DNA from: a virus | Taxonomy: Duplodnaviria; Caudoviricetes | Reading direction: 5' to 3' (one strand) | IMG/VR virus record: IMGVR_UViG_3300020577_012390 | Location: 1-64,000 of that record | Length of the DNA: 64,000 nucleotides | In this document: positions 1 to 64,000 of the stretch, in pieces | Layout: each line of letters opens with the position of its first letter | How positions within the stretch are numbered: position 1 is the stretch's first letter | The notes under the pieces: generated by a model | Databases searched by the model: none | Seen by the model: only the letters and a program-made list of their open reading frames with translations | What the model was told of the DNA's origin: nothing | Made by a program: the position numbers and the translations under genes

Positions 1-1719
1 TTCCATTACTACACGGTGGCCATCTCGACGAGCGGCGTTCCCACGTCCTACGACGTCAGCGATGCCTCGCGGGTGATGGTTCTCTCGGTGAAACCGTACG
101 ACAGCAGCCTCTTCTGGAAGACGACCCCCGGGGAATACAAACGCCTCGATGCGAAGTCGAAAGAGGACTTCGGCGGCGCTGGCTTTCTGGAGAAGTGGTA
201 CACCCTCTTCGCGTGCTGGTTCACCCTCCAGAAGGGGTATATCGACGCGCTAAAAAGATCCACGGACGACGACCAGGCGCCCTACCCCACGATCAAGGCG
301 CGGGTCTTCTCGATGGGCCTGTCCCCCGATGGAGAGGACTACGACTTCGATGCGGCCCGGAGGGAGGCGCTTGGCCTGGTCCACCAGTACCAGATCAAGG
401 GGTCCTGTGACGGCATCGTCGACATGGTAAGGATTTTGACCGGCTGGACTTCGTACTGTCTGGACCTGAGTTCGGCGGACGACTGCCCATCTGGGGCGTT
501 GAACCTGCGTCTCTACGATGGGGTGGCCGACATCAGGACCTACCTGGTCGACGGAGCGGCGCTCTCCATCGGGTACCGGACCCTCCAGGGGTCGGGCCCC
601 TGGTCCCTGGACGAATGGGCGGGGTCCAAGGTCATGACCAGCCTCGGAGACGTCGCCTGCATCGAGGGGAACACGGCGGGGGAGGTAGGGGTCAGCCTCT
701 CCCTCTACGAGGCGCCCACGGACCAGACAACCTCGGCGGTCATCTCCTCGGGGGCGCTCTACATCCCGGTGGTCAGCGCGTCGGGGTTCGTGCCCGGAAT
801 GGACGTCGAGGTCCATAACGATTCTCTGGGCCTGTTTTTCATTCGACCGATCTCTTCGGTGGACTACAGCCTGAACCGATTGTATTTCGAGGTGGCCTAT
901 TCCGGTTCGGACCTCCCGGCGGGGTCGGTGGTGAGCATTGGGAGAAGCGGGGTTCGTTCGGAGGTCGGTGGGTATCGAAACGGCGCTATCTCGGTCAGCG
1001 GAGGGAAGACCACGCTCACGGACCTGGACGCGAAATGGGAGACGAACCAGTGGTCCGGCCTCTACTATATTGACGCCTCGAATAACACTCGGTACCTGAT
1101 CGAGTCCAACACGCTCTCGACCGTCACGGTAGTCGGTGCGGGTCCCTCGGCGTCAGGCGCCCCGGTCCAGTACGCGATTGCCCAGGACTTCACGGTGGGG
1201 GCGTCCTTCGCGCTCCGGAAACCCTGGCTCTACTACCGGATTCTGCGGGGTCTTCACACCTGGCTCTACAACCCGGTTCTCGATTTTGAGGCCCGGAATA
1301 CCCGTTATGACTACTACTGCCGGCTGTTCGACCCATCCTTCGTGTCCCTTTTTGGGGCCTGGGGTCCTGGGGACGTCGGTGTGTATATCACCACGCCGAA
1401 TATCCGTTCTGCGGAAGGTAAGGCGAGCGGGGTGCTGGCGAACGTGTTCACCCTCGACCCGACCAGGCCGGCCCCCTCCGTTGGGTCCCTGGCGGGCTAC
1501 TACCTGAACCCCAACGAGAACCAAGATCAGCTCTTCAAAATCGTTGACAACGACGCCACGACCGTCACCGTGCTGGGGGACATCACCAGTCTCGTTGTCA
1601 GCGGCCAGAAATACTTCATCCTGACCGAGCGGAACGCGAATCGCTATCGGCGGATCGTGTCTCGCCTGAAGAAGGGGTTCATGGAGTATGATATGCGCCC
1701 CCACGTCATTTTCATCTGA
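1..1719 (+). CDS. Baseplate/tail protein (P2 gpI-like region), 5'-truncated
   Basis: Frame open from base 1 to TGA at 1717-1719; segment REALGLVHQYQIKGSCDGIVDMVRILTGW resembles baseplate-wedge proteins; directly upstream of the tail fibre. Confidence 0.55.
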   Translation, partial: FHYYTVAISTSGVPTSYDVSDASRVMVLSVKPYDSSLFWKTTPGEYKRLDAKSKEDFGGAGFLEKWYTLFACWFTLQKGYIDALKRSTDDDQAPYPTIKARVFSMGLSPDGEDYDFDAARREALGLVHQYQIKGSCDGIVDMVRILTGWTSYCLDLSSADDCPSGALNLRLYDGVADIRTYLVDGAALSIGYRTLQGSGPWSLDEWAGSKVMTSLGDVACIEGNTAGEVGVSLSLYEAPTDQTTSAVISSGALYIPVVSASGFVPGMDVEVHNDSLGLFFIRPISSVDYSLNRLYFEVAYSGSDLPAGSVVSIGRSGVRSEVGGYRNGAISVSGGKTTLTDLDAKWETNQWSGLYYIDASNNTRYLIESNTLSTVTVVGAGPSASGAPVQYAIAQDFTVGASFALRKPWLYYRILRGLHTWLYNPVLDFEARNTRYDYYCRLFDPSFVSLFGAWGPGDVGVYITTPNIRSAEGKASGVLANVFTLDPTRPAPSVGSLAGYYLNPNENQDQLFKIVDNDATTVTVLGDITSLVVSGQKYFILTERNANRYRRIVSRLKKGFMEYDMRPHVIFI

Positions 1720-1730
1720 GGAGGACCACC

Positions 1731-4700
1731 TTGGCCGACGTAACTCAAGATTCCTATAACGAAGACCTGCTCCACACCCTCGTCGCCTTCCAGAAGGGGC
1801 GGGACGTGGTGGATTACGAGCTGAACGAGGCCCAGCAGATCCTCCGCGGGTCTCTGTACCGGACCCTGGTGGAGGCCGCTAACGGAAATGTTGGCGCGAG
1901 TTACGCTTTGACCCCCGGGTCCAACGGGAACGGGTACAAGGCCAGCGAGACAGGTCCCGTGAGCGCGAGCGTGTCCATCGCCGCGGGGTACCTGACCGTC
2001 GATGGGATCGTTATTCGCCTCGCGAACTCCACCACCTCGACACCCCCGGCCTACGCGGGCGTAGCGCGGACCGACGTTCTGTATATCGCCGTTTCAGAAA
2101 CGGAAGTGAACGATCCGGCGGCACTGGTCAAGGTGGGCGTCACCTCGAAGAGGAAGAAGCTCTCGGTCTCGTTCGGGTGGTCCACCACCGGGCTGGGCGG
2201 GGTCCCGGCGTCCTCGGCGTCGGAGGTCTGGAAGGGCGGCACCCGGTACTACCCCATCGCGAGCGTGGCGCGTGGGGCGAGCAACATCACGAACGCGAAC
2301 ATCACCGACCTCCGGAAGATGCTCCCCCCGACCGTCTGTGCGTCTATCACGCGACAGAGCGGGTTCCAGGTGAAGGCGCTGGTCGGGACCATCCTGGAGA
2401 CCCCCGACGGGACCCTGCTCTCGAAGAGCGGCGTCATCACCACCGACCTGGACCCGGACGGCACCCAGAGCGCGGCGATCCGGGCGCTGAAAGTCCGTAT
2501 CTCCCGCGACACCGGGCTGACTCACACCCCCCTGTCGATGGGCGAGGTGTTCGCCACCCCGTCTGCGGTCGGGGGGATCAACGCGGGCTTCATCGGGGAG
2601 GAGTCCGATTCGGTGGTCGGGAACCGGGCTGGGGCGGTGAGGTTTTGGGATGCGAATATCGAGGCTGGAAAAGCGGCGGGTCAGCAGTACGTCGACCTGA
2701 GCGGTTCCGCGAACGGGGCGTTTGCCCTGCGGAAGAACGAACTCGCGCCGGCCCAGAGCGATGGGGCGAAGGGGTCGATCTTCAGGTCCCTCAACGCCCG
2801 CTTCACCGCGACCATCGGGAACGGCACCACGACCTTCGGTGACTTCAACGGGGCGACCGCGATCACGGATGCCTTGACGTTCATCGCGGCGTATGGCGCT
2901 TTTACGAGCGTTGAACTTCAGATCAAGGCGGGCACCTACACGGTCAATAACTACGCGATCCCCAGTGGCATCACGCGGTTGACCCTTCGCGGTGTGGGCT
3001 CGAAAGCGGACACGATCATCCAGTCCACCTCGGCCACCTCGTTCATCTTCTCGTGGGTGTCGGGGAGGGTGCTGGAGATCCACAAGTGCCAGCTCCAGGC
3101 GGCGGACACCACCTCGACCATCGCGGTTCAGGGGAGCTGCGCTCTCTGGTTGTTCGATACCCGAGTTATCCGGCTTGAATTCCGGATGACGGACCCGGTC
3201 GGGGACAGCCTCTCCTCGGGGACGAAGGGGAAGACGACCCCGCTGCACGTCGAGCGGTGCTTCTTCTCGAACTCGGCGGGGGTGAGCGTCCCCGGGGGCG
3301 GCATCTTCTACCTGATCCACACGGCGCTCCTCGGGTACAAGTTCAAAGTCAGTATTCGAGACAGCGAATTCCACATGGCCGACAGCGAGGCGCTACTGAA
3401 GGTCACCCACACGGGCGGGTTGTCAGGCACCACGACCGAATACGACTTCGTTTTTGACCAGTGCAAAATCTGGTTGGGGAAGAGCGCGGTCGCGGTCGCC
3501 GGCACGAAGACGATGACCTACAACGTCGGCGTCCTGGCGCTGGACCCGACGAACGCGAGTCCCCTCCAATGCGCCAGCCTCTCGATGGAGTACAACAACT
3601 GCTCCGTCAAGGGTCCGACCTCCGCCCCGAGCGCGGGGAACACCTATTGCCTGTTTTTCGTGGTTCCGAAAAACGGTTCTGGTGGGATGCTCATCCGGAA
3701 GTTCAAGATCCGGGGCGGGGAATGGGACGTCGGGCCGATGGGGACAGATTCGGTCTCCCCGGCGGTGCTCAGCACCAACGATGCGGAGGTCTATCCCTGG
3801 CTCCAGAACGTCGACTTCGAGGACACCCTCCTCGATGCCTCCTCGACGGCGAGGTACGGCGCCCTGAGCGAACCCATCCAGACCGCGGTTGGGTCGGTCA
3901 TCGCGAACGCCTGGCTGGTGGCGAGGGTCCACAAGTTCCGGGCCAGGAACCTCCGCCTCCTCCCCGGCGGGGTCCGGCTGACCGGGGGTGGTAGCGATGC
4001 GTATATCAAAGCGGCCATATACGACATCGATGGGATGGAGATCCTTCAGTCGCCCACGGACACGAACCAGCTTGAAGAGGGTACCGGCGGGTCCACCCCG
4101 AACTACCGCCTGATCCTCGATCAAGAGAACCCGGCGAGCTACAAGTACCCCCGTTCCCTGATCCGCGGGCTCTCGGTATGCGCGTATGGGTCGGGGAACG
4201 CGGAGACGGCGGTGAACGGCCTGGTCAACCTCCGAAGCGCCAGGAAGGTCCTCTTCGATGATTGCACCCTGGCGTCCAACGACACGAACGGGGCGACGGG
4301 GACGAAGCTCTGCCTGGGGTTGACCTCGACGACCGAGGCGTACGATGCGCATTTCAGGGGTTGTTATTTCTCTGACTGCCGGCAGGCGGTCAGGTATGAC
4401 CCCATCATCGCGGCCAAGATCAAGAACAACGTCGTTTTTGAAGACTGCACTTTCCGTTCGCAGACCACGTCGACCCAATCGAACACGGCGGGCAACGGAA
4501 ACCCCGTGGTCATCATCTCAAACTTCAACGCCTTCGGGGTCGGGGCGTGGCGGTTCTACAAGTGCCGGTGGGACGTGGCGGCGTACGTGTCGAACGCGAA
4601 CCCGGCCCTCTACCAGTACGTTCTCGGTCTCTACATGGCCCCGGGGGCGTGGGGGATCGGCGGGGGGAACACCGGCTTCGGGTCCGGGTCGGATTCGCAC

Positions 4701-4943
4701 CTGGTCATGGACGGAAATAACGCGCCTGATATCCGTGCGAGGGTGGTCTCGACCGGGACCCAGGACGCCATCGCGTCTTTCGCGAACAACCGGATCGGAC
4801 GCATCAAAGCGGACGCGGTTGGTCCTGCTGCCCTGGCGGCGGAACCCTCGGTCCGGGGGGTGGCGACGGGTCGAGGCCCGGCCTGGACCATCTACAACGA
4901 CATAATTGAAGGCCAGAATCACGCGATGCTGGAGACCCCGTTA
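1731..4943 (+). CDS. Tail fibre/tailspike with predicted parallel beta-helix; ends at TTA
   Basis: TTG start after GGAGG; G/S/T/A-rich; repeated F-x-x-C-x-F beta-helix-like motifs; first in-frame TTA (4941-4943) overlaps the next ATG (standard-code end 5018). Confidence 0.7.
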
Positions 4944-5629
4944 TGGCCAAGGAGACTGTCAACCTCACGATCACGGATGGCACCAACCCCCTCAGCGGGG
5001 TCAAGGCGACGCTTTTGAGGGCGGGGGGTGGGGGTACCATGGGGGCGGGCACCTCGAACGGTTCTGGGGTCGTTTCCTTGGCGGCAATCGTGGACCCTGG
5101 GGTCTATTCGGTGATCCTGGACAAGACGGGTTACAGGTCACCCAGGCCGGAACCCTCGATCACGGTCCCCGATACCGGCGGGGTCACCCCTTACGCCCCG
5201 GCGTCCATCGCGATGGTTCCGCTAAGGATCACGGACCCCAGCGGGATCGCGTACTGCACCGTGTACGGGTTTTTCTCCGCCTCAAATCCATCAGAGGTCC
5301 GGCTCTTCGTCGAGATCGGGTCTCAGGGCGACGCGAACTGGTTGCAGCCCTCGAACCCCGGTTCGGCGGTCGACAAGCAGCCGGTCTTCCAGGTCGCGGA
5401 GGTTCGCCAGGTCCCGGTCGAAGCGTCCGGCAGGTTCTCCCTGGACGTCCCCGTGGGGGCGATGGTGAAGCTCTCTGTACCGGAATCTCGCCTCTACAAA
5501 TTCTTCCGGGTCCCCGCGCAAGATGCGGTGAACCTGAAGGACGTTCGGCTGTGGTTGGGGTCCTCCGATGGGATCAGCCTCAGCGAGAACGTGGGCACCA
5601 ACTTCTCTCAAGGAAGCGGCACAACATGA
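4943..5629 (+). CDS. Virion-associated protein with carboxypeptidase-regulatory-like beta domain
   Basis: GGAG RBS; motif DGTNPLSGVKATL...GTSNGSG...PGVYSVILDKTGY; ATGA overlap with next gene. Confidence 0.55.
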   Translation: MAKETVNLTITDGTNPLSGVKATLLRAGGGGTMGAGTSNGSGVVSLAAIVDPGVYSVILDKTGYRSPRPEPSITVPDTGGVTPYAPASIAMVPLRITDPSGIAYCTVYGFFSASNPSEVRLFVEIGSQGDANWLQPSNPGSAVDKQPVFQVAEVRQVPVEASGRFSLDVPVGAMVKLSVPESRLYKFFRVPAQDAVNLKDVRLWLGSSDGISLSENVGTNFSQGSGTT

Positions 5630-5862
5630 ACGAGACAACGTTCTCCAACGCCCTAAAAGCGTTCGCGGGTTCGCGCAAGGCCCTGGTCCTGTCGGTGGCG
5701 ATCATCGGCGTCGTTGCCCTCAACATCGCCGGGAAGATCGAGGTCCAGGCGGCGCTCGACTTCATCTGGAAGATCGTGGGGATCTGGATGGGAGCCGTGG
5801 CGGTCGAAGATGCGGCGGCGAAGACCTCCGCCAAGAAAGACGACCCCGGGGACGTGCAGTAA
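5626..5862 (+). CDS. Small membrane protein, holin-like
   Basis: 78 aa with two hydrophobic segments and charged C-terminus; end of tail module. Confidence 0.5.
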   Translation: MNETTFSNALKAFAGSRKALVLSVAIIGVVALNIAGKIEVQAALDFIWKIVGIWMGAVAVEDAAAKTSAKKDDPGDVQ

Positions 5863-5913
5863 ATAGAACGTCCTAAAAGCGATTGACGGGGGGTGGGGGA
5901 GGGGGTACCAGGG

Positions 5914-5943
5914 TTGACGGGGTAGGAAAACCAGTTATAGGTT
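5914..5943 (+). promoter_or_regulatory. Sigma70-like promoter for the replication module
   Basis: TTGACG-18-TAGGTT upstream of the helicase. Confidence 0.4.
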
Positions 5944-5973
5944 GTTCCACATGCCCCGGAAACCGGAAACCCC

Positions 5974-7356
5974 ATGAGGATTATCTACCGCACAAAATCA
6001 CCGATCATCGGGTCGCTGCTTGAGATCCCGAAAGACGCGGTGGACGTCGAGGCGCTGAAGGCGGACCTGACCATCTCGAACGGCGCCTACTTCCAGGCGA
6101 TGAGGGTTGGTTCGAGCGTCGCGGGCATGGCGGCGTCCATCGAGCTGTTCGAGGAGGGCGAAACCACGATCAAGGTCCCCCGCCACTACAACCCACCCTG
6201 GAACGGCGAGCCCCCATTCCTCGGGATCGCGTGGAGGTGCAGGTCTCCTTCTGTGGATCTGAAGAGTTCAATTACGCTCAGGAATCACACCCAGACGCTC
6301 GCGAGTAAGGCGCTCGTGAAGGACAAGAGCGACAAGATCCTGGCGCTGTCCTGCGGGAAGGGGAAGACCGTCGTGGGCCTTCACGCGGCGGCGATGGGGA
6401 ACCGGGCCCCCTTCCTGGTGGTGGTCAACACGACGGCCCTCCTCGATCAGTGGATGGAGCGCATTTCGGAGTTTTACGGGATTCCGAAAAACGAAATCGG
6501 CCACGTCCAGGCGGGGACCGAGCGGTGGAGGGGCTGCAAGGTGGTTGTGGGGATGCTGCACTCCATCTCGATGAAGCGGTACCCGCCCGAGTTCTACGAG
6601 TATTTCCGTCTCGTCATTTTCGACGAGGCCCACCGTCTCGGGGCCCAGGAATTCTCCGAGGCCATGAAGAAGTTCCCGTGCGAGCGATGGGGTCTCACGG
6701 CCACCCTGCGGCGTGCGGACGGGAACGACAAGGTCATCCAGATGCACCTCGGGGAGGTCTGCTATCAGGACCTCTCCCAGGACCTCAAGCCGAAAGTCTA
6801 CTTCCTGAATTGCGCTACCAGGGTGGACGAGGCGCGCTTCATCTGGCGCGGAAACCTGAACCTGGCCAACCTGACAACCTGGTTGTGCGAAAATGAGACC
6901 CGCAATAACCATATCCTCTCCTGGATCAACCGAGCCGCGAAACGCGGGCGTACGGTCCTTGTGTTGGGGGAGCGGTTGACCCAGGTTCACTCGCTCTACG
7001 AGGGGTGCGAGATCGATTCCAAGGCGATCCATATCGGCGCCCAATCCCAGGACGAACGGCGGGCGGCGCTGCGTCACCAGGTCGTCTTTGCGACCCAGCA
7101 CCTCGCGAAGGAGGGTCTGGACCGGCCCGAGTTCGACACCCTGATGATTCTCGTGCCGTTCACTTCCGAATCCAGGATGCAGCAAAGCGTCGGTCGGATT
7201 CAGCGCGAGGTCAGCGGGAAGCAGGCACCCACCGTGCTTGTTTTTGAAGACAACATTTCCATCATCTCCGCAATGGCGCGGAAGATGAAGCGTTATTTCG
7301 AGGCCCAGGGGTTCGAGGTCCGTAGCGGAAGCGCGGTCGCCCCCACGGAGGAGTGA
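5974..7356 (+). CDS. Superfamily 2 helicase
   Basis: Walker A SCGKGKT, DEAH box, TAT motif III, EGLD motif V, QSVGRIQR motif VI. Confidence 0.9.
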   Translation: MRIIYRTKSPIIGSLLEIPKDAVDVEALKADLTISNGAYFQAMRVGSSVAGMAASIELFEEGETTIKVPRHYNPPWNGEPPFLGIAWRCRSPSVDLKSSITLRNHTQTLASKALVKDKSDKILALSCGKGKTVVGLHAAAMGNRAPFLVVVNTTALLDQWMERISEFYGIPKNEIGHVQAGTERWRGCKVVVGMLHSISMKRYPPEFYEYFRLVIFDEAHRLGAQEFSEAMKKFPCERWGLTATLRRADGNDKVIQMHLGEVCYQDLSQDLKPKVYFLNCATRVDEARFIWRGNLNLANLTTWLCENETRNNHILSWINRAAKRGRTVLVLGERLTQVHSLYEGCEIDSKAIHIGAQSQDERRAALRHQVVFATQHLAKEGLDRPEFDTLMILVPFTSESRMQQSVGRIQREVSGKQAPTVLVFEDNISIISAMARKMKRYFEAQGFEVRSGSAVAPTEE

Positions 7357-7359
7357 GTC

Positions 7360-7809
7360 ATGCCAGTCGAGATCATGAAGAAGAACCGGGACGCTATCCC
7401 GGGGTACAACCCGAAGAGGCACGCCCACAAGGTCCCCCTGGTGAAGGTCTCCCGCAAGGGGACGACCTACCAGATCGATGGGGTGGTCATGGAGCTTTTC
7501 ACCATCTCAGTTTTCGCGGAGGCGCTGGACAGGACCGCGTCCACCATCCGTGAGCTACAGGGGGCGGGGAAACTCCTCCCCCCGCTGTTCCACGTCAAGA
7601 TGAAGAACGGGCGGGGGAACCTGCGGCTGTATTCCGCGTCCCAGATCGAGAACGCGAACCGCCTCCTGTTCCTGGGGAAGTTCAAGGGGGCGAAGTTCTC
7701 GCGCAACAGCGCGGACGGAGACTTTTTTGATGCGCTGAAAAGCGTGTTTTACGAGAAAGACGTGGTGGTGAACGATGAAGGCACCATCACCCGAGAGAGG
7801 AAAGAGTAA
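7360..7809 (+). CDS. Hypothetical protein, possible MerR-like winged HTH
   Basis: AEALDRTASTIRELQGAGKLLPP...RLYSASQI pattern. Confidence 0.5.
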   Translation: MPVEIMKKNRDAIPGYNPKRHAHKVPLVKVSRKGTTYQIDGVVMELFTISVFAEALDRTASTIRELQGAGKLLPPLFHVKMKNGRGNLRLYSASQIENANRLLFLGKFKGAKFSRNSADGDFFDALKSVFYEKDVVVNDEGTITRERKE

Positions 7810-7814
7810 CGAAA

Positions 7815-8321
7815 ATGGCCACCAAGAAAAACCCGAAGTCCCCCGCCCTGATGAGCGACCTGTGGGCGGTCGCGAACGAACTCTCCGCTGCCGTCGAGGC
7901 GAACCTGAACAAGTTCGCCGCCGACATGGTCGGCTGGCAACAGAAGCTCAACCAGACCTGGAACACAGCGAACGTGATTGTTCGCGCTCTGAATAACAAA
8001 GGCCTCCTGACCGAGGAGGACATCTCCCGGGCGGGGCGCGAGCTGATGGAGGAGGCGGGCGCCAACATGAAGGTCACGAAGGAGGCGATGGCGCGCAAAG
8101 AGCGGGTGAAGCGGGAAGACCTCCTGGCGAGCCCTGTCGAGGTCCTCACCGCCATCGTCGACAAGAGTTCGCGGGTTGATAAACCCCGTCTTTCTGTGGT
8201 ACCCTCTGGGGGTGGTGAGGACGGCGAGGTCAGCCCTGCTGCGGACACCATCCCCCCGGATGCGCCGCCCACCACGGAGGACAACAATGCCGAAGTTGAA
8301 GGCGGGGAAAACCCCTCCTGA
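7815..8321 (+). CDS. Hypothetical protein
   Basis: Operon-packed ORF with GC3-rich codons. Confidence 0.6.
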   Translation: MATKKNPKSPALMSDLWAVANELSAAVEANLNKFAADMVGWQQKLNQTWNTANVIVRALNNKGLLTEEDISRAGRELMEEAGANMKVTKEAMARKERVKREDLLASPVEVLTAIVDKSSRVDKPRLSVVPSGGGEDGEVSPAADTIPPDAPPTTEDNNAEVEGGENPS

Positions 8322-8670
8322 ACGCGGATCGCCTCGGGGTCACCCTGTAGCGGTCCTGATGGTCAAGGCAACGGTGACCGACGAGGTCACCAAACAGGTT
8401 CTCGTGGCCAGTGAAGACACCACGAGGATTCCCATTCCGATAGAGCCGGGAGACGTTATGGTTATTCGGTACGTGACTTCCATCAAGCTGAGCAAGAATT
8501 TCCAGTCCATCGGGCTGGAGATCGGGTTCGTCGAGTACCCCGTCAAGGCGGGCACCGACCCGGACGAAGCCTTCGAGGAGGTCTTCGCGAAGGTCGAGGA
8601 CATGCTGGTCCAGAAGACCAAAGACCTGGAGGAGACCCTGAACGCGCTGGGTGCGAAGAAGGGGAAGTTA
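8287..8670 (+). CDS. Hypothetical protein; ends at TTA
   Basis: ATG 8287; TTA 8668-8670 is followed by an AT/pyrimidine-rich intergenic-like tract. Confidence 0.6.
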
Positions 8671-8746
8671 GCCCTCCGATATCTGCTCTCTGTATCTGTA
8701 TTTTCTTTCTTCTCAGAAACACAGAAGCACGTACGCGAGGGAAAAC

Positions 8747-8935
8747 ATGCACTTCGTTGAAATCGAATACACGAAACCTGACCGCTCGAAGGTCATCACG
8801 ACCGTTTCCGTCGATGGCGATTCGGTCCCCAACCACCTTGCTATCTATCGTGCCATCCAGGCGGCGGGTCTCGACGCCATCACCTACAAGGTCCTCCGGT
8901 TCCTGGATTCGCGGTTCCAGCCGGTGAAGAAGTTA
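8747..8935 (+). CDS. Small hypothetical protein; ends at TTA
   Basis: GAGGG RBS; TTA 8933-8935 overlaps next ATG. Confidence 0.6.
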
Positions 8936-9435
8936 TGGCGCTGAAAATCAAGTTCAAGCGTCAGACCCCCATCCCGCACGAGTACATGGGCGGGTTCGCG
9001 GACCGGCCTTCGATGCGGACCTCCCGGGAGGCGCTGGAGTTCCTGCGGACCGAGAAGGTCCCCCGCGAGTCCTGGCCCGTCTCGGGGATCGTCGCCCTCT
9101 TCATCGAGGGGTACGAGGCGCGGTTCCGCCGCAAGGTGACCTCGATGGGCGGGAACTTCTTTGCCGAGGTCGTGGTGGCGGTCGCGCAGCTCGTTATCCG
9201 GGTCGGGGCGAAGGACGCTTCCGACGCGGTCGAGGCGGTTTTCAGCGACCAGCTCAAGTGGGTCACGTCGAGCCACCACAAGTTCCTTCTCAACGAAAAT
9301 AACTACGCCAAATTCATCATCCCTGCGATGTCGGCCATCGACGAGAAGCGCGGGGGTCGGGCGAGGGCGGCGGGCGAGCAGGCCGAGTTCACCCGGGACA
9401 ACAGCGGAGAGGGCTGCGAGGAGATCGATTTCTAA
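8935..9435 (+). CDS. Hypothetical protein (possible replication initiator partner)
   Basis: TAATG overlap with the DnaC-like gene. Confidence 0.55.
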   Translation: MALKIKFKRQTPIPHEYMGGFADRPSMRTSREALEFLRTEKVPRESWPVSGIVALFIEGYEARFRRKVTSMGGNFFAEVVVAVAQLVIRVGAKDASDAVEAVFSDQLKWVTSSHHKFLLNENNYAKFIIPAMSAIDEKRGGRARAAGEQAEFTRDNSGEGCEEIDF

Positions 9436-10043
9436 TGGCTAAAAACGTAATTCGGGTTCCACCGCGTTTCCAGGGCGCCACCCTGGATTCTATCGACGAC
9501 GACCTCTTCCCCACGGTCGCGCCATGGATCGCGAAGGTCGAGAAGGAGGGGTGCGCCATAAAGAAGATGAAGGGGTTCATCTTCAGCGGGCCACCGGGGG
9601 TCGGGAAGACCTGGACCATGGCGGCACTCACCTCCTGGTGGGCGCCCAAGGGGGACTACGAATTCGTCACCGCCCCAGACCTGTTCGAGCGTTACTCGAT
9701 TTTCGGGGACGCCGAAAACGGTGAGGGTAAGTCTGTGGACACGTACCGCGGGAAACCCTATAATCAGACGGTCGAAACGGTACCCTGGCTCGTGATAAAC
9801 GACCTGGGGAAAGAATACCGGGGCGGCAAGATGGCGGAACTCAATACCCATAAGCTCGGGAGGATTCTCCGGGCGAGGAGTGAGCGGGTTCTGCCGGTTT
9901 TCATCACCACCAACCTCCCGCTCAAGGGGGAGAAAGAAGACGAGACTCTCTGGGGAATTTACGGCGGCTCAATTACGAGCCTCCTTCGTGAGATGACCAA
10001 GGCGTATCAAGTGATCGGGCCCGACCGGAGGAGGTCGGAATAA
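9435..10043 (+). CDS. DnaC/IstB-like ATPase (helicase loader)
   Basis: PPRFQGATLD N-terminus, Walker A GPPGVGKT, Walker B-like LVINDLGKE, R-x-E-R-x-LP-x-FITTNL. Confidence 0.8.
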   Translation: MAKNVIRVPPRFQGATLDSIDDDLFPTVAPWIAKVEKEGCAIKKMKGFIFSGPPGVGKTWTMAALTSWWAPKGDYEFVTAPDLFERYSIFGDAENGEGKSVDTYRGKPYNQTVETVPWLVINDLGKEYRGGKMAELNTHKLGRILRARSERVLPVFITTNLPLKGEKEDETLWGIYGGSITSLLREMTKAYQVIGPDRRRSE

Positions 10044-10080
10044 GCCCCCACTGTACGCGATTTCAGACCAGGAAAAACAC

Positions 10081-11187
10081 ATGCCTCTTTCAGCGCGTAA
10101 TCATGCGGTCCCCGCACCCGGGACCCCCGTTGGTATCGTTCGGGCGACCCCCGAGCAACGTGTGATGGGGACCCGGACTCTTCCCATGCGCCAGGTGGCG
10201 TACGGGGAATTCATGGACAAGCTCAACACCGCGAGGCGCGGTAACCACGACTACGAGGTCAAGGGCCGCGATCTGCGGGTCAACGAGAACGGCACCATCA
10301 CGATCCCCGGCGGGGGGATCTTTTCGTGGAACGATTTTAGCTTCTCCCAATTGGCGGCGAAGCTGAAGATCCCCGCGGACTTCCTGCGGAAGAGCCCGGT
10401 CGGGGATGGTCCCGCGGGCAAGAAGGCGATCATCGACTACTGGAAGGAGGGCCACGACGACAAAGCGTTTTTCGTCCGCACGAAACACGTTGACCAGCGG
10501 GACCCCGAGACCGGCGCCATCGGGTTCGTCCGGGCGTTCCTGGGGAACCGCTACGGCGTCTTCGACAACACCGAGCTGGCCGACATGATGGGTCACTTCG
10601 TCCAGCGTGACCGCCTGGTGATCCAGGCGGGTCAGATCACGGACAAGGCGCTCCACTTCCGTCTCCTGTACCCGGACGGGGTGGACGTGGGCGGGGACCC
10701 GGAGGGCAAGCCGGACGTCCACCAGGTCGGCCTCCATATCCGGAATTCGGAGGTTGGATTCTGCAACTTCCAGGTCGACTTCATGCTGTTCCGTCAGATT
10801 TGTACGAACGGGATGGTCGCCATGCTCGACAAGGAACACCTCGTCGACCAGAAGCACAACGGGATCGAACACCACCAGATGAGGATGCTGGCCCAGGCGT
10901 CCCTGGACACGGTGCAGGAGCGGTACAACGAGGTCCTGGCGCGGGTGGAGCGCACCCGGTTGGTCGAGTACGACCACCCCATGCGCGAGCTGCATCGGGT
11001 TTTGAAGGTCAACAAAATCGCTACGGAGGAGGTCACCCACGCCTGCGAGAAGGCGTGGGAGGCGGAACCCCACGCGAACAAGTTTGGCATCATCCAGGCG
11101 ATCACCCGGGCGGCCCAACTCTTCCCCGTCCACCAGCGGGTGAAGATGGAGGAGGTCGCCGGTAACCTCCTGATGTCCGGTGCGTTA
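10081..11187 (+). CDS. DUF932-like protein; ends at TTA
   Basis: Motif GLHIRNSEVG...LFRQICTNGMV; TTA 11185-11187 then about 110 bp spacer. Confidence 0.65.
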
Positions 11188-11296
11188 GCCGCTGGGATCT
11201 CGTTTATCGAGGTCCCTATTCTGCCTTCTTGCGAACCCACGGGGGTTGTTCGCCGCAAGGGGGTAGAATAGGGATTCCGATTTTCAGGAGCCGAAC

Positions 11297-12544
11297 ATGG
11301 ATATCGAGCGCGCGTTCATCACGAAACTCTGCCAGACCGGGGACATGCCTTCGGTCCAGAAAGATCGATTTACGGGCGAGGTTTTCATCGAGCCGGTCTA
11401 CACCGAGATTTATGGGTGGATCGATAAGCAGTACATCGCGACGGGTCAGGTTCCCTCGGTCGAGCTTTTGCGGGAGGAGTTCGAGGAGTTCGAGCCCGAA
11501 GAGTGCGACGACGAGATCCCCATTCTCGTAAATCGCCTCAACGAAAAACGGTTGTACGCGGAACTCGCGCTGGTTTCCAAAGATATCCGGATCAAGAGCA
11601 GGACGGACCCGAAGGATGCGTTGTCGTACGCCCAGAGCGCGATAACGAAACTCACCGTTACATATGACGCTCAGGGCGACGAGATCGACATCTCGAAGAG
11701 CGGGAGCCAGATCACCGAGCGGTACGAGCGGAACAAGAACTCGAAGGGCCTCCTCGGGTACCCCTTCCCCTGGGCCAGGTTCACCGCGATGACCCGCGGG
11801 GCGCGCGGGGGCCACCACCTCGGGTTCTACGGCGATTCGGGGTCGATGAAGACCTGGCTGCTGATCTACCTGGCGATATGGTTTATCAAGCAGCAGATTC
11901 CGGTAGTCCTGTTCACCAAGGAAACGCCGGTCGAGGATATCCAGAACCGCGCGGCGTCCATCCTGGCCGAGGTGGATTACGAGAGGTTCCAGGACGGTGC
12001 GCTGAACGAGGAAGAGGAGACCCGCTTCTATGACGCGATGGATTCTCTGGAACTCGAAAATGCACCCCTCCATATCATCGAGGTGATGGGGATGGGGGCG
12101 CACGCCCTAGCAGAAATCAAGAGCAAGATTTTCCTCTACGGGGCGAAGATCGCCATGATCGACAACCTGTATTACTACGCGGAGAATTTGGAGTGGCAGA
12201 ACTTCGGTATCCTCTGCAACGGTATCCGTCAGATGGCGAGGAAGGAGAAAATGCCGATCTTCTCTACGAACCAGACGAACAACGACAAGAAAGCGGGCGC
12301 CGGCTTCTCTGACGTCGGGTACGGGAAGGTCTACGCGCAAAGCTGTACGGAACTCATCCGGATCGTGCGCGAACCCATGCAGGTCGACCGGGAAGAACTC
12401 ATCCTCTGGACCAAGAAGCTCTCGGAGGGGAAACCCGGGCGGATCGCGATCAACGCCAAGCCTGGATACGACTTCTCCGAGAAGGCCATGATCGAGGACG
12501 GGGACCCTGCGGCGAGCGGAATTGACGACGCTGATATCACGTTA
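11297..12544 (+). CDS. dnaB: DnaB-like replicative helicase; ends at TTA
   Basis: P-loop GDSGSMKT, KETP..DIQNR, MIDNLY, STNQTN motifs; TTA 12542-12544 followed by GGAGG RBS and primase ATG (standard code would run 161 codons into primase). Confidence 0.85.
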
Positions 12545-12554
12545 GGAGGACACC

Positions 12555-13652
12555 ATGAGCACAGCGGACAAGATCAAGGGGTGGATGAGCGACGCGGGCT
12601 GCAAGGGGATTCGGGCGTCCAACGGAAATTGGGTCTCCACCTGCCCCTTCCACCGGGCGAAGGACGGGCTCCAGTTCGCGATGACGATGGATACCGGGCT
12701 CTATGTCTGTTACTCCGCGAAATGCGGCGCCCAGGGGAACCTGCTGACCTTCCTGATGGAAGGCGTGGACATGGAGCCGAAGCGGGCGATGGCGGAGGTG
12801 TCCAGCCTCGACCTCCAGGGGGCGATGTTCCTGGACGACGACAGCGATATTCTGCTGCCGAAATACGAAGACCGGCGCAAGAAAGACGGACCCGTCACCG
12901 ACCCCGTCCACGCGGCGCCGAACCCGCGGTACGTCCACCTCTGCGGGCGGTGGTGCCCCGACTTCCTCCTGAAACGGGGGTTCAAGAAAGAGGCGCTGCG
13001 CAGGTGGAGGATCGGGTTCGACCGTGAGGAGCAGCGGGTAACCATACCCGTTTATGACAGGGCCGATAAACTGATCGGTCTTTCGACCCGTGGGACCAGG
13101 AAGGACGACCCCCGGCCGAAGTACCTCCACCTCGACTTCCCCCGCTCGTCATACCTCTTCGGGGAGAACAGGATGATGAAGGGCCTCAACCGGGGGATCA
13201 TCGTCGAAGGGCAGCTCGACGCGGTCGCTATCTCACAGTTTTTCCAGAGCTACGAAAACCCTGAAGGTCGTCCCGAGGACCTCACCTACTTCGTGCCCCT
13301 CTCTACGATGGGGTCCCGGGTGAGCGCCCGCCAGATCGACAAGATGGCGGAGCTGGATATCGTTGTTCTGTGTTTCGATAATCCGGCCATCGACGAGGAC
13401 GGTCATCGGACCACCCTGTACGTAGGCGACCAGCTCCTCGCGAGGATGGGTCCTAGTCGGGTTTTCGTGGCTTCATTTCCGTCTGTCCTCCGCGAAGACG
13501 GGTCCGCGAAGCGCCTGAAAGACCCCGCAGAATTCCTGGAACACCCGGACTCCGACCGCCTGTTCCGGTACCTGCTCAACTCTCGGAATTTCGTCTATTA
13601 CGACGAGTGGAGCATTGAAAATGAAGTTTGCGTTTCCCGTGGGGGTCGATTA
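12555..13652 (+). CDS. dnaG: DNA primase (Zn-finger plus TOPRIM); ends at TTA
   Basis: CPFH...CYSAKC zinc finger, IIVEGQLDA and VLCFDN TOPRIM motifs; TTA 13650-13652 then AT-rich spacer. Confidence 0.85.
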
Positions 13653-13720
13653 GACTTTTATCTGGGTTTTGAACCCACCGAAAAAACGGCTTTACAGCCC
13701 TCTACGAAAGAACAAAACAC

Positions 13721-14680
13721 ATGGCGGGTATGCGCGGTTTGGCTGCTGTGCGGGCGTTGGCGGAAGCCAACAAGGGTGGGAAGTTCGTCAACGACTTCCG
13801 GCTCCAGGACAAGGAATCCGCAACCATCTGGTTCAACGGGACCAACGATGAGCCGCTCATCACGTATGAGCACACCTTCAAAAACGGTAACGACTTCAAG
13901 ACCATCACCTGCTCCTACCCGAAACCCTGCGTCGGGTGCTACTACCACGACCACGGGGACAAGCGGGTGGGCGCCAGGACGGCGAAGGCGGCGTTCAACG
14001 TGGCGGACACTCGCTACTTCCACACCGAGAAGGGGATGGGCCGGAACGGGAAGGAGCGCGACCTCTGGACCGAGTGCCCCGGCGAGGCGACCTGTAAGAA
14101 GTGCCGCAAGGGCGCGGAGCGGAAGATGGGCGGCCAGAAGCGGTGGGTGATGTCCCTCATGTGGGCGCAAGCCCTCGATGGGGCGTCGAAGACCGCGGGG
14201 ACCCGGTGCCGGGCGTGTAAGATCGGGAAAATTCGGGTGCTGAAATACGTCAACGACACTGGCAAAGAGGTGTTGGTGGACGACCCCAATAACCTGCCCG
14301 AGGGCGTGATCGAGAAACTGGCGTGCTCGAACAAGGCGTGTCAGGAGCCGACCCGGGCGACCCTCTTCGACGTGCCCTGGGACGTCACCCGGTCGGGGTC
14401 CCAGAAGAGCACGAGCTACCAGTTCGTCCCCGGGTCCTTCTCCTTCGAGGACCAGCCTGACGACGTCCTGGACCTCGAACCCCTCGACCTCGACGAGGCG
14501 TGCAAGCCCTACGGGACGGGCGCCCAGGCGAAGCGTCTGGGCATGAACGACCCCTTCGAGGGGATGGCGGAGGCTGGTGGTAGGAAGAATCTCAAGGACG
14601 CCAATATCACTGGCGATGACGACGAGGAGGACGAGGAGGAAGAAGAAGAGAGCGGAGCTACCCCCTTCGACGACGAGTTA
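13721..14680 (+). CDS. Single-stranded DNA-binding protein (gp32-like, Cys-rich); ends at TTA
   Basis: Between primase and polymerase; acidic tail ending ESGATPFDDE immediately before TTA 14678-14680. Confidence 0.6.
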
Positions 14681-14706
14681 CGCCTGGTTTACCGTTTCTC
14701 GGGGGG

Positions 14707-14735
14707 TTGAATTTCGGGGGGTTCTGGGGTATAAT
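14707..14735 (+). promoter_or_regulatory. Sigma70-like promoter
   Basis: TTGAAT-17-TATAAT upstream of polA. Confidence 0.65.
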
Positions 14736-14758
14736 TAGGGGGTAATCAAGGGAAAGCC

Positions 14759-16804
14759 ATGCGAATCAAGTACATCCGACAAGCCCTCAGCGCGACGGTC
14801 CCCTCCACCGATACCTCCTTCCGCTTCCCCGAGAAGCGTCTTCCTGCTTGTCAGGATTCGATAAACGTTGACAACCCTACAGCCTTTCGTCTCTGCGTGG
14901 AGACGATGTTGGAAGCCGAAGTCATCGGTTTCGACGTCGAGACGGTGGGCTGTAACCCCAAATCCGAGAGCCCGGTCGGTAGGGCGCGAGTCATCAGCCT
15001 CCAACTCTCTGATGGGAATATCAGCTTTTTTATTCCGAATTGGGGTCCCTGGTCCGGCCTCATTCAGGAATTCCGCGAGGTCCTGTCGTCACCCGTCGCG
15101 AAGACGGCGCATAACGCGAAGTACGACACGCACTCCCTCGCGAACCACGGTATCACTGTTCGCGGCCCGATATACGATACCCTGGTCATGGACTGGCTCG
15201 TTTACAACGGGGAGTTGAGCCACGATCTCAAGGATCGAGTGAACAAACTCTGGGGCCTCGACCTCCCCGACTTCGACGAGGTTTTTAGCGAGCCGATTCT
15301 CAAGAAAAACGGTGAACCCTCGAAACGTTCCCGCTTGATCCCCCTCGACGAAGTCGTTTCCCGGGGCGATGGGTGGATATCTCGCCTGATCGATTACGCG
15401 GTCAAGGACCCCCTCTACGGCGCCAAGCTCTTCTTCCACCTCAAGGAGAAGATGCACGAGATCGAGTGGGTCCCCGGCAAGGACTACTTCGAGTATTTCA
15501 GGACCTTCGATATGCCCTACACCGAGGTCTTGTTCGCGATGGAGCGCGAGGGCGCCACGGTGAACGTCGACACCCTGAACAAAACCGGAGACGACTTCCG
15601 TGGGCAGGCCCAGACCCTCGAAAATGAGATCCTGAATATGCTTTCGGATCTCGGGTTTGCGGACAGCTTCCTGTCGAACCTGAACCTGAACGCGCCCCAA
15701 CAGATCGGGGAGGTCTTGAGCCAGATCGGGGTGACCACGGGGAAGATGACCCCCAAGGGCAAGCCCTCTTATGGGAAGGACGCGCTCCACGAGATCACCG
15801 ACCCGGTGGCGAAGCCCATCATCGACAAGATCCTCGAACTCAAGGGCCTGAAAAAACTCATAGCGGACTACTGTGAGGGCCTGCGTGACGAGGCGATTTT
15901 CCACGGCGGCAAAATCCATACGGTGTTCAATCACGCCGGCACCGCGACCATGCGGTTGTCCAGCAAGAATCCGAACCTCCAGAACGTCCCGGTCCGGACG
16001 GACAACGGCAAGCTGATCCGGAAAGCGTTCGAGGCTCCCCCGGGGTACGTTCTCGGCGTCATCGACATGAGCCAGATCCAACTCCGTCTCCTGGCGCACT
16101 TCTCGGGGGACCCCGTGATGGTGAAGGCGTACCGGGAGGGGTGGGATCTGCACGCTCTGACCGCGGTGAAGGCGTTCCCGAAAGTGACCGCTTTCGTGGG
16201 GAACCGCGAACTCACCCTGGCCGTCCTCGAAGAGGTAAAAGAAGCCTTCAAAAAGGACAGGCGCGATGCCAAGGATATCAACTTCGGCGTCATCTTCGGG
16301 ATGGGTCCGGTCAAGTACGCCCAGAAGACCGGGAGGTCCGAGGACGAAGGGCGGAAGGCCATCTCCGGTTTCTTCGACACCTACCCGAACGTCCGGCCGA
16401 CCATCAAGGCGGTCCACAAATCGGTCAAGGAACGCGGCTATCTCCGTACCCTCCTGCGGCGGTATGTCTACATCCCGAATATCAATAGCCCTATCCCCGC
16501 GTTTCGGGCGGAAGCGGAGCGGCAGGCTTTCAATTACCTCATCCAGGGGTCCGAGGCCGACCTGATGAAGATGGCGATGCTGCTTATCCATCGGGACCCC
16601 GACCTGCGGCGTATGGGGGTGAAACTCATGCTCCAGGTCCACGACGAACTTGTGCTTTTGATCCCCAAAGATCGCGTTGAGGAGGCGACCCCGCTCATCA
16701 AGGAGTACGTCTCCCATCCGTACCGCCACTTCGGGTTCCGCGACCTGAAAGTGGACACCCCCGCCGAACTCGGCGTCGCGGAGAATTGGGCTGAGGCGAA
16801 ATGA
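14759..16804 (+). CDS. polA: Family A DNA polymerase with 3'-5' exonuclease
   Basis: Exo motifs FDVET, HNAKYD, YAVKD; TATMRLSSKNPNLQNVP; motif A DMSQIQLR; motif B RRDAKDINFGVIFG; motif C LQVHDEL. Confidence 0.95.
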   Translation: MRIKYIRQALSATVPSTDTSFRFPEKRLPACQDSINVDNPTAFRLCVETMLEAEVIGFDVETVGCNPKSESPVGRARVISLQLSDGNISFFIPNWGPWSGLIQEFREVLSSPVAKTAHNAKYDTHSLANHGITVRGPIYDTLVMDWLVYNGELSHDLKDRVNKLWGLDLPDFDEVFSEPILKKNGEPSKRSRLIPLDEVVSRGDGWISRLIDYAVKDPLYGAKLFFHLKEKMHEIEWVPGKDYFEYFRTFDMPYTEVLFAMEREGATVNVDTLNKTGDDFRGQAQTLENEILNMLSDLGFADSFLSNLNLNAPQQIGEVLSQIGVTTGKMTPKGKPSYGKDALHEITDPVAKPIIDKILELKGLKKLIADYCEGLRDEAIFHGGKIHTVFNHAGTATMRLSSKNPNLQNVPVRTDNGKLIRKAFEAPPGYVLGVIDMSQIQLRLLAHFSGDPVMVKAYREGWDLHALTAVKAFPKVTAFVGNRELTLAVLEEVKEAFKKDRRDAKDINFGVIFGMGPVKYAQKTGRSEDEGRKAISGFFDTYPNVRPTIKAVHKSVKERGYLRTLLRRYVYIPNINSPIPAFRAEAERQAFNYLIQGSEADLMKMAMLLIHRDPDLRRMGVKLMLQVHDELVLLIPKDRVEEATPLIKEYVSHPYRHFGFRDLKVDTPAELGVAENWAEAK

Positions 16805-17100
16805 AAATCCGCACTTTCGATAAACTCCCGATGAGGCCCTCCAAAGAGAAAGAGCGCGAAGACGATCTCAGGAGCAAAATCCGTGCGCGAGCGTGGACCC
16901 TTTGCCTCGAAGGGAAAGAGGATTTCAAGCGAGGGATAAACCGCAGGTCTTCTCCCTACCCTGTCGGTAGCGCGGACAGGGCCTCCTGGGTGTGGGGGTG
17001 GGATTGGGCCTATCATAATTGGGAATTTGAAATGAAGCGGAAGCGCGCTCTCGGGGATTACTCCGCGTGGCCGCAGCGGTGGAAGGGTCGGGACCGATGA
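16801..17100 (+). CDS. Hypothetical protein (ribosome-modulation-factor-like W-x-W-G-W tail)
   Basis: ATGA overlaps at both ends. Confidence 0.55.
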   Translation: MKIRTFDKLPMRPSKEKEREDDLRSKIRARAWTLCLEGKEDFKRGINRRSSPYPVGSADRASWVWGWDWAYHNWEFEMKRKRALGDYSAWPQRWKGRDR

Positions 17101-17738
17101 AAAGCTGGAAAGCGACAGAGAACATCCCGTTCATCGACGGGCTGGGCGGCGAGATCGTTCGAGGAGAGGTCTTCGCCTGCGACGACCACGACTTCAACAG
17201 CTACGACAAGGAACACACGGTCTCGGTTGGGAAGGCGCCCAACCAGAGGTTTCGGAAAATCGGCGTCTACCATTTCCTTACCCGAGCCCTTCCCTCCGAC
17301 GATTCGGCCATCGAAGCGGTTGCGGAAGAGGAAAGGATGCCCAACCGACAGGTCATGATGGCTTGGGTCCTCATGATGGAGAAGTTTTTCGGCTCCGTGA
17401 AATCCATCCATAACAACGGGAGGTCGCTCAACGTCCTCTGCGATTACAGCGCCCGGGACTGGAACGCTCTCCGGTCCCTCAACAAGAGTCTGGGGGTCGA
17501 ACTCGCCAGCATCGAGTCGACGATCCCCGAAGTGAGGCAGCTTGGCGAAGGCGAGAAGGACGAAGGTAAAAATAGGGGGCTAGAAAATCCGAACGGAGAC
17601 CCGGACGATTGCTCCTTCTGCGGCGGTGTGGTCCAGTGGTGGGAGCGGCAGCGAAAGAACAGGTGGGTTGTGAAGTGCCTGTCCTGTGAACAGATGGAAC
17701 TCAGGGAACCGAAAAACCATGGCAGCGAAAAAGACTGA
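17097..17738 (+). CDS. Hypothetical protein with C-terminal CxxC...CxxC zinc ribbon
   Basis: CSFC...CLSC; ATGA-coupled start. Confidence 0.55.
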   Translation: MKSWKATENIPFIDGLGGEIVRGEVFACDDHDFNSYDKEHTVSVGKAPNQRFRKIGVYHFLTRALPSDDSAIEAVAEEERMPNRQVMMAWVLMMEKFFGSVKSIHNNGRSLNVLCDYSARDWNALRSLNKSLGVELASIESTIPEVRQLGEGEKDEGKNRGLENPNGDPDDCSFCGGVVQWWERQRKNRWVVKCLSCEQMELREPKNHGSEKD

Positions 17739-18804
17739 ACCCTCGAAACTCGAACGTCTCCGTGCGCTGGCCCAGGAGGTCAACGCTGACTTGAAGGGGG
17801 AGGGGTCCGTGATCGTCGCGGCGGACGTGAAGCCGTCCGAGCGGATCGAGACGGGTATCCTGGCCCTGGACACGATCATGGGTGGGGGTCTCCCCCGGGG
17901 TCAGCTTGTGGAACTCCACGGGGAGGAATCCTGCGGCAAGTCCCTCCTCTCCCTCCTCGCCATCGCGGCGGTCCAGCGGAAGGGCGGGACAGCTGTGGGC
18001 GCGTTCCGCGAGGGATACGACACGAAATGGGCCGCTAAACAGGGCGTGAATAACGACGACCTGTACCGCATCGACACCGCGACGGGCGACACCTCCCTCG
18101 AAGCCATCATGACCCTGGTGGAGCAGGGCGTAGTGGATTTGGCGGTCCTCGATTCCTTCCAGAGCTTCGGGACGGCGAAGGAGGTCGAGAAGGGGATCGA
18201 GCAGGAGTCGATGGGCGGGGGTGGCGCGAACCAAATGTGGGGCCGCATCATGCGGCGGGCGTACGCGGCGGCGAACATGCAGGCGAACTCCGGGGTCCCC
18301 CCGGCGGCGTGGATCGGGATCAGTCAGGTTCGCGCGGCTATCGGGAAGTTCTCCCCCCATGGGCAGCCTGACCCGGAACCGGCGGGTTCGAGGGCGATCA
18401 AGCACTGGAAGGCGATCTCTATTCAGTGCAAGAAAGGGGAAATTCATTTTTCCCATAAACAGAAGGACGACAAGCGCCGGATCGTCGGGAGGACCTTCCA
18501 CCTCCATTGCCAGAAGAACAAGACCTCCGCACCCGAGCGGGTGTCTCAATTCACCTACTTCTTCATGCCCCACGACATCGAGGGACCCGATGGGGAGATT
18601 GAGAGCCTCCCCCCTGGGATCGACTACGCGGACGAGGCGTTCCGCCTGGGGAAGGCGTACGGTCTGATCGACGTCGCCGGGGCGTGGATCGAGGGGTACG
18701 GGATCAGGAAGCAGGGCGGGGACAAGTTCTTGTGGGCCCTCCGTCACGATATGGAGGCGCTAGAAACGTTGCGTCTGGACATCCTGGACGCCTCGATGAG
18801 GTAA
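17719..18804 (+). CDS. recA: RecA/UvsX-like recombinase
   Basis: IETGILALDTIMGGGLPRGQLVELHGEESCGKS; AVLDS; IGISQVR; CQKNKTSAP. Confidence 0.9.
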   Translation: MAAKKTEPSKLERLRALAQEVNADLKGEGSVIVAADVKPSERIETGILALDTIMGGGLPRGQLVELHGEESCGKSLLSLLAIAAVQRKGGTAVGAFREGYDTKWAAKQGVNNDDLYRIDTATGDTSLEAIMTLVEQGVVDLAVLDSFQSFGTAKEVEKGIEQESMGGGGANQMWGRIMRRAYAAANMQANSGVPPAAWIGISQVRAAIGKFSPHGQPDPEPAGSRAIKHWKAISIQCKKGEIHFSHKQKDDKRRIVGRTFHLHCQKNKTSAPERVSQFTYFFMPHDIEGPDGEIESLPPGIDYADEAFRLGKAYGLIDVAGAWIEGYGIRKQGGDKFLWALRHDMEALETLRLDILDASMR

Positions 18805-18810
18805 CGGAAA

Positions 18811-19233
18811 ATGAAACAGACAAAATACTTCGTGCTGAAAGACAAGACCGACCGGATGTACCCCTGGTTCATCAGCCAGCCTGATGCGCCCATCGGGGTG
18901 TGGCCTGGATACGGGTGGGCGGGAGAAGACCGCAAGAAGGACCGGATGCGGTTCAAGACCCGCGAGGAGGCGAAGAAGGGCAAGAAGCGCGTCCTGTATG
19001 CGTTCGGGGGCGAGCCCACCATCGTCCGGGTGGTGCGTAAGTACCGGAAACCCAGGCTCTTCATCAAACGGACCTCCGATGGGTTCTACTTCCAGCCGGG
19101 GAAGGTCATCGGGGGTCATTGCTGGTCCCTCCAGCGGAAACACGATTTCAAGGCCGATGAGGTAAAGGAGGTTTTGAAAAACCTTCGAGCCACCTACCCC
19201 AAGGAGACCATCAAGCTGGTCAAAGTCACCTGA
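18811..19233 (+). CDS. Hypothetical basic protein
   Basis: Operon-packed; TGATG overlap with next gene. Confidence 0.55.
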   Translation: MKQTKYFVLKDKTDRMYPWFISQPDAPIGVWPGYGWAGEDRKKDRMRFKTREEAKKGKKRVLYAFGGEPTIVRVVRKYRKPRLFIKRTSDGFYFQPGKVIGGHCWSLQRKHDFKADEVKEVLKNLRATYPKETIKLVKVT

Positions 19234-19655
19234 TGGCGGTCCTCAAGCGGCCTCCCCGGGGGATGACGTCCTCGAAGAGGCAAGAGAAGAAGACGGCGCG
19301 CGAGTTCGGGGGGAGGCGCACGCAGGGGAGCGGGAACAAGTGGCACGATAAGGGGGATGTAAAGACTCCGAAATTCCTTATCGAGTGCAAAACGACGGAT
19401 GCGGCGTCGTACCGCCTGGACAAGGCGACCATCCAGAAGATTCAGATCGAGGCGGCCATGGCGGGGAAGGAACCCGTCCTGCGCATTGATATTCAAGGTC
19501 TTGAACTCGCGGTTATTCCGGTGTACCTTTTCAAGAACCTAACAACGAAAGACGACGAAGATGCCACCGACACCGAAAAAGACCCTGGCTCAGAGGATGA
19601 GGGACGCGGAACAGAAGGCGGAGATCGCGGCCCAGACCGACCCCGAGGAAGGTGA
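19233..19655 (+). CDS. PD-(D/E)XK nuclease, Holliday-junction-resolvase-like
   Basis: EKKTA...GSGNKWHDKGDV...FLIECKTT. Confidence 0.7.
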   Translation: MAVLKRPPRGMTSSKRQEKKTAREFGGRRTQGSGNKWHDKGDVKTPKFLIECKTTDAASYRLDKATIQKIQIEAAMAGKEPVLRIDIQGLELAVIPVYLFKNLTTKDDEDATDTEKDPGSEDEGRGTEGGDRGPDRPRGR

Positions 19656-20352
19656 CATCACCGCGGCTGCCCCGGTTCTTTCCGTGGGATCGAAGCAGCC
19701 TCCCTCCCTGATCGGGATCATCGAGGAGGTGCATGAATCGAAAACGAAGGACCCGAATTACTTTCGCCCCTCGATGTTGCCGGGGTGCGACCGGGCGAAC
19801 GTCTTCCACTACATCAAGGCTCCCCACCACCCCTCCCGTATGGGCGGGAAGATGCAGCGAATCCTGGACAACGGGGAGGCGGTCCACAAGGTCGTGCAGG
19901 GGTACCTCGCGGACCATCCGGGGTGGTTCTTCGCGCCGGAGGCGAGGGTGTACGTTCCGGTCGAGGGGATGCTGGTCCGTGGGTCCTGCGACGGGGTCAT
20001 GATCCGGCGGTCCGATGGTTACCGCTTTGGGATCGAGATAAAAACGATCAACCACACCAGCTACGGCGGGGTCAAGAAACCGCTCGACAAACACGTTTTT
20101 CAGGCGTCCATCTACGCTCGTCTGATGGGCCTGGATTGGGTGACGATCCTCTATTGGGACAAGGATAAGCAGGACCTCAAAGAGTTCCCGGTCGCTGTTT
20201 CTGGGGTCCACTACGAGCAGATGAAGGCGCGCGTGGTCCACTTGAAGCAGTTCGTGGAGAAGGGTACCTTGCCCCAATTCGACTCGCGTACCTGCGACGT
20301 CACTTTCTGCCGAAACGTCGATGAATGTCGTCGTCGCGGCGCTCCGATCTGA
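19561..20352 (+). CDS. Cas4-like PD-(D/E)XK exonuclease
   Basis: FRPSMLPGC; GEAVH; GSCDG...IEIKT; QASIY; C-terminal C-x4-C-x5-C. Confidence 0.75.
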   Translation: MPPTPKKTLAQRMRDAEQKAEIAAQTDPEEGDITAAAPVLSVGSKQPPSLIGIIEEVHESKTKDPNYFRPSMLPGCDRANVFHYIKAPHHPSRMGGKMQRILDNGEAVHKVVQGYLADHPGWFFAPEARVYVPVEGMLVRGSCDGVMIRRSDGYRFGIEIKTINHTSYGGVKKPLDKHVFQASIYARLMGLDWVTILYWDKDKQDLKEFPVAVSGVHYEQMKARVVHLKQFVEKGTLPQFDSRTCDVTFCRNVDECRRRGAPI

Positions 20353-20364
20353 AAGGAATTCACC

Positions 20365-20805
20365 GTGCGAAAACAGCATCTCCGGTCTCTCGCGTTCATG
20401 GTCTCCCTGATGGCCTTCTCCGGGGGTCTTACCGGGTGCGGTAATCAGGCCGCCGATTACTACGTGAAGAACGCGGCCAGCATTTCGGACACCGCGGCCC
20501 TGGCGGTCGAGGGGGTCCAGGGGGCGGCGGCTGCCGCGTACGAAGGCGAACAGCGGGCGGTCCTGGCCAAGGGGAAGGAGGAGGGGTGGACGACCGAGAA
20601 GATCAAGGCCGAGGTCCAGAAGGTCAGGGATCGATGGGACCCGGCCTGGGCGGCGTTCGACCGCGTCAGGGTGACTCACGACAAGCTGCGGGAGGCGATC
20701 TCCCTGGCGAAGAGCGTCGGGGAGATCGCCGCCTTGATGGCGGACCTCTCCGCCGTCCAGAAGAACGCGGTATCGGTTTTGAAGGCTGTGAAAGGCGGTA
20801 ACTGA
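20365..20805 (+). CDS. Predicted lipoprotein
   Basis: Basic N-terminus, hydrophobic stretch, lipobox LTGC; helical body. Confidence 0.65.
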   Translation: MRKQHLRSLAFMVSLMAFSGGLTGCGNQAADYYVKNAASISDTAALAVEGVQGAAAAAYEGEQRAVLAKGKEEGWTTEKIKAEVQKVRDRWDPAWAAFDRVRVTHDKLREAISLAKSVGEIAALMADLSAVQKNAVSVLKAVKGGN

Positions 20806-20807
20806 CC

Positions 20808-20993
20808 ATGAGCCACCTCATCGATTTCCTGGAGTACATCTCCCTCAACGCCCCCCACCTGGCGGGCGAGGTTCTGAGCCTCGCGAAGACCTGGGGGTCG
20901 ACCCGTGGGATCGAGATCCCCGAGCTGAAGAAGATCAGCGAGTCCCCCAAGGCGAGGATCGACGCCCAGATCGACAAAGAAATCAAGGGCTGA
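20808..20993 (+). CDS. Small hypothetical protein
   Basis: Operon-packed ORF. Confidence 0.5.
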   Translation: MSHLIDFLEYISLNAPHLAGEVLSLAKTWGSTRGIEIPELKKISESPKARIDAQIDKEIKG

Positions 20994-21002
20994 TAAACCA
21001 TC

Positions 21003-21404
21003 ATGGCTGACAAGGAAAAAGACAAGTCGCCAGACGATATCCCTGTGGTCTTCGAGGTCACGAAGGACGACCTCATGCAGGCTGTGAGGACCGCGATCAA
21101 TCTCGATGGGGACGGCAAGCGGACGATCATGTCCATGTCCACCGACGAGTTCGCGGCCTTCTTTCTCGATCTCCAGAAGGCGAAGCAGTATCTCCAGGCG
21201 AAGATGGAGAACGACACCATGGAGAAGGTGCTCGCGGACGTCGAGGGTCTGGGGAAGGTGGCTGCTGCGACCCTTCCCTTCCGGATCACGAGGGCGGAAG
21301 ACGTGGACAAGCTGGCCCGCGACCTCAAAGAGGTTTTGAAAGGGCCAAATCCTCCTGAATTGGCGGTCATCGTTGCTCAGGTCCGGGGAGGTAAGTATGC
21401 CTAA
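21003..21404 (+). CDS. Hypothetical protein
   Basis: Operon-packed ORF. Confidence 0.55.
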   Translation: MADKEKDKSPDDIPVVFEVTKDDLMQAVRTAINLDGDGKRTIMSMSTDEFAAFFLDLQKAKQYLQAKMENDTMEKVLADVEGLGKVAAATLPFRITRAEDVDKLARDLKEVLKGPNPPELAVIVAQVRGGKYA

Positions 21405-21921
21405 ACTCAAGACCCCAAAAACGGAAGAGAAGTCCGCGCTCCTCGACGAGACGGAGTTTCTGGCTGACCTGACCGCGAGGGCGCGGAAGGCACACCTCCC
21501 CCGGTTCGAGCGCCCGAAGTACGCGGACGGAACCCTCCTCGAACCGAGCCTTCCCCCTGACTTGACGATTTTGACCGACACTCAAATCGGTAAGCTCTTC
21601 TCCGAGTTCGCGGCGATGGCTCAGTGGTCCCAGATGCGTCTGGCGGTCTACAACGTCGAGCAGGCCACGAAGAAACGGGTCGAGAAGATGACCCGGGCGA
21701 AGGTTCGGCTGGAGAAGAGCGGTACGAACCAGGACAAGGACGCAAAGGTGGAGATCGACCCCCGCACCAGGGCGGCGGGTTACGAGGCGCTTTTGGGAGA
21801 GGCGATATTCACGATGACGGATGCGGTGCTCCAGGGGTACCTGATCGGTCGTGATGCGTGTTCCCGGGAGCTAACTAGGCGGGGTTGGTCCCGCGAGAAC
21901 TTCGGAGCGCGCGGGCAATGA
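21397..21921 (+). CDS. Hypothetical helical protein
   Basis: GGAGG RBS; ATGA overlap with next gene. Confidence 0.6.
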   Translation: MPKLKTPKTEEKSALLDETEFLADLTARARKAHLPRFERPKYADGTLLEPSLPPDLTILTDTQIGKLFSEFAAMAQWSQMRLAVYNVEQATKKRVEKMTRAKVRLEKSGTNQDKDAKVEIDPRTRAAGYEALLGEAIFTMTDAVLQGYLIGRDACSRELTRRGWSRENFGARGQ

Positions 21922-22205
21922 CCACCGAAAACGTCCAGGAACTCCGTGTGGCCTTCAACACGGACATTCACAGTTTGGCCACCTCGATAATCCGTAACCA
22001 CGACGAGGGGCGCCGGATCTACCTGGCGTGTGTCGGGAGTACGGCGGTCCACCAGGCGATGAAGGCGGTCGCTTCGGTCAACGCGAAGAGCGATGGTCAG
22101 GTGGCCGTGACCCCGTTCTTCGACGAGGTCCGGACCATCGACCGGGAGACGAAGAGGCCGATAGTTTTGACGGCCTTGAAATTCTGGGTTATCTTCGAGA
22201 AATAA
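21918..22205 (+). CDS. spoVS: SpoVS-family (Alba-like) protein
   Basis: LRVAFNTDIHSLATSI...IYLACVGSTAVHQAMKAVA...PFFDEV...TALKFWV parallels the SpoVS pattern LKVSAKSSPNSVAGAL...AIGAGALNQAVKAVA...PAFTDI...TAIKLIV. Confidence 0.7.
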   Translation: MTTENVQELRVAFNTDIHSLATSIIRNHDEGRRIYLACVGSTAVHQAMKAVASVNAKSDGQVAVTPFFDEVRTIDRETKRPIVLTALKFWVIFEK

Positions 22206-22206
22206 G

Positions 22207-22656
22207 ATGGCCATAAACGGTAACAGGAAAGGGAAGGTCGGGGAACGTCTTACAGCTTTGGACGTTCGGGAGGCTTTCCCCTGGATCGCGGACCAGGTCC
22301 GGAGAGGGTGGCAGGCGCGGAAGGGGTCCGACGATCCTGACGTTATTGGCCTCCCTAAAATCTGGTTGGAGTCCAAGAAGGGCCGCCAACCCAATCCCAG
22401 GGGCGCGCTCGCCCAGGCGGCGAAGGACTCGAAGGGGCGCGGCCACTACCCGGTGGCGGTCATTCGGGACGACCGGAGCAAGCCCTTCGTGGTCCTCTAT
22501 TGGGCCGACTTCCTGGAATTGATCCGTCCATTTGTGCTGAAAGAGACCGAGAGGAAAACCGATGGAACCGAGGCAAATTCTGTACGTGAAGGGCGAGGAC
22601 GGCAGGATGTACGAGCAGATCCCGTCCCTGGACGAACCTGGCGAGTTCGTCTATGA
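22207..22656 (+). CDS. Holliday-junction resolvase (PD-(D/E)XK type)
   Basis: RKGKVGER...GSDDPDV...IWLESKK. Confidence 0.7.
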   Translation: MAINGNRKGKVGERLTALDVREAFPWIADQVRRGWQARKGSDDPDVIGLPKIWLESKKGRQPNPRGALAQAAKDSKGRGHYPVAVIRDDRSKPFVVLYWADFLELIRPFVLKETERKTDGTEANSVREGRGRQDVRADPVPGRTWRVRL

Positions 22657-23722
22657 GCCGGCCGAACCGGGTCTGACGTTCAAGGAGGCCCCGACGCGGG
22701 ACGGACGGTTTATCGCCGTTCGAGATGCGGCGGAACACGCGCGTCACGGGCACCACGTCCAGGCGAACGGGAGGGGTGTGTTCATCGCCTCCCCCACCAC
22801 CCACGCGGCCCACTTCGGGAAGGAGTTCACCGGGGAGGGCTTCGAGGAGGTGGACCCGGCGAAGGCGAAGCAGCACCTCAAGAAATTGAGCGTGCTCGAA
22901 AAACAGATGATGTCCATCCAGGCGGTCCGTCAGGACAGTGCGCCGGGGGCGGCGTCTGTCGAGGTCGTCACCGACGAGAAGTTCTTCGAGCTGCACGAGA
23001 CCTACAAGGCCGCGGCGGCGCGGGGGGAGCAGAACCTCGTCGACTTCACCCCGGTCGCGGTCTACTCCGCTCGCCTGATGAACAAGAAAACCGGGAAGAT
23101 GATCCGGCCCCTGATGAGGGGGGAGGTCGGTATTCGGCCCAACGGAACCATCGTGGTTCTGGAGAAGGGGTTTGGCTCGGGAAACCTGATCGCGGTCCCC
23201 AAGGGTTTTCAGAGCGCCAAACCCGATATCATCATCACCGGGATCGACGCCGCCAAGGGCGGGGACGACAAAACCGTCGTCACCGAGTTCGCTGTCCGTC
23301 CCGATGGTGGGGTGGTCATCGCGCAGTCCTACACGCTCCCCAAGTTCGGGGTGAGCGAGGGCGACGAGGTCGAGCCGGAACCGGGTGTCGTCCTCGACGA
23401 CCCCTTCCCCGAGCAGCCTCCCACCCACCAGCGGATCATCCGACCGGCGGCGAGGCCGGCTATCGTGGTCCCCCCGACCGTGGGGATCGCGGCCTCGGGT
23501 GAGGAGGACGAGGAAGAGGTGGCGGAATTCAAGCCCAGGAATTCCGATGGGGTGGAAGAGTACCATCCCCGGCCCGCGACCGACGTGGATGAGGCCGAAG
23601 CGGTCCACCCGACCGAGTACAACCCCAACGGCGGGCCCCGGCGTCTGGGCGGGTTCGGGCGGGGGAATGAGCCCCCCTCGGGCGGTAACCGGCGCTATAC
23701 CGGGTTTTTCAACAAGGGATAA
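22562..23722 (+). CDS. Hypothetical protein with acidic/Pro-rich C-terminus
   Basis: GAGG RBS; GC3-rich codon use. Confidence 0.6.
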   Translation: MEPRQILYVKGEDGRMYEQIPSLDEPGEFVYEPAEPGLTFKEAPTRDGRFIAVRDAAEHARHGHHVQANGRGVFIASPTTHAAHFGKEFTGEGFEEVDPAKAKQHLKKLSVLEKQMMSIQAVRQDSAPGAASVEVVTDEKFFELHETYKAAAARGEQNLVDFTPVAVYSARLMNKKTGKMIRPLMRGEVGIRPNGTIVVLEKGFGSGNLIAVPKGFQSAKPDIIITGIDAAKGGDDKTVVTEFAVRPDGGVVIAQSYTLPKFGVSEGDEVEPEPGVVLDDPFPEQPPTHQRIIRPAARPAIVVPPTVGIAASGEEDEEEVAEFKPRNSDGVEEYHPRPATDVDEAEAVHPTEYNPNGGPRRLGGFGRGNEPPSGGNRRYTGFFNKG

Positions 23723-23727
23723 ACAAC

Positions 23728-24111
23728 ATGCTGGTAGCGGGTTCAGTCACGGTTTCCGGTCCCGATCCGCTCGGGGAGTCGGGTTCCGGTCTCGCGTGGG
23801 CGATCTACACCGCCGACAAGGCGACGTCGGCGATCCTGGACCCCGACGTACCCCCCGAGGGGTGGCCGTCTGGTCCGGAAGCGTGGGCGGTCAAAGCGAA
23901 AATCGGGCGCTACAATCTCCTCAAGGAACTCGCCCGTAAGGCGACGGCGTACGCGGCGGGTATGGTGGGGTACCTGACGGCGAACGCTGAGGTCGAAGTC
24001 AAGGTGACCACTTCCACCGGGGGCCTCCAGCGGACCCCCAACCCCAACAACCCCAACACCGACACGGTGGCGCCCTCGACGGAGAAGACCCTGAGCGGTA
24101 CGATCTCCTGA
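23728..24111 (+). CDS. Hypothetical protein
   Basis: Operon-packed; TGATG overlap. Confidence 0.55.
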   Translation: MLVAGSVTVSGPDPLGESGSGLAWAIYTADKATSAILDPDVPPEGWPSGPEAWAVKAKIGRYNLLKELARKATAYAAGMVGYLTANAEVEVKVTTSTGGLQRTPNPNNPNTDTVAPSTEKTLSGTIS

Positions 24112-24317
24112 TGCCCAGGAAGTACGCGAATGGTTCCGAGAGCCGCCTGTCCCGCGAGGGTTTGGGCGGCGCTGAGATCGATGGGAAGCGGGTCAAAGTC
24201 ATCTACGCCCACGGGGAAAGGCGTAGGAAACGCACGGTCCATTTCGTTGATGGAACGGCGAAAAACATGAGCATCGATACCCTGGTGGGTCACCTCATCG
24301 AGAGCAGGGAGAAATGA
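24111..24317 (+). CDS. Small hypothetical protein
   Basis: TGATG and ATGA coupled. Confidence 0.55.
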   Translation: MPRKYANGSESRLSREGLGGAEIDGKRVKVIYAHGERRRKRTVHFVDGTAKNMSIDTLVGHLIESREK

Positions 24318-24553
24318 CCGACAAGAAACCTGGCTGTTGTGGGGACGCGGTAACCCGAATTGACATCGTCAAAAACGCTTGCAGGAACCTGTGGGCGGGT
24401 CACAAGGGGGTTGCCGAGTTGTACGAGACCATCGTGAAGGACCTGGAGCTGGCCGGCGTCGAGGCGGAGGAGATCGAGCCGTTCAAGGAGCGGGCGCGGG
24501 AACACTTCAAGATGGCCGAAGAGTCGTTGAAGGTTGCGGAATTGACGGAGTGA
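24314..24553 (+). CDS. Small hypothetical protein
   Basis: GGGAG RBS, ATGA coupled. Confidence 0.55.
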   Translation: MTDKKPGCCGDAVTRIDIVKNACRNLWAGHKGVAELYETIVKDLELAGVEAEEIEPFKERAREHFKMAEESLKVAELTE

Positions 24554-24558
24554 AAAGC

Positions 24559-25371
24559 ATGGCGAATCCAGAGCGTGTGTTGCGGTGCCGGTTTGCGGTT
24601 GTCCAGGCGGCGTTGACCTTCGTGGGGCTGGGCCCCGACCCGGGGGAGGACAAGGAGGGGTACCAGGCGCGGATCTGGCCCAACGACACCCCCTTCGACC
24701 GGCGGGAGATGGCCCTCGGTCCGAAGAAGCAATACTCGTGCGCGATGACGTACGAGCAGGCGTGTCGGAAGGCGGGGTTCCAGTGGCCGATGGCGTGGAT
24801 GAAACACGACATCAAGGACGCGCTGGTCCTGTCGATGCGGGAGCGTCTGAACGGTTTCTCACCGCCGCTATATCCGGTGACGATGGGGAACGAGTTCTTC
24901 CGCCAGAAGGGGGGTTCGACCAACCTCACCCGGAAGACGTTCAGCCCTGCGGAGCGCGAGGAGTTCATCGCGAACGCGCTCCTGACGAAGGTTTTTCTGC
25001 CTGGGAATTTTCTCGTCCAGGGTCTCAAGCAGGGAGGACCTCCGGGGTCCGTCTGGGGGAAGAACACCTACAACGGCGAGCACGTCCAGATTTTCGAGGA
25101 ACTCGTGGAAATCGAGACGCTCGAAAACGGTGAGATCCATATCACCGCCTGGGTCATCGAGGGCGGCCAGCCGGGCGTGAAGCGGAACCTACGGCACTTC
25201 GTCATGACCCCGAGGGGCGAACTCTGGGCGACGAAAGACCGGCAGGACCTCGAAGGCGATGGTCGTCCCCATGTCGGCCGGCGTGTCTCGTTCATCGGGG
25301 ACCTGGGGAGCGGGGCCGTCTCGGACTGGTGGACCGACCTCTCCGGCGACGTGAGCCCCACGGGGGTTTTA
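24559..25371 (+). CDS. Hypothetical protein; ends at TTA (fused to QueD under the standard code)
   Basis: ATG 24559; TTA 25369-25371 lies 3 nt before the QueD ATG in the same frame. Confidence 0.6.
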
Positions 25372-25374
25372 CAG

Positions 25375-25746
25375 ATGGCGAAATACCGCATCGGGAAGAC
25401 TCTGGAGTTCGCGGCGGCGCACCATATCGAGGGTCTTCCCCCCGACCACCCCTGCTCCAACGTCCATGGTCACTCCTACAAGATGACCATCGAGCTGGAG
25501 AGCGAAGCCGTCGATGACGTCGGTTTCGTCCTGGATTTCAACGTCCTGAAAACGCTCAGGAACCACCTCGACCACCAGGACCTCAACAAGGTCCTCCCCT
25601 GCAACCCGACATCGGAGAACATCGCGAAATGGGCCGCTCAAAAACTAAACGACCTGTTGTTCAGGATGGGCGAGCTGGATGTAAAGATCCTGCGGGTCCG
25701 GGTGTCGGAGAGCGAAACGAGCTGGGCGGAGTGGTCGTCCGTCTAG
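25375..25746 (+). CDS. queD: 6-carboxy-5,6,7,8-tetrahydropterin synthase
   Basis: FAAAHH...HPCSNVHGHSY; LDHQDLN; NPTSENIA; VSESETSWAE. Confidence 0.9.
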   Translation: MAKYRIGKTLEFAAAHHIEGLPPDHPCSNVHGHSYKMTIELESEAVDDVGFVLDFNVLKTLRNHLDHQDLNKVLPCNPTSENIAKWAAQKLNDLLFRMGELDVKILRVRVSESETSWAEWSSV

Positions 25747-25757
25747 TCCCGCCGAAG

Positions 25758-25961
25758 GTGAACCGGGACTCGATCAAGGTCCTGGAGCATCTCCTGGAGA
25801 TGGCCGAGAAGGGGGAGATCGTCTCCCTGGTCTGCGTCGCAGAATGTACGGGCGATAGGAGCGCCACGAGTTTTGTGATAACCAATAACCGTACCTCGAT
25901 GCCGAACATGATCTACGGACTCGAACAGATCAAACATCGGCTTCTGACCCGCGGCGACTAG
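25758..25961 (+). CDS. Small hypothetical protein
   Basis: GAAGG RBS, GTG start, between queD and queE. Confidence 0.5.
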   Translation: MNRDSIKVLEHLLEMAEKGEIVSLVCVAECTGDRSATSFVITNNRTSMPNMIYGLEQIKHRLLTRGD

Positions 25962-25972
25962 GAGAACCGATT

Positions 25973-26683
25973 ATGAGCATGTTGAAACTCGTTGACTTCG
26001 AGAACCCCGTCTGGCGCACCATCCAGGGGGAGGGGAAGCATGTCGGGACCCCCTCAACCTTTGTGCGCTTTTGGGGGTGCGATTTCTCATGCTCATGGTG
26101 CGACACGAAGCGGTCCTGGGAGCCGGGGTCGAACTACACCGAAATCTCGAAGGAAGACCTGCTCCAGCGGATTCTCCAGGAGGCGGGAGACACCCGGCAT
26201 GTCGTCTTGACGGGCGGCAATCCCTTCCTCCAGGGCGATGGGGTCTCCGCGATCATCGTCGCGCTCCAACAGGCGCGGAAGTACGTCACGGTCGAGACGC
26301 AGGGGAGCGTGTTCCACGAGAATATGGTCGCGCTCCCCAACCTCCTCTCCCTGTCCCCGAAGCTGCACGACTGGCGGGAAGAAGAGCTTGAACGGATTTT
26401 GAGTCATCGTAAATATCGGTTTGCCGCGTCTGGGATCGCGGAGACCCAGATCAAGGTCGTCGTGGCCAACGACGTCGGCGCGGGTATGGCGGTTTCCAAG
26501 CTGCGAAAAATCTTTGAGAACTATCGACTCGGGCTCCTCCTCACGGAGGGGTTGATCCTCCAGCCCGAGTTCTCGTCGGGGAGGGTGGGTGTCGAAGCGG
26601 CGGTCAAGGCTGCCATCGACAACCCGGACGTTCCTCTGCGGGTCATTCCGCAGGCCCACAAGAAATCTCTTTTCGTGAGGTGA
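25973..26683 (+). CDS. queE: 7-carboxy-7-deazaguanine synthase (radical SAM)
   Basis: TIQGEG...FVRFWGCDFSCSWCDT (CX3CX2C), VVLTGGNP, VETQG, LSPK, LQPE, PQAHK. Confidence 0.9.
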   Translation: MSMLKLVDFENPVWRTIQGEGKHVGTPSTFVRFWGCDFSCSWCDTKRSWEPGSNYTEISKEDLLQRILQEAGDTRHVVLTGGNPFLQGDGVSAIIVALQQARKYVTVETQGSVFHENMVALPNLLSLSPKLHDWREEELERILSHRKYRFAASGIAETQIKVVVANDVGAGMAVSKLRKIFENYRLGLLLTEGLILQPEFSSGRVGVEAAVKAAIDNPDVPLRVIPQAHKKSLFVR

Positions 26684-26689
26684 AAAGCA

Positions 26690-26875
26690 ATGATAACGGT
26701 GACCATCAGGAACACGGAGACCGGCCGAGAAGAGACCTTGTCCGGTGAAGATGCTGTCGTGATCGTTGAAGGTCGCGGCGAAGCTGACGTCTACTCGACG
26801 AAGGGAGAGAGCGCGTGCCTCGAAGTTCTAAACGAAACGGTCGACGTGATCCGGCAGCGGTCCTCGCTTCACTAG
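26690..26875 (+). CDS. Small hypothetical protein
   Basis: GAGG RBS; overlaps folE start by 61 nt. Confidence 0.4.
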   Translation: MITVTIRNTETGREETLSGEDAVVIVEGRGEADVYSTKGESACLEVLNETVDVIRQRSSLH

Positions 26876-27435
26876 AGGAACATTTCCGGAAGTTTCTGGA
26901 GGAAGTCGGGGCCTTCAAAAACAATAGCCCCGAACTCGATATCGAGGGTACCCCGGCGAGGGTGGCCAAGATGTACGCGAGGGAACTCCTCGCTTCCTAC
27001 CAGGAGGGGGCGCGGGAAGAGTTTCTGGGGACGCTAAAATCCTTCAAACTCACGAAGGAGCCGGAGATGGTGGTGGTCCGCAAGATTCCCTTCAATTCCT
27101 TGTGCGCCCACCACCTCCTCCCCTTCCACGGGGAAGCCCATATCGGGTACGTCCCCACGACCCATCTTGCGGGCCTTTCTAAGTTTGTTCGGATCGTGAA
27201 TTACCATGCCGCGAAACTCCAGACCCAGGAATCCATGACCTCCGACATTGCTCAGGAGATCGAAGACTTCCTGAAGCCCGCAGGAGTGGGTGTGCGTCTG
27301 TCGGCGGTCCACCTGTGCATGTCCTGTCGGGGTGTCCGGGTGGCGGGTTCGGACACCCTGACGACGGCTCTCCGGGGAGTCTTCAAGGAGCCGAACGTGA
27401 AACAGGAATTCTACTCGCAACTTCCGATTTTGTTA
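26815..27435 (+). CDS. folE: GTP cyclohydrolase I; ends at TTA
   Basis: TPARVAK, SLCAHHLLPF, GLSK, QTQE, HLCMSCRGV; TTA 27433-27435 followed by a promoter. Confidence 0.9.
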
Positions 27436-27443
27436 TTCAGGGG

Positions 27444-27473
27444 TTGACTTTCCGTATCAAGAGGGGGTAGACT
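27444..27473 (+). promoter_or_regulatory. Sigma70-like promoter
   Basis: TTGACT-18-TAGACT. Confidence 0.5.
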
Positions 27474-27518
27474 GGAATTCCAGGGTGAGAGAGATCCCTG
27501 GAAGGAGCATCCCCGACG

Positions 27519-27926
27519 ATGGAGGAGAAACCCGAGAAACGGCGCTCACTCCCCCTTTGGATCAGGTGTTGGTACTTCGAGCACATGAAACATCGGGAGG
27601 CGTGTGCGGCCCAGATGTATCCCCCGTGCGTGAAGTGCAGCCTCCCAAAGGACCTGCACTACGTCCTCGCGGACGTCGACAAGGAAGCGGTTGCCGCCGT
27701 GGAGGCGGTCGTGGACAAGGCAGAAGACAAATATGAAGATAGACAAAAACAGCGTGCTCGAAGGTCTCGTCCAGTTGGTCTCGTTGTTGGAGGCCAAGGT
27801 GATGGGGGAGGGGGAGGTAAGCGAAAGCGAGGCGGGCGAGTTGCTCCCCTGGGCGGAGGACTTGAAGACGAGCTTCGAGAACTTCGACTGGACGGGGTTC
27901 TCGTCGAAGACGACGCCGACTTCTGA
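27519..27926 (+). CDS. Hypothetical protein with C-x2-C; C-terminus overlaps next gene
   Basis: GGAG RBS; plausible protein up to about 27730, then a 194 nt overlap. Confidence 0.4.
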   Translation: MEEKPEKRRSLPLWIRCWYFEHMKHREACAAQMYPPCVKCSLPKDLHYVLADVDKEAVAAVEAVVDKAEDKYEDRQKQRARRSRPVGLVVGGQGDGGGGGKRKRGGRVAPLGGGLEDELRELRLDGVLVEDDADF

Positions 27927-28293
27927 CGACTTCATCCCCGACGCCATCGGGATTTCCGGCGGTCAAAACCCCCGGTCGGTGACCGCCCCCGACAACCCCG
28001 GACTGAAAATCCACCTCCGAGTTATGCAAGATCGGTTGACGGAGATTGTGGATGGTCATATACATGACCTCCAAGCCTCCTTGACCGAACTCGGGTGCGG
28101 AGGGGACTGCTACTCCTGTCCCAACCCCGAAGGCTTTTCCGAGACCCGATTTCAGGTGGGCGCCTGCCTGAAAACCGTGGTCGATTCCCTGGACCTGGAC
28201 CGGCGCTACTACACCGACAACGAAGAGAACGAGGAAGACCATGCCGAAAGTGAAGACGAAGACCGCTCCGACGAAGAAGACGACGAAGGTTGA
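27733..28293 (+). CDS. Hypothetical Cys-containing acidic protein
   Basis: CGGDCYSCP...C motif; acidic tail. Confidence 0.55.
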   Translation: MKIDKNSVLEGLVQLVSLLEAKVMGEGEVSESEAGELLPWAEDLKTSFENFDWTGFSSKTTPTSDDFIPDAIGISGGQNPRSVTAPDNPGLKIHLRVMQDRLTEIVDGHIHDLQASLTELGCGGDCYSCPNPEGFSETRFQVGACLKTVVDSLDLDRRYYTDNEENEEDHAESEDEDRSDEEDDEG

Positions 28294-29053
28294 AGAGCCG
28301 CGGAAGCGGCGGGCGCGCGGGACGGCGCCTCCCCGTCACCCCATCGTCGCGGACCTGAGCGGGGCCCAGAAGAAGGCGTTGTCGGTCGTCGACCGCCTCC
28401 AGGCGACGATCAACGAGACCGAGGAGAAGCTCCAGGAGGCGATGGTCGGATTGGTCGAAGCCCTCGACCCCGCGCTCACCCTGGTCCACCCCGAGACCGG
28501 CGAGTCCTGGACCGTCATGAACCGCTCCAGCGACCCCAAGAACCCGCGGTACTTCCTGCGGCCGAAACCCACGGGGCGGAAACCGAAGCCCGGGAAGAAG
28601 GTCAAGGAGAAGAAGGAGAAGGCGCCGCCGAAGATCAAGGCGAAGGGTCTGGCGGCGAAGAAGATCGCCGCGAGCGCGGCGACCCCGGCGAAGAAGGCGG
28701 GCCCCAAGGTCAAGGTGAAGGCGAAGGGGAAGTCGGCGCCCGAAAAACCCGTCGTCAAGGTGAAGGTCAAGTCCAAGGCCGCCCCCGCGAAGGCGGCGAC
28801 CCCTCCCCCGGCGCCCAAGGCGAAGGTGAAAGTCAAGGCGGCGAAAACCGCGTCCGCGCCGGCCTCGAAGGTCAAAACCAAGGTCAAGGCGCCGGCTCCC
28901 CCGAAGGAGAAGGTCAAGGCCCCCAAGGTCGAGACGTCCACCGGGGCGAAGGACAAGCCCGCCCCCTCGGAACCGGCGATCCCGCCCCCTCCCGGGGCGA
29001 AGGACAAGCCCGCCCCCTCGGAACCGGCGATCCCGCCCCCTCCCGGGTCGTGA
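28241..29053 (+). CDS. Histone H1-like Lys/Ala/Pro-rich DNA-binding protein
   Basis: Repeated KVKVKAK and PAKK tracts in the C-terminal two thirds. Confidence 0.65.
   Translation: MPKVKTKTAPTKKTTKVEEPRKRRARGTAPPRHPIVADLSGAQKKALSVVDRLQATINETEEKLQEAMVGLVEALDPALTLVHPETGESWTVMNRSSDPKNPRYFLRPKPTGRKPKPGKKVKEKKEKAPPKIKAKGLAAKKIAASAATPAKKAGPKVKVKAKGKSAPEKPVVKVKVKSKAAPAKAATPPPAPKAKVKVKAAKTASAPASKVKTKVKAPAPPKEKVKAPKVETSTGAKDKPAPSEPAIPPPPGAKDKPAPSEPAIPPPPGS
28941..29042 (+). repeat. Perfect 51-bp tandem duplication (17 aa GAKDKPAPSEPAIPPPP)
   Basis: Two identical copies at 28941-28991 and 28992-29042. Confidence 0.9.
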
Positions 29054-29056
29054 CCG

Positions 29057-29425
29057 ATGGCGGCGCGTAAGGAGGTGCTGAGGACCCCCCACGCGACCGC
29101 CCGAGATCGAAAGGTCAGTCTCCTGGTCATCCACGGGAAACTGGCCTTTCGGCGTTCGGTGGTCTACTGCGACCAGGACAAGATGGATTATCCATCTGCT
29201 AAAAACGACGGGAAGGGGTTCTGCCTGGTTCACGAGAAACCTCTCTCGTGGGACCTCTGCTCGACGTGTCCGTTCAATCGTGGGTTCGCGTGGCTGTACT
29301 CCGACGAGTACCAGCAAGACGAAGATGGAGCCCCGAAAATCAGTTACAAACGCACCCGCGAGGTGGACAATGACCGTGTTCAGGCTGAAGTTCCAGAGGA
29401 CGACGACTTTCGGGACGAGTGCTGA
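29057..29425 (+). CDS. Hypothetical Cys-containing protein
   Basis: C...C-x-x-H...C-x-x-C pattern; operon-packed. Confidence 0.5.
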   Translation: MAARKEVLRTPHATARDRKVSLLVIHGKLAFRRSVVYCDQDKMDYPSAKNDGKGFCLVHEKPLSWDLCSTCPFNRGFAWLYSDEYQQDEDGAPKISYKRTREVDNDRVQAEVPEDDDFRDEC

Positions 29426-29447
29426 TAAAAATACCGAAAATAAAACC

Positions 29448-29756
29448 TTGATTTTCGGTACGGGGGCGGGTAAGGTGGGTTTCACGTTGCGTTACCGGAG
29501 GACGCGACGGGAACAGGAGGAAACGCCGGGTGAGTGGGTGAAGGCGGTAAGCCAAATTCACCCCGACAAAATCCTAAAGTTGAAGCGCCGGGGAGACCTG
29601 GCGATCATCCTGATGGAAACGGTTTCAGACACGGCCCTGGAGGAGAAGTTCGACGGATTTTTCCTCATCTGGCTCAAGGTTGCGGTACCCTCGAACCGCG
29701 GGGATCGGTGGGCTTTTGACACCTCCCTGGACGAACTCGGGATCGGGTTGCTCTGA
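29448..29756 (+). CDS. Hypothetical protein (start uncertain)
   Basis: Fills the gap between neighbours; TTG 29448 or GTG 29475 start. Confidence 0.35.
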   Translation: MIFGTGAGKVGFTLRYRRTRREQEETPGEWVKAVSQIHPDKILKLKRRGDLAIILMETVSDTALEEKFDGFFLIWLKVAVPSNRGDRWAFDTSLDELGIGLL

Positions 29757-29812
29757 CCCGGTCCTAAACGTAAGTGAACAGCAGACAAACGGTAAAAGAG
29801 AGAGAGAACACC

Positions 29813-30868
29813 ATGAAGAAGCCCAGCGAGATGTCTTTCGGTGAGTTGCGCAAGTTTGCGATGACCTTGAAGGTCGACACCTCGGGCGTGAAGCAGCCCG
29901 ACCTCCTCCGGGCGGTCGAGAAGGCGATTGCCGCCCAGAGCGGGAAGGGGACCCCCGCGGACCCCAACCCGAAGGCGAAGGCGGCTGCTCCCTCCGCCCC
30001 CGCGACCACCCCGAAGGAGCGTCCGGCGCCGGCTGCGAAGGAGGACGCCCCCACCCCCGAGGGGCGTGCGAAGGCGGCTGCCCCCGCGGAGACCGGCGGG
30101 TCGATGGGGCCGGCGATCAAGAAGATCGACGAATTGACCGCCCTCATCGGCGGTTTCGAGGAGCGCGTCGAGAAGCTGGAGTCGTTCGGTGACGAGGTCC
30201 GCGGCATCATCGGCGGGTTCTCGAACATCATCACGCTCCTTGGCGGCGCGATCGTCGCCGTCGCGGAGGCGGTGGGCGAGGAGGGTTCCGAGGCCATCAC
30301 GAAGGTCAAGGACCTGGTCGCCGGGGGCGACGGGAGCGTGGGGAACGAGACCCTGGAGATCAGCGACGCCGCCCTCGACAAGATGGAAATCGAGGAGCTG
30401 AAAACCCTCGGCGCGACCCTGAACGCCAAGAAGAAGGCGGGGATCGACCTCGACGTCAAGAGCGCCCGGGTCCTCCGCGAGCGTATCAAGAAGTGGCTGG
30501 CGTCCCACGCGGAAGACCTGACGGTCGACGAAGCCAACCCCACGGCGGCGTCGGGGACGGCGCGCGAGTCCACGAAGAAGCCCGCTCCGGCGGGTGAGGT
30601 CGAGGAGGAGACGGAGGCCGAAGAGGAGGAAGAAGAAGAGGTCCTCCCCGAGTGCCCCTTCAAGGTCGATGAGGCCGTCGAGGTCGACTTCGGGGAAGAA
30701 GGGTGGAAGAAGGGCAAGGTCCTCGCGATCTACGTCGAGCAGGACGGCGAGAACGACGCGGAGAGCTGCGACGTCGAGATCGAGGAGGACGAGGCGGTGG
30801 TCGGCGCCGCCTGGACCGAGATGCGCGCGTTCAAGGCCAAGACCAAGGTGAAGGTCAAGGCGAAGTGA
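29813..30868 (+). CDS. Multi-domain protein: Rho-N/HEH-like helical repeats, K/A/P linker, C-terminal Tudor/Agenet-like domain
   Basis: EMSFGELRKFAMTLKVDTSGVKQPDLLRAV; KMEIEELKTLG; FKVDEAVEVDFGEEGWKKGKVLAI. Confidence 0.5.
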   Translation: MKKPSEMSFGELRKFAMTLKVDTSGVKQPDLLRAVEKAIAAQSGKGTPADPNPKAKAAAPSAPATTPKERPAPAAKEDAPTPEGRAKAAAPAETGGSMGPAIKKIDELTALIGGFEERVEKLESFGDEVRGIIGGFSNIITLLGGAIVAVAEAVGEEGSEAITKVKDLVAGGDGSVGNETLEISDAALDKMEIEELKTLGATLNAKKKAGIDLDVKSARVLRERIKKWLASHAEDLTVDEANPTAASGTARESTKKPAPAGEVEEETEAEEEEEEEVLPECPFKVDEAVEVDFGEEGWKKGKVLAIYVEQDGENDAESCDVEIEEDEAVVGAAWTEMRAFKAKTKVKVKAK

Positions 30869-30906
30869 ACGCCTCGATTACCTTACACACCATCGGCGCC
30901 AGTGAG

Positions 30907-30940
30907 AACCCTCGGGGGAGCGATCCCTCGGGGGTTTTCT
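30907..30940 (+). terminator. Rho-independent terminator
   Basis: CCCTCGGGGGA-GCGA-TCCCTCGGGGG stem with GNRA loop followed by TTTTCT. Confidence 0.75.
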
Positions 30941-30962
30941 GCTTTCTAAAAACGGAGGAACC

Positions 30963-31595
30963 ATGGAAGAGAAGTTCGGCAAGGATTACTACAAGACTTT
31001 CTACCCGGTCGCGACGATTGGGCCTCGGAAGCGTACCGCGGTCGAGGTCTTCCGGATCACCAGGAACATCAGCCAGATGGTGTTCCAGGCGGACCTGCGG
31101 AGCGTGGCCGACGTGGGGGCGGGGATGGGTCTCTGGAAGGAGGCCATCGTTGCGGATAACCCGGACCTCTTTGGGATCAAGCCACCCGTACCCTTCGACA
31201 CGTTCGACGCGAGCAGCTACGCGACTTCAACCTTCGGTTGCAAGAAGATGGATATCGTTTTTCAGGAGCCCAAAGACGTTGACGGGAGGATCAGGTATGA
31301 CCTGGTCATCTGCAACGGGGTCTTCGGGTACCTGGCGGACGACCAGCTCCAGAAGGCGATCCAGCGTCTCCGCAAGTACGCGAGTCGTTTCCTGTACGTG
31401 GGCGAACTCTACTGCAAAGAGGATATTCAAGCCGGGAAATACGACATGAGGGGGACCGACGCCATGCAGAAGGTCCGGTCCATCCAGGACTACTGGAAGG
31501 CCCTCCGCGATGGCGGGTTCTTCTTCGTCGGGATGGGCTTGTGGGCGAACGGAAACCACAAGAATCTCTTCATGGCTTCCGAGGTCGGGGCGTAG
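30963..31595 (+). CDS. Class I SAM-dependent methyltransferase
   Basis: VADVGAGMG motif I, FDASSYA, YDLVICNGVFGYL. Confidence 0.75.
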   Translation: MEEKFGKDYYKTFYPVATIGPRKRTAVEVFRITRNISQMVFQADLRSVADVGAGMGLWKEAIVADNPDLFGIKPPVPFDTFDASSYATSTFGCKKMDIVFQEPKDVDGRIRYDLVICNGVFGYLADDQLQKAIQRLRKYASRFLYVGELYCKEDIQAGKYDMRGTDAMQKVRSIQDYWKALRDGGFFFVGMGLWANGNHKNLFMASEVGA

Positions 31596-31702
31596 GAACC
31601 TCCTAAAACGCGATATGGCGCGTTTTCGCGGTCTGGACGGGTCAAACCCCCACCCTACCCCCGAAAACGCGCGCCAGACCCCTTTCTGTTCGAGGAAACG
31701 GT

Positions 31703-32056
31703 ATGCCGAAGCGAGAGAATTGGAAGGATCTAACGGGGCGGGTCTTCGGGTCCCTCCGGGTGGTGCGCCCCTACATCGATCCCCGAGGGCGGGCGTCATG
31801 GTGGTGCGATTGCCTGGCGTGCGGGCGGATCACCATCATTGTGAAAACGTGGCATCTCGAAAACGGTAAATCGACCCGGTGTAACCAGTGCAAGGGGAAG
31901 GTCTACCGGAAGCTCACCGAGGACCAGGTGAGGGAAATTCGGGACCTGCATAAGCGTAAACAAGCGGGGTACGAGACCCTGGCCCGGAGGTATGGGGTGT
32001 CCAAGGGAGTCATCACCTCGCTGATGAGCGGGAAGACATACGAGGACGTGGTCTTA
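31703..32056 (+). CDS. HNH/AP2-endonuclease-associated N-terminal Zn domain plus HTH, no nuclease domain; ends at TTA
   Basis: DLTGRVFGSL...WWCDCLACG...C-x2-C; LTEDQVREIR...YGVSK; TTA 32054-32056 overlaps next ATG. Confidence 0.6.
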
Positions 32057-32433
32057 TGCCACCGCGTAGGGACTTGACGGGTCAGGTGTTCGGGCAGCTA
32101 ACCGTTATTCGCTACTCCAGAAGCGATAAGGGCGGTACCCGTAGGAGCTACTGGTGGTGCGAGTGCTCCTGCGGTCGGGTCTGCGTCGAGGTTCAACTTT
32201 CCGCCATCGTCAGCGGGAACACGAAGCGATGCGCGGCCTGTCGAATCGACATGGGGGCGGGCCACAAGTTGGCCCTGACCGAGGATCAGGTGAGGGAGAT
32301 TCGGCGCCTGTATTCCGAAAAGAAGACCACCTACCAGGAGCTTTCCGACATCTTCAAAGTCTCCCCTCCGGTCATAGCGCACGCCCTCGGGAAGGGGACC
32401 AAGCGCGTCAGGCGCTACGATGCGGTAAAGTGA
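32056..32433 (+). CDS. Paralogue of the preceding gene (Zn domain plus HTH)
   Basis: DLTGQVFGQL...WWCECSCG...CAAC; LTEDQVREIR. Confidence 0.6.
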   Translation: MPPRRDLTGQVFGQLTVIRYSRSDKGGTRRSYWWCECSCGRVCVEVQLSAIVSGNTKRCAACRIDMGAGHKLALTEDQVREIRRLYSEKKTTYQELSDIFKVSPPVIAHALGKGTKRVRRYDAVK

Positions 32434-32494
32434 AGTCATGACGGGTTACTAGCTAGAGTTGAAGTGCGGGTCATGTCGTGATATGAAGTAAAAC

Positions 32495-33160
32495 ATGCGA
32501 ATGATCGACATGACCGGGAACCGCTACGGAAGGCTTCTAGTGATCCGGAGGGATGGGTCAAACCATCGTGGAGAGAAACTCTGGCTATGTAATTGCGATT
32601 GTGGAAAAGCGATTACCCTGCCGGGGTACCCTCTTCGATCCGGGCATACATCTTCCTGCGGGTGCGGAGAGCACGAGATCAAGACCCCTCTCGATCATCG
32701 CTTCTGGTCCAAAGTAAGCACCCGAGGCGATGACGACTGCTGGCCGTGGGAAGGGGCCCCCAACAACAAGGGATATGGGCAGTTCTCGATCCCTTCGGGG
32801 TTGGGAGGGAAGCTCCGGACTCGATTTGTCTTGTCTCACAGGATGGCTTTCAAACTTTGGTACGGGCGAGACCCAACGGAAAATTTGCTTCATACTTGTG
32901 ACACCCCTCTTTGCTGCAACCCAACTCATCTAATTGAGGGGACTCAAAAGCAGAACTTGGAAGACATGCGGAAGAAGAATCGGGATGCCCACGGAGAGCG
33001 ACATCCTCAGTCGAAACTTACAGATGCCCAAGTCGAAGAGATTCGTGTGTGCGGTGATAGTGCTGCGGAACTTTCTTCTAGGTATGGGGTTTCCCTCACC
33101 TTGATCCGGCTCATTAGGAGAAACAAAAGGAGGATGCGCGATGGTAAATACAGCAAATGA
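32495..33160 (+). CDS. HNH homing endonuclease
   Basis: DMTGNRYGRL...WLCNCDCG; CWPW...GYGQF...SHR...HTCDTPLCCNPTHL...QN; C-terminal HTH; visibly more AT-rich. Confidence 0.85.
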   Translation: MRMIDMTGNRYGRLLVIRRDGSNHRGEKLWLCNCDCGKAITLPGYPLRSGHTSSCGCGEHEIKTPLDHRFWSKVSTRGDDDCWPWEGAPNNKGYGQFSIPSGLGGKLRTRFVLSHRMAFKLWYGRDPTENLLHTCDTPLCCNPTHLIEGTQKQNLEDMRKKNRDAHGERHPQSKLTDAQVEEIRVCGDSAAELSSRYGVSLTLIRLIRRNKRRMRDGKYSK

Positions 33161-34334
33161 ACCGATAGTGTTTATCGGAGCCTTGATTTCTACCGTAATT
33201 TTTTTGGCCGGTGGCGAAGTGGAGACCTTGACGAGGGCCCTTGTGGAAAATGGGGTCCGTCATATCCTCTACAGCTTCCACTACATCCACCAGATGCGGA
33301 AAGAGAGGTTTATCGCCAACGTGATAAGCCAGAACCCCCAGATCCAGTTCTTCCTGGACTCTGGGGCTTTCACGTACTGGACCATGGGACAGACCCAGCC
33401 CGAGCGTCTGATCCCCTTTAGGGAATATATCCGGCGCTATTTCCAATACATCGAAGAGTACGGGGAACTCTTCTGCCGGGTGACCGAGCCCGACTTCGAC
33501 GGGACCTTCGAGGAAATCACGCTCTCTATGGTTTATGACTGGCGCGAAGAGATGTTGACGCGCTGGCCCCACCTGAACGTCATCCCCGTGTGGCACCTGT
33601 GGCGCGGGACGGCAGAGTGGACGATGTATTGCGAGGACCCGAGGATCAAGGCGCTGGCCCTCGGTCGGTGTATCGGTCCCCCTGGGCTCCACCGTCGTCT
33701 GGTGATGGAGGCGCATCGACACGGGAAACCCGTCCATGGGTTCGCGATGACGAAGATGCAGACCGAGTTGAAGTGGGTGCCCTTCGATTCGGTGGACTCG
33801 ACCTCGTGGGTAATGGGCCAGAAGTACGGGACGACGTACATATTCAAGGCCAACAAATTCGTTGTGATGGCGAAGGACGCGGGGGGTAAGGACAAGCGCC
33901 GGCTCTACCGGGACTACTACAAGGGGATCGGCTGCGACCCCGACCTGGTCATCGCTGACAACGTAGCGGAAGTCAGGAAGTCCAATATCATCGCCTGGAG
34001 GAACCTGTCCGCGCGCTTCGAGGAGATGAGGAAACGGCAGAACCTCACTCACCACGACTTCCCTGACCTGCTGGGGAAGGACCCTGCGGAACCCGTCCCC
34101 GTGCCGAAGGAGCGCGAGGAGGGTATCGTAAGTAAGCTGTTCAAAAACGAGAAAGATCATCACGCGACCAGCGTGAACGCCTGGAGGACCCATGACAACG
34201 ACCCGCCGCCAGTACCTCGACCCCGTGACCCTTCTCACCCAGCTCAGGGACCTAAACCCCGACCTCTACCGGGAAGCCTTGGAAGTGGAGAACCGAGCGA
34301 GGGAATTGTCGAGCGCCCTCGACAGCGTGAGTAG
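33141..34334 (+). CDS. TGT-fold protein, probable DNA deazapurine transglycosylase (DpdA-like)
   Basis: FFLDSGAFT, PVWH, PVHGFA, FDSVDSTSW motifs; co-occurs with folE/queD/queE/queC/queF. Confidence 0.6.
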   Translation: MVNTANEPIVFIGALISTVIFLAGGEVETLTRALVENGVRHILYSFHYIHQMRKERFIANVISQNPQIQFFLDSGAFTYWTMGQTQPERLIPFREYIRRYFQYIEEYGELFCRVTEPDFDGTFEEITLSMVYDWREEMLTRWPHLNVIPVWHLWRGTAEWTMYCEDPRIKALALGRCIGPPGLHRRLVMEAHRHGKPVHGFAMTKMQTELKWVPFDSVDSTSWVMGQKYGTTYIFKANKFVVMAKDAGGKDKRRLYRDYYKGIGCDPDLVIADNVAEVRKSNIIAWRNLSARFEEMRKRQNLTHHDFPDLLGKDPAEPVPVPKEREEGIVSKLFKNEKDHHATSVNAWRTHDNDPPPVPRPRDPSHPAQGPKPRPLPGSLGSGEPSEGIVERPRQRE

Positions 34335-34506
34335 GGATAGTGGAGCCCTGAATAAAACGACCGAGGATCGTAAAGAACCTCTTTACAAGGGGGCGAACCC
34401 TGGTAACATTGTTGAAGGTTCCAAAAACGGAACGATCCTAGACGCGGCCCTCAAGATGGCCGCGGCGACCCGTAACAAGGAAAAAGAAGATGGGCATAAA
34501 CCTTAG
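34192..34506 (+). CDS. Hypothetical protein
   Basis: GGAGG RBS; overlaps the TGT-fold gene by 143 nt. Confidence 0.5.
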   Translation: MTTTRRQYLDPVTLLTQLRDLNPDLYREALEVENRARELSSALDSVSRDSGALNKTTEDRKEPLYKGANPGNIVEGSKNGTILDAALKMAAATRNKEKEDGHKP

Positions 34507-34927
34507 TCCGAAACACGGCGTCAACCTTGTCCTCCTGAGCTGCTTCTTCTGCGGCGGTGACGCGGGCCTGATGATGATGGGGAAGGTCTCACGGTCGAAG
34601 CTGGAGAAGATGGGGATCGACCCCTCGATGATCGACGGCTACAGGGACGACGCCACCATCCGGGGGAAAATCTGCAACGGGTCGATCTGCTCCGAGTGCG
34701 AGAAGGTCAAGGACCAGGCGATCTTCATCGTGCAGGTCCGCGACGGGGAGGAGGGGTCGAATCCCTACCGCACGGGGAAGATGGTCGCGATCAAGGAGGA
34801 GGCAGCCGAGAGGATGTTCCAACCGGAGTTTTTCGAGAGCGTCAAAAAGTCTCGGATGGCGTACTGCCCCGAGTCCGCGTGGAAGAACCTCGGGCTCGAC
34901 GAGGCGACCAAGGGGATGGACGGGTGA
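34490..34927 (+). CDS. Hypothetical protein with CxxC pairs
   Basis: CFFC...CSEC. Confidence 0.55.
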   Translation: MGINLSPKHGVNLVLLSCFFCGGDAGLMMMGKVSRSKLEKMGIDPSMIDGYRDDATIRGKICNGSICSECEKVKDQAIFIVQVRDGEEGSNPYRTGKMVAIKEEAAERMFQPEFFESVKKSRMAYCPESAWKNLGLDEATKGMDG

Positions 34928-35229
34928 AGCGATCCGAGAACGGCCTCACGAGCGAGGAGCGCCGGGAGATCGGGGTCCTGATGAGTCATTGGCACTCGTC
35001 CCAGGGTGACCCCATCTACGCGGTGGGCTCGTTCTTCGTGGACGGGAAGCGGTACCCCGACCGCGAGCAGGTCTCGTCCGCGCTCTACTGGATCGAGAAA
35101 GACCTCGGACAGGCGAGGGAGCGGAAGCACGGGTGGGGGCGCAAGGAGGTGGGGGAACTCCTCAAAATCTCGAAGGCGCTCAAGCGCGAACTCTGGACGT
35201 ATCCGAAGCCGAAAGAAGAGGACGAATTA
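34924..35229 (+). CDS. Hypothetical protein; ends at TTA
   Basis: GTGA-coupled start; TTA 35227-35229 overlaps next ATG and is followed by TGA. Confidence 0.55.
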
Positions 35230-35663
35230 TGAAAACGGTGAAAATCCTTCGTGGCATCCCCGGTAGCGGGAAGTCGACGCTGGCGCGTGAGATGGGCGAG
35301 GTAACGGTGTCCGCCGATGACTATTTCACGGTCGACGGCGTCTACAGCTTCAACCCTCGCGAACTCCCCAACGCCCACCAGGCGTGTTGGCGTCGGTTCT
35401 ACCGCGAGGCGGAAGCCGGTACCGAAGTTATCGTCGTCGATAACACGAACATCACCGCCGCCGAGATCGCGCCCTACGTTCTCCCCGCGGAAGCGAACGG
35501 GTACAAAATCCAGATCATCACCATCCAGGCCGACCCCGTTCAGGCGTTCAACCGCAACGTCCACGGGGTCCCCTTCGAGGTCGTCTTGAGGATGGCCGAG
35601 CGTCTGAACAGCGAAGTTCTCCCCCCGTGGTGGGAGCATATCCGCGAGGACGGGGGTTCCTGA
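35229..35663 (+). CDS. P-loop kinase (AAA_33/polynucleotide-kinase-like)
   Basis: ILRGIPGSGKST, SADDYF, VIVVDNTN, RNVHGVP. Confidence 0.8.
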   Translation: MKTVKILRGIPGSGKSTLAREMGEVTVSADDYFTVDGVYSFNPRELPNAHQACWRRFYREAEAGTEVIVVDNTNITAAEIAPYVLPAEANGYKIQIITIQADPVQAFNRNVHGVPFEVVLRMAERLNSEVLPPWWEHIREDGGS

Positions 35664-35665
35664 CC

Positions 35666-35920
35666 ATGGCGAGGTGCGAAGACTGGCCGGCGTGCGGTCA
35701 CGAGTTGGGTCTCTGCCCCGACTTCGATGACGAAACTGGCGAGCAGATAAACATGAAGTGCGTCTGCGGGGCGGTCCTGCCTGTGGACCATCATTCATCC
35801 TGTTGCGACCGTTGCCTCCACGACCCCGACTGCCCGGGGTGCGACTCCCGGTTCTGCGCGAATCGGCTCGAAGACTACGGCGGCGACGAGTACGAAGACG
35901 ACGAGGAGCCCGAGGAGTTA
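35666..35920 (+). CDS. Small Cys-rich protein; ends at TTA
   Basis: Many Cys/His; acidic tail; TTA 35918-35920 overlaps next ATG. Confidence 0.55.
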
Positions 35921-36267
35921 TGGCGAAGAAGAAAGCCGTCACGGACCGGAAACCTCTCCAGTGGCACCCGGGGGGTCTGGATAACGAGTTCGACGACGAA
36001 GACCGCATCACCTACACCGATTGGTTTTTCAACGTCCGGACTCACTCCGGCATCGTCATGACGGTGTACCTGACGCGAGAGTACACGGCGGAGCAGACCG
36101 ACTTCGCGGTGACGTGCGAACAGATGGGCCTGGACCGGAAGATGGACCTGCCCAAGGGGGCGACCGTCGCGGACGCGAAGCGTCAGGCCCTACGGGAATT
36201 CATGCGGGAGAATAACGACATCGGTGTCGCGCTTCTCCAATACCTCATCGACACCGCCAAGTTCTAA
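35920..36267 (+). CDS. Hypothetical protein
   Basis: GAGGAG RBS; TTATG-coupled start. Confidence 0.55.
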   Translation: MAKKKAVTDRKPLQWHPGGLDNEFDDEDRITYTDWFFNVRTHSGIVMTVYLTREYTAEQTDFAVTCEQMGLDRKMDLPKGATVADAKRQALREFMRENNDIGVALLQYLIDTAKF

Positions 36268-36280
36268 GAAAGAACCGAAA

Positions 36281-36631
36281 ATGGACGAGCTGAATAAACT
36301 CATTCAACCCAAGATCACCTCCGTCAGCCTGGAGAAGGTCGAGATCACCTACCCGCCCAACGACCAGGTCGTCAGCGAGATGAGGGCGCTCATCGACGAA
36401 CTCCCCGCGTGCCACACCACCGAGGACGCGGAGAAGGTCGAGCGGAAGTACAAGCACCTCATGTTCTGGTTGGGGACCATCCAGCGGATCATCGAGCTGT
36501 TCCCCTCGGAGGTGACCACCGAGTTCGAGCTGGGGAAGGAGGGGGAGTGGTTCTTCCGGCGCATGGGCGTCGAGGTGACGAAGCTGGAGAAGCGGACCAA
36601 CCTCCACAAGATGCTGACCATCTTCAAGTTA
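36281..36631 (+). CDS. Hypothetical protein; ends at TTA
   Basis: TTA 36629-36631 followed by an 80 bp spacer. Confidence 0.55.
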
Positions 36632-36711
36632 GCGTCCTCGAAAAACCGTACTAGCCCCAGAGGTGAGGTGACTCGCCCTGGGGTATAGGCGTTTGAAGGA
36701 GTCAAAAACAC

Positions 36712-36906
36712 TTGGCAAGGAAGAAAAGTAAAGACACGCACATGACCTACTTCCGGGCGGGGTCGTCGATGTACTCCACGCTCGTAGCGATCCAGAAGGA
36801 GTTCGCGCTCCTGGAGGGCGTCGAACCCTCCATGTCCGAGGTGGTCCGCCGTATGGTTTCTATCGGTATCGAAAAACACGAGAAGAACGCAGGGGTGAAG
36901 CGATGA
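36712..36906 (+). CDS. Small regulator, ribbon-helix-helix-like
   Basis: GGAG RBS; PSMSEVVRRMV helix pattern. Confidence 0.45.
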   Translation: MARKKSKDTHMTYFRAGSSMYSTLVAIQKEFALLEGVEPSMSEVVRRMVSIGIEKHEKNAGVKR

Positions 36907-37310
36907 CGAAGCCGGTGTGGTCGGATGGTCCCAGGTCTCAATCGATGGCCCTGAACGGGATCATCACCTCGGTCCTGTCCTTTGCTGACGACAAGTTCAC
37001 GGCGGTTTTGAAGGTCCGCGAATTCAAGGCCGAGTTCGCGGGTCCGAAGACCTACACGGGATCGGTTGCCATCCTCGAAGGTGACACGCGGATCTACCGC
37101 GCGATCCTGACGTGCCCCGAGGGCGTGCAGGCGAGGATGAAGGAGTCCGAGATCGTGAAGGCGTTCAAGCTGAACGCGACGATGGCGATCCGCGAGTGGG
37201 TGAAGAGCATCGACCGGGGGCTGAACGACATCGAGATCGAGCTGCGTCACGGGAAGGCGGTGCTCGCGAGGGCGAAGGCGGGCGGTAACAAGCCGAAAAT
37301 CCTCCGTTGA
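36903..37310 (+). CDS. Hypothetical protein
   Basis: ATGA-coupled. Confidence 0.55.
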   Translation: MTKPVWSDGPRSQSMALNGIITSVLSFADDKFTAVLKVREFKAEFAGPKTYTGSVAILEGDTRIYRAILTCPEGVQARMKESEIVKAFKLNATMAIREWVKSIDRGLNDIEIELRHGKAVLARAKAGGNKPKILR

Positions 37311-37317
37311 AAAACGG

Positions 37318-37346
37318 TTGACAGGGGGCGGGGACGATGTAAAGAT
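37318..37346 (+). promoter_or_regulatory. Possible sigma70-like promoter
   Basis: TTGACA-17-AAAGAT with a TG extension. Confidence 0.35.
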
Positions 37347-37370
37347 GGTCTTTACAAGGAGGAATTGAGG

Positions 37371-38132
37371 ATGAGCAAAAACCATAAGGAGATCGCGGTC
37401 GAGACGATGGGCTGGATCAAGGGGGTCGGTTCCATCGTCTTCCTGGGCAACAGCGAGGAGTACACCCTCGGTCTGCTGGAGCGCGCGTCGGAAGGGGCGA
37501 ATCTCTTCCCCGAGAAGAAGAGGCTCTACGGGGTCGAGGCCATCCAGTACGCGAGGGATCACCTGGTCTCCGAAGAGGAGGCCAAAGGGGTCACCACCGA
37601 AGTTCGCGAGCTGTATTACATTCGGAACGGTAGCGGGGGTTCCCTCCGCGAAGCCATCGAGCGGACGACAGCGGCGTCCCCCACCGACGCCGAAGAGGTC
37701 CGGTCCTCGTCTGACCTCGAACTCCTGCGCTCCCTCTACACCGCCAGGATGCGGTACTTCTACCGCGACGTCCTGGTGGCCAAGAGGACCGACGAGGACA
37801 CCGCGATGACGAAGCCCGAGCGGTATTCGGGGATCTTCATCGACGTGCCCGACTTCAAACAGAAGCGGCGCGAGTTCGATTTTCTGGGCCAGATTTTCGA
37901 CAGGTTCATCATCATGTCGGATGGGCTCCAAGCGAAAAAGAAGAACATCACCGAGCGCCGTCGCGTCCTCGTGTCCACCCCCCTGTTCGTGGGCAAGGAC
38001 GACAACATGAACCTGGAGTTCTGCCTCCAGACCTTCGATGGGCGTGACTGGCGTACGCACTTCAACGGGGGCGCGATCTTCCACAAGGATTCGGACCAGC
38101 CCTTTGACCAGGGTTGGTCTCTCCACACCTGA
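37371..38132 (+). CDS. Hypothetical protein
   Basis: AGGAGG RBS. Confidence 0.6.
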   Translation: MSKNHKEIAVETMGWIKGVGSIVFLGNSEEYTLGLLERASEGANLFPEKKRLYGVEAIQYARDHLVSEEEAKGVTTEVRELYYIRNGSGGSLREAIERTTAASPTDAEEVRSSSDLELLRSLYTARMRYFYRDVLVAKRTDEDTAMTKPERYSGIFIDVPDFKQKRREFDFLGQIFDRFIIMSDGLQAKKKNITERRRVLVSTPLFVGKDDNMNLEFCLQTFDGRDWRTHFNGGAIFHKDSDQPFDQGWSLHT

Positions 38133-38172
38133 TTATCAGCTACCGAAAAACAGAAAGAACAAGGACAAGAAC

Positions 38173-38976
38173 ATGCGCTACAACCACCCTGACACCCTCA
38201 AGGCCGGCGACGAGGTCAAGTTCCGTCGCGTCTCCGTCGAAGCCATGCGGGGGACCATGAACGTCCTCGCGTCCGCGGCTTTCAAACAGGTGAAAAGCGG
38301 AGAGATTCCCCATGGCTACTACCTCGCGGTCGATGGCGGGGTCGGCACCGTCAAGGCGTACATGGCGCCGGAGAAGGACCAGGAGATCGAGGTCTTCGGC
38401 GGGCCGCGTACCCCCGCGAAGGACGTGGAATACCTGGAGGACCTGGCCCCGGGGTGCGGTAACCCCGCCTGCACGGGTCAGTGCGGGACCATGGCGAAGT
38501 ACCTCAAGAACCACGCCGAGTTCCAGGAATTCGTGCTGGGGAAAAACGTCGAAGGTCTCAACCACGGCTGCGAGTTCGTGATCTCCCTGTACGTCCTCTC
38601 GCGCAACCCCGACGAGAAACAGATCGAGGTCATCAAGAGCCGGTTCCAGACCCTCTCCTTCGAGAAGGACGGTCCGAAGCTGGCCGACCTCAAGGACGTC
38701 GAGGTGAAGCCCGTCTTGATGGTCCTCTTTGGCCAACACAAAAACGGCGAGAAGGCCATCCTCGTGTCCTACCTCAACGAGGTCCAGACCCCCTACGGCA
38801 AGATGATGTTCGGGGACCTGACCGACAAGCTCCCCGACTGCCTGGAGATGGGGTGGAGCCCCCTGGTCGATGACGGCGAGAAGAACCCCGGCCCGGATGG
38901 GGTCCCCAGGACCCTCATGGAGGCGCTCCAGAACAACTGCGGGATTGTCCCGTTCAAGTTCCCCGAGCTGAACTGA
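38173..38976 (+). CDS. Hypothetical protein
   Basis: AGGA RBS; GC3-rich codons. Confidence 0.6.
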   Translation: MRYNHPDTLKAGDEVKFRRVSVEAMRGTMNVLASAAFKQVKSGEIPHGYYLAVDGGVGTVKAYMAPEKDQEIEVFGGPRTPAKDVEYLEDLAPGCGNPACTGQCGTMAKYLKNHAEFQEFVLGKNVEGLNHGCEFVISLYVLSRNPDEKQIEVIKSRFQTLSFEKDGPKLADLKDVEVKPVLMVLFGQHKNGEKAILVSYLNEVQTPYGKMMFGDLTDKLPDCLEMGWSPLVDDGEKNPGPDGVPRTLMEALQNNCGIVPFKFPELN

Positions 38977-39099
38977 ACCATAACTGACCGCGAGAAAAGC
39001 GGTCGCTGAGGTTCCGGAGAAAGGGCGATTCCCATAAGGGGGTCGCTCTTTTGACGTTTCTGATAAACGAAGCTAGAAATAGAGGAGAGGTGAAGGACC

Positions 39100-39354
39100 A
39101 TGTGGTGTGTCGTGATGATGCCCGACAGGGAAAAGAAGACCCTTACATTCCTTGTGGAGCCCGACGAGGTGACGAAGGCGAGGGAGGGGTACCGGCTTCA
39201 AGCGATGGGGATCGTGATAGGTGGGAGGAAAGCTACCCATGTGGACGAGTGGAAGCTGGTAGGGGGGCCTTTCCGTTCCCTCGCGGCGGCGTATGGTTGC
39301 CTCTCCACCGAAACGGCGGAGATGGCGGAGCTTCTGCTGGGGGATGGGAAGTAA
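39100..39354 (+). CDS. Small hypothetical protein
   Basis: GGAGAGG/AGGA RBS. Confidence 0.5.
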   Translation: MWCVVMMPDREKKTLTFLVEPDEVTKAREGYRLQAMGIVIGGRKATHVDEWKLVGGPFRSLAAAYGCLSTETAEMAELLLGDGK

Positions 39355-39371
39355 GAGATAAGGAAAATCGG

Positions 39372-40463
39372 ATGCCCAAAATCAAGAAAGAAGGGAAGGG
39401 GAACGGCCCCGACCTCTCGGACAAGATCAGCGAAGCCCTCCAAGGGAAGGACAAGAACCCCACCACCAAGAAGCTCTCCCTCAAGGACCTCAAAGCCCTC
39501 GGGGACAACAAGAAGACCAACCAGCTCCAGAAAGGGGGGCGGCGCGAAAAGGGCGCGTCAGCGCCCCAAGAAGGGGGGAGAAAAGAAAAGGAGAATAACG
39601 CTAACAGTAACGCTATCCCTTTCACTGATGAGGAGGAGAAGGACTCCGTAGAGAGCAGGGAAGGGGAAGACGGAGGGGAGAACACACAACAGGAAGAAGA
39701 CCCCCTGAACCCCACGGGCTACGTCCCACCCTCTCAAGTAGCTGAAATCGTTGAGGTTTCCCCGGAGGCTAATGGGAACTCAGAGCCCTCAGAATCGGTA
39801 TCCGTGGCTGTGGAGACCAGGGCCCCCCTCCCCATCCTGTCGGGTGCTGAACCCCCGGCCCATGTGAAGAAGGAGATGGCCAAGAGGAAGTCCCTCCCGG
39901 TCCTGGGATGCTCCTCCTGTCACATTGGTCAGTCCTGCCCCGAGTACAAGGAGGGGTATGTCTGCGCTTACAACGATGCTTTTGCGGCGTTTCCTGCGCG
40001 GGACGTGGACTCCGTGCTAACGGAAATGGCGGGTATAGTTTCGACAAACAAGGGCCGTCTGATGCGGGCGTACTACGCGGAGCAGCAGGTAAACGGCGGG
40101 GCTTTGGATATGAACGTCACCAGGCAGTCCCAGGTGGTGATGGACCAGATGAACCTCCTCCTGGCTCTCCATCAGGAGCAGAGGAAGGTCACGGTCACCG
40201 TCCACGGGCAGGGAGTGGCGAAACAACAAGGTCCAGGCATCCTTTCGCGTCTTTTCGCGAAGAATCCGGCCAATACACCCCCCTCCCCCACCCTGGAACT
40301 GAACGCTTCTCAGTCCGCGAACAACGGTACTGGACCTCTCCCACAGCAAGAGATCCCCGGTCTGTCCCCGGAGGCGATGGCTGAGATCAAAAAACTTGAG
40401 GACAGCCCTCCCCAGGACCCAGTTTCCGCGATCCCCGGGGGCCAGGCGGGCGGGTCCCCGTTA
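39372..40463 (+). CDS. Hypothetical protein with CSSC...CP...C zinc motif; ends at TTA
   Basis: Low-complexity A-rich N-terminal half; TTA 40461-40463 marks the start of the large non-coding region. Confidence 0.55.
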
Positions 40464-41640
40464 TCTATCTCCGGCCTTATGGGAAGGTCGATACTTTTCT
40501 CGGGAAAATGGCTCTGGGTTGAAGAGGGGTCCCCCCGTCCGATCACCCGCTTTTAGCGGAAAGTCAAAACCCGAATTACCTACATCCGGGGAGGGAGGGG
40601 GCGGGTTGTCCTACCTGGTAGGATAAGGTGCGAGTTTCTGCCCGGGTAACCCTCTCCCTGGTAGAGGGGCGGGGGCGTTATCCGGATAGCGTTTATCAGA
40701 TAGCGAATAACGTTATCCGGATAGCGGGTTTCCTATCCGGATTGACTATCAGGATAAACGTTTATCAATCGTTGATAAACATTACAAGAACCCACCTTGT
40801 CCTACAGGGTGCGAGTTTCTACTTGGTACCCCGGCGAGGGGGGTGTGGACCCTTGACCAGGTAAAGGTGTCTCGTGTGACCCTACCAGGGACCTCCGGGG
40901 AAGGGTCAACCCCCAGAACCGTTATTAGCGGGGCGTAAAACGGTACAGAACTCGTTTTAGGGGTCGGATGGGGGGTAGGGTGCGGAACGGTCCCGCGAAG
41001 CGTTTTAGGGTCGGTTATATTCGATTACCGAGAATCCATCCCACACTATCCTACCTAAAATTAGAAAGTTTCTAAAACCTATTGCGAGACGTGTCCGGGG
41101 GGTTTAGGTTCTGGTCTACCGAAGTTCAAGCGATTGAATAACGGTACTTGATCCTTCTCAACTAGACGCGGTTTCCACCCTTCGGGGTGGCGCGTCTCAT
41201 ACTGCGACCGGGGTAAGACCGAAACGGACACCACCCCAACCCAGAAACGTAACTGAACGGTACCCCCTTTCACTAGGGGGGCGAGTAAGTAACCAGGTAC
41301 GACCACGCGCGAAACCTGATACTGGGGAATCTCCTATCAAGAGTAGGTTATCGGATATGAGAGTCCGATAAACGAAAGAAAAGATAGGCGCGGTTTGATC
41401 ATTGACAACTAAAACGGAAGTAACGGGGTCTAATCTCAATTACCCCAGAGTGTTCCCCTCTATGAGGGCGTCACACGATAGGAATCACCCTATCAGGGAC
41501 ACACTTCCACCCCACCCATCGGGGTCAGCAGAAGACTAGAGCGGACAGATGGGGGTACCGGGTAAGACCCGGCCAAGCGTAAACGGTAGAGTCTCCTGTT
41601 AGGGGTGCGAAACCACCCCCTGACGTAACGGAGATTCAAA
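40464..41640. other. About 1.2 kb non-coding, lower-GC region rich in palindromes; candidate origin or genome terminus
   Basis: No credible ORF; TATCCGGATA at 40679 and 40714; GTTTATCAA-TCG-TTGATAAAC at 40760-40780; CCTACC-T-GGTAGG at about 40610-40622. Confidence 0.6.
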
Positions 41641-41958
41641 ATGGCTAAAAACAAGATTGTTTGTACCTGCGGCGGTTGGGAAAACAGCAAGGAACACACG
41701 GATTCCTGCCCGATTCGATACGTGACGATGTCCCCCTGGGAGATCGCTCGCGTCATCAAGGCGGACTGGAAAAAGCCGTACTTCGGTGCGGTTCCTTACA
41801 TCGAGGCGCTCGCGGCGATCAACGAGTGGGGCGACGCATACCTGTGCGAAACCTCGAACGACATCGCCATCGGGTTCCTCTCAAACGCCGCCACCTGGCG
41901 CGGTCCGGTCGCGAAAGCGGCCAAGATTGTGCTCGACGGGATTGTGGTGGCGTGGTGA
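41641..41958 (+). CDS. Putative early protein
   Basis: GTAACGGAGATT leader; KKPYFGAVPYIEAL...GFLSNAATWRG is a pattern common in small phage early proteins. Confidence 0.6.
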   Translation: MAKNKIVCTCGGWENSKEHTDSCPIRYVTMSPWEIARVIKADWKKPYFGAVPYIEALAAINEWGDAYLCETSNDIAIGFLSNAATWRGPVAKAAKIVLDGIVVAW

Positions 41959-42254
41959 AGCGGCACCCCCTCCTGTCCTATGCGTGTTCGGTCCTCGACT
42001 GCCCCGGAATCTCCGATTCCGATGGCGGTTACTGCGACCGCCATGTCGTCCGGAAGACCCGCAAGGTCTGTGTCCGGATGATCGTCCAGTTCGCCAACGG
42101 CGACGAGGTCTTCTTCCTCGCGCCGACGACCACGAAGACCTCCAAGGTCCTCGGGATCGCTCGGGGGATGAACCCCCTGAGTCGGCTTGAGAGTATCGCG
42201 ACCGATGGTTCCTGTGTGAACGTCGACATCGCTGACTTCAGAATCAAAAAGTTA
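41955..42254 (+). CDS. Putative early protein with Cys/His motif; ends at TTA
   Basis: GTGA-coupled; CSVLDCP...YCDRH; TTA 42252-42254. Confidence 0.55.
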
Positions 42255-42324
42255 GAAAACCCTTCGCACCCCTACCAGGGGACTCTACCGTAACCCAGGA
42301 TGCAGCGAAGTTACGGAGATTCAA

Positions 42325-43737
42325 ATGCCCAAGAACAAGAAGAACAACGGCTCCAAGAACGTCAACACCTCCAACAAGGTCGCGACCCCGGCCACCACGG
42401 AGACCCTCAAGGTCCCCCAGGTGATCCAGCCGGACGCGGGAAAGGAGGTGACGACGGAGAAGGCGCCGGAAGTGGTGGCGGTCCCTGCGGACCCGCCCAA
42501 GGCGGAGGTCGTCGCTGACCTGACTGCAACCTGGGTGGTGGATCTGAAGGCGTCGACTCTGAAGCCCGAGGACCTGGTGGCCGATAAGGAATATGTGATC
42601 GTGAAATGCGTTCACCTGTCCCCTCCCGGCCATTTCCCGGATATCGACCGGGACCTCTACACGGACGCGCCCGTCAAGGCGAAGTTCCTCCGCTGGGAGG
42701 AACTCTACATGGCGGGTACGGTGGGTATGACGCTCGACGGTGCGACCGAAGAGCAGAAGAAGACCATCGAGTCCGCGTACTCGAAGAGCCAGGTCGCGGT
42801 CTTCAACGATGGGAGGGCGGGTTACGCCATCCCGGCGTACGCGACCGTCCCTGCGTGCGACATCTCACTGCTCGTGTACCCCAACAACGAAGAGGGTCAC
42901 AAGCTCGCGTTCGACGCGGCGACCTTCTTCTCGGCGCGCAGCTTTTCCCTGGGTTGGACTGAGGAAATCAGCAACCTGAAACGCGAGATGTTGTTGTCCT
43001 CGGCCAACGTCCCCGAGATGACCGCGTGGTTGGGTAACCAGCCGATCTCGGTCCTCCGGAAGGCGTGTTCGGTCTGGGGCGGCAAGGTCAAGGAGGTCTT
43101 CAAGGAGGGGGTGACGAAAGAAGCCGCCCTCCCCATCGTTCTCGCTCTCCGGAACGAGATCACGAAGGACCCGAAGAAGGTGGAAGCCCTCGCTAAGAGG
43201 TACACCGAGACTAGGGCGGCCTGGGAGGCGTCGCGGAAGGCGTTCGATCAGCACCAGGTCGTTGCGATCTGGCGCGAGCGGGCGAAAGCCGCGGGGCGGA
43301 ACCTCAACCTCGCCAAGATGGAGGAAGAGGTCCGGATCGATGCGGTGAAAGCTGCCTCGGTCAAACTCGCGAAAGCGGCGGCGAAAACGCCCAAAGAGAC
43401 CGCGGTGAAAACCAACGGTCTGAACATCACGAACTTGCCCTCGGGCGAGGTTGCGGTGTCGGTCAAGGGCGGGAAGCTGACCATCGACCAGATGAAGGCG
43501 ATGATCCAAGCAGCGGACGCGAAGGTCGCGGCGGACAAGGCCAAGGAAGACGAGGCGAAGCGCGTCGCGGAGGCTGAGAAAGCGGCGGCGGAAGTCGCTC
43601 GGGTTGCGAAGGAGAAGGAAATCGAGGCGGCCAAAAACCCCGCGGTTCCCCCCGTCCTCGTGACCGACAACAGCCCGAAGAATGGGTCCACCACCCAGGC
43701 GAAGCCGAAGGTCAAGAACAAGACCGCGGCGAAGTTA
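42325..43737 (+). CDS. Large putative early protein, coiled-coil K/A/E-rich C-terminus; ends at TTA
   Basis: GTTACGGAGATT leader; TTA 43735-43737 followed by a long hairpin. Confidence 0.65.
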
Positions 43738-43832
43738 GCTAGGGTTCGGGGCGGCGAGGGTCGGATTCGACATCCGGCCTTCGCTTCCCCCCACCCCTGC
43801 GGTTCCAACGACGACGTAACGGAGATTGAAGC

Positions 43833-44153
43833 ATGGAAAACCTGATGAAAGTGTTCGCGTTCTGGCCGTCCAAGGCGTTCCCCGATGGGCCCGGTTGGAC
43901 GTACATCCCCGACCTCTTCACGGAGGCCGACTGTCAGAAGTTCGAGGCGGAGGGGTGGCCGGAAGAGACGTGTGGGTGCGTGTGGTGGGCGGGCGATCTG
44001 GACGAATTGGACGCCTACATTTCCGATAGCGGCGACCCTGAAGCTATCGAGATGTGGTCGTGGGTCCAATACGACATGGGGCGCGGTCCTGCACCTGCGC
44101 GGTGGGACGAAAACGCTCACTATCGCGCGTGTGAGGCGGTTTACAATGGCTGA
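43833..44153 (+). CDS. Putative early protein
   Basis: GTAACGGAGATT leader. Confidence 0.6.
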   Translation: MENLMKVFAFWPSKAFPDGPGWTYIPDLFTEADCQKFEAEGWPEETCGCVWWAGDLDELDAYISDSGDPEAIEMWSWVQYDMGRGPAPARWDENAHYRACEAVYNG

Positions 44154-44355
44154 AAAACCTCACTTTACGGTGAAGGTCAAGGTGAGGGGGCTCACGGGAT
44201 GGGGGGTCTATAGCGGACCCCATACCAGGGAGACCGCGGATAGGGTGGCGCGGCGTTTGCGTGCGAGGGGTTGGTATGGTGCGGTTAGGGTGATCGATGA
44301 TAATGAATGGTTGAAAAGCCTTTCGTTCTACATCGCGAGCGGAAAGCGTAAGTAG
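44146..44355 (+). CDS. Small basic protein
   Basis: GAGG RBS; ends before a terminator. Confidence 0.5.
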   Translation: MAEKPHFTVKVKVRGLTGWGVYSGPHTRETADRVARRLRARGWYGAVRVIDDNEWLKSLSFYIASGKRK

Positions 44356-44357
44356 CT

Positions 44358-44411
44358 CCCGGTGGTGGCGGTTGGGGTACCCCCTGACCCCACCCCGGGG
44401 GTTATTTTTTT
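44358..44411 (+). terminator. Rho-independent terminator
   Basis: Long interrupted GC hairpin centred on GGGG-TAC-CCCC followed by TTATTTTTTT. Confidence 0.6.
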
Positions 44412-44583
44412 GTCTGCTGTCCGGGGCGTGGGGAGTAACACCTACTGCGCTCAGATTTTCCCTGTGCCTTATGTGCCTCTTTTTGTCGATTTTGTGCCTC
44501 TGAAAAACGGCGGGACTCTTGCCCTCGCGCGCGGTGCCATATACGCATCTATTATCGAAGTTGTAGCTCTGATAAACGTGTGA

Positions 44584-44781
44584 TACCCGTGCAAGACCTA
44601 CGACATCCACTTCGAGCCGGTGTACGCGGGGCCCAAGGCGAGCGAGGAGGACAAGGCTTACTGGGAGGCGACCCCGGCGGGGGAGTTCCGGCTGGGGCAG
44701 GTCAAGGAGTCGGTGGCTGCTCTCTACGAGACGGGGGCGTGCTACTACATCGAGACGTCCCCCGTCCCGGCGTCAGCCTTA
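44584..44781 (+). pseudogene. N-terminally truncated fragment of a small phage hypothetical protein
   Basis: Coding-like frame YPCKTYDIHFEPVYAGPKASEEDKAYWEATPAGEF...GACYYIETSP with in-frame TGA immediately upstream and no usable start; ends at TTA 44779-44781. Confidence 0.4.
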
Positions 44782-44784
44782 CCG

Positions 44785-45339
44785 TAATTCGAGACCTGGA
44801 ATCAGGGTGAACCTGCCGGTGGGGAGACGGTCCAGGTTCCCGCCGACCACCTCCCCGGTCTCGTGGGACATGCCGTTGGAGGAGAAGACGACGGCGGTGA
44901 TGAGGGGGCCATCGGGACCTTGGAAGGCGTCCTGGGTGACGAGGCCGGGGTAACAACAGGAGGCGCCCACGCGGTCCCTGGTCCACCAGAGGACTCGGGC
45001 ACCCTTCTGGAGCTTGTCCGTATGGGGGTGCGGAAACGAGGCCAGGACCTCGCGGGGAGGGACGGGGGGCGGCTTGGCCACCTCGGAGACGGTGATCGGG
45101 GGCGTAGGGGCCGGCTGCGGGGCGTGGGAGGTGGCTTCCATGACGGTGGCGAGGACGCGGAGGGCTATGGCGTTCCAGACGGGGTCGGAACGGAGGATGG
45201 CCTCGGGGTTGTGGTCGTAGGGGGCGAAGAGGGCCCAGAGGGGGTGGCCGGCGTAGGACTCTGCGACCGCGGCGGAGACGATGGCCAGGGCGACCGTGTG
45301 AATGGTCGCGTCCGGGTGGAGGGCTGGCTTGGTGGTCAT
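44785..45339 (-). CDS. Hypothetical protein; ends at TTA
   Basis: GGAG RBS; minus-strand TTA at 44787-44785. Confidence 0.55.
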
Positions 45340-45356
45340 AGCGTTTATCAGGCTCC

Positions 45357-46004
45357 TAAATTCTTGGTCTTGTCGGGGGCGACCCAGGGCCCCTGAATGA
45401 TCTCGCCGCCGGGGGCGGGCGGGACCGCGGGGGGAGGAGTGCCGTTCTTGGCGACGGCGTCTGCGGCGATCTGGAAGAGCCCACGGATAGCGCCGAGGAC
45501 TTCCGGGGGGACGACGTTCTGAAGTTCCCGCTGCATCTCGGGCCACTCGTCGAGGGCGATGATGTTGTCGTGGCTCATGTCGTTCTCGTAGACGAAGGCG
45601 ACGCTCTCCAGGGCGATAGTGTTTATGCCGCCGTTCAAATTCCCATACGGAAGGGTGATCGCCTCCGTGATGGGGCTGAAACGGTGGACCCGGAGGGAGA
45701 CCCTGGGGGTGCCCACCGCGTCGGGGGCGTAGAGGGCGGGGATGTAGAGCACGATCTCGGTGGGGACCGGGTAGAACGCGATCTGATCGAGGCTCTTCCT
45801 CCCGGCGGCCTCGGACTCCGGGGTGTTGGGGACGATGGCGCGGGTCAGGACACAGGCCAGCCCCTTGATGCCGATGGTCGTGTGGAAGGAGTGGCACGGG
45901 ACGAGTTCGAGGTTCCCGCGGGTCATGGGGCCGTTATCGTTTATCAGCTTCCGATAAACCATGAAGCGGAAGGCGGGGTACCCGATGAGCTGGCTCTGTT
46001 CCAT
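45357..46004 (-). CDS. Hypothetical protein; ends at TTA
   Basis: TTATG-coupled start; TTA 45359-45357 followed by GGAG RBS of the next gene. Confidence 0.6.
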
Positions 46005-46636
46005 AACCGCTTCCCCGGGTGGGTGGACGCGACTCCGGTGCTCGACTTGTAGAGCTGGGTGGACCGGATGAGGACCTCCAGCCAAGCCGACTTGTCCATC
46101 TTACCGAATTTCCCGGCCTCGATTTTCATCAAGGTTTCGTCGGCCCCTTCGGGGATCTGAATGTGGTACATGGCGTCGTTGTCCAGCCACTCTTCAGCCA
46201 CCTCGACCTGGGCGTAGGGGATGGCCCAGGACTCGGTGGTGTGCTGGTCGTTGGCGGTGTCGAGGAGATCCAGGGGGAAGAGGAGGATCTGCTCGGGCTC
46301 GTCGAACCCCAAGCACTTCGTCCAGTAAGTGAACTTGCGAATAACCAGACTCGGGCGCTGGCCGGTCCACCCGGCGTAGGTGTAGACCCGGATCTTCTGG
46401 CAGCTCTCCAGGACCTTGCGCAGGGCCTTCTCCCTCGTCTCTGGGGTGCAGCACTGGTCCCCCATGGCGTTCATCCCCACGTACTGCTGGCTCGTGAGCT
46501 TCAGGTACCGGCGGTTCCCGAACCAGATGGCCTCCAGGCGGTTGACTCCGAGGTCGGTCGTGGTCCCCGCGCCATCGTCAGCGACGATCTGGAAACGGAA
46601 CGTCGAAAATCCGGCTTTCATTTCTGCGATCTTCAC
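46004..46636 (-). CDS. Hypothetical protein; ends at TTA
   Basis: TTA 46006-46004 overlaps next ATG. Confidence 0.6.
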
Positions 46637-46650
46637 GGCTTCTCTCCTTG

Positions 46651-47337
46651 TCAGCAGCGGCGGTCACAGAAGATCCGGAGGCGATCCTCGTTGCCGCGGA
46701 AACGGTTCACGTCCACGTCCCCGACGATGCCGGGGACCTTCCCCGTCCTCGAAAACTGCCAGAAGTCCCACCCCTCGGGTTGAGACATCGGGCGCTTCCA
46801 CGCGGCGGGGAGCAGCGGGGAAGGTTCCTGCGTGTGATGGGCGACCCAGAGCGGGCACTCGTCGAAGGACCGGCTCTTGACGTAGGTGTCCCAGGTGCCG
46901 ACGTTCGTGTAAATGATCGGCGGAATTCCGATAGCCCCCCGAATGATCGACACCCACTCGTAGATTTTGGCCACCATCTCGACGGGGGTGAGCATCGTGC
47001 GGGAGTCTTCGTACTTCTCGACGTCGAGCACCGGAGGGAGGGTGCGACCATCGGCGGAGGAGGCGGGGTCCCCGATGGCTTCGAGGACCATCCGGGCCTG
47101 GGCGGCGACGTCCTGGTGAACGTCGAAGTATTGGTAAATGCCGGTGGTGAATTTCGGGTCCGCTGCCCTGGCGTTGATCCAGTTCTCCTCGAAGAGCTTG
47201 TCCCTCCTTAGCCCATCGGAGATCCGGATGAAGGCGAACTTGATTTCGCCGCCCGAAATTACCCGTTTCCAGTCGATGATCCGCTGCCAGACCGAAACGT
47301 CGATGCCCTTGACGAAGTCGTTGCTCATACCGGACAT
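46651..47337 (-). CDS. GH25 muramidase (endolysin)
   Basis: GIDVSVWQ, FAFIRISDG, GIYQYF, LPPVLDVE (DxE), IIYT, PLWVAHH, WQFSRTGKVPGIVGDVDVN. Confidence 0.9.
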   Translation of the reverse strand: MSGMSNDFVKGIDVSVWQRIIDWKRVISGGEIKFAFIRISDGLRRDKLFEENWINARAADPKFTTGIYQYFDVHQDVAAQARMVLEAIGDPASSADGRTLPPVLDVEKYEDSRTMLTPVEMVAKIYEWVSIIRGAIGIPPIIYTNVGTWDTYVKSRSFDECPLWVAHHTQEPSPLLPAAWKRPMSQPEGWDFWQFSRTGKVPGIVGDVDVNRFRGNEDRLRIFCDRRC

Positions 47338-47373
47338 CGTACCACCCCATCCCTTCAGCTCCCCAGCGGGGGG

Positions 47374-47799
47374 TAAGCGGCCGCTCTTCTTCGCGCGGTC
47401 CCTCTCGGTCTTCCCCGGGTGCCTCGGAGGACCACCTCGACCCCCACCCTGAGCCAGGCTTGCGCGGCGTTCGTCCATCGCGGCGCGGGTCTCCAGCCAT
47501 TCGGCCTGATCAGCGCGACCTGCGGCGACGACCCACTCCTTCGCCTCGGTCAACATCTCGATGGCCATGTCGAGGGTTTCGGAGTTCATCTCCGCGGGGA
47601 TGTTGCCCTGGAACTTCACCTCGATGAAGCTGGAAATATCTCCGGTGACTTTCTTGTAACCCATCCGGAAGCTGTACTTCCGGCGAGAGGGGAGTTCGAG
47701 ACGCTGGACCGTCACCACCAGCTCGCCCCTCTCTACCCGATGGACCTCCTCCCAGTTCAGCCGGGGTTTACCATCAGGGGTCATGTTATTTGTCGACAT
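47374..47799 (-). CDS. Hypothetical protein; ends at TTA (fused to GH25 under the standard code)
   Basis: TTA 47376-47374, then a 36 nt spacer and the lysin ATG in the same frame. Confidence 0.6.
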
Positions 47800-47909
47800 C
47801 GCTTCTTTCTCCGTTTCTGTTTATCGAAACGCCGATAAACTCAAGCCATCCTAACATCGGTTTTACGGACCGTCAAAAGTTGCCATATTCCCCGCACAAA
47901 ACCGTACTT

Positions 47910-47938
47910 TTGACTTTCCCTTTTTCTTCATATACAAT
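47910..47938 (+). promoter_or_regulatory. Sigma70-like promoter in the divergent control region
   Basis: TTGACT-17-TACAAT; inverted repeat GTTTATCG-N6-CGATAAAC at 47819-47840 just upstream. Confidence 0.7.
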
Positions 47939-48092
47939 AAGGGCGGGTTGGTTGGGAGCAAGGAAGAGAAGAGAGTTCGTCTTCGACGAAGAAAGGCCCT
48001 TCGGGCCTTGCTCACCAAATAGAAGAAGAGAATTTCAGAGAGAGAAGAGACGCGCCCGCGTGGGTGCGCCTGCACGCGCGAGGATACGGATT

Positions 48093-48413
48093 ATGGAAAA
48101 GCCTAAATACAACATCGAGGGCCTACTCCCCCTTCATCCCCCGCACGGGGACCCAAACACGAAGAAGGTCTGGTGGTACATGCACCGGGAAAACCCCTCG
48201 GTCGAAGGGTTGATCCTCGCCTCCACGGCGTATTGGGCGAAGTGCGGGGCGTCGAGGCTGTCTTCTGGCGTTTATGAACCTGGTCAATTCGAGGTTCAGG
48301 AAGCCAAGGAGGACGTCATCTCTCGTCTGTATGCTCGGTCCCGGGTCGTTGACGAAACCCCGGCGATGGTGGATAATAAGACTCCGAAAAACGGAAAGAA
48401 GGGCAGGAAGTTA
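48093..48413 (+). CDS. Hypothetical protein; ends at TTA
   Basis: TTA 48411-48413 overlaps next ATG. Confidence 0.55.
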
Positions 48414-48784
48414 TGGCACGTTTCACGGTATGGGTTTTGTTCGCGCCAAATGCGGAGATGTTCCCGAAGCTGCGGGTGTTCGTCCCCCCGGACTACGACA
48501 TGCGGGCCCCGGCGGTCTCTGATGCGTTCCCCCGGGTGAAGCCCGGGACGGACGCGGACGTCATGGGGAGGGTCTGCGCGAACATTGCTCGGGAGTTCTT
48601 CAAGGGCGAGTGCGAGGTCCGGCTGGCCGTCTTCCACGAACCCCCGGAGGACCCTGGAGAGCTGGCCCAGATCCCCGAGGCGGATCGGATGGGCTGGTGG
48701 TGGGACATGGAGGCGGATCGGCGGGCGGTTTTGCCGCCCTGGATCAACGATGACCTGACCGGGGCCGTCATCCCGGTACGTTTA
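48413..48784 (+). CDS. Hypothetical protein; ends at TTA
   Basis: TTA 48782-48784, then a GTTACGGAGA leader. Confidence 0.55.
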
Positions 48785-48815
48785 TCAGGGCCCGAAGAAC
48801 GTTACGGAGAACAGC

Positions 48816-49343
48816 ATGAACCTCGTGATCCTGGACGATGACCCGCGGAAAGCAGCCTCGTATTTCTGTGATTCCCACCTGTACTCGCAAATCCCGGCGG
48901 TCGTCCGGGTGATGAGGAGCGCCCTTTCCGTAATGGAGGTGGGCATAAACGTTACCTTCCACGACCCCGGACAGATCACCAACCCGCCGGATCGGGAACC
49001 CGACCCCACCCACCCCTGGGCGGTATGGGCGGCTGCTACGAGGGAGAACTACCTCTGGCTGGCGGACTACTCGGAAGGGCTCATTGACGAGTATTTCAAG
49101 CGGGTCAAAAACCGCCATTGTGATGATATGGCGGTCAAGGTCCTGGTGAAGATGAGCCACCACTTCCCCGAGGGGAAGCTCCAGGAGTTCTGTCAGGAGC
49201 CTCTTCCGATGGAATTCAGGCGGAAGAATGACGCTATCAAGGCGTATCGCGACTGGTACGCGAACAAGGCCAGCCACCTCCCCACCCCCTTCTGGCCGGG
49301 GAGCGGTCAACCCCCGGGGTGGTACTTCGACCACCAGCACTGA
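48816..49343 (+). CDS. Pyrimidine-dimer DNA glycosylase (T4 endonuclease V)-like protein
   Basis: MNLVILDDDPRKAASYFCDSH...HPWAVWA...NYLWL...EY..R...H pattern. Confidence 0.65.
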   Translation: MNLVILDDDPRKAASYFCDSHLYSQIPAVVRVMRSALSVMEVGINVTFHDPGQITNPPDREPDPTHPWAVWAAATRENYLWLADYSEGLIDEYFKRVKNRHCDDMAVKVLVKMSHHFPEGKLQEFCQEPLPMEFRRKNDAIKAYRDWYANKASHLPTPFWPGSGQPPGWYFDHQH

Positions 49344-49403
49344 TTCGACAGGGGGGAGTGCGGCATGGTAGGACGTAAACTCCAAGGAAAAGGAGTTCCT
49401 GCC

Positions 49404-49760
49404 ATGTCAGATTTCACGGTGGAAGAGGTTGCGGCTGAGATCGAGGCGCTGTGCTTCGAGATGTCGGATTTTCTGAAAGAGAAAAACGCTGGATACGGGA
49501 ACTCGGTCTTCGATCCCGTGGCCGTTTTCTCGACCGCGACGGCGGTGGACCGCATCAAGGTCCGGATCGACGACAAGCTGAGCCGGATCAAGCGGGGGAA
49601 GGGCCCAGACGACCTCTCCAGCGAGGACACGAAGAAGGACCTCGCCGGCTACCTGATCCTCTGGTCGGTCTTCGACCGTCTGGAGGCTCGCAAGGCGGCG
49701 ATGGAAGACGAGGAGGTCCGGAAGGCCGAGTCGGTGGTCGCTGCGAAGAAGAAGCGTTTA
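49404..49760 (+). CDS. DUF1599/nucleotide-modification-associated domain protein; ends at TTA
   Basis: EKNAGYGNS...VRIDDKLSRI...EDT..DLAGYLIL; TTA 49758-49760 followed by GGGGAG RBS. Confidence 0.7.
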
Positions 49761-49777
49761 GGGGAGCCTGAAAAACC

Positions 49778-50185
49778 ATGCGCGAAGCTACCTGGGAAGC
49801 GATCCGGAAGCTGGCGAGGGAGGGGAAGGTCCCCGTCATCGAGATCAAGGAAGCCGAGCGCGTGGTGACCCCGCCGCGCAAGCGCGGGCGACCTCGTGTG
49901 GTGGGACCCAAGGGGGAAGTTTACCACTACAAGATGCACACCCCGAACGGTCAACCCATGCAATGCAGGGCGTTTGGGTGCAATTATAAATTCAGGAAGG
50001 ATGAAATCGGTATCGTATGCAGCAACCCGAGCTGCAAGGCGATGTTGATCGAGTATTGCCAGGCCGTTCTGGACGTTTTCTCGGGGAAGATGTCCGCCCT
50101 GGACTTCCCGATGGCGTTCAGGTCTCGCCATGGTAAGAGGATGGCGTCAGGGAAACCGAAACCTCCGCCGAAGAAAAAGAAATGA
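49778..50185 (+). CDS. Basic protein with AT-hook-like KRGRPR and Cys motif
   Basis: CRAFGC...CSNPSC. Confidence 0.55.
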   Translation: MREATWEAIRKLAREGKVPVIEIKEAERVVTPPRKRGRPRVVGPKGEVYHYKMHTPNGQPMQCRAFGCNYKFRKDEIGIVCSNPSCKAMLIEYCQAVLDVFSGKMSALDFPMAFRSRHGKRMASGKPKPPPKKKK

Positions 50186-50487
50186 AACTCGGTGATTTCG
50201 TTGCAAGGCTTACGAAGACGGTGGGGATCGAACCCTGCGATGCCTGCAAGAAACGACAGGAGACGCTAAATGAACTCGGGCGAAAACTCTCAGAAGCCTT
50301 TGGAGGGGGAAGTGGTGCCGGAGTACCGGACCAGGGAGGAGATGGAGTCGCACGCTCCGGAGGGTCCCCGGGCGTTCATGGCCCGCCAGGAGGCGGAGTA
50401 CGAGGAGATGATGCGCCAGCAGATGAAGGACCACGAAGCCCAAGTGACGGGTCAGACGGAGGCTTCGTTTATCCGATTCGCGAATAA
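50182..50487 (+). CDS. Small hypothetical protein (CxxC)
   Basis: ATGA-coupled; PCDACKKR; tail overlaps next ORF. Confidence 0.4.
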   Translation: MKLGDFVARLTKTVGIEPCDACKKRQETLNELGRKLSEAFGGGSGAGVPDQGGDGVARSGGSPGVHGPPGGGVRGDDAPADEGPRSPSDGSDGGFVYPIRE

Positions 50488-50623
50488 CGGTGACGCTCTC
50501 TCTCCAGCCCTCAGCGACTTCTCCAAAAATGTCTCTGAGCGCAAGCTGGGGAGAATTGGAACGAGTCATAAGGGTTATGGCTTCCGGATCGACCCCAGCG
50601 GTAGGAAGCCTGAAAAGCGTTGA
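50312..50623 (+). CDS. Hypothetical protein
   Basis: GGAGG RBS, GTG start. Confidence 0.45.
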   Translation: MVPEYRTREEMESHAPEGPRAFMARQEAEYEEMMRQQMKDHEAQVTGQTEASFIRFANNGDALSPALSDFSKNVSERKLGRIGTSHKGYGFRIDPSGRKPEKR

Positions 50624-50699
50624 CGGGTACCTAACCGCCTATCATCCTTTGTGGGTCTGAAACTGCCCCTTCGGGGGCCCCCACACAGGAGAACACCAC

Positions 50700-50927
50700 A
50701 TGGCAGCGGCAGCGGGGCGCGGTGCGCCCGATCTCGAAACCTCGAAGAACGTGATGGCCCGGATGCGCGAGATGGCCAACCGCGGCGAGTCCTTCGCCCG
50801 TGGTCAGCGCGGCTTCGCCCGTCAGATGGCTCGTGGCGCGGCCCGCGGTCTCCGCGGCGCGGGCGACAAGGCGAACGCCGCCCTCGTGCGCGACCTCGCC
50901 GCCGCGACCGGCGCGGGCGGCTCCTTA
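50700..50927 (+). CDS. Small Arg/Ala/Gly-rich basic protein; ends at TTA
   Basis: AGGAGA RBS; TTA 50925-50927 lies in the stem of a C(UUCG)G hairpin (CTTACCC-TTCG-GGTAGG). Confidence 0.55.
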
Positions 50928-51106
50928 CCCTTCGGGTAGGGCGTCGGCGTTCGGTTTTCCTCATCGGCACGTTCCTCTCCTGTAATTCAGTGGGCTAAAA
51001 GCGACACCCCACACGGCTACCGAAACCCACTTGACAACCAAGGGGCCGGGGTATCGCGATTCTCGCGGAGTCGATCTTACGCCGAAGACGGTGTATCCTC
51101 CTGGGA

Positions 51107-51916
51107 ATGGCGACGGTCTTTTTCTCGGGCGGCATCGACTCCACCACGCTCGCTTTTGACGTGGCGAAAAACCCCTGGAGGTACGGCATCTCTCCGAAGA
51201 CGGAGGATTTCCGCCTCCTGACCGCGTACATGGGGAAGGAGAAGCCGGCCCACCTCGGCAGGCTGGCGACGAAGATCCGCGAAGAGGCCGAGTGGACGGA
51301 GTTCGCCGGGTTCTCCCACGAGTTCGTGGACGCCACGAGTCTATTCGATTTTCAAAAGTCGGATATCCCGCATGGGGGCGCGGGGACGATGACTCCCCTG
51401 TCGACGAAGTACCAGCCGGATCTCCAGTCGATCTCCTACGCGCCGGGCCTCCACACCCTGCTGGCCACCGTGGCGTACAACCGCGAATGGTTCGGTAGGA
51501 GTCTGTCCGCCTTCAGCGACCCCCAGGCGTTTTTCGGGTTCCAATACGACGGCCCGATCTGGAACGAGGTGGACAAGGGGACCGTGACGCCGAACGACGT
51601 CTCCCCCGATTATATCGCGGCCCTGAATACCCTGGTGAGGGTGTCCGGACCCCGTCCGGGGGTGCGGTTCCGTGCGCCGTTCCTGGAGAACCGGATGGAT
51701 CGGGTTCATATCCTGGAATTGGCCATCACAATTGGCGTTCCGCTCACCTGGACGAGTTCCTGTGAGCAGGGGTGGATGGTGAACTGCGGGTACTGCGGAC
51801 AGTGCCTCCGGAGGATGAAGGCGAGTTCGTACCTGGAAGACGCCATGAAGACGTTCTTGAAGAAGCTGGAAGACAAGAAAGCGGCGGAGAAAGCCGCGAA
51901 GAAGGGTAAGAAGTTA
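51107..51916 (+). CDS. Divergent QueC-family PP-loop ATPase; ends at TTA
   Basis: FSGGIDSTTLA PP-loop; SSC-x6-CGYCGQC zinc motif; TTA 51914-51916 overlaps the queC ATG. Confidence 0.7.
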
Positions 51917-52584
51917 TGAAGCCGAAATACACTGTGGTCCTCTCCGGGGGACAGGACTCGACCACCTGCCTGTATTGGGCGCTCGACAAGGGCGTCGATG
52001 TTCAGGCCGTGACTTTCCACTACGACCAGCGCCACGACACCGAGGTCGAGGCGGCGAAGCGGATCGCTGCTCACGCGGGGGTCCCCCACACCGTCCTGGA
52101 GGTCCCCGGCCTCGGGGTTGCGGGGAAGGGGTCGTCCCTCACGCGGGACTTGCCGCTGGACCTCGATGGGGGGTTCCAGGGGCTCCCGTCGTCCTTCCTC
52201 CCTGGCCGGAACCTGGTCTTCCTGTCCCTGGCGGCGGCGTTCGCCATCCCCCGGAACTCCTTCTACCTCGTCACCGGGGTCTGCCAGACGGACTACTCGG
52301 GGTATCCGGACTGCCGGCGGTCGACCATCGACGCGATGGAGAAGGCCATCAACCTCGGTAACGATCTTCACGGCTTCAAAATCGATACCCCCTTGATGCA
52401 CCTGACGAAGGCGGAGACGGTCCGCCTCATGAGGGGGTTCGGGAACCAGGCGTGGGAGGCGCTAGGGATGTCGATCACCTGTTACGAGGGGAAGCACCCG
52501 GGGTGCGGCGCGTGCGCGGCGTGCGTGCTGCGAAAAAAAGGTTTTTCGGAAGCTGGACTTGGTGACCCTGCGGAGGACAACTGA
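51916..52584 (+). CDS. queC: 7-cyano-7-deazaguanine synthase
   Basis: LSGGQDSTTCL, YDQRH, PGRNL, YSGYPDCR, TPLM..TKAE, CYEG...CGACAAC. Confidence 0.95.
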   Translation: MKPKYTVVLSGGQDSTTCLYWALDKGVDVQAVTFHYDQRHDTEVEAAKRIAAHAGVPHTVLEVPGLGVAGKGSSLTRDLPLDLDGGFQGLPSSFLPGRNLVFLSLAAAFAIPRNSFYLVTGVCQTDYSGYPDCRRSTIDAMEKAINLGNDLHGFKIDTPLMHLTKAETVRLMRGFGNQAWEALGMSITCYEGKHPGCGACAACVLRKKGFSEAGLGDPAEDN

Positions 52585-52586
52585 TT

Positions 52587-53168
52587 ATGAAAAGCTACGA
52601 ATCTCTTACGTTCAAGGGTGAGAAGGAAGTCAACGGCCCGGAGGGGTCTTTCGTCATCGTCGAGGGCGAGGACGGCAAGAAGTACAAGATGGTGAGGGAG
52701 GCGCTTCAGTCTCTCGTCGAGGAGACTCAGCCCACGAAACCCCACGGGGCGCGCGGGCTCGACACCTTTCCGGCTCCCTCGAACATGCAGGTGATCGATT
52801 TTCACCTCCCCGAATTCACCTGTCTCTGCCCCAAGACCGGGCAGCCTGACTTCGCGAGTTTCAAGCTCCGCTACATCCCCGACGAGAAGGCGGTCGAGTC
52901 GAAGTCGCTGAAGCTGTACCTCTGGTCGTTCCGCGACAAGGGCTGCTTCCACGAGAAGGTGACGGAGACGATCTACCAGGACCTCCTGACCGCGCTCGCC
53001 CCTCGATGGTTGCAGCTCATCGGGGAGTTCAACGTCCGGGGCGGCATCTACGAGAAGGTGGCGCGGGAGTGGCTGTCCACCGAGCTTCTTTTCGCGGGGT
53101 CGAATGGGCACTCGACCAATTCGCGGACACTCGAACGCCTCGTCGCGAGCTACCGTATCCAGTTTTTA
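52587..53168 (+). CDS. queF: PreQ0 reductase (unimodular QueF); ends at TTA
   Basis: EFTCLCPKTGQPDFA, QueF signature ESKSLKLY, FHE, FNVRGGI; TTA 53166-53168 followed by GGGGAG RBS and the terminase ATG. Confidence 0.9.
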
Positions 53169-53183
53169 GGGGAGCGAAAAACA

Positions 53184-55016
53184 ATGACGATGCCAGCACT
53201 GAGTCCGGCGCCTGAAGAGGTCTTGGAAGGGGAAGGCGCCTGCGATCTGACGAACGAAGAGGTCGCGGACAAGGTGCTGGCCTTCGCGGAAATCTTCTCC
53301 GCGATCAAGCTCTATACCTATCAAAGGCTTTTCGCGTTCCGAATTGTGATGTCTGTGCTCGACAACGACGGCGCCATCATCACCGGACTCTGGGCGCGTC
53401 AGTGCGGGAAGACGGAGACGGTCGCCGCCCTTGCGTTGGCGATGGCTGTCCTCCTCCCCTCCCTGGCGAAGGCGTTTCCGGGGGATTCGAGGTTCCGCCG
53501 CTTCTATAAGGGATTTCTGATCGGGATTTACGCTCCGATTGAGAAGCAGTCCCTCCTCTCGTTCGACCGTATGCGGAAGACCGTCAACCGGCCCACTTCG
53601 GACGATGGGATGGTCCCTGGGGCCAAGGAGATCATGGAAGATCCGGAGCTTGATATCCGGGTTATCTCCTCTCGCGGCGACACGCTCTCGTTCTCGAACG
53701 GGTCGGTCATCATCGCCCGAACGGCGTCCCCCCAGAGCCAGATCGAGGGCGAAACCCACCACATTGTCATTTGTGAAGAGGCTCAAAAACTCTTGCGCTC
53801 GAAGGTCGAAAAGGAAATTCGACCGATGTTGGCCTCGACGAACGGGACGATGGTGAAGATCGGGACCGCCTGGGAATCCCGCGGAGGGTTCCACCAGTCG
53901 ATCCAGCAGAACGTGGATATCCAGAAGACCCTGGGAATCCGCAACCACTTCGAGTTCCCGTACGATATTGTATGCGCTGAAAAACAGCGTTGTTACAACG
54001 AAGAGGCGAAAGCCTACAAGGCGAACCCGGCGGAGAACCCGGCGCCCAACCCGTTCCACCTGAACTACCGCAAGTTCGTGGACAGCGAGATCACCCGCCT
54101 GGGCGGACCCGGGATCGGGACCGAGACGCTGGAGTTCAAGATGAACTTCCGGTGCCTCTGGAACGAGTCCCGGGTCATCGCCATCACCCCCGACGTTCTG
54201 CGGTCGATGGAGGCGAACGACGTCGAGGCTGGGCCGAGGATCGGCGGGTTCATGGTGGCGGGCCTGGATATCGCGAAGACCAGCGACCGGACGGTTCTAA
54301 CGCTTATGGAGGTGGATAAATCCACTCCGCACTTGAACCGGAACTATCTCCCTGGAGCTGACGAAGATAAACAGCTCTATTACTCTAAGACCATCACCGA
54401 TTGGGTGGAGCTGCAAGGGACGTTCGAGGGGAACTCTGGGCAGTATGCGACCCTCTTGAATTACCTTCGCCAGGTGACGATCCAGGTCCTCGTGGTGGAC
54501 ATCACCGGCATGGGCGATCCTGTGTTCGAGCGCATACAGGAGATGGTCGGGGGTGATATCACCTGCGTCCCCTTCCGCTTCTCGAACGCGGCGGTGAAAA
54601 GTCAGCTCTACAAATACTATATGCAGGAGATCCACGCGGGTCGTCTGCGGTTCGCGAATGGGCCGAACACCCGTGCGACCAGGTACGAGCACGCCCGATT
54701 CGTGAAGGAACACCTCGACCTGGACCGGCAGCTCCACGCGGGTTCCGTCGTGTATTTGGCTCCGGAGGGGGAACACGACGATTACCCAGACAGCGCGGCC
54801 CTTGCCTGCTGGGGAGAGAAGGTGTCAGAATCCTCCTCGATGCCTGTTATCCAGAGTTCGTCGGCGCCCCAGGGATGGGGCGGCGCTTCCCGCCGCACGG
54901 CGAGGAGCGGCGACGTATTCTCGTCCTCGTCTTCGATGCCCACCGTCGAGGTCTCAGGGGGCGCGGGTCCGTTGCCGTCTTCTTCGCGTGCCGCTCGGTA
55001 CGCGAGGCGATGGTAA
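53184..55016 (+). CDS. terL: Terminase large subunit
   Basis: ARQCGKT Walker A, ICEEAQ Walker B, KIGT, RNase-H-like GLDIAKTSD...VDITGMGD...HDDYPDS. Confidence 0.9.
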   Translation: MTMPALSPAPEEVLEGEGACDLTNEEVADKVLAFAEIFSAIKLYTYQRLFAFRIVMSVLDNDGAIITGLWARQCGKTETVAALALAMAVLLPSLAKAFPGDSRFRRFYKGFLIGIYAPIEKQSLLSFDRMRKTVNRPTSDDGMVPGAKEIMEDPELDIRVISSRGDTLSFSNGSVIIARTASPQSQIEGETHHIVICEEAQKLLRSKVEKEIRPMLASTNGTMVKIGTAWESRGGFHQSIQQNVDIQKTLGIRNHFEFPYDIVCAEKQRCYNEEAKAYKANPAENPAPNPFHLNYRKFVDSEITRLGGPGIGTETLEFKMNFRCLWNESRVIAITPDVLRSMEANDVEAGPRIGGFMVAGLDIAKTSDRTVLTLMEVDKSTPHLNRNYLPGADEDKQLYYSKTITDWVELQGTFEGNSGQYATLLNYLRQVTIQVLVVDITGMGDPVFERIQEMVGGDITCVPFRFSNAAVKSQLYKYYMQEIHAGRLRFANGPNTRATRYEHARFVKEHLDLDRQLHAGSVVYLAPEGEHDDYPDSAALACWGEKVSESSSMPVIQSSSAPQGWGGASRRTARSGDVFSSSSSMPTVEVSGGAGPLPSSSRAARYARRW

Positions 55017-55082
55017 ACAGCTTTTCAACGGACCAAAAACGTTTCTGATTAGCTCCCCAGAAAGGAGCTACTGGAGAACTCC

Positions 55083-55532
55083 ATGCGCGACACCGTGACC
55101 CTGAAGCAGTTCCACACCCCCTTCAACAGCGCGTCGATCCGGAAGCTGCTTGGTCAGCTCTTCCGCGCGTCGTCCGAGCAGGAGACGGCCGCCTCCGGTT
55201 CCCTGGCGATCATGGCGGGTGGCATCGCGCGTCACAAGGGGACGGTCCAGGACATCTGGCTCGTTTCCGGCGCGGCGTGCGCGGCCGGCGAGTCGATGAC
55301 TTTTGACGTCCTGAAAAACGGCACGTCGATCCTCATCGGGGTCTACACCCTGGACTCGACGAAGCCCAACAAGGAGCCGATCTCCCTTCTGTCCCTCCTC
55401 GACCCGACGAAGGCCGACATCACCTGGGGCGACAAGCTGGAGGTCACCCGCGTCTATACCGCGGGCGGCGGCCCCACCCCCCTGGTGAACACCCGTCTCG
55501 ACGTCGAGTGGGCGCCGAACCAGGACAGTTTA
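55083..55532 (+). CDS. Putative virion protein; ends at TTA
   Basis: GGAGA RBS; beta-rich; TTA 55530-55532. Confidence 0.55.
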
Positions 55533-55567
55533 TCGGAGCCTGATAATCGGTAAAGAAGGAGTCCAAG

Positions 55568-55792
55568 ATGGCAGATCCAGCGAACCCCGGAACCCAGCCC
55601 CAAGGGAACACCCTCTGGGGTCTGATCCGGGTTGGCGGTAACAGCAGCCAATTCTCGTTCCCCCGGGAGCAGATGTCCCTCGCGGACTCCTTCGCCCAGG
55701 GTGTCGGGAAGGCCCACAACGGGGTCCAGTACGCGCATTTCGACATGCGAAATTACGCGCGGACCGCCGGAACCCCCAGCGGGAGGAAGTTA
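55568..55792 (+). CDS. Small hypothetical protein; ends at TTA
   Basis: AGGAG RBS; TTA 55790-55792 lies 2 nt before the next GTG. Confidence 0.55.
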
Positions 55793-55794
55793 CC

Positions 55795-56253
55795 GTGTTT
55801 CGGGTACGCTATTACGATAAGGTATTTCACCCTGACGAGTTCAAGGGTGGCCTCGGATGGTGTATCCGCGCGGTGAATTGGGTCCGCTGGAGAGTCGAAG
55901 TGGTCGTCCAGTACCTCGTGCTCCGGTACCTGGCGGGTCAGGACAAGACCTTGCCGAAGACCGAAGTGAGCAAGCTCCTCCAGTCGTTCAGGCGCGACGT
56001 TCGGATCGAGACGCTCCAAAGGGAGACCACCTCACCCCTCCTGGCGCCCCCAAACGAACCTGTTTTTCAGGGCGGTAAAATCGCTCCGTCGGTCATCGCG
56101 GAGCCTCTTCCCGTGGACAGCGGAAGGCCGTCACCCATCCTCGGTCTCGTCGAGAGGTACGGCCATGGGTCCAGGTCGAAGCGATACTCCCGAGGCCGCA
56201 ACTTCTCAGTCGGTAACCCGGATGGGGATTTTGAGCCGGTCGATAAACAATGA
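55795..56253 (+). CDS. Hypothetical protein
   Basis: GGAGG RBS. Confidence 0.5.
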   Translation: MFRVRYYDKVFHPDEFKGGLGWCIRAVNWVRWRVEVVVQYLVLRYLAGQDKTLPKTEVSKLLQSFRRDVRIETLQRETTSPLLAPPNEPVFQGGKIAPSVIAEPLPVDSGRPSPILGLVERYGHGSRSKRYSRGRNFSVGNPDGDFEPVDKQ

Positions 56254-56534
56254 ACTCGAACGACGTCACAGGTATCGGCACATGGGCCCTCGAACACGGT
56301 GTTTCGGGAGTTCTATTTGTCTCTAACGCGCTCTGGGTCTACCTCTATCTGCGCGAGCGCGGCATCACGAATAAGACATTTCAAGAGCTTCAAAAGAGCC
56401 AGAAAGAGCGTCTCTCCGCTGAGCAGGCGAACTCCGCCGCTCTTCTTCGCGTCCACGGGGAGGTCGGGAAGACGGTCGCTACGCTGGGGAAGATGGTCGA
56501 TTTTCTCGACAAGAACGTTGAGAGGTTCACATGA
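56250..56534 (+). CDS. Single-pass membrane protein, holin-like
   Basis: N-terminal TM (GVSGVLFVSNALWVYLYL) followed by a coiled-coil. Confidence 0.5.
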   Translation: MNSNDVTGIGTWALEHGVSGVLFVSNALWVYLYLRERGITNKTFQELQKSQKERLSAEQANSAALLRVHGEVGKTVATLGKMVDFLDKNVERFT

Positions 56535-56803
56535 GCTTGACCATGACCAGGCCGGCTCTCCTATCGCGGGAGGAAGTCAAGGGCACAAAAACTCTCCGCG
56601 AAGCAGACCAGGAGGCGGTAGCCATGGAACGGAGCGCGCGACAGCGCCTCGAAGAGGTCTCGGGTAAGGCGATCCGAGACAAGGCCCGGGGGATCATCAA
56701 GAAGATCGACCCGGAGTTCGAGGACGAACACGCTACCTCCCCGGATATGCAAATCTCCGAGGTGGTGGTCCGGAAGGATGAGAGGAAGAATGGCCCTCCT
56801 TGA
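56531..56803 (+). CDS. Small hypothetical protein
   Basis: ATGA-coupled. Confidence 0.5.
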   Translation: MSLTMTRPALLSREEVKGTKTLREADQEAVAMERSARQRLEEVSGKAIRDKARGIIKKIDPEFEDEHATSPDMQISEVVVRKDERKNGPP

Positions 56804-57068
56804 AGGAATTCAAGACCCGACTCTCCGTAAGCTCGTCGATGCCCTGAAGGACTCGACGCTTCTACCGGATGATTCCGTCCCGGCCGGGTTCCTCGATGGG
56901 GGTTCCCGGCTGACGACCATTTCGGCGGACGAGGTCGAGATCCGCATCCACGTCCTCCCCGGCGGGGTAGCGGCTAGGATCTCTATCGAGCCCAGGGGTT
57001 CCACCAAGGGTGTGAAGGGTATTCAAGGCTTGATAAACCTCTCTGTTCTCTCAACGAAACTGGTGTGA
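56790..57068 (+). CDS. Small hypothetical protein
   Basis: GAGG RBS. Confidence 0.5.
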   Translation: MALLEGIQDPTLRKLVDALKDSTLLPDDSVPAGFLDGGSRLTTISADEVEIRIHVLPGGVAARISIEPRGSTKGVKGIQGLINLSVLSTKLV

Positions 57069-57069
57069 C

Positions 57070-57357
57070 ATGCCCGCAGCGACCTTCGCAGGAACCATCG
57101 ACGAGAAAACGGTACCCACCTCGACCGCTGAGGCGATCTACACCGGAGGCGGAGGGATCACCGCGACCGATGGCGTTCTCGTGCAAGCCCCTTCGGGGAA
57201 CACGGCCTCGATCTACGTTGGTCCCTCGGGGGTGACCATCCAGAACGGCATCGAGATCACCCCCGGAGCGGCGATCTTCTTGCCGATCACAAATCCAGCC
57301 GCGATTTACGTCATATCGGTGTCCGGAAGCCAGAAGGCGAGGGCGGTGGCCATATGA
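57070..57357 (+). CDS. Small beta-rich putative virion protein
   Basis: VLVQAPSGNTASIYVG; paralogue of 60615-60893. Confidence 0.6.
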   Translation: MPAATFAGTIDEKTVPTSTAEAIYTGGGGITATDGVLVQAPSGNTASIYVGPSGVTIQNGIEITPGAAIFLPITNPAAIYVISVSGSQKARAVAI

Positions 57358-57875
57358 TCGTCTTCTATCCGAAACCGATCCCCGGCCGCCCTGGACCTCG
57401 GGGAGATTCGGTGGTGGTCCCTGGAGGCCCGCCCGGTACCCCCGGAACCAACCTGGTCCCCTTCCGCCTGGTCTACCCGGCGAGCGCCATCGTCGTCGTG
57501 GACGGGCTCTCGGGGTTCACCCGGGTCGGGGCGATCCCCTTCGACCCTTCGGTGCTCTATCAAGGAGCAACCGTTGTTCGGCGTCTGAAATTCCAAACGG
57601 CAGCCGAGGTGACGTTTGGGGTGACGGCGGAGATCACGCTCTACGATCCTGCGGCGGGGGCATACATCGCGGGAAGCACCGTCACGGTGACCTCGACTAC
57701 CCCGGTCGTGCAAGAGACGTCGGAACTTGTCCCTGGCGGAGCCTCTACGTCGGTCAAACTCTCCGCAAAAATCTACGAAGTCCACGCGCGAATTACGGTT
57801 CCGGGGAGCCCTGTCCCTGGGGATCTCGTGCGGGTCTTTAGCCACAACATCATCGCGGATTTCACCGCTTCATTA
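57354..57875 (+). CDS. Putative virion protein with GPRG/GPPG repeats; ends at TTA
   Basis: TTA 57873-57875 followed by GAAGGA RBS. Confidence 0.55.
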
Positions 57876-57888
57876 GAAGGATAAAGAG

Positions 57889-59073
57889 ATGGCCGGGACT
57901 CCTCATGGTTACGTGGATGGCGGTGGTACGAGCCAGGAGAACTGGAAGCACGACCACGACTTGTTCACCAGGCTCTACAAGTTCTTCTCCACCTCCTCAC
58001 GCCACGCGGTCATCGCCTACAACAAGGGTCTGACCGGCGGTAACGTCGCGGCGGCGACGCCGGGGACCGACTTCTGGGATGGAGCGAACCCCTTCGGGAG
58101 GCAAGCATGGTTTTTGGTGCGTTTCACAAACGCTGCCAAGGTGTTTTACATCCTCTTCGAGTATTACGACGGCTCCTTGGTGACCGCGCAGTACGGAGGG
58201 GTTATCAGGGGCTCGACCTTTGTAACCTCCTCCGGTGTCGCGTTCCAGTGCGTTGCGGCTCTCGATTCCGGGGGCGTGGCGGCGAACCCTTTCCAGGGCA
58301 CCATGGTCAACACCGGGTCGGACACCCGGCCGACTGGTGTGTGGTGGGCTCCCCCTGGTGGCGGGAAGCTGTTCATGACCCCGAGGTCGAACGCCCTTGG
58401 CGGGACCTGGGCGACGAACAAGAACAACATGCGGTTCCTGCCGCAGAACTCTTCTCCGACCTCCGTGGCGGTGAACCGCTGGTCCTTCGGGGCGACCGAC
58501 GACGCCTTCTGGATGACTTACGACGCGGGCGACAACGGCCTCGACCACTTCACCTACATGGGCCTGTACGCCCCGAGGTCCGACGTCACGAGCGACATGC
58601 CACTCTGTATGGTGTCGGAGTATAACGCGAGTGACGCCTTCAATTTCAACGGGATGTCCAACGCCAGTCCCACGATCTTCGGAGGCGCCACCACGGGGGA
58701 CCCCTATGACGATGGCGGGGTTCACGGCTCGACACCGATGGTGGGCGCGTCTTCGAGCCTGGTCTACGACTGCGTCGTAGGCGGGAACCTCATGCCGTTT
58801 GTCACGAACGCGAATCTCCTCCAGAACAAGGCGCTAGCCGTCCCCTCGAACGAAGAATGGCCGATCTTCATCGGGGCGTACGAGTCTTCGGCGGCCTTCG
58901 GGATGTTGGGGTACCTCGAACAGGTCCGCATCGTGACCGGGGTGAACAACAAGGATACGAACCAGGGAAAAACGCGAGCCTACTTCATGGGGGCGGGTCC
59001 TCACGCGCACGCGATCCCCTGGGATGGGGTGACCACCCCCGGGACCTCGGTGGGCCGCGGCGTGGCGTTCTGA
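57889..59073 (+). CDS. Putative virion structural protein (G/N/T-rich)
   Basis: Composition and position between terminase and portal. Confidence 0.55.
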   Translation: MAGTPHGYVDGGGTSQENWKHDHDLFTRLYKFFSTSSRHAVIAYNKGLTGGNVAAATPGTDFWDGANPFGRQAWFLVRFTNAAKVFYILFEYYDGSLVTAQYGGVIRGSTFVTSSGVAFQCVAALDSGGVAANPFQGTMVNTGSDTRPTGVWWAPPGGGKLFMTPRSNALGGTWATNKNNMRFLPQNSSPTSVAVNRWSFGATDDAFWMTYDAGDNGLDHFTYMGLYAPRSDVTSDMPLCMVSEYNASDAFNFNGMSNASPTIFGGATTGDPYDDGGVHGSTPMVGASSSLVYDCVVGGNLMPFVTNANLLQNKALAVPSNEEWPIFIGAYESSAAFGMLGYLEQVRIVTGVNNKDTNQGKTRAYFMGAGPHAHAIPWDGVTTPGTSVGRGVAF

Positions 59074-59083
59074 GAGGTTTATC

Positions 59084-59359
59084 ATGGCCCTAAAAGACGT
59101 AAACCAGATCCCTATCGGGGCCTTCCCTCAACCGGCCCTTTCGGTCGTTCGTCTTCGGGCGGTCCCCGTGGCGACCTCTCCTGCGCAGCCCTCAATCCCA
59201 ACCCCGGCCACCTACAAGATGAGGGGTCGTGATGTTGATTGTGGAACGCTGACTTACCGTTACTGGACCGCTACCGGGTCCCCCGACTATACGGGCGCTC
59301 AGTACGCGGGCGCGAAGTGCGGCGCGAGCCCCCTCGCGGACATAATTCGGATCACTTTA
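59084..59359 (+). CDS. Small hypothetical protein; ends at TTA
   Basis: GAGG RBS; TTA 59357-59359 then an A-rich spacer. Confidence 0.5.
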
Positions 59360-59388
59360 GAAACGCTCAAAAACGAAAGAGAACCACG

Positions 59389-60108
59389 ATGGCGAACCTG
59401 TTCCACACCAGCATGAGCGCGAAGGCGGCGACCTTCTTCTCCACGCTCTTCCAGATGATCGGAGTTTCGACCGCCGATATGTCCAGGTCCAAGGGGGTGG
59501 GGGTCACCCTGAAGTGCCTGGACGGCGACGCGATCACCGCAGAGATTCAGCCCCTCGACCAGGGGAACATGATCCGCAAGCTCGTCGAGTCCGGGTCCCT
59601 GGTGGTCCCCTCGGGCGGGGCTGCCGATCTCGATGGCGACGTCGGGACCGCAACCCTGGTGGCCTCGACGGTGGACGTCACGGTCCCCGGGGGAGTCCCC
59701 GTGGGGTCGCTGGTCTACGCGATTGCGACCACCCCGGCGGGGGTCCAGAAGCCCCTCGCGGCGGTCCGTAAATCGGCCACCGAAATCACGATCTCCTCCG
59801 CGGGGTCCGGGTTCGGTGCCCTGCTGGACAGCGCGGGGGTGAGCGGGGCCCTGACGGCGGGGGTGAACGCGGCGATTGCCCTGGAGAACGTTGCTGGGGA
59901 CCTCCTCGCGGTGAAGGAGACCGCGGCGGCGGGTTCGGCTGCCGACCACTTCTCGGTCGTCCGGGTCGACAACAGCAACGTGAAAGTTCAGGCGCACAAC
60001 TCCGCGGGCGCCCTCGTCGCGGGGAACACCTCGACGGTCAAGGTTTACAACCTCGGCCAGGCCGGTCACGATACCTCCCTGGTCCGTTGGGCGGTCGTCC
60101 GCCCCTTA
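59389..60108 (+). CDS. Putative virion decoration protein; ends at TTA
   Basis: C-terminal VRVDNSNV...NTSTVKVYNL shared with next gene; TTA 60106-60108. Confidence 0.55.
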
Positions 60109-60134
60109 TTCGGTTTTTAGAAAGGCCAAAAACG

Positions 60135-60596
60135 ATGATCCACAAGTTCAACTCCTCCTTCTTCGCCACCCGCGTCCAGCGGACCCTCGCCCTCATCGCG
60201 GGGCTCTTCAACCTCGACCTGAACCTGAAGAACGCCCGCAACGTCAAGATCACCATCGAGACGCGCGACGGCCAGGGGATGTACTGCCAGGTCGACTCCG
60301 ACGATGGGTGCGCGCGGTCCACCCCCGACTTCGCGCCGGCTGTCCCCGTCACCTGGACCCCGGGGGCGCTCACGGCGGGCGTGAAGAGCGACTTCTCCGT
60401 CAGCAACGCCGCGGGGGACCGTCTGGTGGCCCGCCTCGTCACCCCCGGAGGCAACCCGGCGGACTACTACGTGGCGACCCGCGTGGACAACAGCAACGTG
60501 GCGGTGACCGCCTACAAGCGGACCTCCCCCGGCGCGGCTGCTGTCGTCGAGACCGGGGACACCTCGACGGTCGAGGTCGCGAACCTCAAGCAGTTA
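60135..60596 (+). CDS. Putative virion decoration protein, paralogue; ends at TTA
   Basis: TRVDNSNV...DTSTVEVANL; TTA 60594-60596. Confidence 0.55.
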
Positions 60597-60614
60597 TTCA
60601 GAAGGCCAAAAACG

Positions 60615-60893
60615 ATGAAACTCCTCAAAAGCCAGGGCGTCTCGGTGACCACTTCCGCTGCGGCGGCGTGTGCAGCTTCGGACGTCCAGGCGGACACGAA
60701 GAGCGTGGTCGTGCAGGCCAACCCCTCGAACACCGCCGTCATCTACATCGTCAACGCCTCTTCGGTGGCGAAGACCGAGGGGATCATCGTCGCGGCCGGC
60801 GCGTCGGTCACCCTGGACGTCGCGGACCCCTCCGCGCTGTTCTTGATCTCGGACAGCGGAACCCAGAACGCGCGTATCGCCCAGCTCGGTTGA
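60615..60893 (+). CDS. Small beta-rich putative virion protein
   Basis: VVVQANPSNTAVIYIV; fused to the previous gene under the standard code. Confidence 0.6.
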   Translation: MKLLKSQGVSVTTSAAAACAASDVQADTKSVVVQANPSNTAVIYIVNASSVAKTEGIIVAAGASVTLDVADPSALFLISDSGTQNARIAQLG

Positions 60894-60900
60894 GGTTATT

Positions 60901-62310
60901 ATGGCCCCCAGAATCCTTCGTCCCGGTAGCAAAGACATCCTGGTTTCCGGTCGTCAGCGCAGGATCGAGATACCGAATGGGGGTTCTTGGGGCCTGAATA
61001 ACCTCCCCTCTGGGGTCCTGGTGTTCGCGCACGAACTCAGGACAGCGAACGATATCGGAGGGGTGGCGGACGGAGCCCGGGTTTCCACCTGGACGGACAG
61101 GGGACCGGCGAACGACCCGCTGACTTCCACCCTCACGAATCGACCGATTTACAGGGCGCCATTTTTCAACGGGCGGCCCATCCTCGAATTTGACGCTGAT
61201 CTGGAAGATCGATTCATGGTCGGTCTGGTGAACAGGTCGATCACGCATCTGGTTGCGATAGCGAAAGTCAGAAAGCCAAATACGAATCTGGGGAACACGA
61301 CCATCCCCGCTATTTTCGACAACTATCGAGGTCTAGCCGGCCTGAACGGGTACGACGGGGCCGCCCCTTTGGGCCATGCGAGTTTGATTTTGACCGGGGA
61401 AAGCGGCCTTTCTCGGTTTTCCAATATCTATTCGGTGAGCACCTACCGGAAGGACGGGGTGGACGGGTCCCCTTCGGCCATGGATGCGAACGTCGAACGG
61501 ATGACCCACCGATACCAGGTGAGCCGGTCCTTGTTCGATGGGTATCCTCTTGTTATTGGCCGAGACAGAAACGTTGCGGGGGCTGCTTTTCGGTGGCGCG
61601 GGTCTGCTCAGGCGTTCTTCGGACTCAACGCGCCTTCAGCGGGGGACCTGGCGAACCTGGAGGCGTACACGGCCTGGTACAGTAGGGGCGACATCTGTTG
61701 CTTCACCGGGGACTCCCTGGCGTTCTCCTACGGGGTGAACGGGAACGAGAGCATAAGCGCGTTGCTGGATGCGGCGTGGAACGGGACAATTGACGTCCCC
61801 AATTACGCTATACCTGGTCAGGGTGTTGGTCACAGCAACTCGGGCGTTTTCACCACGATGATTGCCGATGATCCGGCGAAAATCGGTTCGCTGCCACGCG
61901 GTCGACCTCACGCGGCTCTATTCATTATCGCCGGAACAAATGACCTGGCGAACGGGGACTCCGCGGCCACCGTCGAGGCGAACATCTGGACCTACGTGGA
62001 TGCCCGCGTGGCGGAAGGGTGGACCGTCTACGTCTGCACCGTCATCGATAGGACGGATGCGGCGGTCTCCGCGGGGCAGGCGGCGTTCGATGCGAAGAGG
62101 GCCACCCTGAACACAGGTCTCCGGACGAACGCGGCGGCTCACCGGGCGACGATCATCGACCTCGCGGCGGACGCTCGGCTGGGGGCGAACGGGGCGTCCG
62201 CCGGCCTTACCTGGTTCCAGTCGGATAAAGTGCATTTGAAGGCGGTGACTTACAGCACGATCATCTACCCCCTGGTCAAGACTGCCGTAGAGACCCTTTT
62301 CGCGGCGTGA
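60901..62310 (+). CDS. Lectin/LamG-like domain plus SGNH/GDSL esterase
   Basis: DGARVSTWTD...FNGRPILEFD; FTGDSLA (block I), IIAGTNDL (block III), DKVH (block V). Confidence 0.75.
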   Translation: MAPRILRPGSKDILVSGRQRRIEIPNGGSWGLNNLPSGVLVFAHELRTANDIGGVADGARVSTWTDRGPANDPLTSTLTNRPIYRAPFFNGRPILEFDADLEDRFMVGLVNRSITHLVAIAKVRKPNTNLGNTTIPAIFDNYRGLAGLNGYDGAAPLGHASLILTGESGLSRFSNIYSVSTYRKDGVDGSPSAMDANVERMTHRYQVSRSLFDGYPLVIGRDRNVAGAAFRWRGSAQAFFGLNAPSAGDLANLEAYTAWYSRGDICCFTGDSLAFSYGVNGNESISALLDAAWNGTIDVPNYAIPGQGVGHSNSGVFTTMIADDPAKIGSLPRGRPHAALFIIAGTNDLANGDSAATVEANIWTYVDARVAEGWTVYVCTVIDRTDAAVSAGQAAFDAKRATLNTGLRTNAAAHRATIIDLAADARLGANGASAGLTWFQSDKVHLKAVTYSTIIYPLVKTAVETLFAA

Positions 62311-62359
62311 TATGGTGTAGAAGCAGGCCGGACAACAAAGATCGGACGGAGATAAACAA

Positions 62360-64000
62360 GTGCCTCTTTCATTCTTCACGAACGCGGGGAACTCGTACGG
62401 CAGCCAGGTCCCTTTCCAGAGGATCGTAGAACCCGCTCAGCTCGGGATGTTTTTGAATTTGGAGCAGGCGGAACTCCTCCGAATCCAGCGTTATAACGAA
62501 GGTTGGCGCTTCTATTTCGGTAAACAGTGGCTCTTCAAGAGGGAGGACGGGGAGCCGTTGGTCACGCGGAACTACTTCCGCAAGATCATCGACAAGTGCG
62601 CCGCCTTCCTGGCGGGGAAGGGGTTCAACATCCAGACCCCCGAGGTGCTGGAAGAGATCACCCTGCCGTTCCTGAACGAGGTATGGAAATCAAACCGCAA
62701 AAAACAGTTCGCGTGGGACGCCGCCCTGATGGGAGGGGTGACCGGAGACGTTTTTGCGCTGGTGACTTTCGAGACCCCGACCCCCATGCAAAGGCAGATC
62801 AACCCCTACACCCAGGGTCAGATCCGCGTGCAGCTCCTCGGGTCGGAGCAGGTCTATCCCACCTGGGACCCCCTCAACGTCCAGAACCTCCTGGCCGTCC
62901 GGATCGAGACCATCTTCTACGCGGACAGGGGTATGCACACCCTCGACCGTGACGACCGGACGAACCACCAGGGGCGGCAGCTCCAGACGAAGAGGTTCAC
63001 ACAGATTATCACGCCTTCTCAAATCGTTGAGCAGGCCCACGGGGAGATGCCAGTCATCAAACCGAACACCCTGGGGGAAATCCCGCTCGTTCATATCGCG
63101 AATATGAGCGTGCCAAAAGAGTATTATGGTCTCCCCGATGGTCAGGACCTCATTGATCTCCAGCGCGAGCTGAACGAGAAGAGCACCGACGTCTCAGACA
63201 TCATCAACTATCACGCCTCCCCGGTGACCATCATCTTCGGGGCGAAGGCGAAGCAGCTCGAACGCGGACCCCGACAGATTTGGAGCGGCCTCCCCCCCGA
63301 CGCGAAGGTCCAGAACCTCGCCCTGGATGGGGACCTGAACGCCTCTGTAGGGTATATCGACTCCGTCAAAAAGACTATGCACGACCTGAGCGACGTCCCC
63401 GCGACGGCGCTGGGTGACGAGTCCCCGATCTCGAACACCTCCGGGGTGGCGCTGCACATGCGGTTCCAACCCCTCGTCGAGCGGACGGAGCGCAAGAAGG
63501 ACCAGTACGAACCTGGAATTGAGCAGATCAATTACTTCATCCTGCGCATCGGCGTCGTGATGGGGATGCTCAACATCCCGTTCGACCTCTGCTCGAACTG
63601 CGGGGGGCGGATCGTCGAGATCGACACCGGGAAGATGCGCCGGGTCTGGAATCCGGAAAGTCAACGCTACGATATCGTTCCGATGAAGGCGAAGCGTTGC
63701 TACCATGTGAACAAGGAAACGCTGGAATTTGAAGATCCCGAAAAGATGCGGATCACGTTCTGGCGCCAGTACGGGTTCGGGAAGCAGCTCCGCGAGGCGC
63801 CCCTCGACCAGATCGAGCGCGAACTCAAGGAGGGGAAGCCGTCTTTTTGGGACTACACAGTCATCAAGAAGCAGCTTCAGGAAAAACATCGCGCTGAAAA
63901 TCCTCCACCGGAACCGGAGGAGAAGGCGCCCGAGGTCCAGATGGAGGCGGATCTGGCGGAAGCTCGCCGTCCGCCTCCCGAGGAGCCCGAGAAGGACTCC
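62360..64000 (+). CDS. Portal protein (SPP1 gp6-like), 3'-truncated
   Basis: GTG start, frame open to window end (absent from the ORF track); NYFRKIIDKCAAFLAG, GVTGD, GEIPLVHIAN, LQRELNEKSTDVSDII, NTSGVALHMRFQPL. Confidence 0.8.
   Translation, partial: MPLSFFTNAGNSYGSQVPFQRIVEPAQLGMFLNLEQAELLRIQRYNEGWRFYFGKQWLFKREDGEPLVTRNYFRKIIDKCAAFLAGKGFNIQTPEVLEEITLPFLNEVWKSNRKKQFAWDAALMGGVTGDVFALVTFETPTPMQRQINPYTQGQIRVQLLGSEQVYPTWDPLNVQNLLAVRIETIFYADRGMHTLDRDDRTNHQGRQLQTKRFTQIITPSQIVEQAHGEMPVIKPNTLGEIPLVHIANMSVPKEYYGLPDGQDLIDLQRELNEKSTDVSDIINYHASPVTIIFGAKAKQLERGPRQIWSGLPPDAKVQNLALDGDLNASVGYIDSVKKTMHDLSDVPATALGDESPISNTSGVALHMRFQPLVERTERKKDQYEPGIEQINYFILRIGVVMGMLNIPFDLCSNCGGRIVEIDTGKMRRVWNPESQRYDIVPMKAKRCYHVNKETLEFEDPEKMRITFWRQYGFGKQLREAPLDQIERELKEGKPSFWDYTVIKKQLQEKHRAENPPPEPEEKAPEVQMEADLAEARRPPPEEPEKDS

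Follow-up and report, generated by a model that had tools for sequence, protein, structure and literature searches.

Evidence that TTA very probably acts as a fourth stop codon in an uncultured phage

The uncultured phage record is 85,395 bp long, with a GC content of 61% and a GC3 of 0.83; the window refers to its first 64,000 nucleotides. A self-trained codon-usage gene caller, in which TTA was scored as neutral so that the caller was blind to it, predicts 115 genes over the whole record (91% coding). These genes end in TGA (55 genes), TTA (42), TAA (12) or TAG (6), and an in-frame TTA occurs at none of their 25,818 internal positions. Other rare codons are used inside the genes of the record (CTA, 36; ATA, 50; TCA, 66), and no ORF requiring an internal TTA was found in the inter-gene gaps searched.

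A preliminary description of the window had listed 33 in-frame TTA triplets as gene ends, with TAA, TGA and TAG still ending other genes and with CTA, ATA and TCA retained as sense codons, which the above counts bear out. All 33 triplets are present (as the reverse complement on the minus strand) and each closes, in frame, a gene from the TTA-blind caller; the absence of TTA inside genes, described for the window, extends to the whole record. The sites, each a TTA given with its strand and the gene that it ends, are as follows.

4941..4943, plus: 1070-aa gene 1731-4943; TTATG overlap with 4943-5629; read-through +24 codons, inside the next gene
8668..8670, plus: 103-aa gene 8359-8670; G001 orthologue has the same 4-aa tail and TGA; strain L003 has TAG instead, one codon upstream
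8933..8935, plus: 62-aa gene 8747-8935; TTATG overlap with 8935-9435; kept in L003; canonical stop 2 codons on, not decisive alone
11185..11187, plus: DUF932 gene 10186-11187; kept in L003; TGA or TAG stops of the L001, L005 and G001 orthologues lie 0-1 aa from the TTA
12542..12544, plus: DnaB-like helicase gene 11297-12544; followed by GGAGG and the primase ATG; a 58% identical homologue (P0002/L004) has the same last residue (...GIDDADIT) and TGA
13650..13652, plus: primase gene 12555-13652; alignment with the G001 orthologue reaches the TTA, leaving 0 aa here and 3 aa in G001
14678..14680, plus: 319-aa gene 13721-14680; coding signal stops; extension 9 codons; orthologue tails 34 versus 17 aa, weak support
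25369..25371, plus: 273-aa gene 24550-25371; QueD (Pfam PTPS) lies in frame from 25375, its Pfam match beginning only past the TTA
27433..27435, plus: FolE (GTP cyclohydrolase I) gene 26962-27435; canonical stop 3 codons on; Pfam match reaches profile position 177 of 179 by residue 153 of 157
32054..32056, plus: HNH-like gene 31703-32056; TTATG context; a second, complete HNH paralogue downstream
35227..35229, plus: gene 34924-35229; TTATGA, overlapping the ATG of a kinase-like gene; next codon TGA, ambiguous alone
35918..35920, plus: 84-aa gene 35666-35920; TTATG overlap with 35920-36267; read-through +46 codons
36629..36631, plus: 116-aa gene 36281-36631; coding signal stops; read-through +18 codons
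40461..40463, plus: 363-aa gene 39372-40463; read-through +30 codons; 1.18-kb ORF-free stretch downstream
42252..42254, plus: 100-aa gene 41952-42254; read-through +12 codons; next gene 70 nt on
43735..43737, plus: 470-aa gene 42325-43737; read-through +35 codons
44779..44781, plus: 53-aa ORF 44620-44781 (weak gene call); TTA NNN TAA, ambiguous
44785..44787, minus: 184-aa gene 44785-45339; TTA NNN TAA, ambiguous alone
45357..45359, minus: 215-aa gene 45357-46004; followed by GGAG; canonical stop 2 codons on, ambiguous alone
46004..46006, minus: 210-aa gene 46004-46636; TTATG overlap with the next minus-strand start; read-through +19 codons
47374..47376, minus: 141-aa gene 47374-47799; 240-codon read-through, in frame into GH25 lysozyme gene 46651-47337
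48411..48413, plus: 106-aa gene 48093-48413; TTATG context; read-through +41 codons
48782..48784, plus: 115-aa gene 48437-48784; read-through +18 codons; next start 31 nt on
49758..49760, plus: 113-aa gene 49419-49760; followed by GGGGAG and ATG at 49778; read-through +35 codons
50925..50927, plus: 75-aa gene 50700-50927; canonical stop 3 codons on, ambiguous alone
51914..51916, plus: QueC-like gene 51107-51916; TTATGA, overlapping the queC ATG; next codon TGA, ambiguous alone
53166..53168, plus: QueF gene 52587-53168; GGGGAG downstream, then the TerL start, in frame with QueF; the closest relatives have TerL in a frame of its own (572-581 codons)
55530..55532, plus: 149-aa gene 55083-55532; orthologues in L006, L007, L008, L009 and L011 have TGA, TAG or TAA stops 0-6 aa away
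55790..55792, plus: 74-aa gene 55568-55792; L008 orthologue has TAG as its stop; tails of 1 aa in both
57873..57875, plus: 154-aa gene 57411-57875; canonical stop 2 codons on, then GAAGGA and ATG; ambiguous alone
59357..59359, plus: 63-aa gene 59168-59359; read-through +18 codons; next start 29 nt on
60106..60108, plus: 239-aa gene 59389-60108; L006 orthologue ends in TGA with 0 aa left on both sides
60594..60596, plus: 153-aa gene 60135-60596; L006 and L007 orthologues end 0-1 aa away, in TGA; the 98-codon read-through would span the next gene

TTA-terminated genes span the replication, modification, lysis and structural modules. The downstream gene starts shortly 3' of the TTA or shares bases with it in TTATG, equivalent here to TAATG or TGATG; the window has eight such overlaps, and about five more occur outside. 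At 10 of the 33 window sites, and at 12 of 42 genome-wide, a canonical stop follows within 3 codons, so that no such site is decisive by itself.

With TTA as a stop, the genes overlap by 360 nt in all, with 3 overlaps above 30 nt; reading the same starts with code 11 brings this to 6,241 nt and 20 overlaps. The read-through extensions have a GC3 of 0.60, compared with 0.83 for genes. The read-through lengths first given for DnaB (+161 aa) and primase (+166 aa) are right, corresponding to 160 and 165 codons past the TTA.

In related standard-code phages, orthologous proteins end about 0-5 residues from the TTA, in TGA, TAG or TAA. Compared with the complete relative G001, tails agree to within 5 aa for 15 of 22 genes ended by TTA (orthologue stops in this comparison: TGA, 18; TAG, 4; TAA, 2), and canonically stopped genes show the same tail spread. 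For DnaB, DUF932, primase, FolE and ten or more further proteins, homologues stop at the TTA and not beyond.

Strain comparison gives the same boundary. L003, an independently assembled contig from another sequencing run, is 96.8% identical and covers five TTA sites; TTA is kept at 8933, 11185, 12542 and 13650, and the fifth (8668) is replaced by the upstream TAG. Coding differences fall mostly at codon position 3 (183/253), including 38/39 in the DnaB body; past the DnaB TTA, 8/10 fall at position 3 of the primase frame, and past the primase TTA the differences switch likewise into the frame of the next gene. This pattern indicates that selection on the upstream reading frame ceases at the in-frame TTA. 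The proposal that TTA is a fourth stop stood up to every refutation test named for it that was run, and TTA very probably terminates translation in this phage; as judged from its genes, UUA appears to be a protein end beside UGA, UAA and UAG, and not a leucine codon.

G001, which uses the standard code, has canonical stops only and 4-7 internal TTAs in 24.5k codons. TTA is a sense codon in L005, L010, L011, L013, L014, L026 and L027, and no in-frame TTA occurs in L006-L008 within the sequence stretches examined. These distributions indicate that the TTA-stop trait is confined within the clade. In such a GC-rich clade, TTA would have become very rare (G001) or absent (L006-L008) as a leucine codon and would then have become a terminator here, a course consistent with codon capture.

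The phage has no tRNA or tmRNA detectable by ARAGORN and no RF-1 domain in a six-frame search; it matches no Rfam family, and no translation-related Pfam or PHROGs match was found among about 70 phage proteins searched. Given the lack of these components and the use of TTA in all modules, the host most likely supplies the reading. Because TTA ends genes of every kind, the reading has to be in place from the very start of infection, a requirement pointing to the host translation apparatus. It is thus likely that UUA reading is supplied by the host and not by the phage. Two scans of genome contigs for the host found nothing. Homologues of the SGNH esterase (60901-62307), 49-60% identical, occur in unrelated myovirus-like contigs with a GC content of 70%. 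In these contigs all 5 in-frame TTAs of called genes lie at apparent gene ends: one in a TTATG overlap (L038, 3979), one at the exact end of SGNH homology (the 41-aa extension of P0014 is missing in 10 homologues) and three at points where coding signal drops away or an overlap vanishes. Judged from this one protein, SGNH-carrying phages may have hosts in common; the TTA evidence in these contigs comprises five codons.

Alternatively, the phage might impose the reading on a standard-code host, through an unrecognised virion-borne or very early protein that terminates at UUA or removes host tRNA-Leu(UAA). Such a protein could lie among the 44 of 115 genes without a counterpart in the sampled relatives, which include a 34.5-39 kb block of unknown function, and a polynucleotide-kinase-like gene (35229-35663) hints at RNA repair or processing. 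Also, avoidance of TTAA is common to this phage and relatives that read TTA as leucine; should this stem from one shared group of hosts, it would be more difficult to maintain that the host alone determines the code. However, DnaB, primase and the left-end genes end in TTA, yet have to be translated while no phage factor is present, a GGQ motif is as absent from the six frames as the RF-1 domain, and unrelated phages with only the SGNH esterase in common show the same TTA ends. Phage-imposed reading is accordingly considered unlikely.

Unassigned codons are reported from high-GC and small-genome bacteria, such as AGA and AUA in Micrococcus luteus and CGG in Mycoplasma capricolum. UUA could similarly have neither cognate tRNA nor release factor, the stalled peptide being freed by rescue (ArfA/RF2, ArfB) or drop-off, in keeping with the absence or near absence of TTA in the nearest relatives and with the enrichment of backup stops past TTA (see below). 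This would nevertheless require slow rescue for a third of the genes, including those of very large, presumably abundant structural proteins, and products rescued by tmRNA would be marked for degradation. At least ten TTATG overlaps imply efficient termination coupled to re-initiation, and in organelles the same pattern accompanies release-factor changes (PMC12574857), making an unassigned UUA improbable.

TTA might also be leaky, mostly a stop but in a fraction read as leucine to give programmed extensions or fusions, with QueF-TerL, the 24550 gene with QueD and the 47374 gene with lysozyme as candidates; at these three TTA-ended genes the next gene follows in frame, uninterrupted by a canonical stop. 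Past a TTA, a canonical stop lies within 3 codons more often than past canonical stops (12/42 versus 6/73, Fisher p = 0.0066), and this excess could reflect leaky, backed-up termination, but new TTA stops created by mutation a little way before older stops would predict it just as well. Three in-frame neighbours in 42 are no more than chance, and the extensions show neither coding signal nor purifying selection in the upstream frame, leaving a dual reading with only a small probability.

An artefact, in which a true A or G (TAA or TGA) is misread as T, is very improbable and largely refuted. Possible routes include base-calling or assembly error, RNA editing of UUA, deliberate sequence alteration and 7-deazaguanine-type DNA modification, for which the phage encodes FolE, QueD, QueE, QueC and QueF; G001, however, has the same modification genes yet canonical stops only. 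The effect is limited to TTAs in frame: in relatives, the residues aligned with out-of-frame T|TAY codons are Tyr (63%) and Phe (18%), not Asp or Asn, much as for control Tyr codons (55% and 13%). As out-of-frame TTA thus encodes conserved Tyr, no frame-blind miscall, base modification or editing is at work. TGA is still the commonest stop in every 4th-base context. The base identities come from two assemblies, and the strain assembled separately from a different run shares the TTAs, shows a TTA-TAG exchange and has substitutions typical of real evolution. That TTA is ordinary leucine, with real C-terminal extensions and overlaps, has a negligible probability: standard-code ORFs do stay open for 160-615 codons past some TTA sites and public gene calls read through (e.g., P0001, 554 aa), but the extensions are missing from all homologues, lack coding signal and evolve in the frame of another gene, and a leucine codon is not expected to avoid all 25,818 internal positions, so that orthologue ends and the substitution pattern refute this reading.

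Overall, the best explanation, which we hold to be fairly probable, is that TTA is a fourth stop read by the host translation apparatus. The host would lack tRNA-Leu(UAA), leaving UUG to tRNA-Leu(CAA), and would have an RF2-type class-I release factor whose second-position A/G reading also accepts U; termination by such an altered factor is somewhat favoured. If true, this is a genetic-code change in which a leucine codon serves as fourth stop and closes about a third of the phage genes. In the literature searched, UUA as a stop is described only for mitochondria and plastids, and not for phages or bacteria. An RF2-type mechanism has been proposed for labyrinthulean mitochondria and peDinoflagellate plastids, where RF2 carries Ser204 substitutions (PMC12574857); a release factor with second-position reading extended to UUA would fit these organellar substitutions.

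TTA very probably serves as a translation terminator in this phage, and its concentration at gene ends is real and far beyond chance. A gene caller using a codon log-odds model trained on long ORFs, in which TTA was scored neutral and permitted as a terminator, called 115 genes at 91% coding density over the whole virus record (85,395 bp, linear, 92% complete by CheckV; the window is the first 64 kb), and these end at TGA (55 genes), TTA (42), TAA (12) or TAG (6). The preliminary description had listed 33 TTA sites, which are exactly the 33 TTA-ended genes called within the window, and its claim that TTA is never internal holds over the whole record, with no in-frame TTA in 25,818 codons; in the gaps between called genes, no ORF depends on an internal TTA. 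Other rare codons do occur inside genes (CTA 36 times, ATA 50, TCA 66, TTG more than 200), so that TCA and TTG are sense codons, as had been stated, and TAA, TAG and TGA are still stops, genes being intact under them at the coding density of 91%.

When TTA is instead read as Leu under the standard bacterial table (code 11), with the same starts, the overlap between neighbouring genes, 360 nt under the custom table, increases to 6,241 nt, including 20 overlaps longer than 30 nt, and QueF and TerL become a single ORF of 809 aa. The DnaB of a near-identical strain stands in a public protein collection as such a read-through product of 554 aa (P0001). GC3 is 0.60 in the 1,285 read-through codons of extensions that do not enter an in-frame neighbour, versus 0.83 in genes. 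In a cruder window-based test, 55 TTA triplets had coding signal upstream only and 12 had it on both sides, a class that stood out far more among control codons. TTATG stop-start overlaps occur eight times within the window and more often beyond it. A canonical stop lies within three codons after 10 of the 33 TTA sites in the window, and these sites are not informative singly. The TTA stops span replication, lysis and structural modules.

The phage record has a GC content of 61%, with GC3 of about 0.83 within genes. Almost all genes lie on the plus strand, except for a minus-strand cassette at 44.8-47.8 kb that includes a GH25 lysozyme. Recognisable genes include an SF2 helicase, a DUF932 protein, a DnaB-like helicase, primase, PolA, RecA, a SpoVS homologue, TerL and an SGNH/GDSL esterase, together with the following features.

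25375-25746, QueD
25973-26683, QueE (radical SAM)
26962-27435, FolE
31703-32056 and 32074-32433, tandem pair of HNH-endonuclease paralogues, without TTA
32492-33160, AT-richer ORF of 222 codons after the HNH pair, GC about 0.51, skipped by the codon-model caller, without TTA
35229-35663, AAA_33 or polynucleotide-kinase-like protein, also matching the kinase part of phage RNA-ligase families
40464-41640, ORF-poor stretch of 1.18 kb, both strands without a credible ORF, GC lower (0.53), no Rfam match
51107-51916, divergent QueC-like protein
51916-52584, QueC
52587-53168, QueF

The 7-deazaguanine gene set (QueD, QueE, FolE, QueC-like, QueC and QueF) predicts DNA modification of the preQ0/preQ1 type; three of its members (QueD, FolE and the QueC-like gene) have counterparts in G001, a complete relative with the standard code, and two (QueD and FolE) in the unrelated TTA-stop contig L047. 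The kinase-like protein, which may function in RNA repair, is encoded in a block (34.5-39 kb) that has no counterpart in relatives. An origin, a regulatory region and an RNA of an undescribed kind are possible identities of the ORF-poor stretch. At 11 of the 115 genes (e.g., those starting at 49778, 59389, 60135 and 60615), AAAAAC is located between Shine-Dalgarno-like purines and the start codon; this motif occurs 69 times on the plus strand and 29 times on the minus strand, and in the same tally AGGCCAAAAACGATG was found twice.

The ends of homologous proteins coincide with the TTA codons, as had been expected for DnaB, primase and FolE. DnaB-like homologues are 418-432 aa long, and the closest of them (P0002, 58% identity) ends at the residue directly before the TTA at 12542. 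Orthologues of the DUF932 protein end 0-1 residue from the TTA, those of primase have no extension past it, and FolE is matched to position 177 of the 179 of its Pfam profile, four residues before the TTA. These four proteins have tails within 0-5 aa of canonically stopped orthologues (TGA, TAG, TAA), and the same is true of the products of the genes starting at 8359, 55083, 55568, 59389, 60135, 65327, 67907, 71325, 78411, 79960 and 81778.

TerL-based searches yielded 10 related viral contigs. One of them, the complete genome G001 (contig of L007; 81,362 bp, with terminal repeats), uses the standard code, with 77 TGA, 29 TAG and 7 TAA stops and 4-7 internal TTA codons in 24.5k codons. C-terminal tails agree within 5 aa in 15 of the 22 TTA-ended genes that have a usable G001 orthologue, and the spread of these matches is that of canonically stopped genes. 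Orthologues of TTA-ended genes stop at TGA (18 sites), TAG (4) or TAA (2), and TAG ends 6 of 115 genes in this phage versus 29 of 113 in G001; judging from these sites, it is mainly TGA and TAG that TTA appears to have displaced as a stop.

Independent evidence comes from L003, a second strain represented by an 8.2-kb contig from another sequencing run, which carries the 554-aa read-through DnaB version and is 96.8% identical to window positions 6433-14626. Within genes, 183 of its 253 differences from the window are at the third codon position. The TTA codons at 8933, 11185, 12542 and 13650 are conserved in L003; for the one at 8668 in the window, L003 instead has a TAG, placed one codon earlier. 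Of the 39 differences in the DnaB body, 38 affect the third codon position; of the 10 in the stretch beyond the DnaB TTA, 8 are first-position changes in terms of the DnaB frame but third-position changes in terms of the primase frame. The frame also switches in this way downstream of the primase TTA (13650), and thus at two sites. The L003 comparison rules out a one-off error or a deliberate alteration of the sequence, and shows that beyond the TTA the upstream frame is no longer under purifying selection. L003 is the only near-identical sequence: relatives in TerL are at most 60% identical, no DNA match to this phage was found among GenBank phages, and no relative of the DnaB was matched among viral contigs.

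A frame-blind cause, such as a modified base read as T, RNA editing or a base-calling error, would affect out-of-frame TTA as well. Tyr codons in the context T|TAY align in relatives to Tyr in 63% and to Phe in 18% of cases, compared with 55% and 13% for control Tyr codons, with no signal of Asp or Asn. TGA is the commonest stop in every fourth-base context, and G001 has the same 7-deazaguanine genes but no TTA ends. A modified-base artefact is therefore rejected by the T|TAY alignments to Tyr, by the TTA codons and frame-switching substitutions of L003, and by the canonical stops of G001.

The tetranucleotide TTAA is absent from the whole record (about 47 expected), being the sole missing 4-mer, which is why TTA stops are never followed by A. 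Avoidance of TTAA as the cause of the TTA pattern is rejected: TTAA is avoided across the clade (L005-L008, L011, L015, L026, L027 and G001), even by members in which TTA codes for Leu, and the avoidance is thus a separate DNA-level feature. It would be a response to a TTAA-specific restriction system or to another DNA-level constraint, probably restriction avoidance.

TTA is used throughout genes, including those for DnaB, PolA and TerL, in the distant relatives L005, L010, L011, L013, L014, L026 and L027, and no in-frame TTA is found in the three closest sampled stretches (L006-L008, GC 62-67%). The contigs L015 and L009 each have one or two possible TTA ends, which are ambiguous and were left out of the counts. 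Junctions in L009, and a tRNA-like gene in G001, are as follows.

L009 (a standard-code relative), 10450-10947, plus strand, gene whose end reads GGG TTA TGA and includes an ATGA overlap, as at 35227 and 51914 in the window
L009, 83-541, minus strand, gene with the same kind of end
G001, complement of 17265-17340, tRNA-like gene found by ARAGORN, type undetermined, four-base anticodon ctcg

At the L009 junctions TTA is either tolerated as the last sense codon or an early TTA stop. As read from these genomes, among the GC-rich members of the clade TTA encodes Leu very rarely or not at all, and in this lineage it is a terminator, which is the pattern of codon capture.

In the phage itself, ARAGORN found no tRNA or tmRNA gene and Rfam searches no family; no RF-1 domain occurs in six frames of the phage, nor any RF-1/PCRF-type gene, and the GGQ tripeptides present look like chance occurrences. 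Comparison of about 70 phage proteins with Pfam or PHROGs found nothing related to translation. As the phage shows no translation gene, the machinery that reads UUA most likely belongs to the bacterial host; moreover, TTA ends replication genes too, so that a factor made by the phage would come too late. A reader of the RF2 type supplied by the host would be the most likely mechanism, to which a moderately high probability is given. Of the 42 TTA ends, 12 are followed by a canonical stop within three codons, versus 6 of 73 canonical ends (Fisher p = 0.0066). These back-up stops may cover imperfect termination, and may equally result from new TTA codons arising by mutation just upstream of older stops.

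The SGNH/GDSL esterase links this phage to other phages. Its homologues are 49-60% identical and occur in unrelated myovirus-like contigs of 70% GC with baseplate-J and Mu-like genes, in which the SGNH gene is located among baseplate genes; the esterase is probably an exchanged tail or receptor-modifying module. About 32,000 codons called in the SGNH-sharing contigs include five in-frame TTA codons, all five at apparent gene ends.

Window, 60901-62307, SGNH/GDSL esterase, 469 aa, absent from the phage's own clade
L038, 3979, TTA in a TTATG overlap with the next gene
L042, 11360, TTA at the exact end of SGNH homology; the 41-aa tail of the homologue P0014 beyond it is missing from 10 homologues
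L042, 6634, TTA where coding signal is lost or a called overlap vanishes
L045, 2443, TTA of the same kind
L047, 4121, TTA of the same kind

Phages with a common probable tail esterase plausibly share a host, and if so, the code belongs to that host, an inference based on few codons (five TTA). Scans of genome contigs for the host with the GH25 lysozyme and SpoVS gave no match, and annotation in a protein atlas gave only 'Bacteria/Uroviricota'. Cultured phages about 30% identical in TerL (Bacillus BCD7 and Streptomyces BRock) have no SGNH counterpart; the baseplate-J proteins of the SGNH-sharing phages had homologues that pointed to just one more metagenome contig, L048, which has no in-frame TTA, and a scan of viral contigs with the SGNH alignment found nothing further. 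Taken as a whole, a free-living bacterial lineage with a four-stop code, in which UUA would be read by an altered RF2-type factor, tRNA-Leu(UAA) would be absent, and the code would have been adopted by several unrelated phage lineages including this phage and the GC-70% SGNH phages, is given a slightly better than even chance.

The sense-to-stop change of UUA is of a kind known from organelles, and the phage is a new biological setting for it. To our knowledge, accepted code variants in bacteria and phages are only stop-to-sense changes or amino-acid swaps, and tools that detect codes from inferred amino acids were not built to find sense-to-stop changes. Should phages, and by extension the bacteria they infect, also have such a change, a release factor would be able to capture a codon in large, free-living genomes, and a four-stop bacterial lineage would be the first sense-to-stop reassignment outside organelles. 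Such a code would be a barrier to gene flow, as genes of TTA-using donors would be truncated in the host and its phages crippled in standard-code hosts, limiting host range and horizontal transfer in both directions. Standard gene callers mis-annotate such genomes. One concrete prediction concerns release-factor specificity: there should be an RF2 variant whose second-position reading includes U.

The preliminary description knew of no bacterial or phage TTA stop, and full-text literature searches likewise found UUA as a stop only in organelles; for bacteria and phages, neither these searches, which extended to code-screening papers, nor a preprint on new prokaryotic codes described termination at UUA or at any other sense codon. 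In labyrinthulean (Thraustochytrium) mitochondria (table 23), UUA is a stop with an mtRF2a bearing a Ser204 substitution (PMC12574857). As in the phage, UUA is not internal there and is located at the stops of homologues, the standard stops are kept and UUG is Leu; unlike the phage, which has no translation genes, this system is an organelle genome with a dedicated release factor and no tRNA(UAA). UUA and UCA are stops in peDinoflagellate plastids (pRF2 Ser204), and UUA and UUG in the green-algal mitochondria of Marsupiomonadales and Pseudoscourfieldia (mtRF1a) (PMC12574857). In these organelles, as in the phage, the new stop ends over a third to half of the genes and apparent gene fusions vanish when the codon is read as a stop; no cognate tRNA is present in them and the proposed reader is an altered RF2 or RF1, as would be the case for the phage. 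The phage differs in that UUA alone is affected (TCA and TTG are sense), there is no RNA editing, and it is not an organelle.

Recoded stop codons (TAG to Gln, TGA to Trp) are known in crAss-like, Lak and other phages (bioRxiv 10.1101/2021.08.26.457843; PMC7886860), which agrees with the earlier statement that reported phage recodings mostly go from stop to sense. In those phages, too, genes are mis-called under code 11 and the code is unlike that of close relatives. However, their change is stop-to-sense and is found mostly in late genes, and they carry suppressor tRNAs and in many cases release factors, whereas in this phage the change is sense-to-stop, with no tRNA or release factor and no internal TAG or TGA, and TTA stops occur in all modules. 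The in-frame TAG or TGA and suppressor tRNA of the phage codes 4 and 15 are accordingly not found here.

In high-GC actinomycetes, UUA is a rare, regulated codon read by the bldA tRNA-Leu(UAA), and candidates for UUA-linked recoding are described in Streptomyces phages (PMC10732093). As in the phage, UUA is nearly eliminated by GC pressure there, and its reading hangs on a single dispensable tRNA; unlike in the phage, where it is never internal, it is still Leu and occurs inside genes. The resemblance extends to the unassigned bacterial codons AGA and AUA of Micrococcus luteus and CGG of Mycoplasma capricolum. There, a codon and its tRNA were lost under compositional pressure, which is the first step of codon capture, and the nearest relatives of the phage are in or near that state. 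Those codons are merely avoided, whereas in this phage TTA has returned at 42 gene ends.

Follow-up and report, generated by a model that had tools for sequence, protein, structure and literature searches.

Eight TTATG gene junctions point to UUA as a probable fourth stop codon in an uncultured phage

The uncultured phage genome studied here is 85 kb long, has a GC content of 61%, and carries the Shine–Dalgarno (SD) sites of a bacterial-type translation system; the window analysed is a 64,000-nt stretch of this genome. The original prediction named eight places in the window, seven on the plus strand and one on the minus strand (46006..46002), where an in-frame TTA shares its A with the start codon ATG of the following gene, together with one TAATG and two TGATG junctions of the same geometry. 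All eight TTATG sites are present and the three canonical comparators are genuine junctions, the first of which ends the gene that begins at TTATG junction 2 (Table 1). Upstream of each TTATG, the TTA frame is open and free of canonical stops over 87 to 1083 codons and contains no other TTA, except for one at 51914 that lies 5′ of the gene start; the ORFs opened by the eight ATGs span 115–228 codons. The geometry that defines a 1-nt overlap, in which a terminator and an AUG on the same strand share one base, the last of the former and the first of the latter, is found at 8 of 8 sites.

Table 1. Coordinates of TTATG junctions, canonical comparators, and non-overlapping TTA gene ends in the window.
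Feature	Position	Strand	Upstream gene	Downstream gene
Junction 1, TTATG	4941..4945	+	1731..4943 (1070 aa, no family)	4943..5629 (228 aa)
Junction 2, TTATG	8933..8937	+	8747..8935 (62 aa)	8935..9435 (166 aa)
Junction 3, TTATG	32054..32058	+	31703..32056 (117 aa, HNH-endonuclease-like, tandem paralogue)	32056..32433 (125 aa, HNH-endonuclease-like, tandem paralogue)
Junction 4, TTATGA	35227..35232	+	34924..35229 (101 aa)	35229..35663 (144 aa, AAA_33/polynucleotide-kinase-like)
Junction 5, TTATG	35918..35922	+	35666..35920 (84 aa, Cys-rich, acidic tail)	35920..36267 (115 aa)
Junction 6, TTATG	48411..48415	+	48093..48413 (106 aa, putative)	48413..48784 (123 aa, TTA end at 48782)
Junction 7, TTATGA	51914..51919	+	51107..51916 (269 aa, QueC-like)	51916..52584 (222 aa, QueC)
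Junction 8, TTATG	46002..46006	-	46636..46004 (210 aa, ORFan)	46004..45357 (215 aa)
Comparator, TAATG	9433..9437	+	8935..9435	9435..10043
Comparator, TGATG	19231..19235	+	18811..19233	19233..19655
Comparator, TGATG	24109..24113	+	23728..24111	24111..24317
TTA stop, non-overlapping (TTA-GGAGGACACC-ATG)	12542..12557	+	11297..12544 (DnaB-like helicase)	12555..13652 (primase)
TTA stop, non-overlapping	53166..53186	+	52587..53168 (QueF)	53184..55016 (terminase large subunit, same frame)
TTA stop of upstream gene	47374..47376	-	47799..47374 (141 aa)	47337..46651 (GH25 lysin, in frame)

One-nucleotide UGAUG and UAAUG overlaps are well known from translational coupling, as at trpE–trpD and trpB–trpA of E. 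coli. The phage sites resemble these overlaps in that the final A of the terminator also begins the next AUG, in that they lie between co-directional, functionally linked genes (QueC-like/QueC and HNH/HNH), and in that an SD-like motif often lies within the upstream gene; they differ in ending on UUA, which the standard code assigns to leucine. Most 1-nt overlaps of the phage use UUA (10–13), compared to about four with UGA or UAA, and its overlaps at UGA mostly take the 4-nt AUGA form, which is impossible for UUA.

We counted NNATG junctions over the whole 85-kb genome using a strict filter, which required an open, coding-like upstream frame and a coding-like downstream ORF of at least 50 codons. 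By this measure, 10 of 56 TTATG sequences were junctions, compared to 1 of 1,109 for the other non-stop NNATG sequences with ATGA excluded (Fisher p = 3e-13) and 0 of 127 for CTATG, GTATG, and ATATG together (p = 4e-6). Addition of 35227, 51914, and 64900 to the strict set brings the TTATG total to 13, and the resulting census is 10–13 TTATG, about 3 TGATG, 1 TAATG, and no CTATG or GTATG junctions; a single ATATG junction is an ATGA overlap. Neither of two distantly related phage genomes, G001 and G002, contains a TTATG junction. A genome-wide count in which TTATG junctions were no more frequent than those of other NTA codons had been named as the result that would refute the prediction, and TTATG was clearly enriched. 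Overlap geometry alone could not, however, demonstrate termination at UUA. In the TTATGA sequences at 35227 and 51914, a canonical ATGA overlap coexists with TTA, and a TGA three codons past the TTA makes 8933 weakly informative; these three sites would look identical under the standard code, and 51914, where TGA directly follows TTA, cannot show by itself whether TTA is a stop.

Evidence from outside the overlaps agrees with termination at UUA. TTA closes 34–37 of about 100–130 phage genes, or about one third. When gene ends were set at TTA, coding-like ORFs contained no internal in-frame TTA in about 26,000 codons, where ~10 would be expected if the TTA:TTG ratio equalled that of CTA:CTG (33:723; TTG n = 232), and among the phage ORFs examined we found no conserved protein interrupted by TTA. 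Translation table 11, in comparison, yields ORFs that fuse unrelated domains (QueF with TerL, and QueD and GH25 each with an unrelated upstream gene) or whose overlaps reach hundreds of nucleotides, as where the helicase runs over the primase. QueF and Terminase_6N, for example, form one 809-aa ORF under table 11, in G001 and G002 each has a gene of its own, and the TTA between them is conserved in the close strain L075. The TTA of the DnaB-like helicase, conserved in L078, lies 4 residues from the end of its G001 orthologue, and the primase gene that follows is likewise TTA-terminated.

Comparison to G001 and G002, whose TerL proteins are 58% and 51% identical to that of the phage, placed the ends of orthologues of about 12 phage genes within 4 residues of TTA. 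Residues 2–729 of the 81778..83967 product align to the ends of orthologues in G001 (733/733) and G002 (718/718); residues 1–367 of a DUF932 protein reach residue 368/368 of its orthologue, and residues 1–203 of the 79960..80571 product reach 206/206. At 83965, outside the window, the phage sequence ..GGAGGGATCAAG[TTA] aligns with ..GGAGGTGTGAAG[TGA] and ..GGAGGCGTCAAG[TGA] in two relatives. The downstream proteins align from residues 1–6 at the ATG of TTATG for 4941 (residue 4 with residue 2 of the G001 orthologue), 8933 (residue 3 with residue 1 of the G001 orthologue), and 51914 (from residue 1 of the G002 orthologue), and outside the window for 78729, 80569, and 83965. The JGI gene caller, which uses table 11, picked the ATG of TTATG at 6 of the 8 sites (8933, 35227, 35918, 46006, 48411, and 51914), so these gene calls and the N-terminal alignments both support the AUG as the true downstream start. 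In more distant relatives TTA is a sense codon and occurs even within TerL, indicating that the change is confined to the phage and its 93–97% identical strains.

These close strains (L070–L079), which come from four other sequencing runs, retained TTA at 27 of 29 compared gene ends; the two changes were both TTA to TGA at 35227, and no TTA at a gene end had become TTG or CTN. The only TTA-to-CTA change in the strains falls in an antisense shadow frame. L071 and L073, which show the TGA at 35227 (GACGAG-TGA versus GACGAA-TTA), lack the downstream kinase-like gene. At 32054, where both flanking genes match PHROG 374, L071 retains TTATG, and L070, where the second HNH gene is missing, has TAG at this codon (G0 GTGGTC-TTA versus L070 GTGGTA-TAG). 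TTATG is also kept at 8933 in L077 and L078 (96–97% identical), at 46006 in L079, and at 48411 in L074 and L079, and the 51914 site is identical in L075.

The nucleotides past TTA behave as the downstream gene and not as a continuation of the upstream one. Right past TTATG, GC3 periodicity switches to the downstream frame, with values of 0.75–0.88 at upstream-frame position 2; by upstream-frame position, GC was 0.46/0.88/0.50 after 4941, 0.37/0.80/0.57 after 35918, and 0.32/0.84/0.58 after 46006. The read-through tail at 4941, LWPRRLSTSRSRM..., has the look of an off-frame translation. Substitutions in the extensions relative to 94%-identical strains fell most often on downstream-frame position 3, then 1, then 2, and this position 3 was also the one substituted at 35918 and, in most cases, at 48411. 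For the Cys-rich protein encoded upstream of 35918, a gene not called in the JGI annotation, 21 of 21 homologues stop with the acidic tail, and the 47-codon read-through tail is matched by none of them; in L070–L072, a 200-nt insert brings in another small ORF that likewise joins the downstream gene at a TTATG. No homologue of the 46636..46004 protein was found among 1.8 billion representatives (the gene downstream of it is itself TTA-terminated, at 45359..45357), and the 48093..48413 ORF, the weakest of the upstream genes, has no homologue, is absent from the JGI calls, and is supported by composition only (GC3 of 0.63–0.80 from 48099). Past the TTA at 47376, L079 has a 1-nt deletion in a C run directly after the codon that breaks the table-11 fusion frame, indicating that this spacer is untranslated.

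Such observations bear directly on the possibility that TTA is ordinary leucine, in which case the genes would carry unconserved C-terminal tails and would overlap by up to 142 nt or be fused. The frames are open under table 11, and public pipelines annotated them in this way. However, the tails lack coding periodicity and homologues, their substitutions strike upstream-frame position 2, a frameshifting deletion is tolerated past 47376, TTA has been exchanged for TGA or TAG and never for a leucine codon, and the interior of every gene is devoid of leucine-coding TTA. We therefore regard a leucine reading as very improbable. Two properties expected of a code in which UUA is a stop, absence of TTA from conserved internal positions and presence of TTA where homologues carry standard stops, are found in the phage ORFs and in the comparisons to relatives and close strains, respectively. 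That UUA ends the upstream protein is supported by indirect but convergent evidence, which is uninformative at 35227, 51914, and 8933. At the level of sequence comparison, these data establish TTA as the end of a translated, selected frame and the ATG as the true downstream start, in keeping with the earlier claim that the ribosome ends at UUA rather than pausing at a rare codon; orthologue ends, periodicity, substitution phase, and the replacement of TTA by TGA or TAG in strains all support that claim.

Judged by matching sequence in four other assemblies, the TTA sites are not an assembly artefact: 7 of the 8 sites are identical in JGI 3300033066 and 3300033120 (4941 among those in 3300033066), and Logan contigs SRR32380193 and SRR32380196 agree at other TTA stops. 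A subtler artefact can be imagined because the phage encodes QueC, QueD, QueE, and QueF and thus has a preQ0/preQ1 pathway, and a modified base such as 7-deazaguanine in TGA might be read as T. Such misreading would be blind to frame, yet 34–37 in-frame TTAs stand at gene ends and the other two frames show no TGA-to-TTA signature; NTG|A codons have not turned into NTT|A, and CTT has a lower share before A (0.04) than before other bases. Moreover, five assemblies carry identical letters at these positions, as do diverged strains of four other runs in which neighbouring bases differ, and G001 and G002 share the Que genes without having TTA ends. An artefact of base modification or sequencing is thus scarcely credible.

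UUA can also carry meaning in phage genes without being a stop. In the Streptomyces phage phiHau3, UUA-triggered bypassing has been proposed for a split terminase, and UUA-dependent bypassing is published for actinophage terminase genes (PMC10732093). A comparable slip into the ATG frame would produce fusion proteins at TTATG, where the downstream ORF does lie in the −1 frame. As in phiHau3 and in the rare-codon control of Streptomyces through the bldA tRNA, UUA is very rare in the phage and its position is meaningful. In those systems, however, UUA stands inside a coding sequence, or ahead of a 7–10 nt gap splitting a single conserved protein, and is decoded as leucine given the tRNA, whereas UUA in the phage is never inside a protein or before an interrupting gap, ends about one third of genes, and is interchanged with TGA and TAG in close strains. 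In relatives, the two flanking ORFs are distinct genes, each with its own start and stop, L070 lacks the entire downstream gene at 32054 and has a plain TAG there, no conserved protein is interrupted by TTA, and at ~2/3 of TTA ends a spacer, an SD site, and the next ATG follow in any frame. Frameshifting or bypassing accordingly seems most unlikely to us, and the earlier argument against a bldA-type effect is borne out by the absence of interrupted proteins and by the separateness of the flanking genes in relatives.

Where a protein ends does not reveal how it is released, and the sequence data address only the former. Some high-GC bacteria, Micrococcus luteus among them, leave UUA unassigned, and a host without tRNA-Leu(UAA) might stall at UUA as a hungry codon and free the peptide by rescue (ArfA/RF2, ArfB, or drop-off); the TTATG geometry would then place a stalled ribosome over the next AUG. 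That the phage encodes no release factor is compatible with this alternative. Stalling and rescue would be slow, however, and products tagged by tmRNA would be degraded, whereas about one third of genes rely on TTA, including those for the helicase, primase, QueF, and large structural proteins. Backup stops within 3 codons downstream were no commoner after TTA (9 of 32 ends) than after TGA (8 of 44 ends), and TTA, TGA, and TAG exchange freely in close strains; both are marks of an efficient stop. We consider a hungry codon unlikely, without dismissing it.

The explanation that we favour is that the phage's host cell reads UUA as a fourth stop beside UAA, UAG, and UGA, to which we assign a probability of roughly 0.78 in the absence of protein or ribosome data. 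If UUA is such a stop, the eight TTATG sites would be ordinary 1-nt overlaps of the UAAUG/UGAUG type: the upstream protein would be finished at UUA and the next begun at the AUG that shares its A, by reinitiation of the same ribosome or from the gene's own SD site. Translational coupling by these overlaps is an inference, and because SD-like motifs lie 4–12 nt 5′ of most downstream starts, coupling is not required. A search of the 85 kb for RF-1 domains found none, leaving the phage without a recognised release factor, and no tRNA genes or known RNAs were found in its genome; the machinery must thus come from the host or from a phage gene product that has escaped recognition. We infer that a host release factor reads UUA, although the host is unknown and was not identified in scans of genome contigs.

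The code of labyrinthulean/Thraustochytrium mitochondria is NCBI translation table 23. UUA has become a stop in these mitochondria, in peDinoflagellate plastids (UUA/UCA), and, with UUG, in the mitochondria of Marsupiomonadales and Pseudoscourfieldia, and these changes are linked to RF2 Ser204 or mtRF1a substitutions and to tRNA loss (PMC12574857). By analogy, the most likely reader in the phage's host would be an RF2 whose codon-recognition motif has changed, in a cell that has lost tRNA-Leu(UAA); this remains an inference. The phage shares with the organelles the absence of UUA from gene interiors, its placement at the stop positions of homologues, and its use alongside standard stops to close a large share of genes, and differs in being a bacteriophage with bacterial-type translation (SD sites, 61% GC) rather than an organelle. 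The plastid case was termed the first sense-to-stop change outside mitochondria, and the only literature reports that we found of a sense codon used as a stop concern mitochondria and plastids (PMC12574857). We lean, with some reserve, towards a bacterial lineage that shares with its phages a genuine fourth stop read by an altered release factor, which would be the first sense-to-stop change outside organelles. If this is true, a stop codon has been added to the code of a free-living bacterium or of its virus, and the UUAUG junctions show a UUA stop efficient enough for the tightest coupling geometry. Close strains with TTA, TGA, or TAG at one codon offer natural isogenic controls.

In phages known to recode stop codons, TAG or TGA encodes an amino acid (codes 15 and 4). 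The genes of such phages, like those described here, are mis-called by table 11 and tidy under another code; the direction here is the opposite, from sense to stop, and involves no suppressor tRNA or release factor of the phage. Sense-to-stop changes are undetectable by tools such as Codetta (PMC9825746), and code-detection tools do not search for them. If UUA is a stop, it would have been missed so far because table-11 callers yield only longer, overlapping, or fused ORFs. In public annotation, about one third of the phage's proteins would then be wrongly extended, fused, or dropped, as with the 809-aa QueF–terminase 'fusion', a helicase lengthened from 415 to 576 aa, and small genes that were not called.

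We located all eight predicted junctions in which the A of an in-frame TTA is also the first base of the next gene's ATG (TTATG), at 4941, 8933, 32054, 35227, 35918, 48411, and 51914 on the + strand and 46006 on the − strand, and the canonical junctions named alongside them for comparison (TAATG at 9433, TGATG at 19231 and 24109) are also real. Each TTA is preceded by an in-frame stretch of 87–1083 codons without a canonical stop, and each ATG opens an ORF of 115–228 codons. Beyond the TTA, the upstream frame first meets a canonical stop at a distance of 25, 3, 7, 1, 47, 42, 1, and 20 codons, respectively, so that the standard bacterial code (table 11) would give gene pairs with overlaps as long as 142 nt. 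Three sites carry no information on their own: 35227 and 51914, because TTATGA is also an ordinary ATGA overlap, and 8933, because a TGA lies three codons past the TTA. The census proposed in the original prediction, run genome-wide, gave an excess of TTATG junctions far above other NNATG contexts. Under a strict filter, 10 of 56 TTATG occurrences in the whole genome were junctions, compared to 1 of 1,109 other non-stop NNATG with ATGA excluded (p = 3e-13) and 0 of 127 CTATG, GTATG, and ATATG (p = 4e-6). Relaxed filters yielded 13 TTATG, ~3 TGATG, and 1 TAATG junctions, together with ~13 4-nt ATGA-type overlaps. Two distant relatives, G001 (complete, with terminal repeats; 81,362 bp) and G002 (71,770 bp), were scanned whole and contained no TTATG junctions.

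The phage genome (G0) is a single contig of 85,395 bp, and its first 64 kb, the window, has 61% G+C (GC3 ~0.82) and carries nearly all of its genes on the + strand. These include genes for a family-A DNA polymerase, a DnaB-like helicase, a primase, a RecA-like protein, a terminase, a GH25 lysin, and QueC/QueD/QueE/QueF for 7-deazaguanine synthesis; the closest GenBank phages share only ~30% TerL identity. Genome-wide, in-frame TTA is nearly absent within ORFs and concentrated at their 3′ ends, and the gene map turns tidy once TTA is treated as a stop, whereas table 11 puts unrelated Pfam domains on one ORF (QueF+Terminase_6N, X+PTPS, and X+GH25). With TTA as a stop, none of ~26,000 codons is a sense TTA, compared to ~10 expected from the CTA:CTG ratio and 232 TTG. 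Stop usage, counted on a crude gene set, was then TGA 47–61, TTA 34–37, TAA 12–17, and TAG 8–15.

Table. Positions of genes and leader copies in the window, with gene ends or block membership where noted.
Feature	Position	Remark
Helicase	11297..12544	ends TTA, then GGAGGACACC, then ATG of primase
Primase	12555..13652	ends TTA
SpoVS-family protein	21918-22205	PF04232 in JGI annotation
QueD	25375..25746	7-deazaguanine (preQ0/preQ1) block 1
QueE-like, radical-SAM	25973..26683	7-deazaguanine block 1
Leader GACGTAACGGAGATTCAA, copies	41622-41639, 42307-42324, 43813-43830	
QueC-like, divergent	51107..51916	7-deazaguanine block 2
QueC	51916..52584	7-deazaguanine block 2
QueF	52587..53168	7-deazaguanine block 2, directly before terminase; ends TTA, then GGGGAG..ATG of TerL
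TerL	53184..55016	starts after QueF TTA spacer

Immediately past TTATG, the high-G+C position shifts to the downstream frame (0.75–0.88 at upstream-frame position 2). Unique substitutions in the extensions fall mainly at position 3 of the downstream frame (~15, with 8 at position 1 and 2 at position 2), and thus most lie at position 2 of the upstream frame. The read-through tails themselves are Arg/Ser/Pro-rich, off-frame strings; all 21 homologues of the Cys-rich small protein 35666..35920 stop at its acidic tail, and none matches the 47-codon read-through tail. Orthologues in G001 and G002 terminate where G0 has TTA, with alignments ending at G0 residue 729 versus 733/733 and 718/718, at 367 versus 368/368, and at 203 versus 206/206; for ~12 G0 genes the alignment with an orthologue reaches to within 4 residues of the end. 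At 83965 the final codons are conserved and the G0 TTA aligns with TGA in both relatives, and for proteins downstream of TTATG the alignment begins at residue 1–6 from the ATG. For the 1070-aa protein upstream of 4941, no alignment of the C-terminus with the G001 orthologue was obtained, so support at this site is limited to periodicity and the downstream N-terminus; the protein upstream of 46006 is an ORFan. In-frame TTA occurs five times in G001 and twice in G002, always scattered within genes and never at gene ends, and the conserved TerL of other relatives contains an internal TTA, indicating that the ancestral state of the clade is the standard code. No further TTA-stop relatives were found among 40 TerL-related metagenome loci.

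We also compared gene ends with ten contigs (L070–L079; 93–97% identity to G0) that were reached via protein clusters and come from four other sequencing runs. TTA was retained at 27 of 29 ends, and both changed ends were TTA to TGA at 35227, in strains without the downstream kinase-like gene. At 32054, L070, which lacks the downstream HNH gene, has TAG exactly at the G0 TTA. No gene end in these strains had changed from TTA to TTG or CTN, the sole TTA-to-CTA change being within an antisense shadow frame. In L079, a 1-nt deletion immediately past the TTA at 47376 breaks the table-11 X-GH25 fusion frame, indicating that the spacer past this TTA is untranslated. L070–L072 carry a 200-nt insert at 35913 with an extra small ORF, whose final TTA forms a TTATG with the ATG of the gene downstream of 35918. 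Thus, orthologue ends, periodicity, and replacement of TTA by TGA or TAG support the inference from sequence that, as predicted, translation stops at UUA and the ATG opens the next gene; decoding by a release factor is not shown.

Among the same strains, L070 lacks 32056–33191 (the second HNH gene and its neighbour), and L071 and L073 lack the AAA_33 kinase-like gene (35229–35663). Gene-content differences among 94%-identical strains fall exactly at TTATG junctions, which look like hot spots of gene gain and loss. The final sense codon of gene 35920..36267, TTC (Phe) before TAA, is TTA in L070 and L072 (36262–36267); the standard code would make this a Phe-to-Leu change, and the proposed code a tandem stop.

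The TTA codons do not appear to be sequencing artefacts. An 85,053-bp contig of JGI 3300033066 has the same bases, with 2 mismatches in 22 kb and none at TTA, as do JGI 3300033120 and Logan assemblies of SRR32380193 and SRR32380196; taken together, the assemblies cover 7 of the 8 TTATG sites. A deazaguanine-related miscall of TGA as TTA would affect every frame, and it was rejected because NTT|A is not in excess in the other two frames; the absence of TTA gene ends from relatives that carry these Que genes also counts against it.

G0 contains no tRNA, RF-1-domain protein, or Rfam match, and whatever reads UUA would therefore have to come from the host or be a phage product that escaped recognition. 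By analogy with organelles, the most likely mechanism is that an altered host release factor reads UUA as stop and the host tRNA-Leu(UAA) has been lost; this mechanism is inferred, as the host was not found. A TerL profile scan of cellular genome contigs gave no match, and the protein atlas offered only generic GH25 clusters as host clues. Alternatively, UUA could be an unassigned codon at which the ribosome stalls. Backup stops, a sign of leakiness, are not significantly enriched after TTA relative to TGA, TTA occupies the tightest junction geometry, and it alternates with TGA and TAG in close strains, all of which favour efficient termination over stalling. Translational coupling at TTATG sites is plausible but is not shown; most of the sites also have SD-like motifs. 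The sites share the geometry of UGAUG/UAAUG coupling junctions.

In codon meaning, the G0 TTA matches organellar UUA-to-stop codes, in which UUA stops accompany a change in RF2 Ser204 or mtRF1a (PMC12574857). It is unlike the Streptomyces bldA/bypassing device (PMC10732093), because no G0 protein is interrupted by TTA; the earlier argument against a bldA-type effect is supported. In our literature search we found no published sense-to-stop change for bacteria or phages; Codetta, by its own statement, cannot detect such changes.

No TTA stop is followed by A. We first considered this pattern as a possible termination context but dropped the idea, because G0, which avoids palindromes generally, has no TTAA at all (0 versus 46.6 expected), and this accounts for the pattern. 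TTAA is also absent from all ten contigs of the close strains. AAGCTT, ACCGGT, AGATCT, AGCGCT, CTCGAG (69 expected), GAGCTC, GGATCC, and TTCGAA have no copies in the whole genome, and CGATCG and CAGCTG have one; the missing palindromes represent very strong restriction-site avoidance. The two Que blocks (25375–26683 and 51107–53168) predict a modified guanine in the phage DNA. Scanning 185,579 species genomes turned up no close cellular copy of the phage SpoVS protein.

The 18-nt leader, whose copies are 89–100% identical, lies immediately 5′ of the start codons of three genes (at 41641, 42325, and 43833), and its core, GTTACGGAGA, recurs at 48801–48810 ahead of one more gene (48816); these genes may share it as an element for translation initiation or regulation. 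A gene-poor stretch of ~1.1 kb (40557–41640) contains short direct and inverted repeats, including two copies of CGTTATCCGGATAGCG (40676 and 40711), and a 29-nt inverted repeat with 93% complementary arms (41583–41611 and 42263–42291) flanks the 41641 gene.

Follow-up and report, generated by a model that had tools for sequence, protein, structure and literature searches.

UUA as a probable host-supplied stop codon in a wastewater-type phage and a clade of Polyangiaceae

We propose, at a probability of roughly three in four, that UUA serves the phage described here as a fourth stop codon supplied by its host, a Polyangiaceae clade without tRNA-Leu(UAA) and with an altered RF2 that releases at UUA. 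Both the role of RF2 as the UUA reader and the identity of this host are inferred, and there are no RF2 activity data. As established from sequence alone, TTA ends genes in both the phage and the clade, the tRNA is missing, and the set of RF2 changes is specific to the clade.

TTA gene ends in the phage genome

The survey covered the whole 85,395-bp genome of the phage; the window, meaning the whole stretch of DNA under analysis, comprises 64,000 nucleotides. Among the 115 called genes, 55 end in TGA, 41 in TTA, 12 in TAA and 6 in TAG, and one is open. TTA ends occur on both strands (four genes on the minus strand) and in every gene class. At 13 TTA ends the next two letters are TG, and nine of these are called as −1 overlaps with the following start. 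The TTA ends that the earlier note had given by position or by gene (4941, 12542, 13650, 14678, 27433, 42252, 43735, 51914, 53166, 55530, 55790, 57873, 60106 and 60594) all lie in frame at gene ends (Table 1).

A homology search supports these gene ends. None of the 26 TTA-ended genes with homologues gave an alignment running past the TTA, and in 19 of them the homologue terminus lies no more than 5 residues away. Homology-supported coding regions contain no internal TTA, and related phages have ordinary stops where this phage has TTA. In the block at 55083–60596, the orthologues of four TTA-ended genes end within 0–3 residues, at TGA, TAG or TAA. Read-through would add 160 codons to the DnaB-like helicase, over the primase gene, and 165 codons to the primase. 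The single apparent crossing of a TTA was a match to the next in-frame gene. TTG is kept as leucine and TCA as serine, as in the clade, and the TTA stop is common to both.

Table 1. Positions of phage features discussed in the text
Feature	Position	Strand	Remark
Putative tail-fibre-region gene, 1070 aa	1731..4943	+	TTA 4941 overlaps next ATG (TTATG); function from position only, no PHROG match
DUF932 gene	10186..11187	+	TTA end; homologue terminus 1 residue away
DnaB-like helicase	11297..12544	+	TTA 12542; three homologues end within −2 to +3 residues
DNA primase	12555..13652	+	TTA 13650; homologues end +3
Probable single-stranded DNA-binding protein, acidic tail	13721..14680	+	TTA 14678; SSB identity inferred, no profile match
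Unknown gene	24559..25371	+	TTA 25369; in frame with QueD (25375–25746)
FolE (GTP cyclohydrolase I)	26815..27435	+	TTA 27433; homologues end +4
TGT-like gene (probable DpdA)	39372..40463	+	TTA 40461; phrog_887
Non-coding region	40464..41640	.	Landmark for putative early genes
Two putative early genes	41952..43737	+	TTA 42252 and 43735
Cassette with GH25 endolysin	44785..47799	-	Endolysin ends TGA; remaining four genes end TTA
QueC-like gene	51107..51916	+	Ends TTA-TGA, overlaps start of second queC
QueF	52587..53168	+	TTA 53166; in frame with terminase (53184–55016); two separate genes in relatives
Gene block	55083..60596	+	TTA 55530, 55790, 57873, 60106, 60594

The phage carries a set of 7-deazaguanine genes, namely folE, queD, queE, queC, queF and a TGT-like gene. 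FolE is the product of 26815–27435, in which the Pfam GTP cyclohydrolase I domain spans residues 21–202 of 206; the gene at 24559–25371 was rejected as FolE. In a second phage (L332), the gene after the endolysin likewise ends in TTA.

TTA had been thought to be spread evenly over early, middle and late genes. Its presence in all gene classes holds; the evenness does not, for the TTA share rises from 21% in the replication block through 33% in the small-gene block and 38% among structural genes to 63% in the genes that follow the non-coding region (chi-square p=0.02). The phage does not show the concentration of the recoded codon in late genes that is typical of stop-recoded phages. The label "early" rests on gene position only, without expression data, and a promoter scan of the non-coding region (40464–41640) found no clear strong site. 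The putative early block nevertheless has the largest share of TTA ends, which helps the argument for a host code.

The Polyangiaceae clade and its RF2

One clade of Polyangiaceae unites the three features that the earlier note had predicted for an unrecognised bacterial host: genes ending in TTA, absence of tRNA-Leu(UAA) and changes in a release factor. An altered RF2 is common to 8 of 383 Polyangiaceae (Myxococcota) species genomes, a minor branch of the myxobacteria without cultured members. The seven of these with ribosomal-protein data, together with metagenome contig L063, form a single clade in a ribosomal-protein tree (support 99.8/100). TTA is the final codon of 27 of the 126 ribosomal-cluster genes in these seven, as against 0 of 119 in controls; on L063, it ends the genes for L14, L24, L5 and S8. 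In the MAG Polyangiaceae STL-MYX17, L14 ends at a TTA overlapping L24, and this genome (61% GC) holds only 19 in-frame TTA, almost all of them at gene ends, among 109,072 codons, compared with 5–19 per 6,000 codons in other Polyangiales of 58–63% GC. All four tmRNA tags that could be read end Ala-Ala-TTA. Some five TTA codons of the clade genomes are followed by coding-like sequence, as judged without a homology check.

A pattern search detected tRNA-Leu(UAA) in none of the eight clade MAGs, which are incomplete, versus 10 of 12 controls; the other four leucine tRNAs were all present in seven of the eight. The tRNA and stop counts do not represent independent events, given the relatedness of the clade genomes. 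Across 185,579 species genomes, an L14 scan yielded one true TTA-stop genome, which lies inside the clade, and a scan for S7 followed by TTA gave no match. A Chloroflexia MAG (LS1_sbin.36) was rejected as a second lineage because it retains tRNA-Leu(UAA) and TTA-TGA closes its L14 gene. Most remaining L14 pattern matches seemed to come from unrelated genes or from indels in contigs rich in errors, and contig L066, a chimera of an actinobacterial-type operon and an L063-like end, was left unused.

The clade RF2 combines Ser216Ala with Asp143Gly, at the tip of helix 5, and Leu201Phe (E. coli numbering), and the 39 sequences of this RF2 form a clade with a support of 100. Asp143 presumably contacts the second base of the stop codon. 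Alanine stands at Ser204 (E. coli 216) in the clade sequences with a readable motif. The same serine change is reported to accompany UUA termination in two organellar lineages (PMC12574857). It was rejected as a sufficient marker, since many Polyangiales with Ala216 or Gly216 in RF2 retain tRNA-Leu(UAA) and use TTA internally. In the mechanism we propose, UUA would be a fourth stop codon provided by the host. The clade would have lost tRNA-Leu(UAA), and the changes in the codon-reading head of RF2 (Asp143Gly, Leu201Phe and Ser216Ala) may permit release at UUA as well as UGA. Ser216Ala, widespread and silent, would have come first, with Asp143Gly and the loss of the tRNA later. The phage would have lost its internal TTA codons, using TTA stops at about the rate of highly expressed host genes. 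We also think it probable that this free-living clade has a four-stop code in which UUA is preferred in highly expressed genes and tmRNA, that its RF2 changed stepwise, and that adaptation to this code has taken place in unrelated phages, the present one among them.

Host assignment and alternative explanations

The clade is the likely host of the phage, by inference and without a direct link. A DNA search of the phage against clade MAGs (positions 5,900–64,000 in eight MAGs, the rest in five, with positions 1–5,900 excluded) found no spacer-like or prophage match, and MAGs often lack CRISPR arrays. A terminase search and a lipoprotein family followed in 383 genomes gave no host link, the names of endolysin and lipoprotein homologues and Atlas taxa held no host pointer, and codon-usage distance did not single out the clade. 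TTA makes up 36% of the phage stops, above the 5–7% of the two best-sampled hosts.

Without a direct tie, the host could be a different, independent TTA-stop lineage outside the Polyangiaceae clade. On contig L055 (65% GC), which branches outside Polyangiaceae, L14 ends at a TTA overlapping L24, so that another host lineage may exist; relatives in the MCP family range from 45 to 67% GC, with distant cultured hosts in three phyla. We consider such a host unlikely while keeping it in view, as the L055 case amounts to one codon on one contig and the L14 and S7 scans turned up no true TTA-stop genome beyond the clade.

The earlier note had left room for a factor packaged in the virion. Such a phage-borne factor, whether a release factor or a tRNA-Leu nuclease, would force UUA termination in a standard-code host. 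Relatives at 76–79% MCP identity read TTA as leucine (61 in-frame TTA in G003 and three in G001), so the switch is recent within the phage group; tallies over 251 genomes count the unpublished genome G133, on which no claim depends. The many unannotated phage genes mean that an unrecognisable factor cannot be excluded. However, the absence of a release factor and tRNA noted for the window extends to the whole 85,395-bp genome: Pfam and a custom RF1/RF2 HMM with filters off detected no release-factor homologue, and no tRNA or tmRNA appeared at default thresholds, relaxed ARAGORN giving only five sub-threshold matches within coding regions, none for leucine. The clade RF2 signature was found in 0 of 2.9 million viral contigs, the putative early block has the highest TTA share, and a host lineage with a TTA-stop code exists. 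The packaged factor is therefore unsupported, and we hold any phage-borne factor to be very improbable.

We give equally little credence to UUA as an unassigned or hungry codon, at which ribosomes stall, shift or are rescued, or as an ambiguous leucine/stop codon, in either case without release-factor reading. The Ala216/Gly216 Polyangiales that keep the tRNA and internal TTA make intermediate states conceivable, and a standard stop lies 0–6 codons downstream of some TTA ends. But TTA closes the tmRNA tag itself as well as essential ribosomal proteins with fixed C termini (L14, S8, S11, L5 and L18), which tmRNA rescue would destroy, and the TTATG overlaps resemble TGATG coupling. Finally, although the 7-deazaguanine genes could suggest a modified G miscalled so that TGA became TTA, this artefact is refuted by two independent assemblies that match at 100% identity across 21 kb and 5.5 kb and by 178 intact internal sites that the same miscall would turn into stops, and a 96% identical strain retains the TTA ends and bacterial chromosomes show the same pattern.

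Comparison with known codes and significance

Bacterial code variants comprise TGA read as tryptophan or glycine and sense-to-sense changes of arginine codons; to our knowledge, none of them creates a new stop codon. They share with the present case a lineage-wide change in which a decoding component is lost or altered. In Streptomyces, internal TTA encodes leucine and is read by the regulated bldA tRNA. Both cases have a high-GC genome in which TTA is scarce and plays a special part, but in the present one the codon is terminal and its tRNA is lacking. The Labyrinthulea mitochondrial code, which we take to be NCBI table 23, offers a closer parallel. UUA is a stop in the mitochondria of Labyrinthulea (Thraustochytrium) and in peDinoflagellate plastids (PMC12574857). 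These organelles share the leucine-to-stop change, apparent gene fusions under the standard code, and a change of Ser204 to Ala, Gly or Cys in an RF2-type factor, as in the clade. They differ in that the UUA stop here belongs to a phage and to a clade of free-living bacteria of high GC, with UCA kept as serine and UUG as leucine, and in that Ser-to-Ala alone is common among standard-code Polyangiales while the clade adds Asp143Gly and Leu201Phe. In stop-recoded phages (TAG as glutamine, TGA as tryptophan; crAss-like and Lak phages; PMC7886860, PMC8346664), a non-standard code likewise breaks gene calling. In contrast to these, the present change runs in the opposite direction, from sense to stop, affects all gene classes and matches a bacterial code; the phage brings no tRNA or release factor, and TTA is terminal rather than an internal amino acid.

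The plastid case was termed the first sense-to-stop change outside mitochondria in a 2025 paper (PMC12574857), and our literature search retrieved no report of a bacterial UUA-stop code or of any bacterial sense-to-stop change. The clade would be the first known bacteria in which an amino-acid codon has become a stop. A bacterial case requires a new translation table, because annotations of the clade and phage now contain false extensions and fusions (QueF–terminase, RpoA–L17, S11–S4). The origin of a new stop codon becomes a testable question, with candidate RF2 residues named and with apparent natural intermediates in the neighbours whose RF2 has Ala216 or Gly216 and in which TTA still means leucine. 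Such a case also provides a recoded organism from nature and a host marker for other TTA-stop phages. If true, the code would raise a two-way barrier: clade cells would end translation too early in phages that use TTA for leucine, whereas in other hosts 41 gene ends of this phage would be read through.

Gene ends and other features of the phage genome

Gene calling over the whole 85,395-bp phage record (61% GC; the window is its first 64 kb), using a self-trained caller that permits TTA as a gene end, yielded 115 genes, with 55 ending at TGA, 41 at TTA, 12 at TAA and 6 at TAG. Under table 11 the coding score collapsed past TTA, apart from six same-frame starts of the next gene and one short, probably spurious ORF on the minus strand. 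Other codons stay ordinary (TTG 179, CTA 35, TCA 67). No alignment ran through the TTA in any of the 26 TTA-ended genes with homologues, and the homologue ended within 5 residues of it in 19; for DnaB, the ends of the homologues lie between -2 and +3 of the TTA, and read-through would add 160 codons. The TTA gene-end coordinates cited in the earlier note were all correct, and the presence of TTA gene ends in the phage is confirmed. The same note had described an even spread that included early genes. TTA ends are indeed found in all regions, but they make up 21% of gene ends in the replication block, 33% among the small genes, 38% among the structural genes and 63% past the non-coding region (p = 0.02), so they occur throughout the genome yet unevenly; moreover, the label 'early' rests on position only.

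The TTA gene ends are not a sequencing artefact. A G-to-T miscall turning TGA into TTA would break 178 internal sites, all of which are intact, and two independent sources, a JGI assembly (over 21 kb) and a Logan contig (over 5.5 kb), match the record at 100% identity. A phage strain of 96% identity keeps its three TTA ends, and TTA likewise ends a gene in another phage, whose endolysin is 70% identical.

Neither Pfam nor a custom RF1/RF2 profile, run with its filters off, detected a release-factor domain in the phage genome, and no tRNA or tmRNA was found; the failure to recognise a release factor or tRNA in the window holds for the rest of the genome as well. Of the relatives at 76–79% capsid identity, two (G003 and G001) read TTA as Leu and one (G002) has no TTA in the part examined, so the TTA-stop code is not shared by all members of the phage group.

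The phage encodes an N4-gp56-type capsid protein, a sheath, DNA polymerase, DnaB, primase and a 7-deazaguanine pathway, and its closest cultured phages are far off (Bacillus phage BCD7, capsid identity 50%). The first ~100 bases recur, with a few mismatches, as the last ~100; the record therefore probably represents a complete circle whose break point lies in a tail gene. Genome-wide, the 4-mer TTAA is seen 0 times versus 47 expected from 3-mers, and NTT-then-AAN codon pairs 0 times versus 69 expected. TTAA is also absent or near-absent in several related standard-code phages (0/15 in L020, 1/20 in L021), possibly as a way to escape an MseI-like enzyme of the host or a phage nuclease. AGA is nearly unused (10–12) and AGG common (264–273), while the GCA/GCG ratio is 0.04 despite only 61% GC.

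Features noted in the phage, its relatives and bacterial sequences
Record	Position	Feature	Observation
Phage	14759-16804	DNA polymerase A	Motif A has Gln where Glu is usual (DMSQIQLR)
Phage	41628 and 42313	Two putative early genes	Identical 13-nt leader before start codon
Phage	51107-52584	QueC-family genes	Two in tandem; pair conserved in relatives L015-L017
L029 (phage relative)	2963-3514	LAGLIDADG endonuclease gene	Directly behind capsid gene
G011 (Ala216 genome with internal TTA codons)	C18:356423-356444	tRNA-Leu-like gene of UAA type	TTA at anticodon position
L055 (Ga0316187_10106904), 65% GC	18-47	L14 ends at TTA overlapping L24	Branches outside Polyangiaceae; single TTA end; may be a second TTA-stop lineage or an error
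L076 (Ga0074604_1082899), 44% GC		L14 TTA end two bases before L24 start	TTA inside L24; the L14 TTA end is probably an error

TTA gene ends in a Polyangiaceae clade

Metagenomes and species genomes were searched for genes of ribosomal protein L14 in which TTA comes right after the codons of the fixed C-terminus. The metagenome contig L063 matched: TTA closes its L14, L24, L5 and S8 genes and in two cases overlaps the ATG that follows. The species-genome match was the MAG Polyangiaceae STL-MYX17 (61% GC); in 408 kb of it, TTA occurs in frame 19 times in 109,072 codons, nearly always terminally, and CTA 285 times; other Polyangiales of 58–63% GC have 5–19 TTA per 6,000 codons, mostly internal.

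In STL-MYX17, RF1 is normal and Ala replaces the conserved RF2 Ser behind the SPF loop, which aligns with E. coli Ser216. By our own count this is Ser204 of PMC12574857, where the same change is reported in both organellar UUA-stop lineages. Sufficiency of Ser216Ala for UUA termination is ruled out: Ser occupies position 216 in 99 of 251 genomes of the order, numerous others have Ala or Gly there, and many of these others retain tRNA-Leu(UAA) and have internal TTA. Gly138, Ser205 and the adjacent Thr have been located at the codon (PMC5776981). Two further changes, Leu201Phe and Asp143Gly (the latter at the tip of helix 5), mark a narrower group of 39 RF2 sequences whose long stem has a support of 100. 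Asp143 is a residue that we take to contact the second base of the stop codon. The codon-reading motifs of RF2 are unusually variable across Polyangiales, with Glu140Asp and a variant SPF-N loop besides the frequent Ala or Gly at 216.

The RF2 signature occurs in 8 of 383 Polyangiaceae genomes and in no virus record; the seven of these eight with ribosomal-protein data form one branch with L063 (support 99.8/100). In the ribosomal cluster, TTA closes 27 of 126 clade genes, and does so at fixed C-termini (those of S11, L5, L18 and L14, for example), compared with 0 of 119 in six control genomes. In another member, G240, RpoA and L17 are also TTA-ended and TAA is absent from that cluster. tRNA-Leu(UAA) was found in none of the eight clade genomes versus 10 of 12 controls, and the other four Leu tRNAs were found in seven of the eight. 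A bacterial lineage with TTA at gene ends, no tRNA-Leu(UAA) and an altered release factor is what the earlier note had proposed to look for. The tmRNA tag ends Ala-Ala-TTA in all four tmRNA genes found, a TTA that ARAGORN reads through under the standard code; because the tag itself ends at TTA, this argues for true termination over rescue of stalled ribosomes. Roughly 255,000 clade codons contain 38 in-frame TTA, about five with coding-like continuations that received no homology check. Since the clade genomes are related, the tRNA and stop counts describe one event, not eight. We put the probability that this clade uses UUA as a stop at about 95%.

Phage, probable host and the proposed UUA-stop code

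The phage very likely relies on the code of its host, and that host probably lies in this clade. Three things point to this clade: phage and clade have a rare code in common, their GC contents are similar, and scanning 185,579 species twice revealed no other TTA-stop lineage. Codon usage does not set the clade apart as host. The TTA share of stops in the phage, 36%, resembles that of host ribosomal genes (up to 35%; four of five in L063) more than the host average of 5–7% in the two best-sampled genomes. The interpretation that the host itself uses this code is supported by the discovery of a TTA-stop lineage, but the eight clade MAGs have yielded neither a spacer-like match nor a prophage nor a shared marker gene that would tie the phage to them, the DNA comparison having covered window positions 5,900-64,000 in all eight and the part of the genome past the window in five.

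Release at UUA is most likely performed by the clade RF2, an activity that is inferred, and the phage would need this factor of its host as soon as its first transcripts are translated. As an inferred order of steps, Ser216Ala may have arisen early and been tolerated while the tRNA was present; TTA would have turned rare under high GC, the tRNA would then have been lost and RF2 changed further, and TTA would finally have been adopted as a stop, chiefly where expression is high. No bacterial or phage UUA-stop case was found in the literature, most subscription papers being outside the search scope. Published cases of UUA termination come from the mitochondria of Labyrinthulea and the plastids of peDinoflagellates (PMC12574857); a code known from organelles appears here in a new setting, a bacterial clade and a phage.

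Follow-up and report, generated by a model that had tools for sequence, protein, structure and literature searches.

Labyrinthulean mitochondria and peDinoflagellate plastids use UUA as a stop codon, and the only mechanism documented for this, a substitution at Ser204 of bacterial-type RF2, is the proposed cause (PMC12574857). Within the literature searched, organelles alone are known to have turned UUA from sense to stop, and neither UUA nor any other sense codon was found reported as ending genes in a phage or bacterium. The locus described here lies in the genome of an uncultured tailed phage (85,395-bp IMG/VR record; 92% complete by CheckV; 61% GC), the first 64 kb of which (64,000 nt) form the window analysed. 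As in the organelles that use UUA as a stop (table 23, Thraustochytrium), UUA in this phage is absent from the interiors of genes with a comparable orthologue, lies where homologues have their stops and is used beside the standard stops, and the translation system is of bacterial type. Unlike those organelles, this is a GC-rich tailed phage of a probable bacterial host, and it encodes no release factor of its own.

Stop-recoded phages, including crAss-like and Lak phages, read TAG or TGA as an amino acid. As in those phages, the changed meaning of one codon would lead standard gene callers to wrong gene lengths here. The direction would be the reverse, from sense to stop, so that the errors are false fusions and over-long genes rather than fragments, and the phage supplies neither a tRNA nor a release factor. 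The A1 protein of Q-beta is produced by programmed read-through across one stop between in-frame genes, and the present locus likewise has two in-frame coding regions parted by a single terminator-like codon, read-through of which would give a defined longer product. It differs from A1 in that the frame is not conserved, no stimulatory RNA is found, fused homologues are missing among the best matches, and the downstream gene has a putative start signal of its own.

The upstream gene belongs to a third described system. Phage 7-deazaguanine modules, as Hutinet and colleagues are said to have described in 2019, comprise FolE-QueD-QueE-QueC with an optional QueF, plus DpdA. Like these modules, the phage block closes with queC and queF, the latter carrying all signature motifs of its family, and the presence of QueF together with a TGT-like gene predicts a preQ1-type DNA modification. 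What sets it apart is that queF lies immediately upstream of terL, the gene for the large terminase subunit, both here and in relatives L001-L003.

The queF-terL junction

Under table 11 the plus-strand open reading frame at 52587-55016 is open across 809 codons and stops at TAA 55014-55016. Pfam detects QueF in it (PF14489, residues 87-160, 106 bits against a cut-off of 27.3), followed by Terminase_6N (PF03237, residues 270-419, about 27-27.9 bits against a cut-off of 22). The single in-frame TTA is codon 194 (53166-53168), and the junction reads CAG TTT TTA GGG GAG CGA AAA ACA ATG, with GGGGAG at 53169-53174 and ATG at 53184 in the frame common to queF and terL; each of these details in the initial annotation is exact in the sequence. 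We estimate a probability of roughly 85% that these are two separate genes, with UUA 53166 most likely ending QueF and TerL starting at AUG 53184. The relatives, the lengths of homologues, the ribosome-binding signal and the behaviour of TTA across the genome all back the earlier judgement that two genes are most likely. Computed masses of 22.0 kDa for QueF, 67.6 kDa for TerL and 90.2 kDa for the fusion agree with the values of ~22, ~68 and 90 kDa first proposed.

Upstream lies queC (51916-52584, plus strand), recognised by Pfam and by our gene model. It is 53% identical to its orthologue in G001, a complete 81,362-bp relative with standard stops that was compared over its whole genome. queC precedes queF in the 7-deazaguanine module, and its TGA stop lies 2 nt short of the queF ATG. 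queF itself would occupy 52587-53165 on the plus strand (193 codons) and encode a predicted unimodular NADPH-dependent preQ0 reductase. QueF proteins share a catalytic Cys in CPxTGQPD, the motif E(S/L)K(S/A)hK(L/Y)(Y/F/W) and a His-Glu pair. When aligned over residues 67-154 with the solved B. subtilis QueF (4F8B, 165 aa), the phage protein matches without gaps at LCPKTGQPDF, ESKSLKLY and FHE. Beyond RGGI, 39 residues lead to the TTA in the phage protein, compared with 36 in 4F8B. An end at the TTA gives a protein of 193 aa, and reading on gives 809 aa; the best 120 QueF homologues span 117-152 aa. Long QueF-containing proteins (444-1416 aa) are also known, and the best 120 of 269 are bacterial fusions of QueF to an FGGY sugar kinase, save for one protein, P0002, discussed below. 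By its Pfam match, its signature motifs and its place in the stand-alone size class, whose proteins have roughly 120-165 residues, the predicted product is a QueF, with conversion of preQ0 to preQ1 as its predicted activity.

terL (53184-55016, plus strand) comprises 610 codons and the stop TAA, and encodes a predicted large terminase subunit. Its Walker A motif, GLWARQCGKTET, is conserved in the TerL alignment, with R-Q-x-G-K-T kept in all six aligned proteins, and the acidic positions D362 and D532-D533 are conserved across the same alignment; a search of PDB sequences with TerL gave no match. Translation from ATG 53184 gives an N-terminal peptide that starts MTMPALSPAPEEVLEGEGACDLTNEEVADK. 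This start agrees with those of homologues: M1 of the L003 TerL aligns on M199 of the 809-aa frame, and P0122, the closest TerL outside the phage's own lineage (67% identity), begins at residue 200, one past M199. Among the best 120 TerL homologues, drawn from 5.8 billion protein clusters, all but P0002 are non-fused. Most of these are stand-alone proteins of 525-605 aa, and the remainder are intein- or insert-bearing, C-terminally extended or, in one case, a 357-aa fragment. Its assignment to the terminase ATPase family, its Walker A motif and an N-terminus placed as in homologues mark the predicted protein as a TerL.

Between the TTA and the terL ATG lies a 15-nt spacer (53169-53183, plus strand) in which GGGGAG (53169-53174) and CGAAAAACA form a putative terL initiation signal. 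In the gene model, Shine-Dalgarno-like motifs precede 64 of the 105 starts, and an AAAAA or AAAAC run lies at most 14 nt from 16 of them, for example at 49778, 65327, 66851 and 73759. The terL signal combines both elements, as GGGGAG plus GAAAAACA, and a comparable composite is found at 66851 (GGAGAAAAACATC-ATG). The terL ATG is thus furnished with a putative ribosome-binding signal typical of its own genome.

We then compared the junction with its counterparts in related phages. Ten IMG/VR relatives were identified by TerL (37-59% identity), and in all ten the TerL match is preceded, at a distance of 1-21 codons, by a standard stop. QueF is encoded directly upstream of TerL in four of them, L001, L002 (the same phage as G001), L003 and L011, the upstream gene of L011 being degenerate and QueF-like. 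All four of these genes stop at TGA, 20-25 residues past RGGI. QueF and TerL share a frame, with the TGA between them, in L001 and L003, and are out of frame in the other two. The initial annotation had asked whether related phages keep the two genes in frame: the gene order is kept in four, the frame in only two of these four. The conserved feature is the gene order, in which the deazaguanine module closes with QueF, and QueF adjoins TerL.

The fused protein nevertheless stands in public protein sets, as recorded by the JGI gene caller (P0001) and as P0002 from a Logan assembly, because the standard code was applied. P0002 (762 aa) falls in the same 90% cluster as the 809-aa frame. It shares 99% identity with the phage over TerL and ~83% over QueF, and the identity shifts sharply right at M199. 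Such a sharp change in conservation is expected for two genes under different constraint. At the junction, compared as protein, P0002 reads ...RIKILGARKTMTMPAL... where the phage reads ...RIQFLGERKTMTMPAL..., so that both the Leu and the frame are kept. Because P0002 stems from an independent assembly and has a sense codon in the same frame, it argues against a private sequencing error. An exact DNA pattern search of IMG/VR found no close relative, and a metagenome scan for close relatives returned nothing above 58% identity. Outside the P0001/P0002 cluster, no QueF-TerL fusion occurs among the best 120 TerL homologues or the best 120 of 269 long QueF proteins.

TTA at gene ends across the genome

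To place the junction TTA (53166-53168, plus strand) in its genomic setting, we used a simple gene model of our own, based on codon usage, with TTA set as a fourth stop. The model tiles the genome with 105 genes, of which 52 end at TGA, 38 at TTA, 10 at TAA and 4 at TAG, and one is cut off by the end of the contig. The 38 TTA ends depend on this simple model, in which a few short genes (44620-44781, 50700-50927 and 59084-59359) and a TTA-TGA tandem at 51914 are uncertain. Many of the ends form TTATG overlaps with the next start. In standard-code open reading frames, in-frame TTAs sit near the 3′ ends; past the TTA, codon usage ceases to favour the old frame, where the score drops below zero, and favours that of the following gene, where it is positive; the exceptions are genes that by chance lie in the same frame as their successor.

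The comparison with G001 leads to the same reading. In about 15 of the TTA-ended genes, the G001 orthologue stops at TGA or TAG 0-4 residues from the phage TTA, and the alignments to the orthologues break off at that TTA. Reading TTA as Leu would append out-of-frame tails of up to 165 residues, which are absent from the G001 orthologues. Two apparent exceptions follow the same pattern: at 80569 the residues leading up to the phage TTA align to residues that the G001 stop follows at once, and at 77878 the G001 stop lies at the same junction. The gene boundaries, and the equivalence of the TTA positions to the TGA and TAG stops of relatives, are thereby shown. No pair of genes split by TTA was found to be one continuous gene in G001. 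The lack of interior TTA in the gene model is by construction; among genes with a comparable orthologue, no in-frame TTA was found inside. In the real genes of G001 itself, in-frame TTA occurs only about twice and never at a gene end, and this scarcity indicates that TTA was already nearly unused in the phage group. With 38 gene ends at TTA and none inside genes with a comparable orthologue, it is no accident that the TTA of the 809-codon frame is located precisely between the two domains. The junction itself joins ordinary neighbouring genes, yet it is a clean local case of a Leu codon where a stop belongs. It also bears on annotation: a false 809-aa 'QueF-terminase' is already public, and standard-code callers will over-extend about a third of the genes of this phage.

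Decoding of UUA

We propose that QueF is translated from ATG 52587 to UUA 53166, which, as one of about 38 UUAs at stop positions in the phage, most likely terminates translation. The ribosome would release the chain at this UUA, and TerL would be translated from AUG 53184, independently or by re-initiation, with GGGGAG and GAAAAACA in the spacer as its signal. Release would be carried out by an RF2-type factor of widened specificity. The host would have to supply it, since neither a release factor nor a tRNA is encoded by the phage: no tRNA or tmRNA was found in the phage, six-frame searches found no RF-1 or PCRF domain, and Pfam found no translation factor among 79 proteins of the window, the last 21 kb of the genome being covered by the six-frame release factor searches only. 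A host RF2-type factor with widened specificity is the most likely mechanism, and we put it forward tentatively, at somewhat less than even odds. If a host release factor does read UUA, a free-living cell would for the first time be seen to have changed its code from sense to stop.

Among these 79 window proteins, Pfam tallies indicate roles in replication, recombination, deazaguanine synthesis and lysis, with DNA polymerase A, DnaB, DnaG, RecA, FolE, QueD, QueE, QueC and a GH25 lysozyme. A bacterial host is suggested by the primase and helicase, both of bacterial type, and by the GH25 muramidase. Two genome-contig scans for the host with TerL gave only a 32% fragment in a Bathyarchaeia MAG and nothing usable. 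The phage also has a SpoVS-like gene, whose divergence is too great to indicate a host.

Termination at the junction could instead be reached by a local +1 slip, in which tRNA-Phe moves on UUU-UUA-G while the rare UUA waits, so that UAG enters the A site and ends QueF. The junction letters CAG TTT TTA G would permit tRNA-Phe to re-pair on UUU with an immediate TAG, and a G follows TTA at 14 of the 38 ends. UUU-UUA-G thus offers the slippery P-site codon and the slow A-site codon of a prfB-type frameshift. Yet only those 14 of 38 have an immediate +1 stop, and elsewhere reading in +1 meets a stop only after 4 to 306 codons. Most TTAG sites, moreover, are preceded by a codon that does not allow re-pairing (AAG TTA G, for example), and the junction lacks an upstream Shine-Dalgarno-like stimulator of the kind present in prfB. 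With an immediate +1 stop at 14 of 38 sites, a frameshift to a nearby stop is ruled out as a general mechanism. Slippage cannot explain the genome-wide pattern, and a separate mechanism for this one site is needless; we regard a slip at this junction as improbable.

Slightly less probable still, and very unlikely in our view, is a real QueF-TerL fusion, in which UUA would be read as Leu and a functional or abundant 90-kDa form would link the packaging motor with preQ1 synthesis. In its favour, table 11 leaves the frame open, near-identical P0002 retains both frame and Leu at the same place, and the order QueF-TerL is conserved in relatives. Set against this, TGA separates the genes in four relatives, only two of which have them in frame, and P0002 is the only fusion among the best 120 TerL homologues and the best 120 of 269 long QueF proteins. 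TerL also has a putative ribosome-binding signal of its own and a start that matches its homologues, Leu at the other TTA sites would lengthen proteins out of frame by as many as 165 residues without counterpart in the G001 orthologues, and TTA ends have in-frame neighbours no more often than TGA ends do.

Least probable of all is an artefact, in which the T5 run would have gained a T (the true sequence being CAG TTT TAG) or a modified guanine of TGA would have been miscalled as T: the junction does lie within a homopolymer, relatives carry TGA there, and with FolE, QueD, QueE, QueC, QueF and a TGT-like gene encoded the DNA is probably modified, but a blanket TGA-to-TTA miscall is excluded by TTAA and TGAA counts of 0 and 379, an undepleted TGA (817 copies in the window), the lack of a common motif around TTA sites and a TTA pattern that tracks the reading frame as sequencing error does not, and a homopolymer error, which fits the junction alone, fails for the TTATG overlaps, not repairable by dropping a T, and for P0002, whose independent Logan assembly has a sense codon in the same frame.

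Shared frame and read-through

With two separate genes as the preferred reading, the frame they share calls for comparison with other neighbours. Counting same-strand neighbours within 150 nt, the next gene is in frame at 7 of 31 TTA ends and at 9 of 45 TGA ends. The shared QueF-TerL frame is an accident at chance level, because these proportions are alike and only two of the four relatives have the genes in frame. In-frame TTA junctions without an intervening standard stop occur at 25369, 47374 (minus strand), 53166, 60594 and 77878. The initial annotation had called the junction a natural read-through reporter; the logic is sound, but its special status is not, as the four other junctions are equally usable. 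It is a handy assay for UUA termination all the same, in which products of 22 and 68 kDa are distinguished from one of 90 kDa and IQFLGER is the diagnostic junction peptide.

The same annotation had suggested that leaky read-through could link modification to packaging. UUA would then be a real yet leaky terminator, and a minor 90-kDa QueF-TerL product would bring the last preQ1 step to the packaging motor. If true, leaky UUA would couple DNA modification to packaging, at a level set by the supply of UUA-reading tRNA. The suggestion found no support, given a frame at chance level, no fusion outside the P0001/P0002 cluster among the proteins compared and no RNA structure, and we hold it to be as unlikely as the fusion itself.

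No RNA structure of the read-through type was found 3′ of the TTA, and no Rfam families were found in the window. The junction RNA has an MFE of -27.5 kcal/mol, compared with a shuffle mean of -32.7 (z = +1.5). Such an unstructured junction RNA fits an open initiation site.

Absence of TTAA and context of TTA at gene ends

The palindrome TTAA does not occur in the whole 85,395-bp record, where 46.6 copies are expected from trinucleotide frequencies, and A never follows directly on TTA at the ends of its genes. A single TTAA is present in the complete 81,362-bp relative G001, and the palindrome is also missing or almost missing in the relatives L001, L003, L006, and L010. The pattern suggests that these genomes evade a restriction system that cuts at TTAA.

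The QueC-like paralogue ends in AAG AAG TTA TGA, and the next ATG overlaps this end (TTATGA, window 51914–51919). Because the TTA at 51914 lies directly before a standard stop, the site is uninformative between the stop and Leu readings of TTA. On the coding (+) strand of the window, TAG is depleted (148 observed versus 365 expected) and its complement CTA is not (379 versus 383).

The queF–terL neighborhood and TerL insertions

The order queF then terL is kept in relatives with TerL identity of 52–64%, at L001 (2761–3900), L002 (the G001 genome; 4040–4537), L003 (4996–5937), and L011 (461–958). The L011 QueF copy carries ICAFTYEPDF in place of the CPKTGQPD catalytic segment and may be inactive because this segment is lost.

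Several homologues of the phage TerL (830–950 aa; P0150, P0156, P0160, P0182, P0186, P0189, P0196, P0206, and P0233) contain Hint/intein and homing-endonuclease domains. In the homologues P0235 and P0213, an insertion follows soon after the Walker A motif (GKT).

Start signals and other features of the genome

A composite signal, GGAG or GGGGAG with an AAAAAC run behind it shortly before the ATG, recurs at 16 of the 105 modeled gene starts, including those at window 49758–49780, 53166–53186, 60117–60137, and 60594–60617, and at 65312–65329, 66836–66853, and 73744–73761 of the whole record. The genes with this signal probably include virion genes.

Between two gene blocks, about 1 kb (window 40560–41640) holds no convincing gene. 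This TTA-rich stretch, a possible origin or control region, contains repeats, including TTATCCGGATAGCG and GTTTATC/GATAAAC. Elsewhere, window 21885–22205 encodes a diverged SpoVS-like phage gene (PF04232, 36.7 bits); among 14 control genomes, PF04232 is present in Bacillus, Thermus, Deinococcus, and Thermotoga.
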